The notes: generated by a model not told the origin, from the sequence alone. A stretch of DNA of 64,000 nt from Haliotis rubra (GCF_003918875.1 NW_025766996.1:496001-560000); one strand, 5' to 3'; counted from the stretch's first letter, positions 1 to 64,000 are shown. Numbers and translations are program-made.

Positions 1-229
1 CAGATATGTTTTGGCAGAAAGAAATACCTCTCAACTTCTATACTGGTTTTTAAGATACGATAAAAAGAAGATTTGGAGCTCTGTATCACGGAGGTGTGTC
101 ATTTCTGTAGAAACTTCTCTTTGAGGATCTGCTCGATCTAAAAGAGAGAAACTTAGTTGTACAGTGAAATGGATTATTAAATATTTTAGTTAAACCACAG
201 TCATTTAGTGTCTTTCTTACAAATTCAAT

Positions 230-2085
230 TCAGGGAAATACATTAATAACTTGCAACATGATACAATATATAGATATATATGATAGTTTGGCTTGGCGGG
301 TGTGTGTTGCCATTTTATGCCAAAAACAAATTTTGTTTAATTTACTATACATCGACCAAATTCTCCGTCTGGAGACCTGCAGCAAGTATCATAAGTTTTA
401 TATGGATTCTTTTAATTAGTTGATGTTTTCGAATCCCCATCCATACAATAAAACTGGTTCTATCATTACATCGAAAGATGGTAGAATGCAGTCAAGGGGT
501 AAGTTTATGTTACGTGATTTTTTTCGGAAGAGAAAACATTGCCTTTGTACCCGCGTTTACAAATGTTTTAAGTGCATGAATAAATCTTCTATTACGATGA
601 GGGGAAATACCAAGAGGACATTGAGAGTCTACTACCTCAAGAGGCTCATCACCACAGTAAAGTTTCAATTTAGATGACTTCGCAGGACCACTACCAAACA
701 CAGCAACTTTAGTTTTGGAAAAATTGACAGACGATTTCCATTCATTGCAGTAACAGTAGAATGCATCGAGAGATTTTTAAAGATCACGAGGATCATCACC
801 GAACAGGACTGTATCATCGGCGTACAATAATATCACAAGGTGAAGCCAAAGAGATACATAGACATCTGAAAAGTACTGTAGTTTTATACCCTGAGACCCA
901 ATTGTTTACTGAGTAGGATTCAATATCATTTATGAAGAAAGCGAACAACAGAGGGGATAGATTCTCTCCTTGACTTACACTAGAGTTACTTGGAAAAAAG
1001 GCGAGATCTTGTTGTTTACAAGCATTGTTCATTTAATATCCTTGTACATATATTTGATAAGGGTGAGAAACCTGCCTGAAACTCCGTTACTAAGCATTTT
1101 ATGCCATAAACCAGCTCTCCAAACAGAATCAAATGCCTTAGGAAAGTCAATAAACACACAATATAGTTTTTGTTTTGCACATTTGAGAATGTCGTGTAAT
1201 AATGACATTACGAAAATATTATCCATTGTTGAAAAATCTTGCTGAAAACCGGCTTGAGCGGGTATTATGGTATTTTCATATTCCATGAAATTTCGTTAGT
1301 CTAACATTTAGAATACTTGTGAACAGCTTACCAAAACAACTAAAAATAGTAATGGGACGACATGAGTTTGATCTAAGTTACCACCTTTTTTCTGGTAAAA
1401 AGGTTTAATCATTCCTATTAGTCAATCCTCTGGTATAAATCCAGATGAGTTAAAGAGTTTAACCAGTATGGACCACGTCGAGGTCATATTTAAAGAGCTC
1501 GTTTTATTTGTTTTTAGCTTTTTAACTGAAGAAATTATTTCATCGCACGTATTATCTGAATTAAAGAAATCTGACTCGATTGGATTATGGTTAACAAAAT
1601 CTTGTGATGAATTTTGATCATTCCGATCATTTATTTCTTTGAAAATTTGAACGTTGTTCAGATCAGGTTGTTTTTCTTGTTTACTATTCTTACCATTATT
1701 CAAAGTTTTCCGGTAATCCTTTGGAGCATAAGTTTTATTGTGACGTAAAATAGTCCTTGTCTTACATTTATATTTTTTAATATGTTTATCTATGCACTTT
1801 TTATAAGATTTTGATGCACGTTTATATTTGGTTCTATTTTACAACGACCTATTTTGTTAAAATTACGTTTTGTTTTATAGAAGCGATTTCGCATAATTTT
1901 ACTCCAACATCTTTTTTTGCTTTTAGTATGTTTAACCTTCCATGGGACATGAACATTATTACGTTTAACACCATAAGTAGACCCAGCAGCATCAAGGAGC
2001 ACATTAGAGATATCAGTAGTGATGTTACTCACAAATTGTTTGTTGATGGTTTCACTTGACTTATTCTTAATACAATTTGTATTCT
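230..2085 (-). mobile_element. Decayed non-LTR retrotransposon (L2/Crack-type LINE) reverse transcriptase region
   Basis: Fragments QAGF..STMDNIF..LYCVFIDFPKAFDSVWRAGLWHKM and VSQGENLSPLLFAFFINDIE, with many stops and frameshifts. Confidence 0.85.
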
Positions 2086-2088
2086 TAA

Positions 2089-3163
2089 AGGTCACATGCA
2101 ACGTAAAACACAACTTTGCAGATTCTGATACCTTTCGGTATGGACTTACCGAAACAAAGCGTCAAAAATGCAAATTCAACTTATAAAGTTGAAAAATAAC
2201 GCGATGAAAAAAACGCGCGAAATCGGAGTTCAAACGTTTCACTAATTTTCCCCAGACTTTTTCTGGGGAATACGGGTTTCAACAGCTGGGCTGCGCTCAT
2301 AGCACGTGCGCAGTGAAATAGGTTCGCGCAACTTGGAAGCGGGCTGTCTGGTGAATACTCGGTGAAGGCTTTGGTGTGAGCTATTTTCATAATGTTTTGT
2401 TGATATCTCACAGGCGCGAGCTTTTTATATGTTATGACAGTAAATAAACTGTTTATATAATTTCATTTGTCTATTTCACCACACGTTCTTCTTACCGAGT
2501 CACTTTCTCAGTTCTAAACTTAAAAGCAATGTCATTATTTAGCGTTGACACAATTTCTAACTGTGATATAGATATGTCGTTGTCACAGACAAAACTCAAT
2601 GTCTTCTTTTATTGACACCTGTGTGTCTGCCTGCCTGTCTGCTAATGACAATATTCAATACACAACTGCGATCACTGACCACATGCAATTTGAACTTAAC
2701 ACCAATCAGGCTATACACCATAAACAAAACGCATTGATTTATGGCCCGAGTTCGGTCTCTGTCACATTATGTAATTACACAGACAGGCAGGTGTGATACT
2801 TGAACACATGACATGTTATGATGTCTGTTGATTGCAAAATGTTATACGCAAAAAATGAGCATGTATTTACAAAACCCAACATCTCTATATATACACACAC
2901 AATGAGCCGTGAAGGCGGCATCTGCTAATGAACCAGCCGTTACACTTGAGTGCACACCCACCCGCTCTGACTGGGTTCGGTATCCGGCTGCTTCGTTTCG
3001 AGGGAGGTAAACCCAAGTACAAAATATTGCACTTTTGATTTGCGATTATACGCTCATAATTTTGTTTATTTGTTTTTCATAATCAGCAAATGCATATTAT
3101 ATGTCATGAAGAAGTGATAATTGTGTTTTAATTATGTTTGATTTTTTGGTTGCATGTGACTTC
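2089..3163. mobile_element. Non-autonomous TIR element with TTAA flanks (Kolobok-like)
   Basis: TTAA|AGGTCACATGCAAC ... GTTGCATGTGACTTC|TTAA; abuts the LINE fragment. Confidence 0.55.
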
Positions 3164-3184
3164 TTAATGTATGATGTAGTCCCA

Positions 3185-3487
3185 CTGATCATGTTGATAC
3201 TTGTGATGGTATCCCAACTGCATAGATTGATGCTCGTAAGTGAGTATGGTTTTCTGCAATATCCCAGCAACATCACGGCGGGGGACACCAGAAATAGGCT
3301 TCATATACTGTACCCATGTGGGGAATCGAACCTGGTCTTCAGCGTGAGGAGCGAACGCTGTAACCACTAGACTACCCCACTGCCCCTCAAACACATGATT
3401 GGCTGGTACAGACTCGATTATTGACCGACAGTCGTCATATTGCTGGAATATTGCTCAGAGAGGCGCTAAAACACCAAACAAACCAAT
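3185..3487 (+). mobile_element. SINE family B fragment interrupted by a family A SINE
   Basis: ATCCCAACTGCATAGATTGATGCTC ... CAGACTCGATTA ... GCTGGAATATTGCT tail, split by 3240-3386. Confidence 0.7.
3240..3386 (-). mobile_element. tRNA-derived SINE family A
   Basis: A box/B box head, TTTCTGGTGTCCCC body, ACTC tail. Confidence 0.85.
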
Positions 3488-3808
3488 TTGATATATGACA
3501 CGTGTCTACTGTAGCGCTTGGTCTTTGGCAATGTGGCACACTCCAGGCACATTTGACGTCACGAGCGGAAAGGTCTCGTGGGTTCCAGCGAAATATGCAT
3601 AATGGCCGAAGCTGAGATTTACAGAAACTGTTTTCGCGATTAAAACATAATTAAACATAATTTTTAATTGGAAATTTGGGAATATGTTTCTGATGACTTT
3701 ATCTTTCACCCATCAAATTATTGCAATTCACTCGTATTCTCCTTTAAAACGGAAAAAACCCACACACAGTTTTGATATAATTCAATTTTAAAACTTGAGT
3801 TTATGAGC

Positions 3809-3980
3809 AATATATACTCATGGAAAGGAATAAGGGAACACATGAAAGTACACGTGTTCCTTTATTTATTTCCAGAATATAACACACTGTGCAATACATA
3901 CCTTGTGAAGACACCTGGTAAAGAATAAATGTAACACTTGTACTTTCATGTGTTCCCTTATTTGTTTCCATGAGTATATT
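3809..3980. mobile_element. Palindromic MITE-like element
   Basis: ~65-bp imperfect inverted arms (ATACTCATGGAAA..TAAGGGAACACATGAAAGTACA / TGTACTTTCATGTGTTCCCTTA..TTTCCATGAGTAT). Confidence 0.65.
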
Positions 3981-4051
3981 TCGTTATCTGCGTCACAGAC
4001 AAAATACGTGTATGTCCTGTCTGTTTAGCTATCAAACATACACATTGCCAA

Positions 4052-4181
4052 GGAATCCTGGAAGGGACATTGTCGCGTTGTCGCACTGTCGCGTTGTCGC
4101 CCTCTCAAAACAAGTAAAATGAGGAAAAATTAACCAAAGCGCGACAATGCGACAACGCGACAATGTCCCTTCCAGGATTCC
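4052..4181. mobile_element. Hairpin MITE-like element
   Basis: Perfect ~34-bp inverted repeat GGAATCCTGGAAGGGACATTGTCGCGTTGTCGCA. Confidence 0.7.
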
Positions 4182-4509
4182 ATACATTGAAGATTACTCC
4201 GTGGTAAAGAAATCCCAATTTAACTCATAACTCAGGAAACTTGACATCTATCACCGAGATGCATAACAAACATTCTATTTCACTTTTTGAAAAACACTTC
4301 CCGGGTTATACAAGGATGAGGGTTAAGCTGGCCTGACATGAGCGACAAAACTTTATAAAATAATCAGATTTGTTTTTAAGTTGAGTTTGTATAGCCTTGG
4401 CAGACTAATTGAGGCCAATGCACTTGATTCGTTTTAAAACCGTTACGATATTGAATGTAAACATATTCTGTGAATACCGACGTTAACGATTTTTATCTAT
4501 GTGTATTGT

Positions 4510-5565
4510 AAACACACAACAACGATTAACAAATAGGAGCTTCTATGAATAACGGTGTTAACGGATTTCTTTACACTCATTGTTAAGTCAATACACTCAT
4601 TGAAAAGACAAAATAACGGTTAACAAATAGGAGCTTCTATGAATACCGGTGTTAACGGATTTAATTACACTCTTTGTAAAGTCAATACACTCTTTGTAAA
4701 GTCAATACACTCTTTGTAAAGTCAATACACTCATTGTAAAGTCAATACACTCATTGTAAAGTCAATACACTTCTATGAATACCGGTGTTAACGGATTTAA
4801 TTTCACTCATTGTAAAGTCAATACACTCATTGTGAAGTCAATGCACTCATTGTAAAGTCAATACGCTCATTGTAAAGACAAAACAACGATTAACAAAAAT
4901 ATGAGTCCTCTATGAATACCGGTGTTAACGGATTTAATTTCACTCATTGTAAAGTCAATACACTCATTGTAAAGTCAATACACTCATTGTAAAGTCAATG
5001 CACTCTTTCTAAAGTCAATACGCTCATTGTAAAGACAAAACAACGATTAACAAAAATATGAGTCCTCTATGAATACCGGTGTTAACGGATTTAATTTCAC
5101 TCATTGTAAAGTCAATACACTCATTGTAAAGTCAATACGCTCATTGTAAAGACAAAACAACGATTAACAAAAATATGAGTCCTCTATGAATACCGGTGTT
5201 AACGGATTTAATTACACTCATTGTAAAGTCAATACACTCTTTGTAAAGTCAATACACTCTTTGTAAAGTCAATACACTCATTGTAAAGTCAATACACTCT
5301 TTGTAAAGTCAATACACTCATTGTAAAGTCAATACACTCATTGTAAAGTCAATACACTCTTTGTAAAGTCAATACGCTCATTGTAAAGACAAAACAACGA
5401 TTAACAAAAATATGAGTCCTCTATGAATACCGGTGTTAACGAAATTTGTAAAGTCAATACACTTTGTATCAATGAAAGACATGCAATGTGTCATACATGG
5501 GATAAAGTCAATACACTCTTTCTAAAGTCAATACGCTCATTGTAAAGACAAGTTAACAAAACATG
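4510..5565. repeat. Minisatellite: 20-bp TGTAAAGTCAATACACTCAT arrays inside a higher-order unit
   Basis: Runs of the 20-mer alternate with a recurring ~60-bp spacer (ACAACGATTAACAAA..CTATGAATACCGGTGTTAACGGATTT). Confidence 0.9.
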
Positions 5566-5761
5566 AGTGAGTGAGAGATCAGGTGGGTGAATGAGTGAGT
5601 GAGTGAGTGAGTGAGTGGGATGTTTTTACGTCCGAGTTAGTGAGTGAGAGATAGGTGGGTGAATGAGTGAGGAGTGAGTGAGAGTAGGTGAGTGAATGAG
5701 TGAGTGAGGGTGAATGAGTGAGTGAGAGAGAGTAGGTGGGTGAATGAGTGAGTGAGTGAGT
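5565..5761. repeat. (GAGT)n microsatellite
   Basis: Direct inspection. Confidence 0.9.
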
Positions 5762-5799
5762 AAAATCTCTCATCCCTGTGTGTGCGCATGGCAATGTTT

Positions 5800-6060
5800 T
5801 TAATATAATTCAAAAGTATTTATATTTACATAAGTTATAAACTCTGAATATTTTGTTACTGAAATTCCACTAAGATCTCACCATACTGAGCAAATTAAGA
5901 TGTGGTACTCTGCCTTTCGAAATAGACACTGGCAGATTTACACATCCTAAAACACCCCTAGTGAATAAACTATGTAAATTCTGTTACTGTGAAACAGTTT
6001 CTGCTTTGTTGCCCTGTTTATTCGGACTTAAAATGTGATCTGTAGGAAGCTGTATTGACC
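5800..6060 (+). mobile_element. LINE ORF2 C-terminal remnant (L2/Crack-type)
   Basis: Translates KLRCGTLPFEIDTGRFTHPKTPLVNKLCKFC. Confidence 0.6.
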
Positions 6061-6102
6061 GTAAATCCATTCTTCTATCATCTGTCGCCTACTTACCAAG
6101 CT

Positions 6103-6272
6103 GGGGCGGTGGTGTAGCCTAGTGGTTACAGCGGTCGCGCGTCACGCCGAACACCTGGGTTTGATTCCCCACACTTACACAATCTGTGAAGCCCATTTCT
6201 GGTGTCCCCGGCTGTGATGTTGCTGGAATATTGTTAAAAGCGGCTTAAAACTAATACACTCACTCAGTCACG
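6103..6272 (+). mobile_element. SINE family A
   Basis: Full head-body-tail; TSD-like ACTTACCAAGC/ACTTATCAAGC. Confidence 0.9.
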
Positions 6273-6309
6273 CACTTATCAAGCGACATTCCTATTGAGT
6301 AACGGTGTA

Positions 6310-6690
6310 CCTGTTCGTTGTTGGACGCCACACTTGGCAGTATTCCAGCTAAATAGTGGCGGTCTGCAAATAATAAAATAAATGACACAAACTCACTTAG
6401 ATTCGTGAAGATCCGAATTAGAAAATACAGAAATGTAAATAATCGAATGTGGACCAGACAATCCTGTGATCAACAATGTGAGCATCGATCTATGCAACTG
6501 GGATACGATGACATGTGTCAACCACGACAGCGAGCCTGACCACCCGATCCCTGCTGAAGACCAATTATAAACCCGCATCTGGAATACTAATGCTGTTGAT
6601 CACTCGATTGTCTGGTCCAGACTCGATTATTTACATACCGCCGCCATATAGCTGGAATAGTGCTTCGTTAAACCACAAACAAACTCGATT
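6310..6690. mobile_element. Rearranged SINE family B fragments (both orientations)
   Basis: GGACCAGACAATCC, GAGCCTGACCACCCGATCCC and CTGGTCCAGACTCGATTATTTAC pieces. Confidence 0.65.
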
Positions 6691-6742
6691 ATATCCCCTT
6701 ATGTTATAACTGTACATGAACTAAAGTGGGTATTTAACCCAT

Positions 6743-6891
6743 AGGTAGCCCAGTGGTTAAAGCTTTCGCTCGTCACTCTGAAGACCCGGGTTCGATTCCC
6801 CGTATGGGTACAATGTGTGAAGCCCATTTCTGGTGTCCCCCGCCGTGGTATTGCTGGAATAATGCTAAAAGCGGCGTAAAACTCACTCACT
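6743..6891 (+). mobile_element. SINE family A
   Basis: GGTAGCCCAGTGG / GGTTCGATTCCCC head with shared tail. Confidence 0.9.
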
Positions 6892-7218
6892 AACTATAAT
6901 TTAAATCAAATACTGCTCAAAGCGGCGTTAAAATCACTCTCGTACCCATAATATGATAAATGCAGATATACATCCAGGGGAGTTATGTTGAGATGTGCGT
7001 TAAACGGGGTCATCCAGTAGACTTACGTGAAACTGATGACTCAGCAGCCGCCGGCGATCAACGTCGCGGTGGCTTTACCTGAAGGTGACGTCATCTATTG
7101 TTAGTGACTTACCTGGCGGTGAACTGATTGACAGAAGGGGGCTTCAGGGATGGCCTGTCATCGTTCTGTCACCACATACATGTTGGAGACAACAGCGTCT
7201 TAGTTGTTTAAGTGTCAT

Positions 7219-7747
7219 TCTATAGTCTGTTTGCAGTGAAAACGTACCGATGAATTTCACTTTAAACAAAAACGTAAATCAAATAAAGTGAAATTAAGAT
7301 TGCGAATCCTCAAAGTTTTACCTTGCCAAATGGACATTTAAATCTGAGAATTTTATTCATCTTGGGATAAAAGTTGTTTAACAAACGATCATAGTTTCCA
7401 ATCGCTATTATTTGATTTGTATTACAAGGGGTATGTACATAAAATGAAACACCGAGATCAAGTAGGGTTGGTCTAAGTTAACGCTCATCACGTACCGCAC
7501 GTGCATTTGTTTTACTGTTCCAACTACTGCGCTTACCCCCTTGTAATACAAACCAATAATAGCGATTTGAAACTATGATCGTTTGTTAAACAACTTTTAT
7601 CCCAAGGTGAATAAAATTCTGAGTTTAAAATGTTCAATTAGCAAGGTAAAATTATGAGGATTCGCAATCTTAATTTCACTTTATTTGATTTACATTTTGT
7701 TTAAAGTGAGATTTATCGGTACGTTTTCACTGCAAACAGACTATAGA
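7219..7747. mobile_element. Foldback/MITE with ~210-bp inverted arms
   Basis: TCTATAGTCTGTTTGCAGTGAAAACGTACCGAT... mirrored by ...ATCGGTACGTTTTCACTGCAAACAGACTATAGA. Confidence 0.85.
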
Positions 7748-10009
7748 AGTTGGTGGTATAGAGATGACAGAACTTTATTGGGATTTATAGACGAAACACT
7801 AAACTTTTGGCTTTTCTTCACTAAGAAGATGGATAAAATTCAAACCTTTTACAACGAAATTCAATCATGTGTAATTGGTGATGGCTTTGGATCCACCAAT
7901 TTCAAAATATTTAGGGGTTGTAGACAAGGTGATCCCTTATCTCCCTACATGTTTCTACCATGTGCTGAAATACTAGCAATAATCGTAAGAAACAACAATA
8001 ACATAGAAGGTATCAAGATTGGTAGCATTGAAATCTTACTTTCAAAATTTGCAGACGACACAACTTGTTCTCTAGACCCTTCAGAACAATGCCTCTACGT
8101 TGTACTACAGGTTCTTAGTTTCTATGCTCGATTTCTGGGTTAAAAGTTAATATAGATGAAACAAGGATACTCTGGATAGGATCAAAACACGTTCTAGAAT
8201 CAAACTATGCCAAGAATGGAACCTGGATTGAGATAAGATCCGTTCGATCTACTTGGAATAAAATGTACTGATCTCGACGAAATGATTGGCTTGAACTATG
8301 ACAAAACATTTAGAAAATGCGAAACCATCATGTGTACTTGGGTTTTAAGAAATTTGACAGCCCTTGGGAGAAATACCATACTTAAATCACTTATTCTTCC
8401 AAAATACAACCATTAATTCTCATCTCATCCAGATCCTCCAGATATTAGACTTAAACGATTAAAAATAGTGTTTCGCGTTCATTTGGGGAAATAAACCCGA
8501 CAAAGTAAGGAGAAGCCAGATTATTTGTGAAACATCAGAAGGAGGTATAAAATGTCCCAAAATACAAGAAATAATCCATACGTCGAGCATCAAAATAAAA
8601 AATGTTGTCCATTAGTCTTCTTAAATTTTAATACCTCCTTCTGGTCCCTGTCCTGCCTTTGAAATTACCTGTAAGACATTAAGACTACAAATGATTACAT
8701 GGATACAAAATGCATTTTACAAAGACTTTATGAAGGCCTGGTGGAAATTCATAGATAACATCCACGTGGAGAGTATATATGGCAAGGGCATTTTAGCCAC
8801 ACATATATATGGTCTAACGAGAACATAGAAATAGGAAATACCAGCACATTTTACAACGATTGGTTTGTAAATGGGGTACATTTCATCAATGTTCTTGTAG
8901 GTAATAAAGGACAATTCAGGCCATTCGAAACATGCCAAACTGTTTTCAACGTGGAAACAAACTTACACGGGTGTTGCTAACCTACACAGGTGTTGTTCAA
9001 GCTGTCAAACAGTTCTGTCGAAACCAACGATTACCAAAATTAAACACTTTCCTACAATCTCCCATTTCACCATTTCATATATACCATCTGAAGAAACAAA
9101 ATCAAGGTTCACAGTATTGCTATAAAATAAACTGACGTTCAAAATAAAGTACACACCTGATTCTTTGGTAAAATATTTTCTTGAAAACGGTATTAATATT
9201 TAAAAAGTGTTTTGATTCTGCCTTGTCACAAATATTGTGCAAGTGTTTCTAAAACACCACAGATATTGTACCAATTACAACATTGCCAGCAAAGTGTTGA
9301 TGGTTTTATTGGGAATAGTCCGAAAACACCAGGTGTGTACTTTCTTATGTACGTGAGTATACGTATTAAAAAATATGCGAGAGAAGTAATCACTTCGCCA
9401 ATTGGGAGTACGTCCTTAACGAACAAGATAAGAAGAGTATCAATTCTATCCCGTTTAGTTGCACGAATGTGGTGACTGAACTACAGTGGTTCCAATATCA
9501 CATCTTGCATCATATCTTGCCACCCAACTGTATTCTCGCTAAGATGGGTTATGTGGACAGTACAACATGCTGTAACTGTTCTAAAGAAATGGAAGATGTC
9601 ATACATATATTCTGGATATGCAACAGAGTGAGCTCCATCTGGAGAGACCTGGAAGGTTGGATATCGTACAAACTACAAAGCCTGGCAACAATATCCAAAG
9701 AAAACGTTCTTTTGGCTATCTATCGAAAAATCTATCGAAAAATAACAACCTTTAAACCTTGTAATCATCCTGTCAAACGGATCATTTTCAACTTTAGAAA
9801 TAATAACTATCCACCAACATTCCAGTTCACACAGATGGAGCTCACTCATTTTTATAAATTAACAAAGTATACCTCTGTCATTAATTGTAATAGAGACTAC
9901 TTCAATAAGGTTTGGTCAAATTGCCATGCTCTAATCTCCTAAATACATGATCATACATGACCGTGTAAATGCTTAGAATAAATAAACAAATTATAAAAAA
10001 ATAAAAAAG
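7748..10009 (+). mobile_element. Decayed L1/Tx1-clade LINE (RT to zf-RVT) with A-rich tail
   Basis: GCRQGDPLSPYMFL, FADDTT and WFQYHILHHILPPN..CCNC..EDVIHIFWIC motifs; AATAAA + A-rich end at ~9978-10009. Confidence 0.9.
9131..9359. mobile_element. Tc1/mariner-type MITE inserted in the LINE
   Basis: TIR ACTGACGT.CAAAA.AAAGTACACACCTG / CAGGTGTGTACTTTCTT.TGTACG..AGT; second copy at 13026-13253. Confidence 0.8.
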
Positions 10010-10151
10010 ATTATGGGTGATCAATTTCTGTATTTTCACAACAGCGACGTTTCGGTATACCGTTTTCAAGCATATGGGTGAATGATGGTATCACCAGTTT
10101 ATATTCAAGATACATGTACATATGATAATTAGACAACAATATCATATGTAC

Positions 10152-10345
10152 ATGTATCTTGTATATAAACTGGTTGTATCTTGTATATAAACTGGTTGTA
10201 TCTTGTATATAAACTGGTTGTATCTTGTATATAAACTGGTTGTATCTTGTATATAAACTGGTTGTATCTTGTATATAAACTGGTTGTATCTTGTATATAA
10301 ACTGGTTGTATCTTGTATATAAACTGGTTGTATCTTGTATATAAA
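10152..10345. repeat. 22-bp tandem repeat (TATCTTGTATATAAACTGGTTG) x ~9
   Basis: Direct inspection. Confidence 0.95.
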
Positions 10346-10539
10346 GAAGTTGATCATCCATAAAGTTTTGTCATCTCAACAGCGTTTTATGGAATTTCGT
10401 TCTGTGGAATATTTCAGTCGCAGTCAACTTGAGAATATGAAAAATATAATCTTTATAAAATATATAAAAATATGAATGTTTTTCTGTGAGAAACTCCAGA
10501 GTACTTTATTGATAGATATGAGGCTGCATGTTTAAATAA

Positions 10540-10684
10540 GTGAGTGAGTATGGTTTTATGCTGTTTTTAGCAATGTTCCAGCAACATTACGGAGGGGGAC
10601 ACCAAAAATGGGCTTCACACATTGTACCCATGTGGGGAATCGAACCTGGGTCTTCGGCGTGACGAGCGAACGCTACCCCACCGC
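10540..10684 (-). mobile_element. SINE family A
   Basis: Family A consensus, internally deleted head. Confidence 0.85.
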
Positions 10685-11870
10685 TCCGAAACCTTTGTGA
10701 ACGTGGATTGTCTAGAATAACATTGCAGCATTTAAACTCCATGAAGTAAAACAGCTTTTTTCCAGAACTAGTAAAACACACACCGTTCCTTTCATCAGGA
10801 AGTTCATATTTTTTGTATGAAAAGACTTCACCAATATATTTTAACATTTTCCAAGGACGGTTATTTTTTTAAGATTCTCTGGGAACTGGTGAATATTCAC
10901 AACAAATGTCAAAGCATACGTTCAAGAACCTGTTAAGACTTGTCCCTTATTCAAACATCTGATAAAATGTTTTCTTACAAGATTTTGTTCATTAATTCCA
11001 CAAACAAGTTCCTTTTATTGTAAACAAAATGTTCCACCCCTCTTCGGACTAAATCTGAAATGTATCAAAAGTCAAAATATTACAGAAAATATTATACAGA
11101 AAAATGCAAGTAATCGTTCTCCTAAACACAAATTATTATTTGTCAAAATCTTACATAAATATTCGTGATTAAACCTTTAGAAATGCTTTGTATAACAACT
11201 ACCCCTCCCTCTCAAATATATGCTCTCTGTTATTTAATTTTCTCACCTTTTCAGCTTTAAAGCTTCGCAGGTTTCGTCTGAGATCATAATATTAAAAGCA
11301 CCAAAGGCCCATGATTAATCAAGAATTATTGACACTTACCCCACAACGTTTTCGGAAAGAAAGCCATATAAAAATATCAAAAATTTTCAGTTTAAATCTC
11401 CTAGATGTATCATCGTCTACGTCACGAGTTCCTTGTAGTTACACTTAAGATGTTCGCAGTTGTCATCATATGAACTATGGATAATGCCTGTCAATCACAA
11501 GATCCTGACGGTCTGTCAGTGGTTTTGCAACGGATATTCGTCCGTTTGAGCGACATGTTCCGGAAATACTTTGTGAGTGACTGACAAATGACACATGACA
11601 AACAATAAAATCGTAATGAAATATCACTACATTTCGACTTATCTAACACTAATTCAAGTGACACTCATCGATTTACGTATATATATATATATAAATATAA
11701 AAACACCAAAAATAGACTCCTTACAGGCTTCTAAAAATATACTCTCCCAAAAAAGAAAAGGAATTTCAACTGTATTTTTATATTTACTTTGAAACATCGT
11801 GTAGGCTTTATGAGTCAATGAAATATAGCGAAATTGCACACTGGGAATACAGACTTATCCGTCTTTGGGG

Positions 11871-11992
11871 GAGATCGATGCTCATGTTGTTGATCACTGG
11901 ATTGTTTGGTCCAGACTCGATTATTTACAGACCGCCACCATATAGCTGGAATATTGCTAAGTGCGGCGTAAAACTAAACTCACTCACTCACC
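11871..11992 (+). mobile_element. SINE family B 3' half
   Basis: GATCGATGCTCATG..CCAGACTCGATTATTTACAGACCGCC..ACTCACTCAC. Confidence 0.85.
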
Positions 11993-12039
11993 CATCTACA
12001 TGCAGGCTCAAAACGCTTTGTTTTCCTTCGATCATTGGA

Positions 12040-12330
12040 TGTCATTCTCAACGGCACATCGTATTTTTAACTCTCTCAGTTCACAGCTGGGTGGACTGGG
12101 ACACATATTCACAGTACTCCGTCCACGTTTTACTGCACGTTGCTGTACCCACTACAAGGTGTTTGTATGTATTCATGCGGCCACCATCTGGTCATTTACC
12201 AACGGATTCGTGGGTTCTTTTAAGTGCACAGGGTTGTGTACTGTACACTAGAGGTTGTGACAACATTGAAAGAGTCTGCACACAATTTTGACTCCAAGGT
12301 TTTTACACCCGGTCACAGTTGGGGACAGGG
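12040..12330 (-). mobile_element. SINE remnant with Meta-domain-like body
   Basis: Reverse strand reads GAGTCAAAATTGTGTGCAGACTCT...TGCACTTAAAAGAACCC, resembling the MetaSINE central domain as recalled (not searched). Confidence 0.45.
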
Positions 12331-12681
12331 ACACAGGGGAAAGACTATGTACTTTTGTCAGCAGCGCCCTGACATCTCAAAGTACAAGTGATCACATGTC
12401 ATAATGTACTTGCATTTCAAGATTTACGCATACTGGGATAGACATTTGTTTCAATTCTGCCACAAGGCTCTCATAAAAGCGTTTTGTCATTGAGATCGAT
12501 AATGCATGTCTAGTTTGAGCTTTGTTCAACCAAACTAATTTAAAAAAAAATAAATCAATATGCATAAAAAGGGGAAGAAAAAGTCATTTGTCTTTGTTTC
12601 TTTACCCCAAACATATCATTCACTGGATTTCCTTAAAGATCGATGAGACAAAGTAATTAAGAATGGACAGGATGTGAATTA

Positions 12682-12890
12682 GTGAGTTTAGGTTTACGTC
12701 GCACTCAGCAATATTTCAGCTATATGGATCAGACAATCCAGTGATCAATACCATGAGCATCGTTCCACGCAAATGGGATACGATGACATGTGTCAACCAA
12801 GTCAGCGAGCCTGACCACCCTATCCCGTTAGTCGTCTCTTACGACAAGCATGGGTTACTGAAGATAAATTTTACCCGGATATTCACGGGT
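12682..12890 (-). mobile_element. SINE family B
   Basis: Starts ACCCGTGAA on the minus strand; shared tail. Confidence 0.85.
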
Positions 12891-13025
12891 ATATAAACGC
12901 AGGAAGGAAAATCAATCGTAACACCTAAAACGTAGGGAAATGTTAAACAAAGGGGCAAACGAAACTTCATTTGATTTTATCATGTTTTATTGTCAATTCA
13001 ATATACCTAAAGTTAACGATATTAA

Positions 13026-13253
13026 ACTGACGTACAAAAGAAAGTACACACCTGTCGATTTGGTAAAATAGTTTCTTAAAAACAGCGTTAAAATTAGAAA
13101 AGTGTTTTCATTGTGACTTACAAGTCACAAACATTGTGTACGTGTTGCAATAACACCAGATATCGTACCCAATTACAACGTTGCTAGCAAAATATTGTTT
13201 TTGGTGGGAATAGTCTCAATACACAGGTGTGTACTTTCTTTTGTACGCCAGTA
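13026..13253. mobile_element. Tc1/mariner-type MITE (copy of 9131-9359)
   Basis: Same TIRs and internal sequence. Confidence 0.8.
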
Positions 13254-13868
13254 TATATTCCAACTGTGAACTAAGGTGTTTAGCACTCAAATCATATTTC
13301 TTCCTGAATTATTTTTTAAATATAATTATATAATTTGATTTAAACTATAAAATAGGAAAACCCACAAGTAATTACCATATTGCACAACTAATGGGTATGT
13401 TATTACTACATTAATGAAACTTTTAAAATTTATTACCCAGACACAGATTACCTTTCACAAACAATCAGACAAATGAGTGATGGCTAGACACAGTCAAACT
13501 GACAACAGTTCCCTCAAAATTCATTAAAATTAAAAACAAGCTCAATATAAAAAAAAGAAACGCATGAGGAAAATAGCAATTTCATGTAGCAATGAATTAA
13601 AACGTGATTCATTATACAAAAGGTTTTGCTGTGTTTATGAGTCCTATGGTGTTTATGTTTTGAAACATCACAACAAAACGCACCATCCGTAAAATACCCG
13701 TATTTTACAGCATGATTTTCAATTTCGGCGTGTTGTGTCACAGAATACGCAATTCACATGCAATGCACGTAAAAGTTGGGGATTTGATAGTCTCAATGAT
13801 GGGTATAAAAGGTTGATCGCTGTCTGTCGATTATTCACTGTATTTAGAATATTGTTGACGAACGCAAA

Positions 13869-14827
13869 ATGCCACGTCTAATTGAAGCCAACCGTCATAT
13901 CGCCATTGGTTTTCTTGAAGCTGGCCAGTCTCAACGTGCAGTTGCCCGACGCATGAATGTTCACCAAAGCACCATTTCACGGCTCTGGGAGAGATATCGC
14001 CGGCAGAATGCGGCGCAGGATCGCTACATCCGGGTACATCACCTGCGTCATCGAACAGCTACGGCGACCAGTACCGTTCGGCAAATACTCGGATTGAGGA
14101 TTGAGGAGGCTTTTGGCACAGACCGTCAGGAACAGGTTGAGAGAGGCTGGTTTACGTGCCAGAAGACCCTGTGCTTCGACAACAACATCGTCGACATCGA
14201 GTTCAATGGTGCACCAACGTTCAGGCCAGGAACTTACCGAATTGGCGTAGAATCTGGTTCAGTGATGAATCACGATTTCTATTGGAACGACACGATGGAA
14301 GAATGCGGGTGTATAGACGTCGACGTGAACGTTTCGCCGACGCTTGAGTTCCCCAGGTGGACAGATTCGGCCGGGGAAGTGTTATGATGTGGGGAGCGAT
14401 CACCTGCCGTAGGAGGAGTGATTTGGTGATGATCCAGGGCAACCTGACAGCTCAACGGTACTGTGACGAAATCCTACGCCCACACCTCCTTCCAATCATT
14501 GATCGCCAGAGGGAGTTGTTTCAACAGGACAATGCCAGGCCCCACACAGCACGTCACACTAGAGACTTCCTCCAGAACCACAACATCAATGTGCTCCCCT
14601 GGCCCTAAAGATCACCGGACTTCAACCCGATCTAACATCTGCGGGATGCCCTGGACAGGCGGGTACGACGCCGTAACCCTCAGCCCCAGACACTTCAGCA
14701 ACTCGCACAGGCACTACTGTCAGAGTGGGCTGCGATTGGGCAACACGAGATTCTGAGACTTATTCGTTCGATGCCGAGGCGATGCCGTGCAGTTCTGGAT
14801 GCCCACGGTGGTCACACGAGGTATTGA
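13869..14827 (+). pseudogene. Tc1-family (DD34E) transposase pseudogene
   Basis: HTH (GQSQRAVARRMNVHQSTISRLW), WFSDESRF, GSVMMWGAI, FQQDNARPH, WP*RSPDFNPI* and GGHTRY*; frameshifts and stops. Confidence 0.92.
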
Positions 14828-15614
14828 CTTCAGCGCCACCACACGTCTCCATGTGATACTTAAACTGACTTTCCTCGAGTTGGTGCCAAAGACGGATAAG
14901 TCTGCATTCCCAGTGTGCAATTTCGCTATATTTCATTGACTCATAAAGCCTACAAGATGTTTCAAAATAAACATAAAAAGACGATAAAATGCGTTTCTTA
15001 TTTAGGAGAGTATACTTTCAGTTGCCCCTCAGTATATATTAGTGAGCTTTTTTACTTTTGCATGTATAATTTAATAACATTTGCATTAATGCAAATACCT
15101 TATTTTAGAACGAGCACATTCCAAAAGTAATGGTCAGGTGAACCGTTATTACGACGTGATTTCAAAGCGATGACGTCATAGTGACATCACGATTTCGGCG
15201 CTCCTCTTATTCACTTTGCCGGAAGCCGTGTGCGAGTTGTCATGAAATTGAATAAATTCATTTCGTGTTTGACAATATGACATTCTGTCTATGATTCTTG
15301 GCTATAAAGCTGTCCGTATGGGCCTTTTTGTGTTTCCCATCTCAGGTCCGCCCTGAATTTTCACTCCGACGTTAAATGGAGTTTCTCAATTTTACCGCCG
15401 CTGTTGACCTTTATGTCCTTACGTGATTAAAATTAGTCTTCAGATTTTCGCACTCATAAAATACATGTTAGTTTAGTCGTATTCATATGTATTTATTTAA
15501 ATATATTATCAAAGATAAGCGACATGATCTACATTAAATATTAATTTAAAAATTATCACGATGTGATCTAAATTTTACAATTTTAAAATAAGTTACGCAA
15601 TTACCGACAATAAT

Positions 15615-15649
<35 letters not shown>

Positions 15650-15709
15650 TTTTTCGTTGGAGATAAGAAACATATAAAGAAATGCGTCTGGCTAAAAGTT
15701 TCTTGTGGA

Positions 15710-15935
15710 AGGGCAGTGGGGTAGCCTAATCGATAAAGCATTCACTCGTCACGCTGAAGCACAGGGTTTAATTCCCGACATGGGTACACGGGTACGATGT
15801 GTGAAGCCGATTTCTGGTGTCCCCTTCCGAGATATTGCTGGAATACTGCAAAACGCGTCGTACAACCATACTCACCCACTCTTGTGGGCGAGGGACGGTG
15901 GGGTAGCCTAGTTGTTGAAGCGTTCACTCGTCGCG
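15710..15935 (+). mobile_element. SINE family A plus adjacent head fragment
   Basis: Family A consensus. Confidence 0.8.
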
Positions 15936-16060
15936 CGAGTATAATCTATGTTTAAGTAAAGTTGGGAATTTTTGTGATCCTTAGCAAAGTATGAGTAGTA
16001 TATTTAGCCCATCCACCAAAAGAAACGCTCATAAGGCATCACTCGTATTCCAAACCATCC

Positions 16061-16220
16061 GGGGCGGTGGGGTAGCCTAGTGGTTAAAGCGTTGGCTCGT
16101 CACGCCGAACACGCGGGGTTTGATTCCCTACATGGGTATAATGTGTGAAGCCGATTTCTGGCATCTACCGCTGTGATGTTGCTGGAATATTGCAAATCGC
16201 GGCGTTCAACCATACTCACC
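16061..16220 (+). mobile_element. SINE family A
   Basis: GGGGCGGTGGGGTAGCCTAGTGGTTAAAGCG head. Confidence 0.9.
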
Positions 16221-16796
16221 TCTTGTGGAATGTAAATATATGTATGGAAAAGCGACAAAACCCTTTCCACATCCATAAGAAATCTTGGTAATCGATCCAA
16301 CAATTCCGACCATATCATGTTTGTAAACCACTATTAGAATAGTGATGATACCAGGTGTTTGCTAAAGGCGAGCGTATCTGCCCCACCGGTTGCACCCGTC
16401 ATAAACATATGCAAAGTCTTGTCAGTTGTTCACCAGAAGAAAATCGGGAACGAGTCAAAATAGGGAATTGCATCGAACATCATCTTTGTCACTGAATATG
16501 ATATTTAACTGATGTTAATGAGCTGGCTGAAAAGACAGGCATGTATGTATTAACAAAAACCCTGCCCTAGGTATCATGTAATCTGACTGCTGATTGGTCT
16601 GCATACTCTACATCTCTGGAAGGAACCCGTCGATTGGTTCGTTGTTTAAAAATACCAACGTCTCAGTATTCACCGGAAGAAGGACTAAGGAGTAATATTG
16701 ACCAAAAGAAGGAGTAAAAAGTAACTTCGAAACGTGCCAACAAAATAAGACATCAATACATCAAAAATCACTAACTGTAGATGCCTTTCATTGAAA

Positions 16797-17020
16797 GACC
16801 CGTGAAGGTCCGGGTTAGAATATTGATCTTCAGTAACCCATGCTTGTCGTAAGAGGCGACTAACGGGATTGGGTGGTCAGGCTCGCTGACTTGGTTGACA
16901 CGTGTCATCGGATCCCAATTGCGCAGATCGATGCTCATGTTGTTGATCACTGGATTGTCTGGTCCAGACTCGATTATTTACAGACCGCAACCATGCTGAT
17001 AGCTGAAATATTGCAGAGTT
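16797..17020 (+). mobile_element. SINE family B
   Basis: GACCCGTGAAGGTCC...CTTGTCGTAAGAGGCGACTAACGGG...GCTGAAATATTGC. Confidence 0.88.
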
Positions 17021-18617
17021 TATGCAACGAAACCGCTCGCCAAAACGCAGCAGTTATTAAGAACGCCAATAAGAACGTTGCTATGTGGGATAGGTGCAGG
17101 TTTTAAGACAAGAGTCACGCCGTGTCTCGGGGTGATAGATAAACAAGCTGAATTTGATTAATTGGGTGCATGTTAAGAGTATTAAAACAGTGTTTCTCAG
17201 AATTCTTAAGCTGACATCTATAAGACCACTCATTAAACTCCTATACATGTCAGTTAAACTCGTGGGGGTTCCAAGCATGTGAAAACGCAATGTATTTTAG
17301 TTTGCCATCAGATTACCACATATTACTTTGGGATTACATTTTTTGGGTAAAGTACAAATTTTAGCACTTTTGTGGGTTCAATAAGTACTAGAATTTGTAT
17401 TTTGCCAAGAAAGTTATAACCCTGAAAATATTAAATGTTACAGATTGTAAGCATAGCAGGAAGGCTGTGAATTAGTCTCCTGAATGTATAAATATATGCT
17501 ACTAAAAATACCCAATTCTTTCAAATTTTCACGAGTCAACATTCACTCACTCACTCACTCAATCTTTGTGTGTTAGTATGGGTGTTGGAGTGAGGGGATT
17601 CGTACTGCTTGGTGTTTTGCAAAACCCAACAATCGTTTAGTCTCAGTTAGTTGTATAGGTGAAGCAACAAAATATCGTAAAAGAAAAAAAAAGAAAAAAA
17701 GAGAAATTAAAGCAACAAACATCCCCAACCCCCCACCCCCCAAACAAAAAACAACAACAAAAAAACACACACAAAAAACAAAAACAAAAACCCAACAAAA
17801 ACAACATATATGTCTGTTTCGACTGGACTTACGGGTCCAATTGAAGGGAACACAGCGCCAGCATAGTGAATCTGTAACGGGGTTACGTTAGATGACACTC
17901 ACTCGCTTGACGGTGTGGATCGTTAGTCAAGCAAACAGCCACAAACAAACAAACACATCTATCTTGATACTAATCTACACATTGCTTCCACTGTCATTTT
18001 TTATTTTGCTGAGTATATTTACCGATACAGAATTCCATTGCTCAGTGTCTTAAAACATTCGTCAAAAATCTGCCCGTAATTGACCTCTTCCTGACAGTGT
18101 TCATTCAGTTCAGATTAATCGCATGCTTAATTCGGTGAACCCATATTATTTTAGAAGTGTTAAAACTAGGCTGGTGCATCTGTTTTTCTAACAGTCATTC
18201 ATTACCTGCTTGGTCCCATGGCTCTAACAATCCTGTATCGTGATGAATCCATAAATCTTAAAATATTTTTTTTATTCATATGAGATATTAATATAATCTT
18301 TATGGTTATACTATTCTTAACCCCGTAAATATCAAAGTATAATCACCCTGTGCATGTTAAGCTTTTTTTTCAAAAGGTCATTGGTGTAGAAAAAGTGACT
18401 TGTCGAAATAAGAGCCTTTGAAGATTTAAAAGGTTGACGTTGATGGGGAGATTCGCGTAAGATGGTTAGACAATGGAACTGCACTTGCATCAGGCTATGC
18501 GTGATGCCTAACTGTCAAAAAGGTATATTTTGGTTTTGATTGGTTGGCTCAACTTTACGTCACTTTTTGATTCGGCGACGTTTGCGGTGGCATTTGATAC
18601 GTCTATGACAAACGTTA

Positions 18618-18653
18618 ATAAAACAGTAAGATTTTATTAGCTGCCTTTAGAAC
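18618..18653 (+). promoter_or_regulatory. Putative core promoter of V1 (TATA-like ATAAAACA + Inr-like TTAGAAC 29 nt later)
   Basis: Same two motifs at identical spacing upstream of V2. Confidence 0.5.
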
Positions 18654-18701
18654 CAGAACGGCAGACCGTTTCTTAAGACGAGCTACACAGGTACGAGCAG
18701 C

Positions 18702-19211
18702 ATGTGGAATTTCGTGATTATTGCCTGCTTGATACAAGGTTCGCTCGGCCGCATCGTTCCTTTCGCAATTGGCCGTGGTTCCGTGGACTCGCCCACTGGT
18801 CAGCCGGACGGGTCCCCCCCTCCTGACAAGGTGTACCCTTCCCCGGGGGTGGTCACTCTGGGAGGAACTGGTTCTGGGAAGACAGAGTTCGCTTTACCGA
18901 ACTCCGTGTGGACTGGGGACCTCACTCAGAGCATGGCCAGTACCTTGTTATTGAATCAGGTTGACAGAGGTCATGTGGTGCCTTGGACAAATGACATCAA
19001 AGGTTCTGAATATGAAACTCAGTCGGGTACGGTTTCGGACACTGGTGTGACCAATGGCGGCGATGATGCCAATGTTCTTCCTGATGCCCTCGGAAATCCC
19101 GGAATTACGGCAATTGTTGCACCAACGGTGCCACAGAACCAGACGGAATCGGACACAACCATTGCAAATGGAAACCATATCTCTGGAAGCCAAATTGGTC
19201 AGGCATTTTCG
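18702..19211 (+). CDS. First coding exon V1 (170 codons) of a secreted Gly/Thr/Ser/Pro-rich protein; signal peptide; ends at phase-0 donor
   Basis: ATG followed by signal-like MWNFVIIACLIQGSLG. Coding composition stops at TCG|GTAAGT (GT at 19212), exactly 170 codons from the ATG. Clear similarity to V2. Confidence 0.8.
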
Positions 19212-19217
19212 GTAAGT

Positions 19218-19391
19218 CTGACTGACTGACTGAGTGAGTTTAGTTTTACGCCGCTTTTAGCAATATTCCAGCAATATCACGGCGGGGGACACCAGAAATG
19301 GGCTTAACACATTGTGCCCATGTGGGGAATCGAACCCGGGTCTTCGGCGTGACGAGCCAACGCTTTAACCACTAGGCTACCCCACCGCCCC
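19218..19391 (-). mobile_element. Young SINE family A inserted at the V1 splice donor
   Basis: Perfect 12-bp TSD TTTTCGGTAAGT at 19206-19217 and 19392-19403. Confidence 0.93.
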
Positions 19392-19443
19392 TTTTCGGTA
19401 AGTGGGGTTGTTAAGAATACACAATGCCATTTAGAAAGTGGTC

Positions 19444-19672
19444 TAATGTTACATGTTTTATATTTGTGATTACACTTTCTTAGCAAAGTACAGATTTTAA
19501 TACTTTCCCATCCGGGATTCGAACCCAGACCCTCAGAGTCATGCACCTAATCGCCAGCACACAAAGTCAGACGCCTAGTTTGTGGTGGAAGAAGCGGTGG
19601 CTGAGCGGGCTGAGCGTCTGACTTTGTGTGCTGGCTAAGAAAGTGTAATCCCAAATATAACATATGTTATAA
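19444..19672. mobile_element. Inverted pair of a third tRNA-headed SINE (family C)
   Basis: TGGCTGAGCGG A box and GGTTCGAATCC B box with long spacer; related copy at 35265-35361. Confidence 0.6.
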
Positions 19673-19954
19673 GTGGTGTTGATGATTCCTTTTCGGTTGA
19701 TATTCGAGACGGAATATTATTGTTGATGTCATGAATTAATGTACGATACTTTTTACGCGAGAGAAGAAAAAAGGAAACAAAAAATACAAAACAAAAAACA
19801 AACCCCACAAACAAAAACGATTAAAAAACCCACACTACAACACGGACGCAACGCATATATTTTAATCCATTGCGACATATCTAAGTTACCGGGAATTCGG
19901 TCCCCCAATTTGGGATTAAGCTATTTCAATGACAGATGCCTCCTACTAACGGGG

Positions 19955-20244
19955 AGAGTGAGGTGAAGGTTTACTTCGCATTTAGCAATATTCCAGCAAT
20001 ACCACGGGGGACACCAGAAATGGGCTTCACATATTGTACCCATGTGAGGAATCGAAAACGGGGCCTTCGGCGAGATAAACGAATGCAATAATGGTAATAC
20101 TAGTAAGTAAGTGGGTTTAGTTTTATGCCACCTTTAGCAGTATTCCAGCAATATCACGGCAGGGGACACCAGAAATGGGCTTCAAACTGTACCCGGTCCT
20201 TCGGCGTGTCCAGCGAACGCTTTAACCACTAGGCTACCCCACTG
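19955..20244 (-). mobile_element. Two tandem partial SINE family A copies
   Basis: GGGGACACCAGAAATGGGCTTC body occurs twice. Confidence 0.8.
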
Positions 20245-20728
20245 CCGGCTAACCGGATTACGTATACTAGTGTTGGGAATTGTTTGAAATATCACAATTG
20301 ATGATTGCTTCATTACCAACGATCAATCATCGAAAAAAATTGGTTAGCGTCATTTTTCAGATTTCCTATCCATGTTGTTATTGCAGATATGTATAACAGG
20401 ATGCAACTGGCTACTTTAAAGTGATGACTAATAATATCATGAACATAAACTTCCTGGAGTCTTAGAGAAACATTCAGTCATGGCTTTTCAGTTAGTGAAG
20501 TGAGTTTTCTAAGAATTAAACACGTTTTCAGGCCCTGACAACTTTTAAGATATGTTCCATTGTCAAGTTTTTATAGACTAAAACAGTAGTTCCAAAATCG
20601 TTTATGTTCGATTATGAGAATACATGATCGATTGCTTGGTCGTTTGGTCACTGCGACCAATCTTCGATTATTTCAATTAATCGGAGCACCACTAACGTAC
20701 ACCCGCATTTTGTTTTGGGATATAGTCC

Positions 20729-20931
20729 CATTGGCGGATCCAAAGGGGGTGTAGGGTGTGGGTATGGGTGTTCATGGGGTTCGGACCCCCCCCCCCCCCT
20801 TTTTTTTTCTGAAAATGACTAAAGTCCACATTGAAGTAAGTTAATGTTTTGCATTGGCGAAGCCGAGGGGGCTATGAAAACACATTCCCCTCCCTTCCCC
20901 CCTCCTTTCACAATTTCTGGATCCGCCTATG
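20729..20931. mobile_element. Short TIR MITE
   Basis: CATTGGCGGATCCA ... TGGATCCGCCTATG termini. Confidence 0.6.
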
Positions 20932-21429
20932 GGTCCGATGAGCAGACTTTGACAAATTAATGTGCTGGGATTGACTTTAGTTTTGGCAGTGTTAGAGAGA
21001 GAGGGTGACTGTAAAGAATAATCAAAATACTAGAGTTGTTGTGTTTTGCATGAGTGTATTAGACAGAGAAAGGGATGGTTTGGAATATGAGTGATGCCTT
21101 ATGAACGTTGCTCTTGGTGGATGGACTAAAATATGGTGGAATGTATTGATTGAAGGTATGAATTGCGAGTGCACTCATTGACGAAAGGTTTGGCATATGT
21201 CGAAGATATCGCCTGAAGAGTGATCTCTTTGACCCCACTGTTTGACATTAGTGGGTACAATGACTCCAGGGAGTGACATGTCCTGTCGGTTCCGATTGAA
21301 ATTGACGAGCATTCGCATGCAGAGTCACACCCCCTTCCCCCGTCCCAACCCACATCAACACCCCTACTGTGTGCACTCTTATAGGTGTAACACATATCAC
21401 GTCTCTCTCTGCAGTCAGATTGGACGTAA

Positions 21430-22235
21430 TGTTTTTACTTGACTTCATTTTTCGAGTAAATTAAACCTGATAATTTTGAGAATTTCTTGTCTGATCATAT
21501 ATTTTATAATAGCAATATCGTTATTGATAGGAAAATAATTTCTTATGAAGGGTGGTTTCAAAGGGGTATCTCTCAAATTTGTGATCTTGTTGATGAACAT
21601 GGCAGTTATCTGTCTTTGGTTGATTTTAATGAAATGTATCAATTGAATGACGGTTTCTTTTTTAGAATAATATGATGTCATTAGCTCTATAACAAACTAT
21701 TTTGCTGGCTTGTAAATAGTGAAAGAAAACACTGGACAATGTGCAGGAATTACACCATTTACTCGGTTGTTACTTTCAATTAATAAAGGCTCCAAAGCCT
21801 ATTACTATATCCTGTGTTCTTCAAAAGGACTCCAAGAGCACAGTTAAAGTGGCAAGAGGATTTTCAGAGTGGTCTTGACTGGAACTGTATTTTCCGAAAA
21901 TCGTTTAAATCAACACAAGACACCAAACTTAGATGGTTTCAGTACAGGATATTCCATAGAATTTTAACTACCAATACATTTCTTAAACAATAAAATAAAA
22001 TAAAATATTCTGATTTATGTTCATTCTGTAATGAAGAAAAGGAATCTATTTGTCACTTGTTATGGGACTGTGAATTTGTGCAAACCTTTTGGTCCAATGT
22101 TTTATCATGGTTAACAGAAGGTTGTTGTCACATCCATAAGCTGAAACTCACTTTGGAACTGATAATGTTTGGCTGTAAGAAAAATGTTTTCACTGACTCT
22201 GTTTTTGACTTGTTCATATTATTGGGAAAATATTG
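21430..22235 (+). mobile_element. L1/Tx1-clade LINE 3' fragment (zf-RVT)
   Basis: TKLRWFQYRIFHRILTTN..CSFCNEEKESICHLLWDCEFVQTFW. Confidence 0.85.
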
Positions 22236-22432
22236 TGAGTGAATGGTTTGTCTTGTTTCGCAAATTTGTCCACCTGTATCCCATTAGATTGCTGCATATC
22301 TTCTGACTGAGCGGTTTCCTGGCTGCTAAGTCTTGACTGTAATTCAGTAATAAAATTTAAATCCCCCAACCCCCCTAAACAAACCCAAAAAACAAAGACG
22401 AAAAAAAAGACCCAACAACTCTGAAATGCGCG

Positions 22433-22692
22433 ATCTCTCTCTCCCCTCTCTCCCCATGTCTCTGTCTCTCCCTCTCTCTCTCCCATCCTCTCTCCTGCTC
22501 GCCTCCCCTCCCTCTCTCGCCCTTCCATCTCTCCCCCACCCTCCTCTCCCGCTATCTCCCTCTCTCCCCGCTACCCCCCCTCTCTCTCACCCTCTCTCTC
22601 TCTCTCTCACACTCCTACGTGAGACGTCGTGACAGACGTGACGTTACTCCGAAAAGCGCTCTCTCTCCCCGTCACCACTCCCCCTCTCTCTA
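22433..22692. repeat. CT-rich low-complexity tract
   Basis: Direct inspection. Confidence 0.85.
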
Positions 22693-23053
22693 CAAGGATT
22701 CTACATCACTCTGACAAACTCTGTCGACTTTTGTCCCCATGCCAGGTTACTATAATGCTATTTAAAGCGACTAAATCAAACCTGTTGTGATACCTATCCA
22801 CCAAACGTAATGCTGTATGAACGAATGACCGCAGTGGTACGAATACTTAGTTCTGTTAAACTTTGTTAATGCGATGACAAAATACGGATATTTGAACTTT
22901 GACACGTATATTATACATATACTCAAGACAAAAAGTAAGGAAACCGATAAACAGATAGTGAAAGTGAAATGTCTGTAAAATGGATTTCGGACGAGTAGAT
23001 GTAGATCATTATTTTGTGCACAACACAGGGATACCGTCAAAGTACTGTTATAT

Positions 23054-23253
23054 NNNNNNNNNNNNNNNNNNNNNNNNNNNNNNNNNNNNNNNNNNNNNNN
23101 NNNNNNNNNNNNNNNNNNNNNNNNNNNNNNNNNNNNNNNNNNNNNNNNNNNNNNNNNNNNNNNNNNNNNNNNNNNNNNNNNNNNNNNNNNNNNNNNNNNN
23201 NNNNNNNNNNNNNNNNNNNNNNNNNNNNNNNNNNNNNNNNNNNNNNNNNNNNN
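23054..23253. other. Assembly gap (200 N)
   Basis: N run; a similar ~55-bp sequence occurs on both sides (22809-22868 and 23254-23308). Confidence 0.99.
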
Positions 23254-23523
23254 AATACTGTATAAACGAATGACCGTAGTGGTACGAATACTTAGTTAAA
23301 CTTTGTTCATGAAATAACAAAATCTTTTAAAGGAAAGAATATTTTCCTAGGTCGAAACATGACCTGGATCCGTTTCCACTTTTATTATCATTTGATTTTA
23401 AAAATACCGACATCAGTAGGATTGCATCAAGCACTCTCATTCATGTTTAACAATTCATCGAATGGCAAATAGCTATGGAAGATTCTAAATTTTAGAAATA
23501 ACGTCCGCTCTAACCCTTTTCAT

Positions 23524-23679
23524 ACACAGGCCCTCGTGTCTTTGCGAGGATTAAAGAATTTAAAAACATGTATACAAATTTGATGTATTGTACCGTGAAG
23601 CATTTCGAGTCGGGGTTATCTTAAATTGTTATATATTTTTTGAAATCTTTAATCCTCGCAAAGACACGAGGGCCTGTGT
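23524..23679. mobile_element. Hairpin MITE
   Basis: Perfect inverted repeat ACACAGGCCCTCGTGTCTTTGCGAGGATTAAAGA. Confidence 0.75.
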
Positions 23680-23943
23680 TTTCTTAGTGTAACAAAGTAC
23701 ATTTTGTGCCCGGAGCTATTTACATTTAATGCACGAGGACGTTTCCGTTCAGTGATTGATTATCCAAAATTAAATTTAAAGTTTTTAATTAAATTACAGT
23801 TTTTTTATATTATTTTATTCAGTCAGATACGTGACTCGAAGCGTTAAAATTGTGTGTTGTGGATTATTTCTAAAATATGTAAACACGGCCGAAGTTATGT
23901 GTCGCAGTGTGTGGCTGCGCCAACTCAAATGTTACCTGGAGAG

Positions 23944-24362
23944 GGTGGCCTAGTGGTTAAAGCGTTCGCCCGTCGCGCCGAAAACACGGGTTCGATTCCC
24001 CACTTGGGTACAATGTGTGAAACCCATCAGTCGTGTCCCTCGATGTGATATTGCTAGGATATTGCTAAAAGCGACGTAAACTAAACTTTCTGTCGCAGGT
24101 TGTTGTGAGTTGATGCGTTTTCTGACCTGAAAGTTTCATCCAGCAAACTACGACACCTGCAGAGGTCAAGGGGATTTTAACCGATTTGATTACGTGGTTG
24201 GGCGGTTGGGTTGCCGAGTGGTTAAAGCGTTCGCCCGTCACGCCGAAGACCCGGGGTCGATTCCCAACATAGGTGACTATGTGTAAGGCCATTTCTGGTG
24301 TCCCCTGCCGTGATATTTGCTGGAATATTGCTAAAAGCGGCGTAAAACCATACCCTCTCACT
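23944..24362 (+). mobile_element. Two SINE family A copies (23944-24085, 24200-24362)
   Basis: Family A head and tail. Confidence 0.85.
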
Positions 24363-24401
24363 CCTTTCGTGATACCGTAGCCGACGTAAAATGCGGCGTG
24401 G

Positions 24402-24538
24402 GATGATGATGATGATGATGATGATGATATTTTATTATTTATTATAGGGTATTCATATAGTGCACATATCCACGCAACTAGTGCTTGCTCAAAGCGCTGG
24501 TATTATTTTTCCTCGATCATTGGATGTTAATCTCTCTC

Positions 24539-24596
<58 letters not shown>

Positions 24597-24616
24597 GATG
24601 ATGATGGTGATGATGA
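24402..24616. repeat. (GAT)n microsatellites
   Basis: Runs at 24402-24430 and 24539-24616. Confidence 0.95.
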
Positions 24617-25390
24617 GAAGGTTGAACCAGGAAACGCTACCTGGGAGAAGCCCCATTCTGGGCTGCTTGTAAAGGGGAGTTGGGTTGGGTGGGGCTGGGG
24701 GTCTGAATACTGCCTTCGTGTATTTTAATCAGTAAATAATATTAAAATTAATAAAGTTAATAAAATCATAATTACGGGGCTGAAGGTGATGTTGATATAA
24801 ATCACGTCAATAAATGGCGCGATGCATATGAGCTAGATGTGACAAAAGAGTTAATACAATAAAGAATATATTATAGGACTGCTCACGAACTCAATCGAAC
24901 CGCTGTTTAACCCTCACGGCTCGTTTTATCATAATGTGTCAAAGTTCACAAAAACACAAACAATTTCGTGATGTAACTGTCCCTTCATAATCGAAAACCT
25001 ATTTTGTAATAACATAATGTAACCTATTAATCATACCTGAGAACATGTGATCTCATTATAAACCACATAAACTGTTACCATAACTGTAAAAACTGCTTTG
25101 AAGAACCAATGATTTATAGATACAAGCTGACAGAGTGACACGTAAATGGGAATGCCCAATAATATGTGGATCTGGTCGAAGAACTGTCTGAGCTGCACCT
25201 TACTAGCCTGAAGGTATGAAGAGACACTGGTGACATAAAAAAATCCCGATTCTGATACAGAGAAGTAATGATCGCTTTACCTTCACGCGAGACACTACCT
25301 GTCAGAATGATGTATTTTTATCGTGATGGGTAACGATCAGTGCATGATATCGGAAACGTCATACAGAGAGAGTAGGTCAGGGGCTTACCG

Positions 25391-25426
25391 ATAAAACAAT
25401 ACGAGTCTGATTGACAGTGTTAGAAC
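25391..25426 (+). promoter_or_regulatory. Putative core promoter of V2 (ATAAAACA + TTAGAAC 29 nt later)
   Basis: ATAAAACA at 25391 and TTAGAAC at 25420; matches the V1 upstream arrangement. Confidence 0.5.
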
Positions 25427-25484
25427 TGACTTAGGCGGGCAGTGGAAACGCCAGGGCAAGAGAAGAATCACCCGAACAAAGAAC

Positions 25485-28400
25485 ATGCGGACGATAGTGA
25501 TTCTTGCCTGTTTATTGTACAGTGTAGCTGGACATCTTGCCCCTGTTCCGCATGTACATATTCCTGTCCTCCTGCCCCACCCTGGAGTACCACCCCCGGG
25601 ACATATACCACCCCCGGGATATCCGCCACCCCCTGCAATCCATCCACCCGGAGCCTTTACGTTTGGTGGTGTCAACCATCTTCTACCCAATGGTCAGAAT
25701 GGTGTTTCGAATGGACAGCTAAGCCAGAATATGGCCAATACTCAAATATTAAATCACATTGAGTACAGGATTGTGAACGGGGTTCGGGTACCTGTAACAG
25801 GTCCTGCTGCAGGTCCTGGTGCAGGTCTTGCTGTTGATACTGCTGCTTCACAGACACAAGGCTACGGAGTAAATGGACAAAATTCTATCGTGTCTGACTC
25901 TGCGTCGAAATCGAACGCTGAACAGTTGTCCACGGGTCAGAATAAAAAAGAAGTCACCAGCGTGGAGGAGAATAGCAACTTTCTTGTTGCTCAAGCTTTC
26001 GTGGATCCTGGAAATCTTGTAGAGGAGATACCGACGGGTGGGGACACTGCAACACTGCTTGAGGAAACCACGGACACAGGATCGCCTTCTAACTCAGTGG
26101 CTGCCTCATCAACGTCAACAACGGCATCAACATCTTCAACAGATTTAGCAGCTGGTACTCCAGCAAACGTCGCAACAGATGCATCAGCTGGTCCTGGTGT
26201 GGTATCTAATGCATTGCCCGAACAAAATGGTGTCAGTACAATGGATTTCAGCCAGAGTGGAACAGCCTCAGTGGTATCTTCCAGTGAAAAGACAGCAGTT
26301 GGTACATCAGCAGCCACGGGAACCAACCCCACGGAAACCAGCCCCACAGGAACAGCAACTGAACCCGGGACCGCTAGAGACACAACCGCAACAGGCACAA
26401 CCATCACAGGCAGCCCCACAGGCTACATACAAGGATCAGAGTATCAACAGGCAGGATTCGGTTCTACTGTCACTGGGAATGGGATTCTCAATAATGTAGG
26501 TAGCCTTTATAACCTTCAATCACAGACGGCGCACAGTCACGCACTTGGCGGATCGATGACAGGAACCGCGAATTCTCTATATCCGACGGGTGCTCAAAGT
26601 GGAACGATGGCAGCCGGAAGTGATACAATGAACGCTGCATATCATACGGGAGGTCAGACAGGAACAATGACAGCTGGAAGTGGTATTGTGAATACTGCAT
26701 ATCCTACGGGAGGCCAGACAGGAAGTTTAACAGCCGGAACCGGTACTGTGAATACTGCATATCCTATGGGAGGTCAGACAGGAAGTATGACAGCTGGAAG
26801 CGGTACTGTCAATACTGCATATCCTACGGGAGGCCAGACAGGAAGTTTAACAGCCGGAACCGGTACTGTGAATACTGCATATCCTATGGGAGGTCAGACA
26901 GGAAGTATGACAGCTGGAAGCGGTACTGTCAATACTGCATATCCTACGGGAGGCCAGACAGGAAGTTTAACAGCCGGAACCGGTACTGTGAATACTGCAT
27001 ATCCTATGGGAGGTCAGACAGGAAGTATGACAGCCGGAAGCGGTATTGTGAATACTGCATATCCTATGGGAGGTCAGACAGGAAGTATGACAGCCGGAAG
27101 CGGTACTGTGAATACTGCATATCCTATGGGAGGTCAGACAGGAAGTATGACAGCTGGAAGCGGTACTGTCAATACTGCATATCCTATGGTAGGTCAGACA
27201 GGAAGTATGACAGCCGGAAGCGGTACTGTGAATACTGCATATCCTATGGGAGGTCAGACAGGAAGTATCAGCTGGAAGCGGTACTTGTAAATGGCATATC
27301 CTATGGGAGGTCAGACAGGAAGTATGACAGCCGGAAGCGGTACTGTGAATACTGCATATCCTATGGGAGGTCAGACAGGAAGTATGACAGCTGGAAGCGG
27401 TACTGTGAATACTGCATATCCTATGGGAGGTCAGACAGGAAGTATGACAGCCGGAAGCGGTACTGTAAATACTGCATATCCATATGGGAGGTCAGACAGG
27501 AAGTATGACAGCCGGAAGCGGTACTGTGAATATGCTGCATATCCTATGGGAGGTCAGACAGGAACAATGACAGCCGGAAGCGGTACTGTAAATACTGCAT
27601 ATCCAGCGGGAGGTCAGACAGGAACAATGACAGCAGGCGGAGGTCAGACCAGTACTGATATCCAAGCTCAGACAGGAAGTATGACAGCTGGAAGCGGAAC
27701 TGTAAATACTGCATATCCAATGGGAGGTCAGACAGGAAGTAATGACAGCCGGAAGCGGTACTGTGAATACTGCATATCCTATGGGAGGTCAGACAGGAAG
27801 TATCAGACAGGAATACTGCATATGACAGCAGGAAGTATGACAGGAAGCGGTACTGTGAATACTGCATATCAGACAGGAAGTATGACAGCTGGAAGGGAGT
27901 GTCAGGTACAGGGAAGTATGACAGCCGGAAGCGGTACTGTGAATACTGCATATCCTATGGGAGGTCAGACAGGAAGTATGACAGCCGGAAGCGGTACTGT
28001 AAATACTGCATATCCAATGGGAGGTCAGACAGGAACAATGACAGCCGGAAGCGGTACTGTGAATACTGCATATCCTATGGTAGGTCAGACAGGAAGTATG
28101 ACAGCTGGAAGCGGAACTGTGAATACTGCATATCCCTATAGGAGGTCAGACAGGCATACTGTGAATACATATCCGGCAGGAGCTGAGACCCAGGAGGTCT
28201 GTGAATACTGCATATCCTATGGAACAGGAAGTATGACAATGGGAGGTCAGACAGGAACAGAAGTGGTATTACTGTGAATACTGCATATCCAGCGGAAGCT
28301 ACTGTGAATACTGCATATCCTATGGACAGGGAAGTATGACAGCCGGAAGCGGTACTGTGAATACTGCATATCCTATGGGAGGTCAGACAGGAAGTATGAC

Positions 28401-29813
28401 AGCCGGAAGCTGTGAATACTGCATATCCAGCGGGAGGTCAGACAGGAAGTATGACAGCTGGAAGCGGTGCTGTAAATGCTGCATACCAATGCATATCCTA
28501 TGGGAGGTCAGACAGGAAGTATGACAGCCGGAAGCGGTACTGTGAATACTGCATATCCTATGGGAGGTCAGACAGGAAGTATGACAGCCGGAAGCGGTAC
28601 TGTGAATACTGCATATCCTATGGGAGGTCAGACAGGAAGTATGACAGCCGGAAGCGGAACTGTGAACACTGCATATCCTATGGGAGGTCAGACAGGAACA
28701 ATGACAGCCGGAAGCGGTATTATGAATACTGCATATCCTATGGGAGGTCAGACAGGAAGTATGACAGTCGGAAGCGGTATTGTGAATGCTGCATATCCTA
28801 CGGGAGGTCAGACAGGAAGTATGACAGCCGGAAGTGGTACTGTGAATACTGCATATCCAATGGGAGGTCAGACAGGAAGTATGACAGCCGAAAGCGGTAC
28901 TGTAAATGCTGCATATCCTATGGGAGGTCAGACAGGAACAATGACAGCCGGAACCGGTACTGTGAATACTGCATATCCTACGGGAGGTCAGACAGGAAGT
29001 ATGACAGCTGAGAGCGGAACTGTGAACACTGCATATCCTATGGGAGGTCAGACAGGAACAATGACAGCCGGAAGCGGTATTGTGAATACTGCATATCCTA
29101 TGGGAGGTCAGACAGGAAGTATGGCAGCTGGAACCGGTACTGTGAATACTGCATATCCTACGGGAGGTCAGACAGGAAGTATGACAGCCGGGAGCGGTAC
29201 TGTGAATGCTGTGGGAGGTCAGACAGGAACAATGACAGCCGGAAGCGGTACTGTGAATACTGCATACCCTATGGGAGGTCAGACAGGAAGTATGACAGCT
29301 GAGAGCGGAACTGTGAACACTGCATATCCTATGGGAGGTCAGACAGGAACAATGACAGCCGGAAGCGGTATTGTGAATACTGCATATCCTACGGGAGGTC
29401 AGACAGGAAGTATGGCAGCTGGAACCGGTACTGTGAATACCGCATATCCAATGGGAGGTCAGACAGGAACAATGACAGCCGGAAGCGGTACTGTGAATAC
29501 TGCATATCCTATAGGAGGTCAGACAGGAAGTATGACAGCTGGAAGCGGAACTGTGAACACTGCATATCCTATGGGAGGTCAGACAGGAACAATAACAGCC
29601 GGAAGTGGGATAGTCAACTCGGTCCATATGACTGGAAGCCAAGCAGGAACAGCGTCATCCGGTACTGTGAATTCTACATATCCAGTGAATACTGGAGCGA
29701 CGACAACCGGAAGTGGTGTCGCTACTTCTGCATATCCTGCGGTTGCACAAACAGGAACCGGAATCGGAATCACAGAGGCTACGGGAAAGAGTTCTACCAG
29801 TCAGACAATTTCG
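25485..29813 (+). CDS. First coding exon V2 (~1440 codons): signal peptide, Pro/His-rich N-terminus, Thr/Ser/Ala linker, ~50 x 20-aa GGQTGSMTAGSGTVNTAYPM repeats; ends at phase-0 donor
   Basis: ORFs 25485-27290, 27291-28277 and 28476-29852 carry the same 60-bp repeat, with frame breaks confined to a garbled patch at ~27270-28490. Signal-like MRTIVILACLLYSVAG. TCG|GTAAGA with GT at 29814, in frame. Confidence 0.8.
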
Positions 29814-30391
29814 GTAAGATTTTATTTCACTGACATTAATAACATAAGTTAATATTGCGACAAAGCGCAGCCCAAACTCACGGAATATGGATAACAAAAA
29901 GAAAAAGTGAAACAACGCGATATCTCGTCTGTCGGAGACCTCACATTTTGTTTCTCGGCTGAGGATTTAGTCAGATAGATGTTTTATCAGGTGACAACCA
30001 AGCGGACAGCCCTTAAAGTTCGAGTTAAAAGTTAAATTTTCGAAGTCTGAAACTGTTCTAACCATAGTTAAGCTAAACCTTTAAACCAACTCCACGAACA
30101 TGTGGAGGCGAGCATTCGTGGCATTGACATAATCGTGTTTTTAACGCTTTGACATAATCGTGTTTTTAACGACTTATCATCTGATGTTTTCAGTTAATGG
30201 GATAGTGTTTTGTAAATTGTAGATCAGTGTTTCGATTAATTTTGCAGGAGATAAGACAGTTTAAACCTGTTAACTTAACGCATTTGCTTACGATGGCTAT
30301 TCCCCAGAATACCGTAAATATATACGCAATATCACGCACCATTGAGCGTAAGAGACGATATTCTGTGGTGACGTTAACTTTGCATAAACGA

Positions 30392-30549
30392 CTGAGTTTG
30401 GTTTTACGCCGCTTGTAGCAATATACCAGCAATATCACGGAGGGGGACACCAGAAATGGGCTTCACTCATTGTACCCATGTGGGGATTCGAAACCGGATC
30501 TTCGGCGTGACGAGCTAACGCTTTAACCAGTAGACTACCCCACCGCCCC
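30392..30549 (-). mobile_element. SINE family A
   Basis: TSD TGCATAAACGA on both sides. Confidence 0.92.
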
Positions 30550-30735
30550 TGCATAAACGAATTATTCAGCTGACTATATATATAGTGCACGTGAGAATAG
30601 GTGAATGTTCGCCAACGGGCACAACATTTGCATGTTACAACGGCATTTTAAACCGTTAGCTTCGCGCATTATCCTGAATTGTCGATAGACGATAAATATA
30701 CAGATGATGCTGAACTTTACGTTTAAAATCCATAT

Positions 30736-30871
30736 GGGGCGGTGGGGTAGTCTAGTGGTTAAAGCGTTCGCTCGTCACGCTGAAGACCCGCGTTCGATTA
30801 CCGCATGGGTACAATGTGTGAAGCCCATTTCTGGTGTCCCCCGCCGTGATGTTGCTGGAATATTGCTAAAA
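30736..30871 (+). mobile_element. SINE family A
   Basis: Family A consensus, truncated tail. Confidence 0.88.
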
Positions 30872-31136
30872 GTCTATACCTTTCTGTAAATTGTGACATA
30901 ACATAAAAAGCATTTAATTTTAATGAGAGTTTATCTTGTTATATATAAATACCATTTATATGTAAACAGTGCACATAGTTCAAGCGAAATTAACATTTTA
31001 AACATAAATAATAAGATACAATTTTATCAACACATTCTTTCTTAAACAGAATACAAGGGCATATACAAATATTAAAGTCTTAATTCATTCAAGTGGACAA
31101 AACAGATTATAGCCTAATCTCAAAGGGGTTACAGGG

Positions 31137-31282
31137 GACCCGTGAAGATCCGGTTTGGAATTGGTCTTCAGCAACCCATGCTTGTTCTAAGAGGCGACTA
31201 ACGGGATCGATTGCTGAGTGCGACATTAAACAACAAACCAACCAACCAACCAACCAACAAACAAACAAACAACAAACAAACA
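31137..31282 (+). mobile_element. Internally deleted SINE family B with (CAAA)n tail
   Basis: GACCCGTGAAGATCC head joined directly to TTGCTGAGTGCG tail. Confidence 0.8.
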
Positions 31283-32345
31283 CCTTATGGAACCACAATA
31301 ACGACATGACAGCAATGTCGGTGAAAATGTTAAACGGTTTATGGTAAACGGGTTTTCAAACAGACTTTAAACCTCCACTCAGTGTATGACAAATTTATCA
31401 ATCCATCAGTCTAGTTTATTTGTGTCATTTAAATCGATCTTTTGCATATTTTATTTGATTAGAAATTTGATATTTTCTTCAGTTGTTCTTTTTTACGAAT
31501 AAAATTTTGCCGTCATTTTTGCCAACGTGTAATGAACCCATGCCGTCAGTTATGGCTTAAGGTCATGTGATAAATCACGATGTCACGTGACCATTCCCAT
31601 TGTCACCACACAACAGTGTAATACATCAATATCTCTCAGTATCTTTAGGCTAAATACAGATTAGTGATGATACGCATCATGATGGTGACTTCTGTCGCCT
31701 TCAGCGTTGTGACATACACGATTACAAAGAATCTACACATATTCCCGTTATTCTACCTTGAAAAAACATGAAGTTATATATTTGTTGTAAGAAATCTGTT
31801 TCTTTATAAAAATATATAAGTTATGCAAAATGCTACATAGATCACATACTTCTTAATCGCCAAAACATTGATAATTTAAATTCTTACATAAAAACGATAA
31901 AAATTATTCCAAGTTTATGAAACACTTTCATCCAATGATATAATGTTTAGGTAGGTGTTGGGAGAACATGTGGTCGTTATATCGCTAAGGTAACGTCGAT
32001 ACGACGTTAAAATGTCACTCGCTTAATCTGGTAAAGGTGAACAGGGTCGCATCACGAAATCCGGATGGAAACAGTCACAAACACCTGCAAAGGCATGGCA
32101 GTTCATGCTTCACTCATTCTACGTGAAGTTTCGCTTCAATTGTTGACGTCTTTAAACAAAAAAGGGTATCTGTGGCATTGAAAGGGCGAAGGCGTTGAAA
32201 TATTAAGCCATCCCAATCGTAATTAACCCGATTATCCCATGATCACGATAGATTTTTTATTTATTGGAATGACGGAAACGACTTGCATAGGAGACTGTCT
32301 GACGATGTCACGTGACCATACTACGTCGTCTTCCCATTCATTAAC

Positions 32346-32590
32346 GACCCGTGAAGGCCCGGTTAGAATATTGGCCTTCAGTAACCCATGCTTGTCGTAA
32401 GAGGTGACTAACGGGATCGGGTGGTCAGGCTCGCTGACTTGTTTGACACATGTCATCGGTTCCAATTGCGTAGATCGATGCTCATGTTGTTGATCACTGG
32501 ATTGTCTGGTCCAGACTCGATTATTTACAGACCGCCGCCATATGGCTGTAATATTGCTGAGTGCGGCGTAAAACTAAACTCACTCACCCC
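32346..32590 (+). mobile_element. Full-length SINE family B
   Basis: TSD CCCATTCATTAA on both sides; complete consensus. Confidence 0.92.
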
Positions 32591-32985
32591 ATTCATTAAG
32601 ATAATAGCACAGCGTGCTTCATTGGTTCTTTATAGCATCCGAAAACCAAAAGTAGAAGCGATTCAGTATTCCAAGAAGCATTTTAAGACTATAACAGTCA
32701 GCTGATGATCTCTCCTTGTGGTAGGGTTGTGAATGAGTGAGTGACTTGGAGTTGACGCTTTCTTGAACAGTGCTCTAGCTCTATAACGGTGCGTCAGTTT
32801 AATATATAAGGGAACATGTCATGGCGATGAGAAATTGTGATTCATTAACATTAAGTGTTAGAACTTAGTTTTAGTTTTTTAGAAGTTTAAAACACAAAGA
32901 CACGAATTGTTGTAGATTACAATATCTTTACTGTATAGCATTTGAACAGATTACCCACGTTATTTCTCAACATGGTGGGGTAGCG

Positions 32986-33459
32986 TAAAGTACTGTTGGA
33001 AATAAAAAAACCCCTGTTTTTTCACATTTATATCCACAATTTATGAAGTTAATATGTCAAAGTGTGAAATATCTGTTAGACCAAGTTCGGCCTAACTACA
33101 GTCTCAGTGGTAGGGAGATAGGAAACGTGAAAAAAGTCCAAGTCGACTTATTTGGAACAGACCTTGGCTTTATGCAAATTAGTGTGCGATGATATTGATA
33201 TTGTCATCATACCTGGCTGAGCCACCTAATTGTCATCTATAGTCTGATCTATTGTTTTAAACAGGTATTCGTATTTTTTCTAAGTTTTGCTCGATTTTAC
33301 GAGTAAACATGCTTTTCTGGATATCCTATTTCGCATCCCACTGAACGCCCAGTTAGGCCGATGTGGGTTATTTCGACATATGCTATTTGCAATTGTGTAA
33401 ATTTTAGGGTTACAGAGTAACAGCCAAAAAACAGTTTTTCTATTTCCGACAGTACTTTA
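32986..33459. mobile_element. TIR element inserted in the A box of a family A SINE
   Basis: TAAAGTACTGTTGGAAATA ... TATTTCCGACAGTACTTTA splits GGTGGGGTAGC | GTGGTTAAGGCGTTCGCTCG. Confidence 0.7.
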
Positions 33460-33494
33460 GTGGTTAAGGCGTTCGCTCGTCAGACCGAAGGCCT

Positions 33495-33563
33495 GTGGGG
33501 AATCGAACCCGGGTCTTCGGCGTGACGAGCGAACGCTTTAACCACTAGGCTACCCCACCGCCC
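33495..33563 (-). mobile_element. SINE family A head
   Basis: Inverted head fragment. Confidence 0.8.
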
Positions 33564-34672
33564 TCGAAACTGTATTGCCGACAGAGAAAGTATACGCTCA
33601 TGTTTGACGGTAGCTTAAATGAAATAAATATAAAATGGTTATTTGACGGTGGTGTATTTGATGCAGGCTTAATTTGTGTGCTTTGGACCGTAATATTGTC
33701 GTGTTTTTCCAACTGTCTTATCCAAATGAAGTTTTGATAACGTTCACCGTTTCGGGGTCAAATTGAAAGTGCAAACTTTCTTTTGTGCGTCAGTTTAGAT
33801 TCCTCCTCCGTGATGCGAGCACATGATTCAGAAATATATAACCTAAATTAGGAATATGAGACAGCACAGCTTTGCCAAATACGCCCGTTCAGCATGTTAA
33901 TTGTAACTGTGACAAGTTTGATTGACAGGCGAAGCACGAAATAGACACCTGAAGATGTCACGCCCATCAATCTCAATCAGTTGTTAAATACGCCCGATCA
34001 GGGCACTGAGGACAGTCATGCAGCCTTCTGAGCCCACATGGAACATGTGTTAACAGTTTTCGAATTCTTTTACCCTGCTGATTCAAGTAAACTTGCAATT
34101 ATACCAGATCGCTCGTGGATCTGTTTTCACGTTGGGTTTTAATTAATACCTTCCAGAACAGTCTAATTCATCATCAACAGTAGACGTGTTTTGGGATTTC
34201 CCGTTCTGAAACGTCGTACTTAATCATTATAAAAAGGGCGCATATTTGATTTATTATGAAAATATTTGGCATAAGAGACAATTCTGGTAGTTTGAAATAG
34301 ACACTGTATGTTTATGATTGACAGTAAGAAATAAACACTACATCAATCACAATGATTTTCTGAAAATGAAAATGATGTTGTACATTATAATTCTTTGGGT
34401 GGGTCTTTTGTAACATAGCCACGGTTTGACTAGACGTCATTGCAGCTGGCTTGAAGTCTACACTAACAAAATATTTATTCCTCTAGAGCTAATTTCTAAA
34501 AAAATAAGCATGCAATGAAAAATATGGGTTTCTACACTGGGTACTAGTTTAAGTCTGTATCTATATGAATATGGTGACTAATTGAGCGAAGACCGACTGT
34601 GTTTACACAGTTTTTGAGCCCACATCTTCCTAAACATTTATCATTTAAATATGATAGACGACTTAATCTCCA

Positions 34673-34930
34673 ACCCATGAAAATCCCCGTTAGAATTGGT
34701 CTTCAGCAAACCATGCTTGTAAGAGGCGACTAAAGGGACCGGGTGGTCAGGCTCGCTGACTTGGTTGACTCATGTCATCAGTTCCCAATTGCGTAGATCG
34801 ATGCTCACTGGTATTGATCACTGGTTTGTCCAATCCAGATTTGATTATTTACAGACCGCCGCCACATAGCTGAAACATTGCAACGGTAAACAACAAACAA
34901 ACAAACAAACAAACAAACAAACAAACAACC
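34673..34930 (+). mobile_element. SINE family B with (AAAC)n tail
   Basis: Family B consensus. Confidence 0.85.
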
Positions 34931-35264
34931 CTCACTATTGTATTGTAATTATCACGCAAAAGTACATCAACCATTACACATGGCAACACAAACGTATTAT
35001 TTCTGCCAACAAACAGATCATGGGCTTGTCGGCCTTAACTGACAAGGACCATTGATGGAACTGTGCTTTTACACAAGCTTTGCTTTAATATGAGCGTCCA
35101 ATATGAAAAAAGAAAAACATTTACCTCAGTATTTTAGCAGCAGAAATTCCTGTTTCTAACAAAATGTTTCGGCACACATTAAAAGCTAGGGGCAATATAA
35201 AACTAACACTAATCAATATAATTACAATTAAATACCAATAAAACCTTGATACGGAAACAAATCG

Positions 35265-35361
35265 TCTCATCCAGGATCCGAACCCACACCCTCAGATTCA
35301 GGCACCATATCGGCAGCACATAAAGCCAGCCGCCTAAACCGCTCAGCCACCGCGACTTCCA
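35265..35361 (-). mobile_element. SINE family C head
   Basis: Reverse strand GTGGAAGTCGCGGTGGCTGAGCGG...GGTTCGGATCC. Confidence 0.6.
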
Positions 35362-35465
35362 CTCTTACTCTTCTCTCTCTCCTCGAAACCCCCACCCCAC
35401 CCCCAACTTACCACCACTGCTCATAAACGCCTGTACGCATGTATCCGTCATAAATAAGGTGAGCT

Positions 35466-35880
35466 ATTTGATAACTTTTATTCAGAATTGAAGGCCATGT
35501 GGCCAAGAGTACAACAGGTAATACAACATTGTCATGGTGTGTAGAGTTGAAATATAATTCATAATACAATTATTTTAACGTAGGTTTTGCTTCAGGTATA
35601 TACATATTCCTTTAAGAACAGTGACACTGTGTATCTTCATAAGGGCTCGGAATTTGACAATTGAAGGTGGGCTGTAGAAATAGGCTGGAATACATTGGGA
35701 TCTGCATCGGTTATAAAATGGACATATTAGCAACAAGTGATATTCGTCTTCAAGCACGTTTAAAGTACATTTGTTACAAACTAATTCTTTATATGAGACA
35801 ATTATCTTTGAAAAACGTTGTTTTTGTATATTCAAGTTATGTGATTGGCATCGGAATTTGATCAACATTCGCATCTTTGT
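35466..35880 (-). mobile_element. LINE 3' end (L2/Crack-type)
   Basis: LIKFRCQSHNLNIQ..CNKC..LEDEYHLLLICPFY, followed by a short 3' UTR with AATAAA. Confidence 0.8.
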
Positions 35881-36299
35881 TTAATGCGCCACAGGAAATA
35901 TTCAGTAAAGGTGAGCTATTTCACACCTGGGGATTATAAATTACAGGTGCCTCACCAGTAAGACATCACCAATCTGTCAACAAGATGCAATGTACGTGTT
36001 AAGTGCCCTCATTAGCCCTTGCACAATCACATGACGTCACACTGGCTAGCATCTCACACTCGTCACACTGGTCATTCATGTTTGGGGCTCATGTTGTATT
36101 GTTCTTTTACCTAACAGGTATTGTTAATTACGTCTTCACAGGTAAAATATGATTGATGGTCATCTGAGGTACAGTACTTAGAGTGGCAATTCACGCTGGT
36201 CACTTTGTTAATGTTGTGAGTTAGTGGTCAGGTGAGCACCGTAATCGCTGAGCGCAGAAATACCTACTAACACACAACGCATACGGAGTCAGTGCAAAT

Positions 36300-39200
36300 A
36301 TGCATGTGCTGGGCACTGTCGCGTGCGTGCTTTACGCGCTGCACATGTGCTACGCGCAATATCCTGGACGAAGATGGCAAGGTCAAGAACGGTCAAACAG
36401 AGCATTTGGTCCCGGAATGTTAACGTAAGATTTCGTTCATCTCAAGTTACACCAACCGGGGACACATCGGAAAAGGAAAATACCGGAGGCGACCAAACAC
36501 GGAAGGAAAGTTCTGCTTCAGGAATCAGGCGCAGCGGCAGAGCTGGTCAGCAGATTCGTACGCCACAGCAAAGAATTAACCAACGACGTCGCCAAGAAAA
36601 CGTCTTAAACAGAATCCGAGCCAGGGAAAGAGCTACCTCAAGAACAAACAGTCGCTTGGCATCAGGACCCGCAATACGTGGACGTTTTGGTAGCGATGTT
36701 GCATCGAGACGCAGACAGGCGACACATGAGAAGCAGAGACGAGCCATGTTGAGGAGTAGTCAGTTAAACAGGCATCAAGGTAAGAAGGCTCAGACTCCTC
36801 TAAGAAATGCCAGACCGTTAGCAAGAAGGACTAACGGTAGACCAGCAGTGAACAAAATGCGTCCGCAAAGTTCGGAAACTGAAAACAAACAGTCACCTGA
36901 TATTGAAATGAACTCTGCAGGTCGTTTGAGGTCATCAAGTACACCTGCATTGTCTCGAGCTAATTCTAAACCACGTTTCACGAGACCAAGGACAATTTCA
37001 AGGACAAAACAAGGACAGGTCCGTATGAATAGAAATCTGGCGAGATCAGCTGTTAGGCGACCTGCGTTGGTAAGAAACCCTTCTTCCAACAAGATTCGAT
37101 CCCAGCCTGGAGTATCATCCGCTTCAACAAGGAAAATGTCACCCACTTCACGTGCCAATTCCAGACAAATGCGCCTAGAGGTTCTCCCACAGTCAAGGAC
37201 CAAGGCCATCATGCACCCGAATAGACAAGGAGAAGCCGCAGCTAGAAAGGATGTTATTCAAACTGAGACATATTCACAGAAATTGGGTGAGTTTGACTTA
37301 TTTGACAAGGGACACAACTTGTTAGGTGAACAAACCTTTTCAAACACGAACCAGAATTCAGTCAACCCATTGTTTACCAAGAGAAGTAAAAAACTACCCG
37401 GTGATATGTCTGGGACCACCTCGACACGAAACAGGATTTATAATTATGTGCAAGAGTCATCAAGATCAACAGCAGCTGAAAAGACACACGTGTACGTACA
37501 AGCACCATCAAAGCCATTGGCACCAAGAAAGATGAATGATCACCTGGAAACGCCATCAGAATCACCAAGGACAAGAAAGAATACAAATTACGTTCAGACT
37601 CCATCCAGACCATTCACTGTTTCTGAGAATAGAAGTAAGCCTAGAATGGTTGTCGCAAGTACCAATGTCAATCCTCCTTCTGGACAAATTCAACGTATAT
37701 TTCAACAAGTGTCTGATCAATTTCCAAATGCTCCGCTAGCCACAATCAAATCCATTGCACGAAGTTTATATTATGTAGCCAATCAAGCTGCTGCTCGTAA
37801 ATCCTCACAAGGACCCAAACTCGAGTTACCTGAGAATACAGCTCCAAAGCCTGCCACGATACCCAAGGTCAATACAGCAAATACTTCTGTAAGTCAAACT
37901 CAAAAGACATTGGTGCTAACTTAAATCACAACACAAGTTCTATGACGAGAGTCCGTGTCAGTTTTACTAGTTCCTCTGTGCCCAAGGAAGGTCTTACTGG
38001 TGGTATGACCACAATGAACTATTCCGGATTAGAACTCGGAACTACTGTGAAAGGAACAACGCCCCCAACGTACCGACACCCCATCATACCAAGTCAGTTT
38101 GACAGCTCAACGACAGAACCTTCACCTTTGTCACAAACACATATGTCTCCCCAATTGTCCGTTGTGTCAATGCCGACAAATAAACCCATAGCAAGCATAC
38201 CAGTTCCTCCTGGACAAAGTGAGCAGTTTATTGACGTTCAACCGCCAAGTGGCCAGCAGCCTCCCTCTCGCCCTAGTACAAAGCCTGACTACAATGTCAG
38301 GCCGCTTCCAGTGCTTCCTGGGACGTCAGAGACGCAACCAGAACTCAAAAGCGCAAACCCGACACCAGTACCTGAGACTATTCCAGGTCCCCCTACTGGA
38401 GTGTTCTCTGGTGCAGCTCCTCCTAAAGAGCCGCAACTACCTGCCGCCAGTCCCGAGGTTGTAAGCACACCTGTGGAAGTGCCATCATCTCCTATCGTCA
38501 GCAAACCTGTTCCACACCCACCGGTAGATGTACCATCACCATCTGTCGTTAGTCATAACATGGTACCCACTCCTGCTGTGGGTAAACAAGCGAGTGATAA
38601 GGTTCTACACTCACCTGCTGAAATATCATCCGTACCTGTTGCTGGGACAAAGATTGTGCAGCCACCTGCCGAAGTATTGTCATCTCCACAAGCAAGTGAT
38701 AAGGTGGTACACTCACCTGCTGATGTATCATCTGTATCTGTTGCTGGTCCAAACATTGTACAGGCTCCTGTTGAAGTGCCGTCTCTTCACGTCGCCAGTA
38801 ACAACGATCTACACGTTCCTGTACAAGTAACGCCACCGCCTGTCGACAGTCACAATGTTGTACAGCCATATGTAGAAGGATTGTCCCCATCACTTGCAAG
38901 TGATAAGGTTGTACACGCACCTGCTGAAGTATCATCTGTACCTGTTGCCGGTCCTAAGATTGTACAGCCACCTGCCGAAGTATTGTCATCATCACAAGCA
39001 AGTGTTAAGGTTGTACACGCACCAGCTGAAGTATCATCTGTATCTGTTGATGGTCCAAACATTGTACAGGCTCCTGTTGAAGTGCCGTCTCTACACGTCG
39101 CCAGTAACAACGATCTACACGTTCCTGTACAAGTATCGCCACCACCTGTCGACAGTCACAATGTTGTACAGCCATATGTAGAAGGATTGTCCCCATCACT

Positions 39201-42200
39201 TGCAAGTGGTATTGTTGTACACGCACCTGTTGAAGTATCATCCGTACCTGTTGCTGGTCCAATGATTGTGCAGCCACCTGCAGAAGTATTGTCATATCCA
39301 CCAGCAAGTGATAAGGTTGTACACGTACCTGCTGATGTATCGCCACCAAGTGTCATTAATAACAACGTTGTACACGCTCCTGTCGAAATATTGTCATCTC
39401 CACCAGCAAGTGATAAAGTTGTACACGCACCTGCTGAAGTATCATCTGTACCTGTTGCCGGTCCAATAATTGTGCAGCCACCTGCCGAAGTATTGTCATC
39501 TCCACCAGCAAGTGATAAGGTTGAACACGCACCTGCTGAAGTATCATCCGTACCTGTTGCTGGTCCAATGATTGTGCAGCCACCTGCCGAAGTATTGTCA
39601 TCTCCATCAGCAAGTGATAAGGTTGTACACGCACCTGCTGATGTATCGCCACCAAGTGTCATTAATAACAACGTCGTACACGCTCCTGTCGAAATATTGT
39701 CATCTCCACCAGCAAGTGATAAAGTTGTACACGCACCTGCTGAAGTATCATCTGTACCTGTTGCTGGTCCAATGATTGTGCAGCCGCCTGCCGAAGTATT
39801 GCCATCTCCACAAGAAAGTGATAAGGTTGTACACTCACCTGCTGATGTATCGCCACCGCCTGTCACTAGTAACAACGTTGAACACGCTCCTGCTGAATTA
39901 TCGCCACCAAGTGTCATTAATAACAATGTTGTACACGCACCTGCTGAGATATCGCCACAGCCTGTCACTAGTAACGACGTTGTACACATTCCTGCTGAAC
40001 TATCGCCACCGACTGTCACCAGTAATACCGCTGTACACACACCTACTGAAGCATCATCTGTACCTGTTGCTGGTCCAATGATTATGCAGCACCCTGCCGA
40101 AGTATTGTCATCTCCACCAGCAAGTGATAAGGTAATACACACACCTGCTGAAGTATTGTCATCTCCACAAGCAAGTGATGAGGTTGTACACGCACCTGTT
40201 GAAGTATCATCTGTACCTGTTGCTGGTCCTAAGATTGTGCAGCCGCCTGCCGAATTATTGTCATCTCCACCAGCAATTGATAAGGTTGTACACGCACCAG
40301 CTGAAGTATTATCTGTACCTGTTGCCGGTCCAATGATTGTGCAGCCACCTGCCGAAGTATTGTCATCTCCACCAGCAAGTGATAAGGTTGAACACGCACC
40401 TGCTGAAGTATCATCCGTACCTGTTGCTGGTCCAATGATTGTGCAGCCACCTGCCGAAGTATTGTCATCTCCACCAGCAAGTGATAAGGTTGTACACTCA
40501 CCTGCTGATGTATCGCCACCAAGTGTCATTAATAACAACGTTGTACACGCTCCTGTCGAAATATTGTCATCTCCACCAGCAAGTGATAAGGTTGTACACG
40601 CACCTGCTGAAGTATCATCTGTACCTGTTGCTGGTCCTAAGATGGTACAGCCACCTGCCGAAGTATTGCTATCTCCACCAGCAAGTGATAAGGTTGTACA
40701 CTCACCTGCTGAAGTGTCATCTGCACCTGTTGCTGGTCCAAAGATTGTGCAGGCGCCTGCCGAAGTATTGTCATCTCCACCAGCAATTGATAAAATTGTA
40801 CACGCGCCTGCTGAAGTTTCATCTGTACCTGTTGCTGGTCCAAAGATTGTGCAGCCGCCTGCCGAAGTATTGCCATCTCCACAAGAAAGTGATATGGTTG
40901 TACACTCACCTGCTGATGTATCGCCACCGCCTGTCACTAGTAACAACGTTGAACACGCTCCTGCTGAATTATCGCCACCAAGTGTCATTAATAACAATGT
41001 TGTACACGCACCTGCTGAGATATCGCCACAGCCTGTCACTAGTAACGACGCTGTACACATTCCTGCTGAACTATCGCCACCGACTGTCACCAGTAATACC
41101 GCTGTACACACACCTGCTGAAGCATTATCTGTACCTGTTGCCGGTCCAATGATTGTGCAGCACCCTGCCGAAGTATTGTCATCTCCACCAGCAAGTGATA
41201 AGGTAATACACACACCTGTTGAAGTATTGTCATCTCCACCAGCAAGTGATGAGATTGTACACGCACCTGTTGAAGTATCATCCGTACCTGTTGCTGGTCC
41301 TAAGATTGTGCAGCCACCTGCCGAAGTATTGTCATCTCCACCAGCAAGTGATAAGGTTGTACACTCACCTGCTGATGTATCGCCACCAAGTGTCATTAAT
41401 AACAACGTTGTACACGCTCCTGTCGAAATATTGTCATCTCCACCAGCAAGTGATAAGGTTGTACACGCACCTGCTGAAGTATCATCTGTACCTGTTGCTG
41501 GTCCAAAGATGGTACAGCCACCTGCCGAAGTATTACCATCTCCACCAGCAAGTGATAAGGTTGTACACGCACCTGCTGAAGTATCATCTGCACCTGTTGC
41601 TGGTCCAAAGATTGTGCAGGCGCCTGCCGAAGTATTGTCATCTCCACCAGCAAGTGATAAAATTGTACACGCGCCTGCTGAAGTGTCATCTGTACCTGTT
41701 GCTGGTCCAGAGATTGTGCAGCCGCCTGCCGAAGTATTGCCATCTCCACAAGAAAGTGATAAGGTTGTACACTCACCTGCTGATGTATCGCCACCGCCTG
41801 TCACTAGTAACAACGTTGAACACGCTCCTGCTGAATTATCGCCACCAAGTGTCATTAATAACAATGTTGTACACGCACCTGTTGAGATATCGCCACAGCC
41901 TGTCACTAGTAACGACGTTGTACACATTCCTGCTGAACTATCGCCACCGACTGTCACCAGTAATACCGCTGTACACACACCTACTGAAGTATCATCTGCA
42001 CCTGTTGCCGGTCCTAAGATTGTACAGCCAACAGCCGAAGTATTGTCATCATCACAAGAAAGTGATAAGGTTGTACACGCACCTGCTGAGGCATCGCCAC
42101 CGCCTGTCACTAGTAACAACGTTGTACACGCACCTGCTGAAGTATCATCTGTACCTGTTGCTGGTCCAAAGACTGTGCAGCACCCTGCCGAAGTATTGTC

Positions 42201-45200
42201 ATCTCCACAAGCAAGTGATAAGGTGGTACACGCACCTGCAGAAGGACCATCCACATCTGTTGCTGGTCAAAAGACTGAACGGCCACCTGTCGAAGTATTA
42301 TCAACACCTTCAGCCAGTCATAAGGTTGTACACGCTCCTGCTGAAGTATCGCCATCTCATGTCACCAGTCACAAGGTGGAACATCCAAGTATTGTAGTAT
42401 GGTCACCACCTGTCGAAAATCACAATGTATGGGACAAGGCTGCTAAAGAATGGTCAGCACCTGTTGTCACACAAAAGATTGGACACGCCCCTGTTAAAGC
42501 ACCATCACCTTTCACCAGTAACAGTAAGGCGGAACAGCCAGCTGTTGTAGTGTGGTCACCACCTGTTGAAGGTCACAAGGTTGTTCATCACGCTGCTGAA
42601 GAAACATCACCAGCTATAGCCAGTCGCAAGGTTGTACAAGCACCTGTTGAAGTACCGGTTGTCCCTAACAACAATGTTCCAAGCGCACCTGAAATTGCAT
42701 CTCTACCTACCTTTAGTCACAATGCCGTACATGTTCATCCAGCTGCTGAAGAATTAGCTCTAGCCAGTCGCGAGGCTGTACAAGCACCTGCTGAAGCACC
42801 AACTCTTCCTAACAATAACAACGTTCCAAGAGCACCTGAAAATGCACTTCCACCTGCCTCCAGTCACAATGTTGTGCATGCATCTGTGGAAGCATCGTCA
42901 CCTCTCGTTAGTCAAAGAATTGTACACACACATGCTGAAGTACCACACCAATATGTAGATAGTCAAAATGGTGTGCATCGAACTGTTAAAGTGCAATCCG
43001 TACCTATGTCTAGTCGAAAGACTATGCCATCACCCTTTGCAGGACCATCTCGAACTGTCACCAGCAACATAAACAGGACTGTACACGCTTCTACGGTAGT
43101 ATCACCTCTCTCTATCGCCATTCAGAAGGCTTCACATGCACCCGTTGAAAATCCTCCAAGTTTTGTCGCCAGCCAGTACGTTGTACGCGCACCTGGTGAG
43201 GTACCATCTGTACCTATTACCAATCAGAAAGTTACATACGTACCCGTCAAGATACCGTCAGTACCTGTCAACAGCCGTTACGTTGTACGCGCACCTGTTG
43301 ACGTATCGTCGCCACTTGTCACCAGTCAAGAGGTGGCGCACGCACCTGTTCAAGCACCATCTCTACCTGTCGCCAACAACGAGGTTGTAGACTCCGTACA
43401 AACTTATGTTGAAGTTACACCTCTACCTGTTACCATTCCCAAGGCTGTACAAGCCTATACTGAAAAAACAAAACCACCTCCAACCAACCAGGAGGCTCTA
43501 CAAGATCATGTTGAAGTTACGCCCCTACCTGCTATCAACTACGTGTCTGGGCAAGCTCATGTTGAAGTCCCAACTCTACCTGTCAAGAGTAACAAAGTCC
43601 TGGAATCTCAAGGTCCTGTACAAGCTCATCTTGAAGCACCAACACAGTCTGCCATCAACCACGAGGCTGTACCAGCCCATTATGAGGCAGCCAAACTACC
43701 TCCCACCAACCACATGGCTCATGTTGAAGTTACGCCCAAAATTGCCACCAGTCAAGAGGTGGCGCACGCACCTGTTCAAGCACCATCTCTACCTGTCGCC
43801 AACAACGAGGTTGTAGACTCCGTACAAACTTATGTTGAAGTTACGCCTCTACCTGTTACCATTCCCAAGGCTGTACAAGCCTATACTGAAAAAACAAAAC
43901 CACCTCCAACCAACCAGGAGGCTCTACAAGATCATGTTGAAGTTACGCCCCTACCTGCTATCAACTACGTGTCTGGGCAAGCTCATGTTGAAGTCCCAAC
44001 TCTACCTGTCAAGAGTAACAAAGTCCTGGAATCTCAAGGTCCTGTACAAGCTCATCTTGAAGCACCAACACAGTCTGCCATCAACCACGAGGCTGTACCA
44101 GCCCATTATGAGGCAGCCAAACTACCTCCCACCAACCACATGGCTCATGTTGAAGTTACGCCCAAAATTGCCACCAGTCAAGAGGTGGCGCACGCACCTG
44201 TTCAAGCACCATCTCTACCTGTCGCCAACAACGAGGTTGTAGACTCCGTACAAACTTATGTTGAAGTTACGCCTCTACCTGTTACCATTCCCAAGGCTGT
44301 ACAAGCCTATACTGAAAAAACAAAACCACCTCCAACCAACCAGGAGGCTCTACAAGATCATGTTGAAGTTACGCCCCTACCTGCTATCAACTACGTGTCT
44401 GGGCAAGCTCATGTTGAAGTCCCAACTCTACCTGTCAAGAGTAACAAAGTCCTGGAATCTCAAGGTCCTGTACAAGCTCATCTTGAAGCACCAACACAGT
44501 CTGCCATCAACCACGAGGCTGTACCAGCCCATTATGAGGCAGCCAAACTACCTCCCACCAACCACATGGCTCATGTTGAAGTTACGCCCAAAATTGCTAC
44601 CAGTCAAGAGACTGTAAGAGTTAATCCTGAAGCAACAACACTACCTGCCAGTCAGGAAGGTGCACATAGGTCTGTTGAGACTACGTCCCTTCTCGACGCC
44701 AGTCACGATGCTGCGCTCGCACCTTCTAAAGTTGCCACTGACCACGGTGTACACGCACCTGCTGAAGTTACTCCAATATCAGTCGCCAGTGACTATAGTG
44801 CACATGCACCTGATGAAGTTACTCCTCTACCTGTTGCAAGTCACGAGGGTGGACACGCTCCTGAAGGAACAGCGATACCAGTCAACAGTCGCCATGGTGA
44901 ACACGCACCTGCTGACGTTACGCCCCTAACAGTTACTAGTCACGAGGGTGGACACGCTCCTGAAGGAACAGCGATACCAGTCAACAGTCGCCATGGTGAA
45001 CACGCACCTGCTGAAGTTACTCCCCTAACAGTTACTAGTCACGAGGGTGGACACGCTCCCGAAGGAACAGTGATACCAGTCAACAGTAACCATGGTGAAC
45101 AGGCACCTGCTGAAGTTACTCCCCTACCAGTTACTAGTCACGAGGGTGGACACGCTCCCGAAGGAACAGTGATACCAGTCAACAGTAACCATGGTGAACA

Positions 45201-47728
45201 GGCACCTGCTGAAGTTACTCCCCTACCAGTTACTAGTCACGAGGGTGGACACGCTCCCGAAGGAACAGTGATACCAGTCAACAGTAACCATGGTGAACAG
45301 GCACCTGCTGAAGTTACTCCCCTACCGGTCACTAGAGACCACGGTGAACATGTACCTGCCGAAGTAAATTCCCTACAATTCTCCACTCACAATGCCCAAA
45401 GAGCTTCTTCAACAGCAATTGGAAGTGGTAATATGTCGCAGATGCCTGTTGAGATCACATCTCCTCCTACGGCTAGATACCAGAGTGCCAAATCAACTGT
45501 TGAAATCACCACTCATCCAAATGAACAGACTTCCCAGCCTAACTCATATCACGTCTATCCAAACGCACCCAGCTTGGTAACAGTGGGATCTGTCGCTACG
45601 ACCACGCAGAGATCTCCCCTTAAACATTCAACCAATGCTCTGTCCCAAACTACAACATCAACATCATCAGCACCGACAACGACATTAGCAGCAGTAGCAA
45701 CAACACCATCTGCTGCGTCGACACCAACTGCAACATCCACACATGGGTCAGAAACAACAACAAGCCCGACAACGACAACATCAGCCGTCGCAGCATCAGC
45801 TACAGAGACAACAGCAGCTCCAGCAACAAAAGGAAACACTACAACAGGGACATGGACTCCTACATCAACAGCAGCAGCAACAACAACAACTGGGACAACA
45901 ACCCCAGCAACAACAACGCCAGCTACAACAGAGCCTACTCCGCCTCCTGAAGCAACTGAGGCCCCTGAACCTCCTGAAAATGGAGAACTCTCGCTTGCCT
46001 ATTACATTTTCCAGCATCTCCTGCCCGCTCTTTATCGGGGATATCCTCAAACTATGCCGCGCAACACCAACACCATGCAATGGCAGACGCCTCGACATAT
46101 TCCTTCAGTCCACTATGCCCAGCCTTCAGGACCTGCTCAATGGAACTATCAGCCACGAAGAGGAACTTATCCACAATCACCCGACAGAAACTCACCGGCA
46201 TATCATCCCCCAGAAACCACAGGCCCTGCAATGCACTATCAATATGGTGAAGGATCAGAAATGCCACCAGTGATGAACTCAAACGCAGAAGAACCCACAG
46301 ATGCCCAGCTCATCGCAAGGGAGTATTATCAATATAGAGATCCACTTCCAGTACAATCCATGGCAGCTCAACCTTCAGGAGTCAGAGGCTCTCCAATGTG
46401 GCATCAGTACAGCGACGTTCATACAGTGCCACCATGCTCAACTCGATGGCAGATCAACCTTCAGCTCAACCTACAGAAGCCTCACGATCTGCAATGCACC
46501 ATCAGTACAGCAACGTTCATACAGTGCCACCCATGCTCAACTCGATGGCAGATCAACCTTCAGCTCAACCTACAGAAGTTAGAGGGTCTTCAATGTATCA
46601 TCAATACAGCGATGTGCATACAGTGCCAGCCATGCTCAACTCGATGGCAGATCAACCTTCAGCTCAACCTACAGAAGTTAGAGGGTCTTCAATGTATCAT
46701 CAATACAGCGATGTGCATACAGTGCCACCCATGCTCAACTCGATGGCAGATCAACCTTCAGCTCAACCTACAGAAGCCAGACGATCTGCAATGTACCATC
46801 AGTACAGCAACGTTCATACAGTGCCACCCATGCTCAACTCGATGGCAGATCAACCTTCGGCTCAACCTACAGACGTTAGAGGGTCTTCAATGTATCATCA
46901 ATACAGCGATGTGCATACAGTGCCACTCATGCTCAACTCGATGGCAGATCAACCTTCAGCTCAACCTACAGAAGTTAGAGGGTCTTCAATGTATCATCAA
47001 TACAGCGATGTGCATACAGTGCCACTCATGCTCAACTCGATGGCAGATCAACATTCGGCTCAACCTACAGAAGTCTCACGATCTGCAATGCACCATCAGT
47101 ACAGCGACGTTCATACAGTGCCACTCATGCTCAACACGATGGCAGATCAACCTTCAGCTCAACCTACAGAAGTTAGAGGGTCTTCAATGTATCGTCAATA
47201 CAACGATGTGCATACAGTGCCACCCATGCTCAACTCGATGGCAGATCAACCTTCAGGTCAACCTACAGAAGCCTCACGATCTGTAATGCACCACTCATAC
47301 AGCGACGTACATACAATACCACCTGCGCTCAACTCGATGGCAGATCAACCTTCAGCTCAACCTACAGAAGCCTCACGATCTGTAATGCACCATCAGTACA
47401 GCGACGTTCATACAGTGCCACCTGCGCTCAATCAGTACAGCGACGTACGATGCTCAACTCGATGGCAGATCAACCTTCAGGTCAACCTACAGAAGCCTCA
47501 CGATCTGCAATGCACCATCAGTACAGCGACGTACATATAGCGCCACCCATGCTCAACTCGATGGCAGATCAACCTACAGAAGCCTCACGATCAGCAATGC
47601 ACCATCCATACAGCGACGTTCATACAGTGCCACCTGTTCGCAACTCGATGACAGCTCGTGCTACATGGAACTATCCAGGTGGTGAACAGCATCACATGTC
47701 ACCCGTGATGAAATCAATTTCAGCCAAG
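36300..47728 (+). CDS. Giant first coding exon V3 (~11.4 kb, ~3800 codons): signal peptide, Arg-rich domain, Pro/Val/His repeats, His-Gly repeats, Thr-rich tract, Met/His/Tyr repeats; ends at phase-0 donor
   Basis: ATG 36300 gives MHVLGTVACVLYALHMCYAQYPG. It joins ORFs 36323-37924, 37942-~46430, 46398-~47440 and 47450-47728 by restoring one base in short homopolymers (CCC 36411, AAAA 37902, CC ~46432) plus one break near 47445. AAG|GTACGT with GT at 47729. Confidence 0.75.
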
Positions 47729-47929
47729 GTACGTCCATATCTCTGTGAAGAGTTGGGGATTTGTTAGGGACAGACACTGATGGTTATGGGAGACAGAACG
47801 CAATATTTCAACTTTGCATCTGCCTTGTGTCTTAGCTGTTATACCTTAGTTCTTGGTTAGCTGACATTAATAATTTAGCAAGAGATAATGCCATCTCAAA
47901 CAGTGTTTGTGTCTGTCAAAAAATTAACA

Positions 47930-48342
47930 AATATTCAATGCAAGTTGTTGCCAAAACAATGGCATTTTGTCCGGATAAACGGTTCCTGGCCAGACAAATA
48001 TGAACATTTCAAATACTGTTTATCCATTACTATTTATCCAATACTGTTTATCTAAAACTGATATTTGTCGTCTTTGTGTTAGTAACTATTTATTATTTTT
48101 TTTTGTTTTCTGTACTGATGTTTGTACATGCTGTTTCAATATTACCAAATATTTAATGCAAGATATTACCAAAACAATGGCATTTTGTCCGGATAAATGT
48201 TCCTGACCAAACAAATATGAACATTTCCAATACTGTTTATCCAATATTGTTTATCTAACACTGCTATTTGTCGTCTTTGTGTTAGTAACTATTTCTTATT
48301 TTTTTGTTTTCTGTACTGATATTTGTACATGCTGTTTTCAAC
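47930..48342. repeat. ~220-bp tandem duplication in intron
   Basis: CCAAAACAATGGCATTTTGTCCGGATAAA and TTTTCTGTACTGAT.TTTGTACATGCTG each occur twice. Confidence 0.8.
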
Positions 48343-49716
48343 GCATCACGAAAGAAAGCTTTAACACCATGGATATTTTTCATTGCTTTGTTTACACATA
48401 TGATTCAAAACGTGTATATCACATTGTTATTCACAAATTATATTTACTGATCGAACCTGTTTTGAAATGTAAATTGTATACATTATATACATTTACATAC
48501 GTGCATTTTGTCTGTGATTGAATAAATTTTAAACCATTCATCTCGCTTGTGTTTATTGTTCTTCGTGCCTGTTAAGAGTAACATGATCCATATACACCCA
48601 AGGCAGATAACCCTTCGTTTGGTGTTTCAACCCAACCGTGTAGCCCTCATAACTCTATGTATCATATATATTTGTTTTAAATAAAGGGACATAACTCTTA
48701 ATTTTCTGGATGCATCATCGTGATACATCGATAAAAATGTGGAAAGCTGCATTGTACATAGCCCCGCATATCTGTCACCTGTCAATCATCTGACTAATCT
48801 AGTACATTGTAGAACAAAGAGCACAGTATTACATTCCTCTTTGGTGCATCATTCATTAAAAGGAAACAGATATTAATAAAGTGATTAATGAATTATTTTT
48901 AATCCAAGAAAGACATTTATAGATCTACCTTGTCACGTTGAAGATTGAATGTTGTTTAAATGCCTTCTCTGTCATCTCAGAGCATGATGGAATGTGACTT
49001 ATCTTTTGATTTCTTAATCAAATGATTTCAACTTTGAGATGTGTAACTTTTATTTTGAAAAAAATAATGAATTAAATGATGAATAAAGACACGACAATGA
49101 CTAAAATGAATAGGACATCAGAAATGAGAAACGAGCCAACGGAATGTTTGTATGTTCCGGTTAGTCATCTGCTGGATTTCTCAACGTCACTGGCGGTATT
49201 TCCTTTGAAGTATCAAACTTATTTAATTTAATTTTATAAATAATTGATAGTTTGCCATTATTTGAATTTTACTTATAAAACGCAATATGTTAACTGATTA
49301 AAACATACATAATCAACAAAGAACGGAAATGAATAAATTATATAAACGCATTAATTGCACTCATTTAAACTTGACGCGCGTCTTTGCGTAGGTGTTTGCG
49401 GCGTTTGTGTCATTTACAATAATGTACCCTGCCTGTATTAACATGCCATAAACCGGAATATCATTGGAAGATTTGACACTATCTGGCAGAACATCTTGCT
49501 ACTGCCAATAAGTGACTTCAAGGTAAATATATGTTAAAACATATTGGCACCGATATTAATGTATGTATTGTTTGAAACGATCTAAAAATATGTCCTTTTG
49601 GGTTTTTCACATAAATATTAAAAACTAAAGTAATTATACTAATGCCATTGTGATGTTAATGACCCGTTCGAAATTTTCATCCATGATTGTTATTTTTTTT
49701 TTTTCTATTCCTACAG

Positions 49717-49789
49717 AACACCAGCGGAGTTTCGGGAACGACTTCCACAACATCGATTAGCTCATCAACATCAAAAACAACCGTGCAAG
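49717..49789 (+). CDS. Internal 73-nt exon C1 (NTSGVSGTTSTTSISSSTSKTTVQ-G), phase 0 in / phase 1 out
   Basis: Long poly-T tract + CTACAG acceptor, open Ser/Thr-rich frame, CAAG|GTATGT donor. Phases match the upstream donors and the next exon. Confidence 0.85.
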
Positions 49790-49836
49790 GTATGTGAAAT
49801 ATCAGCCACAAAACTTTCTTAACTGTCAACTTAATG

Positions 49837-50083
49837 GAGTGAGTTAGTGAGTTGGGTTTTACGCCGCATTCAGCAAAATTCAAGCTATTTGGCGGCGGTC
49901 TGGAAATAATCAAGTCTGGACCAGACAATCCAGTGATCAACAGCATGAGCATCGATCCACGCAATTGGGATACGATGACATGTGTCAACCAAGTCAGCTA
50001 GCCTGACCACCGGATCCCGTTAGTCGCCCCTTACGACAAGCATGGATTGCTGAAGACCAATTCTAACCAGGATCTTCACGGGT
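49837..50083 (-). mobile_element. Full-length SINE family B
   Basis: Family B consensus on the minus strand. Confidence 0.9.
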
Positions 50084-50955
50084 TCTACATTTGTGACATC
50101 GTCCAATGTTCTAGTATAGCATCGTTACCACAGTGCTAAAATTATGTATGTTTCTGACACTATGAAATTCATAAAATATTTAAAAGCTTGTATTGTCGTA
50201 AGTTTAAATTCGAGTGTTGTCATATACGAAGGAAACAATTAAAGAACACCACTTCATGGCAGCGTTCCTAGTCAACGATTTAGTACTTTAGAAATCATAG
50301 GCTACATTTGTACTAGAGCAATTTAGGGTTGTTGTTTTTCGATATGAACAAAATACCATTCGTCATCGCTTGGTATTATAACGAATCTATTGTGATTAAA
50401 TAAAAACTCCATACACGTTTGACGGCGTAGAAAGACTGCCTTTAGAAGACATGTAGTTATGATTGTGAAAAGGGTTTGGTTGATATAATTATTATTATAG
50501 TCCGTTTTTGTTCAATTGAGAACGACAAATGATGAAATATCTCGAAATTGGGAAAAGTGCACAAAACATAAATAAAACACATGGTCCTGAAACCCTGTAC
50601 CCAACAGGATCTGAAATCTGACGTTTTTTGATCGATCACGGAAAAAGTTGTTTTAGAAACCATCATGTAATATTGTGCTATTTTCACGCTTCACACCGGG
50701 GAGTGACAAACAGCTGATTGAACAGCCCCTGACCAGCAGGGGTCTCATTATGTTTTGTGCACTAATTCCTATTTCGAGATATTTAATCATTCATCGTTTT
50801 CATTTGAACCCAAACGGATTATAATTGCTCAATTTAAAACTGCAGTTATCTGAATGCGAAAAAATGTGAATATTTGCGCAAAAAGGTATAAAATAATACA
50901 AAAGAAAAAATAATTGGAACATTGTGTTTTATCCCATTTAAACAGTGTCATGACA

Positions 50956-51290
50956 ATTACTGGCAAACAAGGATAAGTTGAGCACCGACCTGACAATTGC
51001 CCCGTATTAGTATGGATGAGTGCTGCCCACTGGCGCTTGCCATTGTTAGTGAAGGAGCTCCAGGTTGTCCGCGATCAAGTGTAGTGTTATACCGATCACG
51101 TGCGAGTCTTATGAGCAAGGCGTTTGCAGCTACGCGCGGAATCAATTTCATCGTCATGCAATTCACGTGCACTAGCCTACATGTGCTCTACCTTTCACAA
51201 CCCAAATGGGTTTGCTCATTGCTGTGCACCGCCTACTTCTCGTAAACGCGTTCTCTGCGCCGGTCCAACTTATCCTTGTTTGCCAGTAAT
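50956..51290. mobile_element. MITE just upstream of the C2 acceptor
   Basis: TIR ATTACTGGCAAACAAGGATAAGTTG / CAACTTATCCTTGTTTGCCAGTAAT. Confidence 0.75.
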
Positions 51291-51335
51291 GTCGAGTGTT
51301 ACACGGGCGTATCACTTTCATTTTCTGTTTCCAAG

Positions 51336-54300
51336 GTAACAGTGACACTGAAGTGACATCCGGTCAAGGCTTGCCTGCTGCAGCTACTTCAGGACAAGCT
51401 GTGTCAGTCCCAACCACAGGAGCTGACGTGTCGGTGCCCGTCAGTGTTGACAACCAAGGTGGCAACATGAGCTTGGTCACGGCTGGCACTGGTGTCGTCA
51501 CAGGCAACACTACCAGCAAAGTTTCAGGTGAATCATCATTGCCAAAACCAAATTCAGCTCCTCTTCCGGATACAACAGGTGCACCAACAACATTAGCCGC
51601 CGACACAACAGCTGCACCAACAGTAGCCGCCGACACAACAGCTGCACCAACAACGCTAGCCGCCGACACAACAGCTCCACCAAAAACAGTAGCTGCCGAC
51701 ACAAAAGCTGCAACAACAACACTAGCCGCCGACACAACAGCTGCACCAACAACAGCAGCTGCGAATACCACAGCTGCACCAACAGTAGCTGCCGATACAA
51801 CAGCTGCACCAACAACGCTAGCCGCCGATTCAACAGCTGCACCTGTTGCTGCCGACACAACAGCTGCACAACCAGAAGCTGCCGATACAACAGCTGCACC
51901 AACAACAGTAGCCGCTGATACAACACCTGCACCAACAGCAGCTGCCGACAAAACAGCTGCACCACCAGCAGCTGCCGATACAACAGCTGCATCATCAACA
52001 GTAGCCGCCGACACAACAGCTGCACCACCAGCAGCCGCCGACAACAACAGCTGCACCAAGCACTTACAACAGCTGCATCATCAACAGCCGATACAACAGC
52101 TGCACCAACAGCAGCAGCAAAACCGACAGCAGCTGTCGATACAACAGCTGCACATCAACAACAGTAGCCGCCGAAACAACAGCTGCACCAACACTTGCCG
52201 CCGACACAACAGCTGCACCAACAACAATTGCACCAACAACAGTAGCCGCCGAAACAACGGCTGCACCAACACTTGCCGCCGACACAACAGCTGCACCAAC
52301 AATTGCTGCCGATACAACAGCTGCACCAACAGCAGCTGCCGATACAACAGCTGCACCAACAGAAGTTGCCTCGTCAGTTGAAACGTCGTTACCACGGGTA
52401 AATTCGGCTCCACTTCCTGACCCAGTAAGGAGACGCTACAGCTGTACCGTCAGGAGTTGCAGATACAACAGCAGCACCATCATCATCAGCTGACACAACA
52501 GCTGCACCGTCAGCAGCAGCCGACACAACAGCTGCACCAATGGCGGCTGCCGATACAACAGCTGCACCAACAGAAGCTGCCGATACAACAGCTGCACCAC
52601 CACCAGCCGCCGACACAACAGCTGCACCAACAACAGAAGCCGCCGACACAACAGCTGCACGAACAATTGCTGCCGATGCAACAGCTGCACCAACAGCAGC
52701 TGGCGACACAACAGCTGCACCAACAGAAGTTGCATCGTCAGTTGAAACGTCGTTACCACGGGTAAATTCGGCTCCACTTCCTGACCCAGTAAGAGACGCT
52801 ACAGCTGTACCGTCAGGAGTTGCAGATACAACAGCAGCACCATCATCATCAGCTGACACAACAGCAGCACCGTCAGCAGCAGCCGACACAACAGCTGCAC
52901 CAACAGAAGCTGCCGATACAACAGCTGCACCAACACCAGCCGCCGCCGACACAACAGCTGCACCAACAACAGAAGCCGCCGACACAACAGCTGCACCAAC
53001 AATTGATGCCGATACAACAGCTGCACCAACAGCAGCTGCCGACACAACAGCTGCCCCAACAGAAGCTGCCGATACAACAGCTGCACCAACAGAAGTTGCC
53101 TCGTCAGTTGAAACGTCGTTACCACGGGTAAATTCGGCTCCACTTCCTGACCCAGTAAGAGACGCTACAGCTGTACCGTCAGGAGTTGCAGATACAACAG
53201 CAACAGCATCATCATCATCATCATCAACTGACACAACAACAGCACCGTCAGCAGCAGCCGACACAACAGCTGCACCAACAGCAGCTGCAGAAACCACTGC
53301 TGCATCAACAGTAGGCCAAAGCGCAGTTAATGCTCCTGAATCTAACATGATCGACAAACCCTCCGATATTGCAGGGGCTCAGCTAAAAACTCAAAAGACT
53401 GTGACATCTGACCAGTCAGTGACAAGTCTTGCAAGTGCTGGGACAGACGGCCTGAACCATGACGCTGATAAACCCCTGAGTGCAGATGTTCCGCATGTAT
53501 CCAAACTAACACCAGAGCTAGCTCGATTGTTGTTGGCAGCCGGCCTTCAACCCTGTCCTGAGATGTTTGGTCACACCAAGGCTACTTCAACTCACACATC
53601 AGACGCATCCGGACAGATGACTTCGAGTCAACATACCGTGAGTGAGTCCAACATACACTCACAGTTACATAGCGCTAACCTTCCACAAGCTCCTGTTCCA
53701 CAGTCAGCCTCAGCCTCGTCAGTCCAGCATGCAGCTTCCTCCCACCCTTTGCCATCGACTGTAGCTGCAAGTGGAACACAAACAGCAGCTACAGCTACAG
53801 CAGGAGAAACAACAGAAGGTCCTTCTGAAACGACAAATTCTATAGGTGAAGGGGGCTGCAGTGGCATCTGGGATATCACAGGCTTCAGGACGTCAGACCA
53901 CTACTGGACAAGCATCGGGTGTTGCCTCAACAGAAATTGAAGGTACTACCACTGTCCAAGTAGCCGGTAGAACCTCAACAGGAACAGAACAGACGTCTGG
54001 TGCCACGGCAGCAGACCTGGATGGTACTGCTGTTCAAACAGCCGGAGTTAGTGCTGCAGGAACAGCACACGCTTCTGGTGCTGCAACAGTAGAAGCGGAG
54101 GGCACTAGCACAGTCCATGCAGCAGGCACAGGCTCAACAGGAACGACACAAACATCAGGCTCCACAACATCACAGGCTTCTGGGGCTGCAACAATAGAAG
54201 CGGAGGGCACTAGCACAGCACAAGGCGCAGCAGGAACGTTAGCCCAGACTTCCGGTCCAACTACAACAGAAGTGGAAGGCACCAACACAATCAAAGAAAC

Positions 54301-56134
54301 CGCTACAGAACAGACGTCTGTTGGGACCACAACAGAAACAGAGGGTATGTCCACAGTCCAAGAAGCCGGTTCAGGCCCAACAGGAACGGCCCCGGCTCCT
54401 GCTCTATCCACAGCCCAAGTCTCTGGTTCCTCTATTAATGAAATGGAGGTTAGTGGTACAGCAGGAACGACACAGGCGTCTGGAACCACCACCACCGCCC
54501 ACGCTTCTGGTTCCACCACAAATGAAGTAGAGGGGACCTCCACAGTCCAAGCTGTCGGTACAGACACAGCCGGGACAGCACAAGCATCAGGTACGACCAC
54601 AGCACATGCTGAAGTAACTGGTGCTTCTACAGCTGAACCAGCTGGCGCCCCTACCGTTCAACCAACTGGCGCTTCTACGGCTGAACCAACTGACTCTCCT
54701 ACGGCTGGGCCAACTGACGCTTCTACGGCTGAACCAACTGGTGCTTCTATAGCTGAACCAACTGGCGCCCCTACCGTTCAACCAACTGGCGCTTCTACGG
54801 CTAAACCAACTGACGCTTCTACGGCTGAACCAACTGGTGCTTCTACAGCTGAACCAGCTGGCGCCCCTACCGTTCAACCAACTGGCGCTTCTACGGCTGA
54901 ACCAACTGACTCTCCTACGGCTGGACCAACTGACGCTTCTACGGCTGAACCAACTGACGCTTCTACGGCTGAACCAGCTGGCACTTCTACGGCTGGACCA
55001 ACTGACGCTTCTATGGCTGGACCAACTGACGCTTCTACGCCTGAACCAACTGACGCTTCTACGGCTGAACCAACTGACACTCCTACCGTTCAACCAACTG
55101 GTGCTTCTACAGCTGAACCAGCTGACTCTCCTACGGCTGGGCCAACTGACGCTTCTACGGCTCAATCAACTGGTGCTTCTACAGCTGAACCAGCTGGCGC
55201 CCCTACCGTTCAACCAGCTGGCGCTTCTACGGCTGAACCAACTGACTCTCCTACGACTGGGCCAACTGACGCTTCTACGGCTGAACCAACTGGTGCTTCT
55301 ATAGCTGAACCAGCTGGCACTTCTACTGCTGAACCAACTGACGCTTCTACGGCTCAACCAACTGTCGCCCCTACCGTTCAACCAACTGGCGCTCCTACGG
55401 CTGAACCAACTGGCGCCCCTACCGTTCAACCAACTGGAGCTTCTACGGCTGATCCAACTGACGCCCCTACCGTTCAACCAACTGGCGCTTCAACGGCTCA
55501 CCCAACTGAAGCTTCTACGGCTCAACCAATTGACGCTTCTACTGCTGAACCAACTGGCGCCCAAACGGCCGAACCTACTGACGCCCATACGGCTCAGCCA
55601 ACTGACGCCCATACGGCCGAACCTACTGGTGCCCATACCGCTAAACCAACTGTCGCCCAAACGGCTGAACCTACTGACGCCCATACGGCTGAACCAACTG
55701 ACGCCCATACGGCCGAACCTACTGACGCCCATACAGCTAAACCAACGGTCGCCCATACGGCTCAACCAACTGTCGCCCAAACGGCTGAACCAACTGATGC
55801 CCATACGGCTGAACCAACTGACGCCCATACGGCCGAACCTACTGACGCCCATACAGCTGAACCCACGGTCGCCCATACGGCTCAACCAACTGTCGCCCAA
55901 ACGGCTGAACCAACTGACGCCCATACGGCTGAACCAACTGACGCCCATACGGCTGAACCAACTGACGCCCATACGGCTGAACCAACTGACGCCCATACGG
56001 CCGAACCAACTGACGCCCATACAGCTGAACCAACTGGTGCTCCAAAGACTGTTCCTACTACCGCTGCCTCTGCACCTCTACCCAATGAACCCAACAGCAG
56101 CGCTGCCTCCTCAACATCACAGACATCACAGACT
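51336..56134 (+). CDS. Internal exon C2 (~1600 codons): AADTTAAPT repeats, helix-Cys motif, Thr/Ala/Gly tract, 8-aa STAEPTDA/HTAEPTDA repeats; phase 1 in / phase 0 out
   Basis: TTTTCTGTTTCCAAG acceptor gives G|GT-AAC-AGT in frame with ORF 51296. Continues through ORFs 52540-53940 and 53846-56152, with breaks at a garbled patch ~52040-52260, an extra G at ~52430 and GGGGG at 53851. ACT|GTAAGT with GT at 56135. Confidence 0.8.
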
Positions 56135-56382
56135 GTAAGTATAACTTATTGAATTTAGGTAGGCTGCATTGGATTAAACGTTTTCTGTGATTTTATTATA
56201 TATACTACTAACAAATTAGATGGACCATCTATTCTCCACATAACTTCAATATATATGTTGTAACATGACAAAACTGGAGTTATATTAAAAAATCAGGTAA
56301 TTCCTAACTTATTATTGGAAGTATATACCATACACATGTTCGTAAATTGTAATGACTGATATTCTTGAGCGATATAGGAAAC

Positions 56383-56856
56383 TATACTCTTCCAAAAAAG
56401 TAGGGGAACCTGAACTTTCAATTTGGATAGGAAGTATAAGCGTAAACAAACTTTTAAAAGACTGACATCTTATGAACGCACCACCATTTCTCTTTGTCAC
56501 CACCCCTAAACACAACGCATGGGATGCACGTGCATGGGGTGTAATTCTTGATTTTGACGGTTTTCAAGAAGGTCGATAAATAACTGTAGACTATTCATTT
56601 TGACAATAATCTTGCATCACACAGTTGTTAGTGCTTGCTTCTAGTCGTTTTTTGGTTTGAAAATGAAAATCGAACACATGCAAATTTCACGTCATACATC
56701 AACCAAGAACGACTTTTGTACAAAACGCTATGGTCATAAGGCAGTGCAAATACTGATGCGCTCACAAAATATTCATCATTATCATCAACATTGATTGACT
56801 CCGATATATCTCCCAATCATTTCAATCGTAAGTTCCCCTACTCTTTTAAGAGTGCA
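56383..56856. mobile_element. Tc1-derived MITE
   Basis: TATACTCTTCCAAAAAAGTAGGGGAAC ... GTTCCCCTACTCTTTTAAGAGTG. Confidence 0.6.
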
Positions 56857-57761
56857 TAATGTTTTTATATAACTCGGAGGGGACATTCTACAGGTGGCAC
56901 AGTCGCCTTATTCGTCGCCATTTGCTAACTTGCTAGAGTTGCCTCCCCTAGGTGCTAGAAACCTGTGATCGTTGGTTCCAGTCCCTGCTGGCCTTGATAA
57001 TATTTGTAGGGTGATCAGCACTGTACCAGTACTGAGTATATCCGTCTATTCATTAGAGATGCTGATGTTGCTTTGGAGGTCAAACGTCCCAGAGATGAAT
57101 ACTTTGATTTACAAAGGAATATAGTGATTATAATGCTGCCGACTAACTTAGGGAGATCTCTGAGTGGTATTAAAACCGTAAAACGTCCACTGCACATGCA
57201 ATAAATTTCGGAAGCTAAAAGGCTTAAAAATGCTGTGCGTTGTAACGTCATTGGAACGCTTTTTATTTTGCTTTAAACTAATTAATCATTTACAGAATAT
57301 CATTTATTACCATTAAGATAAATTTGTCGAATTCTGATTGGTCAATAGCCAAAGCATACCAAACCATGTAGGCGGATTTGCCAGGGTGTACGAACACAGG
57401 TTGTACGAATGACCTTGACCTTAGGAATGTGGCTGCCAAACGGCTGATCGCTTCGAAATGTTAGAGTTGGCGTATATACAATTATGATATAAACAGAGTA
57501 ATAAAATTGTTGCCATAATTTCTTATTTGTTTGCGTCAATAAATATATCTGAAAAAATAAATGTTTCTGTATTTCACTTGTCGTTTAACAAAACCTCAAA
57601 ATCGATATCATAAACTAAGCCATCCCGAGTTATGTCCCATTATGACCGTTCAGGAAAAAAGGGCGAAACGTTTTGCGTCTCATTCTGCCGATGATTGAAT
57701 GTTGTTGTTTAAAGATTAGCTAAATAAAATCTTAAGGGTAATAGATTCGTCACACGTAGTT

Positions 57762-58173
57762 TTGAAAGGGTGTACGGGACATTAAGACCCTTGTAAATTT
57801 CGTATTTCCTGAGGCTGCGCCCTTGTAAGACCCTTGTAAATTCCGTATTTCCTGAGGCTACGCCCTTGGAAGACCCTTGTAAATTCCGTATTTCCTGAGG
57901 CTGCGCCCTTGTAAGACCCTTGTAAATTCCGTATTTCCTGAGGCTGCGCCCTTGGAAGACCCTTGTAAATTCCGTATTTCCTGAGGCTGCGCCCTTGGAA
58001 GACCCTTGTAAATTCCGTATTTCCTGAGGCTGCGCCCTTGTAAGACCCTTGTAAATTCCGTATTTCCTGAGGCTGCGCCCTTGTAAGACCCCTGTAAATT
58101 CCAAGGGTCCCAAGGCGCAACCTCAGGAAATACGGAATTTACAAGGGTCTAACAGTCCCGTACACCCTTTCAA
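57762..58173. repeat. Foldback element with a 43-bp unit tandemly amplified (~7.5x) in one arm
   Basis: Outer IR TTGAAAGGGTGTACGGGAC/GTCCCGTACACCCTTTCAA; one inverted 43-mer at 58111-58150. Confidence 0.85.
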
Positions 58174-58387
58174 GACGCCGCGTAACTAATAGTATATGGG
58201 ATATTTCCAGCATTGACATGAAATATTATTCGATCAGAGGACATATAACGATAACTGTGATGTGGTTGCTTTCAGGGATGTCATGGTAGATCTTGAAATG
58301 TAGACGACACGCTTTGAACCCTGGTGAAGGACATCAAGATGGCGGCTCCGTGTTACTGGTTATGGGTGTGTGGGTATAAACCCACTG

Positions 58388-58912
58388 CGCTTCTATCCCT
58401 GCCTAATGTGTCGTAACAATTAGTATTGAATTACACTGTATTGCTTTTATCCCTGCCTTATCTGTCGTAACAATTTGTAGTATTTTATGTTGTACTGATT
58501 TTATCCCTGCTGAATATGTCGTAACAAATTGTATTATATTATATTGTATTGCTTTTATTCCTGCCTACGTTGCTGTAACAATTTGTATCAAATTACAATG
58601 TGTTGCTATATTCCCTCCTTATGTGCCATATTGAATTACATTGCATTGCTTTTATCCCTGGCTAATATGTAGTAACAATTTGTATCAAATTACAATGTGT
58701 TGCTATATTCCCTCCTTATGTGCCATATTGAATCACGTTGTTTTGCTTTTATCCCTGGCTAATATGTAGTAACAATTTGTATCAAATTACAATGTGTTGC
58801 TATATTCCCTCCTTATGTGCCATATTGAATCACGTTGTTTTGCTTTTATCCCTGGCTAATATGTAGTAACAATTTGTATTATATTATATTGTATTGCTTT
58901 TACCCCGCCTTG
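58388..58912. repeat. Degenerate ~50-bp tandem repeat
   Basis: Recurring GCTTTTATCCCTG..GTAACAATTTGTA. Confidence 0.8.
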
Positions 58913-59329
58913 TGTTAGGGTAAGAAGAGATTATCCCAATTATCTCCTTGTAAAGTTTACAAACAATCCAAACAATGTTATATTTTCATTGAATTCCCAT
59001 TTTTTTTTTATCTAAAAACGAAATGATCTATTGCGTATTCAAACTGTTATTGTTATAATAATACTGAAATGACACCAGTTATGGTTTGAGTAGACAATTT
59101 TAATGTCTATAGTTTTTTCTTAATCTCCGCATATATACACTCTAGATAAACATACTTGTAAATTATTTGAGAGGGGCGATATAAATAATGCCATTTGTTC
59201 ATGCCTGTACATGTGAAGCAAATGTGTTTAAACTTAGCAAAAATAAAATAACTTGGTATGCTGTTTTCTTCCATCACCCCACATCCAGAACATCAAAGTG
59301 GTCGGCATCTTAACTACCAACATATGCAG

Positions 59330-59505
59330 GAGTGAGTGAGTGAGTGAGCGAGTTTAGTTTTACGCCGCCCTCAGCAATATTCCAGCAATGTCAATGCGAG
59401 GGACACCAGAAATAGACTCCACACATTGTACCCATGTGGGGAATCGAACCCGGGTCTTCGGCGTGACGAGCTAACGCTTTAACCACTAGGCTAGCCCACC
59501 GCCCC
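59330..59505 (-). mobile_element. SINE family A
   Basis: TSD ACATATGCAGGA. Confidence 0.92.
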
Positions 59506-60726
59506 ACATATGCAGGATGACTTTATGAAGTATATAGATTCTGAGTCACTGTATTAAGGATAATGTTATTGTATACCATCCTAATAAACTGCAATATAGA
59601 TGGTTACATGAGCTTTAAGTCTTGCCCACGATATGCCATTGTACACTTACATCTTTAAACAATTGTATTACAACGTATAATTACACAAAGTTTTAACGCG
59701 AAATAACATAAGCACAGCTTAACTTCAAACTATACACATTTATTTCGAAAAGTGTTATTGATGTTTAGCTTTAAACAATCAGCTTCTTGCATTGAAGTAC
59801 AGAAGCTTAGCTTTGAACTATAAACTTTGTTATACATTGTATTATGAACCCTCAGCTTTGAAAATTGATATTCCATTGCCAAACTGTATCATGAACGCTA
59901 AGCTTCTTAACCTATAAACTTAAGTCACCACAATGTATTATCTGAGATTAGAATCTAAGCTTTTAAATGAACTAATTGTACTTGTATTCTTACATGATAT
60001 TATGAACGCCTATGAACTATAAACCTAACTTACCACACTGTATTATCAAAGCTTAGCTTTGAACTAAATACTCATACTATAGCCCTATATTAACCTAGAG
60101 GCTTAGTGTCAAACTATAAACGTATCATTAAGTTCACGCTAATGATATCCCATTGTAGTATTATTATGCATTCACAGTATTATTTTTACCCCACAAATTA
60201 TTTCATGATTTTCGCTTCGAGCAATTAACTAACACTACAATGCATGATATACCTGGCATTTTGAAGATATATCACAATTTATTAAATAATGGTGGCTTAA
60301 AACTATAAACTTAAAAGAAATTCTTAAAATATTAATGCATCGATAAATTGATTTTTAGTTCCTTCCTGAGCTTGTTATGTCAAAATAACTTTAACATTGT
60401 CATTATCAACGAAGCCGCATTCTTTAATCATTGTATTCCTTTTGTTTGCAACTGTAAATCACGATCTAATACTTTCCTATTTCAGGTTTGGGAAGACTGA
60501 CAAAATGATTGTAGTTTTCCATATTTTGAGACCACTTTTCATACATTGTATTAATTGTAATGCTGAAATTGTTAAATTGCAAATCAATCAGACATTTAGT
60601 GATATTATCGTGTTTAACCTTATCGAATGTGTGCTATATCTGGAATGTTAAAGTTTAGTGAATGTGTACACGAGTGATTTTATTTCAGATGAAATACTTT
60701 GTGTATTATCTTTAAGTGGTTCTTTA

Positions 60727-60897
60727 GGGGCGGTGGGGTAGCCTAATGGTTAAAGCGTTGGCTCGTCACGCCGAAGACCCGGGTTCGAATCCCCACATGG
60801 GCACAATGTGAGAAGCCCATTTCTGGTGTCCCTCGCCGTGATGTTGCTGGAATATTGCTAAAAGCGGCGTAAAACCAAACTCAGTCAGTCAGTCAGT
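60727..60897 (+). mobile_element. SINE family A
   Basis: TSD TTAAGTGGTTCTT. Confidence 0.92.
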
Positions 60898-61108
60898 TAA
60901 GTGGTTCTTAAGAATTTATAGAATGAATGGGGACAGAATTGGCGTTGATTTCAATCATTGTCTTCATTTAAAGAGACGTTTGCACGTTAAACGTACTTGC
61001 CCCTGTACAGGAACGTCAAAATGTAAGATGTAAAAAAAAAGAAACCATCAATTCATTCTTCTTTAATACCGTATAGAAGTTGTAATTTATGCTGTTTTAC
61101 AACTGTAG

Positions 61109-64000
61109 GACCTAAATCAAGCTGCAGGTCGGTTTCCAAGTTTTCCCAAACTATCACCTCAGTTGGCACGCTTGTTGCTGGAAGCTGGATTGAAACCGTG
61201 CCAAGATGATCCTTTAAAATCATCTACAATACAAGAGACGCGTTCAACAGCATCAACAACGGTGGACAGCAGTGGGCATATGACGTTAAGTCACGACGTT
61301 GGCACGACGTCGACGGCACATCCTGGATCAGACGTTTCCCAGAATCTTGATGCAACTACTCCCGCAAGCCCACTTTCTTCAAATGAGACTGCTGCTTCTT
61401 TAGCATCTTCATCAACAACATCGACGTCTTCTTCATCTTCAACAGTGACGTCTCGGAATGCCTCTAAAAGTGAAACGCTGGCTGTCGCGGGTGACCCAGG
61501 GAATCAAACTGCTGACGAGGCATCAACAACCGTATCGAGTACTGGAGGAAGGACGACCATCGTCACTGATACCACAAGGTACCTGACAAATCAGCAAATA
61601 AATGATTTAATGCCAGAAGCTGTAAATACAGTTAATGTTACAGTACCAGAGGCAAACCTTACTCAGGGACCATCGACACTTAAACCATTTCAAAATGAAA
61701 TGACAGTCGCACCTGCAGCGACTGAAGGAGCACAGGGACAAACGACTCAGACAGTTGCCTTTCTAAAGGACCAGGCATCATGGGAAATGGCTAAAAACAC
61801 TCTCCATCACAAAACGTCATCTGATTCAACATCTAATCACCTTTACACAAGCCAAACGGGGTCATTGAAAGACAGTATAAAGCAGTTGATTAGTGGCTTG
61901 TTTAGTTATGAAAACACTGTTGGGGCTAATCAGAACAGTCTTAAAGCGGTGTCAGAAGGACAATACAACTTGACAGATCTGGAGTTAGCACAGGCTCCAG
62001 TCCCAGTGAATAGTTCCACAGACATCATAATTCTAGGAACACCAGGAGCAACTGATGCAACACAAGGCCAAACAGCAGGAACACCTGATGCCGCTCAAGG
62101 CCAAACAGCAGGAACACCTGATACAGCTCAAGGCCAAACAGCAGGAGCAACGTCTGCAACACAAGGCCAAACAGCAGGAACAACTGATGCAACACAAGGC
62201 CAAACAGCAGGAACAAGTGATACAGCTCAAGGCCAAACAGCAGGAACAACTGATGCAACACAAGGCCAAACAGCAGGAACACCTGATACAGCTCAAGGCC
62301 AAACAGCAGGAACAACTGATGCAACACAAGGCCAAACAGAAAGAACAAGTGATGCACCTCAGGGCGAAACTTCAGGAGCAACTGCCACAGTGCAAGACAC
62401 AACATCAGGAACTACCGTTGCATCTCAGAACGTAACAACAGTAGATTCCAGTGCCCCTGAAAAAGAAACCACTCAAGGTCAAACACCATCAACAGTACCT
62501 GCAAACCACGAAGAAATAACTGTCACACCCCATGCACCTGAAATCGAAACAGAAGCGTCATCAACACCTAATGGCAAAACAACAGAAGGATCCAATGTGC
62601 TTGAAGCCAAAACAACACCAAACGCACCTAAAGGTGAAACCACACTGGAGCCCACTGCGTATCAGGAGGTAACCTCTCTCGAACAAAAGCAAACAACAGT
62701 GCCACATGCAAGTAAAAGCGCAGAACCACTGACAACTCTATCTGGAGGTGAAACAACAGGTACCGCACCTGCCACCCAAACCACAGCCACTCCGGCCTCC
62801 CAGGTCCATATCCCTAATCAGCCCGCCTCCTCAACTACGATGGCCAGGGTGTCCAATGCTAATACAGCAAATAAGTTTGAAAACATGACGTTAGAAAGAG
62901 CTCGGGCAGTTTTGTCAGGTAGTGTTGAAACCTGTCCATACGAGCTAGTCCTTGCTGTTTTGAAACTAGACGAATATAACGCTTCATCGGCCGAGTCAGG
63001 TACCAGTGGACACTCAAAAAAGACTAACGAAACTGAAACCGTTGCAGCGCAAGACAAATCGTCAAACACAACCGATGCTGCTCTATGCGAATCGTCAAGC
63101 ACAACCGTTGCTACAGAAGGGGAATCGTCAAGCACAACCGTTGCTACAGAAGGAGAAACGTCAAGCACAACCGTTGCAACCCTAGGCGAATCGCCAAGCA
63201 CAACCGTTGCTACAGAAGGAGAAACGTCAAGCACAACCGTTGCAGCTCAAGGTGAATCGCCAAGCACAACCGTTGCTACTAAAGGCGTATCTTCAAGCAC
63301 AACCGTTGCGACCCAAGGCGAAACGTCAAGCACAACCGTTGCTACAGAAGGAGAAACGTCAAGCACAACCGTTGCTACCCAAAGCGAAACGTCAAGCACA
63401 ACCAATGCTACACAAGGCGAAACGTTAAGCACAACCGTTGCAGCCCTAGGCGAATCGCCAAGCGCAACCGTTGCTGCTAAAGGCGTATCTTCAAGCACAA
63501 CCGTTGCTACCCAAGGCGAAACGTCAAGCACAACCAATGTTACACAAGGCGAAACGTCAAGCACAACCGTTGCAGCCCTAGGCGAATCGCCAAGCACAAC
63601 CGTTGCTACTAAAGGCGTATCTTCAAGCACAACCGTTGCGACCCAAGGCGAAACGTCAAGCACACCCAATGCTACACAAGGCGAAACGTCAAGCACAACC
63701 GTTGCAGCTTCCCAACCCGTTTCTTCTGTGACATCAGCACAAACGACATCATCACCACCAGTTATAACCAATGCTACCCAAGGTGAAATATCAAGCACAA
63801 CCACGACAGCTCTCGATTTCCACCCTTCTGAGGCATCAGGAACAACGACATCTTCAGCACCAGGCACACCGACTGCTACTCAAAATGAAAAGTCAAGTAC
63901 AACCATTCCTTCTGAGACATCTTCACTGTCAGACAAAACCACTACTGCCCATGACCAAACCACAACCGCACCTTCTGCACCAGCTGAAATAACAGGTGCA
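61109..64000 (+). CDS. Internal exon C3 (>=964 codons, runs off window): two helix-Cys motifs, 11-aa GQTAGTTDATQ and STTVATQGETS repeats, many N-x-S/T sequons
   Basis: TTTTACAACTGTAG acceptor, then phase-0 GAC CTA AAT CAA (DLNQAAGRFPSFPKLSPQLARLLLEAGLKPC...). The frame appears open to the window end on manual translation, which would explain its absence from the ORF track. Confidence 0.85.

What the first reader, a model, noticed from the sequence alone, without database searches (positions are those of the whole stretch)
18702..64000. Candidate 'variable first exon / shared constant region' gene for giant secreted repetitive proteins
Seen: three same-strand exons (18702, 25485, 36300) each open with ATG + signal peptide sharing an A-C-x-hydrophobic core (IIACLIQ, ILACLLY, TVACVLY). 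Each stops being coding exactly at a phase-0 donor: QAFS|GTAAGT 19212, QTIS|GTAAGA 29814, SISAK|GTACGT 47729. The sequence between them is TE debris with no exon I can find, while phase-0 acceptors occur downstream at 49717 and 61109 and all downstream phases chain correctly. Established: tandem promoter + first-exon cassettes spliced to common exons is how clustered protocadherins and UGT1A diversify. Inference: promoter choice here selects a 170-aa, ~1440-aa or ~3800-aa N-terminal block with very different chemistry on one Thr-rich backbone (V3 isoform >6,000 aa). This would be a modular system for a secreted biomaterial (mucus, adhesive or shell matrix). I do not recall this architecture being described for such proteins.
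Basis: partly seen in the sequence, partly recalled or inferred. Interest (0 to 1): 0.9.

Follow-up and report, generated by a model that had tools for sequence, protein, structure and literature searches.

The report
Three signal-peptide exons before mucin-like gene
Three related "start" exons for secreted, repeat-rich proteins lie in a row upstream of a giant mucin-like gene body in what looks like a mollusc genome, but no RNA data could be reached to show whether they share that body or are separate genes.

Summary
The raw observation is largely real. Three same-strand ATG + signal-peptide starts sit at 18702, 25485 and 36300.

The shared signal-peptide motif occurs only at those three ATGs in all six frames of the window. 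V1 and V2 are true paralogues in promoter, N-terminus and last 21 nt plus donor. V1 is conserved in a related species (dN/dS 0.5).

Two claims fail as written. V3 is not one open exon: it changes frame four times and its 11,429 nt are not a multiple of 3. V2 has in-frame stops in a garbled 1.25-kb core of its 60-bp array. These breaks look like assembly errors, but that is unproven.

The V3→C1→C2→C3 chain is the best-supported gene.

The key idea, V1 and V2 spliced to the same C exons, could not be tested. The only runs holding the locus proved to be DNA, and protein searches found no spliced products.

Sequence evidence is balanced. No private exons or C relics were found, and phases match. 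But short 3' exons cannot be excluded, and a 200-N gap lies between V1 and V2.

The scan's first readers proposed the same architecture at several other loci in this genome, all unchecked.

The parts
18370..18701 (+). V1 promoter region and 5' UTR. It holds a TATA-like ATAAAACAGTAAGA box that is paralogous to the one upstream of V2.
   Evidence: 79% identical to the orthologous contig L001 over about 330 bp, with no alignment further upstream. Aligns with V2 upstream.
18702..19211 (+). V1 first exon: signal peptide + 150 aa, rich in Gly/Thr/Ser. An intact ORF ending in phase 0.
   Evidence: Orthologue P0001 is 68% identical, dN/dS 0.50 at dS 0.40, and all indels are multiples of 3. Another individual carries an in-frame 9-bp deletion at 19191.
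19212..19217 (+). V1 splice donor GTAAGT.
   Evidence: Identical in L001. The read-through tails differ between the two species: 5 codons here, 27 in L001.
19218..19403 (+). SINE (interpreted as tRNA-derived) inserted directly after the donor. Its 12-bp target-site duplication TTTTCGGTAAGT gives a second, non-functional copy of the donor at 19392-19403.
   Evidence: Absent in L001. k-mer depth is about 2e7. Other copies lie in the spacers. Sequence shown.
23054..23253 (.). Assembly gap (200 N) in the V1-V2 spacer. Not filled and not bridged here.
   Evidence: The flanks are AT-rich and non-coding.
25185..25484 (+). V2 promoter region, paralogous to the V1 promoter.
25485..29813 (+). V2 first exon: signal peptide, about 370 aa of unique sequence, about 50 copies of a 60-bp (20-aa, GGQTGSMTAGSGTVNTAYPM) unit, and a 70-aa tail. 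Donor GTAAGA at 29814. The core 27269-28520 is garbled and carries in-frame stops.
   Evidence: N-terminus homologous to V1 (E 2e-4, E 2e-7). The last 21 nt plus donor are 19/21 identical to V1.
36300..47728 (+). V3: signal-peptide start (frame 0), a 516-aa Arg/Ser-rich basic block (frame 2), a 2,800-aa Pro/Val/Ser/Ala-rich block with 102/306/426/99-bp repeats (frame 1), and 99-bp MLNSMADQP.. repeats (frames 0 and 2). Donor GTACGT at 47729. There are four frame breaks as assembled.
49717..49789 (+). C1 mini-exon, 24 aa, 67% Ser/Thr. Strong acceptor and AAG|GTATGT donor. Enters in phase 0 and leaves in phase 1.
   Evidence: It is the only hit of a C1-like mini-exon scan between 19212 and 61109.
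51336..56134 (+). C2 giant exon. Ala/Thr/Pro-rich, with ADTTAAPT-type and TAEPTDA-type repeats. Three frame breaks (about 52040, 52425, 53870) that net to zero. Donor GTAAGT at 56135.
61109..64000 (+). C3 exon. Thr/Ser-rich and open to the end of the window, so the gene continues beyond it.
   Evidence: The helix-Cys node KLSPQLARLLLEAGLKPC is shared with C2 at 53488-53724 (E 3e-9).

Best explanation
This is a lineage-specific, same-strand locus for secreted, low-complexity, repeat-rich proteins. It is built from one family of three promoter + signal-peptide first exons.

Shown:
- The three starts share a signal-peptide motif.
- V1 and V2 are old tandem duplicates in promoter, N-terminus and exon end plus donor.
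- V1 is under purifying selection, and its similarity to the orthologue ends exactly at the donor, so V1 is very probably spliced.

Inferred:
- V3, C1, C2 and C3 form one giant mucin-like gene of at least 6,400 codons that runs off the window. V3 is the only signal-peptide exon within reach of C1, and all phases chain (0 -> 0/1 -> 1/0 -> 0).
- The frame breaks in V2, V3 and C2 are mostly assembly consensus errors in hard repeats, not decay.
- V1 and V2 are separate transcription units. They end in short private 3' exons, or by polyadenylation, in the TE-filled spacers (one spacer holds an unsequenced gap) rather than splicing 20-30 kb into C1.

For: - Signal-peptide motif found only at the three ATGs.
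- V1/V2 paralogy.
- V1 orthologue: ORF kept at dS 0.40, dN/dS 0.50, indels in multiples of 3, conservation from -330 to the donor. Within the species, 5 synonymous and 2 non-synonymous SNPs plus an in-frame 9-bp deletion in the exon.
- No signal-peptide-like first exon between the V3 end and C2. C1 has a strong acceptor and donor.
- The V2 array is perfectly periodic at both edges and garbled only in its centre.
- The frame breaks sit at a CCC>CC run (46395), a G5 run (about 53870) and an extra A (about 52040). The same peptide motif continues, stop-free, in the new frame after each break.
- For separate units: complete tandem gene duplicates are the commoner outcome (general knowledge). V3 has no detectable homology to V1/V2 beyond its 5' end. 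A terminal exon of a few codons cannot be seen by any ORF scan. 200 N lie in the V1-V2 spacer.
Against: - No private exon was found. tblastn finds no C1/C2/C3 relics in the spacers. Spacer-against-spacer matches are SINEs only. The C1-like mini-exon scan is empty there. Only one strong acceptor was found (23823, followed by 3 codons and a stop) and none in the V2-V3 spacer.
- Paralogous first exons of which only the last is followed by a gene body is the classic signature of a variable-first-exon cluster.
- The V1 and V2 donors are phase 0, like the C1 and C3 acceptors.
- There is no transcript evidence in either direction.
- That the frame breaks are artefacts is inferred, not shown.
Confidence: 0.42

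Rival explanations
1. V1, V2 and V3 are alternative promoter + first-exon cassettes, each spliced to the common exons C1-C2-C3. Promoter choice then puts a 170-aa, about 1,440-aa or about 3,800-aa N-terminal block on one Thr-rich backbone. This is a multiple-variable-first-exon cluster, as in clustered protocadherins and UGT1A.
For: - The three first exons are one family by signal peptide. V1 and V2 are also related by promoter and exon end.
- All lie on one strand with only TE debris between them.
- V1 is functional and ends at a conserved donor.
- No private exon, no C relics and no long ORF in the spacers.
- Phase-0 donors match the phase-0 acceptors at 49717 and 61109.
- C1 has by far the strongest acceptor downstream of V2.
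- Multiple-variable-first-exon clusters are said to be numerous in the human genome (PMC1885805 abstract).
- A silk gene with two alternative signal-peptide first exons is on record (pxn1, PMC11092239).
Against: - There is no junction evidence at all.
- Phase agreement has a 1/3 chance, and V1 and V2 count as one event because they are paralogues.
- V3's interior is unrelated to V1/V2.
- Short terminal exons would escape every scan used here.
- The gap at 23054-23253 may hide an exon.
- The same first-stage reading was given to many loci of this genome, which suggests it is a default reading of tandem 5' duplicates.
Confidence: 0.37
2. A decaying locus. V2, V3 and C2 are pseudogenes with real frameshifts and stops, and V1/V2 are leftover partial 5' duplications without a functional partner.
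For: In-frame stops and 4 + 3 frame changes are present in the assembly as given.
Against: - After every break the same repeat peptide continues for hundreds of codons without stops in the new frame.
- The damage in V2 is confined to the array centre.
- The breaks lie at homopolymers.
- V1 is intact and constrained.
Confidence: 0.1
3. The scaffold join at the 200-N gap is wrong, so V1 does not lie upstream of V2, V3 and C at all.
For: A gap of unknown true length separates V1 from everything else. DNA depth in the other individual drops to 0-10 on the left flank, 22522-23050.
Against: V1 and V2 are paralogues on the same strand, as expected of tandem duplicates.
Confidence: 0.06

Closest known systems
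Multiple-variable-first-exon clusters (clustered protocadherins, UGT1A, GCNT2)
   Same: A tandem, same-strand array of paralogous first exons. Each has its own promoter, start codon and signal peptide and ends in a donor. A single gene body follows the last one.
   Different: Splicing of V1 or V2 to the common exons is not shown. There are only three cassettes. Their interiors are unrelated repeat arrays rather than folded paralogous domains. The product would be a secreted low-complexity polymer, not a receptor or an enzyme.
Secreted mucins and mucin-like PTS proteins with giant repeat exons
   Same: A signal peptide, multi-kb single exons of tandem repeats, and 35-45% Thr+Ser+Pro+Ala.
   Different: No VWD, CysD, CK, SEA or any other Pfam domain was found in the parts tested. 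No homologue was found outside one close relative. The C-terminus lies outside the window.
Molluscan secreted-protein superfamilies with a conserved signal peptide and hypervariable mature region (conotoxin-type organisation; from general knowledge)
   Same: The signal peptide and promoter-proximal region are the best conserved parts among V1, V2 and V3, while the mature regions have diverged beyond recognition.
   Different: Members of those superfamilies are complete separate genes for small Cys-rich peptides. Here the mature parts are huge repeat arrays, and separate 3' ends were not found.
Caddisfly silk gene pxn1 with two alternative first exons, both with a signal peptide (PMC11092239)
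   Same: A secreted biomaterial gene with alternative signal-peptide first exons.
   Different: In pxn1 the alternative exons rest on transcript mapping. Here there are no transcripts, and the alternative blocks would be up to 3,800 aa.

Membership tests
Variable-first-exon / constant-exon cluster (Pcdh/UGT1A type) | Tandem paralogous first exons, each with its own promoter and start codon | tested here: met
   V1/V2: promoter, N-terminus and exon end are homologous. V3 shares only the signal-peptide motif and a weak upstream similarity.
Variable-first-exon / constant-exon cluster (Pcdh/UGT1A type) | Each variable exon ends in a donor whose phase fits the first constant exon | tested here: met
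   Donors at 19212, 29814 and 47729 are phase 0 in the local frame. The acceptors at 49717 and 61109 are phase 0. V3 is not in frame with its own ATG as assembled.
Variable-first-exon / constant-exon cluster (Pcdh/UGT1A type) | Every variable exon is spliced to the same constant exons in mRNA | not testable with these tools
   The runs that hold the locus are DNA. No RNA run holds C3. No spliced protein is in the databases.
Variable-first-exon / constant-exon cluster (Pcdh/UGT1A type) | No private downstream exons or used poly(A) sites between the variable exons | tested here: inconclusive
   No ORF, C relic or C1-like exon was found. However, short terminal exons are invisible to these scans, AATAAA motifs are frequent, and there is a 200-N gap.
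Gel-forming or secreted mucin | Signal peptide plus long Pro/Thr/Ser tandem-repeat domains encoded in giant exons | tested here: met
Gel-forming or secreted mucin | VWD/C8/TIL, CysD or cystine-knot domains | tested here: not met
   No Pfam family at E<=0.1 in seven non-repeat segments. The 3' end of the gene lies outside the window, so this holds only for the part seen.
Tandem family of complete genes with conserved signal peptide | Each member has its own 3' exon(s) and poly(A) site | tested here: inconclusive
   None was identified. This cannot be excluded without RNA.

The most novel reading that the evidence does not exclude
Promoter choice among three paralogous signal-peptide first exons (170, about 1,440 and about 3,800 aa, each with different repeat chemistry) is spliced onto one Thr/Ala-rich mucin-like body. 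That would be a protocadherin/UGT1A-style variable-first-exon system used to diversify a secreted structural polymer in a mollusc.
Probability: 0.35. Interest if true: 0.6.

Novelty: new member of a known kind. Interest (0 to 1): 0.35.

Why it matters
If V1 and V2 really splice into C1, this would be the first case I could find of the variable-first-exon design applied to a giant secreted repeat protein. A word search of the paper library for alternative first exon + signal peptide + mollusc + repetitive returned nothing. The nearest case found is a caddisfly silk gene with two alternative signal-peptide exons. It would give a simple genetic way to switch the N-terminal block of a mucus or adhesive polymer.

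If they are separate genes, the locus is an ordinary lineage-specific cluster of orphan secreted repeat proteins. Its main use would then be as a warning for annotation, because of the giant exons, the frame breaks in repeats and a SINE that duplicates a splice donor.

Tried and rejected
1. RNA evidence.
- The look-up of sequencing runs with V1 gave "RNA?" runs holding only 0.13-0.17 of the words across several organisms. That share is explained by the SINE after the donor.
- The runs holding 0.64 of the words (X15-X17, plus X18) turned out to be genomic DNA when laid.
- A second search with C3 found only those same runs.

2. Spliced products in protein databases.
- V1 found only a genomic orthologue.
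- An HMM of V1/V2 against 1.84 billion representatives found only that same protein.
- C3 and the C2 N-terminus found nothing.
- An exact look-up of the 175-aa read-through ORF was not on record.

3. Pfam on seven non-repeat segments: no family.

4. A 49-nt mini-intron at 37889-37937 to explain the frame 2 -> 1 change. Rejected, because it lands in frame 0, which is closed.

5. An intron 36425-37937 joining the signal-peptide exon straight to the frame-1 block. The phases fit, but it would discard a 559-codon open frame that is far too long to arise by chance, and the acceptor is poor. Kept only as a remote possibility.

6. Homology of the V3 exon end to the V1/V2 exon ends. A shared CAATTTC 7-mer was not upheld by alignment.

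7. Similarity of the V2 repeat unit to the C2 N-terminus. Visible by eye but not significant in tblastn.

8. Acceptor and poly(A) motif scans of the spacers. Too unspecific to decide anything: the filter also misses the acceptors inferred here for C2 and C3.

9. Earlier notes of the scan by sequence: blank.


Full report
WHAT IS IN THE SEQUENCE

The window is AT-rich eukaryotic DNA full of SINE, LINE and DNA-transposon fragments. Pfam finds RVT_1 at 7685-8140, zf-RVT at 9469-9939 and 21994-22239, and an HTH transposase head at 13869-14384. Other notes of the scan call the genome an apparent mollusc.

On the + strand from 18.7 kb onward, several GC-richer, strongly skewed blocks carry long open frames and tandem repeats.

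THE THREE STARTS

ATG codons at 18702, 25485 and 36300 open hydrophobic N-termini:
- 18702: MWNFVIIACLIQGSLG
- 25485: MRTIVILACLLYSVAG
- 36300: MHVLGTVACVLYALHMCYA

The motif M-x6-A-C-[LIVM]-[LIVM] occurs exactly three times in the six-frame translation of all 64 kb, and those three hits are these sites. The mean in 100 Markov-1 random windows is 0.3. The pattern was chosen after seeing the data, but the third match at an identical distance from the Met is still unlikely by chance. I therefore take the three signal peptides to be homologous.

V1 AND V2 ARE PARALOGUES
- Their N-terminal 90-100 aa align at 31-34% identity (E 2e-4 pairwise; E 2e-7 by tblastn).
- Their upstream regions share an ATAAAACA(G/A)TA(A/C)GA box and a CTA(A/C)CTGTCA block.
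- Their last 21 nt plus donor are 19/21 identical: GTCAG-CA-TTTCG|GTAAG.

This confirms the sister note s1-352168.

V1 IS A REAL, CONSTRAINED EXON THAT IS VERY PROBABLY SPLICED
- The only database relative of V1 is P0001, 68% identical, on a 1.6-kb genomic Logan contig of another species (L001, run DRR299178).
- The DNA alignment is conserved from about 330 bp upstream of the ATG, through the whole ORF, up to TTTCG|GTAAGT plus about 15 nt. Beyond that it is not conserved.
- All exon indels are multiples of three. dS is 0.40 and dN/dS is 0.50.
- The read-through tails are unrelated: 5 codons here, 27 in L001.
- In another individual of the window's species, the DNA contig carries 14 SNPs and two 1-bp indels in the 740 bp upstream. 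In the exon it carries 7 SNPs (5 synonymous) and one in-frame 9-bp deletion.

In the window, a SINE that I read as tRNA-derived has inserted directly behind the donor. Its 12-bp target duplication, TTTTCGGTAAGT, repeats the donor at 19392. Only the first copy keeps the frame open.

V2

The frame is the same at both ends (4,329 nt = 1,443 codons). The exon ends TCG|GTAAGA at 29814.

The 60-bp array is perfectly periodic, without frame-breaking indels, at 26607-27266 and at 28521-29589; the only indel there is a single in-frame 9-bp deletion in one unit near 29181-29229. Between 27269 and 28520 the units are fragmentary and full of small indels. Those indels create the stop at 27288 and several more at 28275-28475.

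Natural arrays usually decay at their edges, not in their centre. Clean edges with a garbled centre is what an unpolishable repeat core looks like in a long-read assembly. This is inference.

V3

V3 is not one ORF.
- The signal-peptide frame closes after 42 codons, at 36426.
- A 559-codon frame (36245-37921), encoding a basic block that is 13% Arg, overlaps it.
- A 3,150-codon frame (37834-47283; Pro/Val/Ser/Ala-rich, 102/306/426/99-bp repeats) follows.
- Then comes frame 0 (46338-47537) and then frame 2 (47177-47764), which holds ..KSISAK|GTACGT.
- Each step is a shift of -1. The total, 11,429 nt, is not a multiple of 3.

The break at 46395 is a CCC>CC difference from the ten other repeat units. 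The break near 47430 is a truncated unit.

After every break the same peptide motif goes on for hundreds of codons without stops. The breaks are therefore either very recent or artefacts.

Two intron-based repairs of the 5' breaks were tried and rejected (see Tried and rejected).

THE C EXONS
- C1 is 49717-49789. It has a 20-nt pyrimidine tract, CAG|AAC.., 24 codons that are 67% Ser/Thr, and AAG|GTATGT. It enters in phase 0 and leaves in phase 1.
- C2 starts at 51336 (..ccaag|GT AAC AGT..) and ends ACT|GTAAGT at 56134/56135. It is 4,799 nt, so with the carried base it is in frame. It contains three +1 frame changes near 52040 (an extra A), 52425 and 53870 (a G5 run).
- C3 starts at 61109 (..ctgtag|GAC) and stays open to the end of the window.
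- C2 and C3 share the node KL(T/S)P(E/Q)LARLLL-AGL-PC (E 3e-9).
- No signal-peptide-like ATG exon lies between 47767 and 51335. V3 is therefore the natural first exon of C1-C3, giving at least 19.2 kb of coding sequence, or at least 6,400 codons.

THE GAP

The 200 N at 23054-23253 lie in AT-rich spacer. No long frame reaches them. I did not try to bridge or fill them, and the laid stretch stopped at 23050. Tandem paralogy of V1 and V2 makes the join plausible but does not prove it.

THE INTERPRETATION

Everything new in the finding rests on V1 and V2 splicing to C1 or C3, and that needs RNA. It could not be obtained.
- The runs holding 0.64 of the V1 words looked like exon-only holders, since 511/801 is 0.64. 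When laid, they turned out to be DNA: one 1.46-kb contig covers upstream region, exon and the first 38 nt of the intron at uniform depth and stops in the SINE.
- The runs guessed to be RNA held only SINE words.
- No RNA run holds C3.
- Protein searches that might have caught translated transcript contigs were blank.

Sequence-level tests give a balanced picture.

For the shared model:
- One family of first exons, with only the last followed by a gene body.
- No C1, C2 or C3 relics in the spacers.
- Spacer-against-spacer similarity is SINEs only.
- No ORF of note in the spacers.
- A scan for C1-like mini-exons returns C1 alone.
- Under a strict filter, C1 is the only strong acceptor between V2 and C2.
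- Phases agree.

Against it, or neutral:
- Phase agreement is one 1/3 event.
- A terminal exon of a few codons would be invisible. The strict filter does give one candidate at 23823, followed by 3 codons and a stop. The same filter misses the acceptors inferred here for C2 and C3, so it has little power.
- The gap may hide sequence.
- V3's interior is unrelated to V1/V2.
- The scan's first readers gave the same architecture to many other loci of this genome, none checked. That makes it look like a habitual reading of 5' tandem duplicates.

COMPARISON WITH KNOWN SYSTEMS

The layout works like, and may be, a multiple-variable-first-exon cluster. Such clusters are described as numerous in the human genome (PMC1885805 abstract). 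A silk gene with two alternative signal-peptide first exons is known in a caddisfly (PMC11092239).

The defining feature, common splicing, is untested here, so I do not file the locus as a member.

The body is mucin-like in composition and exon structure. It has no mucin-type folded domain in the parts tested and no homologue outside one close relative.

VERDICT
- Observation: partly confirmed.
- Interpretation: cannot tell.
- As it stands, this is a new, lineage-specific member of the broad class of secreted repeat-protein loci, carrying a testable but unproven variable-first-exon hypothesis.
- Interest: 0.35. If the shared splicing were shown: about 0.6.

Noticed in passing
window 19206-19403: A SINE (interpreted as tRNA-derived) inserted exactly behind the V1 donor. 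Its 12-bp target-site duplication, TTTTCGGTAAGT, duplicates the last 6 exon bases plus GTAAGT, so a decoy donor lies 180 nt downstream. The insertion is absent in the related species (L001) and present in the other individual (its contig runs 38 nt into it).
   Followed up: partly
window 27269-28520: The centre of the V2 60-bp array is garbled with small indels while both edges are perfectly periodic. This is the opposite of the usual edge decay, so a local assembly-consensus problem is likely.
   Followed up: partly
window 19191 and 17673-17962: Compared with the window, the DNA contig of another individual has an in-frame 9-bp deletion near the end of V1. It also has about 52 nt in place of a roughly 290-bp segment upstream of V1, an indel or TE polymorphism. 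SNP divergence is about 1.7%.
   Followed up: no
window 53488-53724 and 61112-61375: A conserved node, KL(T/S)P(E/Q)LARLLL-AGL-PC, with about 90 aa of flanking similarity. It recurs in C2 and at the start of C3 (tblastn E 3e-9). It is the only non-repeat similarity inside the C body.
   Followed up: partly
window 36374-37921: A 516-codon open frame encoding a very basic, Arg/Ser/Thr/Asn/Gln-rich, apparently disordered block. It has no Pfam match and no repeats. It lies between the V3 signal peptide (in another frame) and the Pro/Val-rich repeats.
   Followed up: partly
window 24390-24725: A long (ATG)n/(GAT)n-type microsatellite, which reads as poly-Met or poly-Asp, directly upstream of the V2 promoter region.
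   Followed up: no
window 23040-23053 and 23254-23267: The two gap flanks end and begin with similar short strings (gtactgttatat / aatactgtataa). The contig ends might abut or overlap. I did not pursue this, by instruction.
   Followed up: no
window 11818-12291, 32347-32600, 34672-34874, 49830-50084: A second repeat family, whose ORF fragment reads ..RSMLMLLITGLSGPDSIIYRPPPY.., occurs four or more times on both strands. One copy lies directly behind the C1 donor.
   Followed up: no
window 35263-35356 (-): ARAGORN calls a tRNA-Ile(TAT)-like element here. The region matches SINE-like copies at 19506-19633, so it is probably a SINE head rather than a tRNA gene.
   Followed up: no
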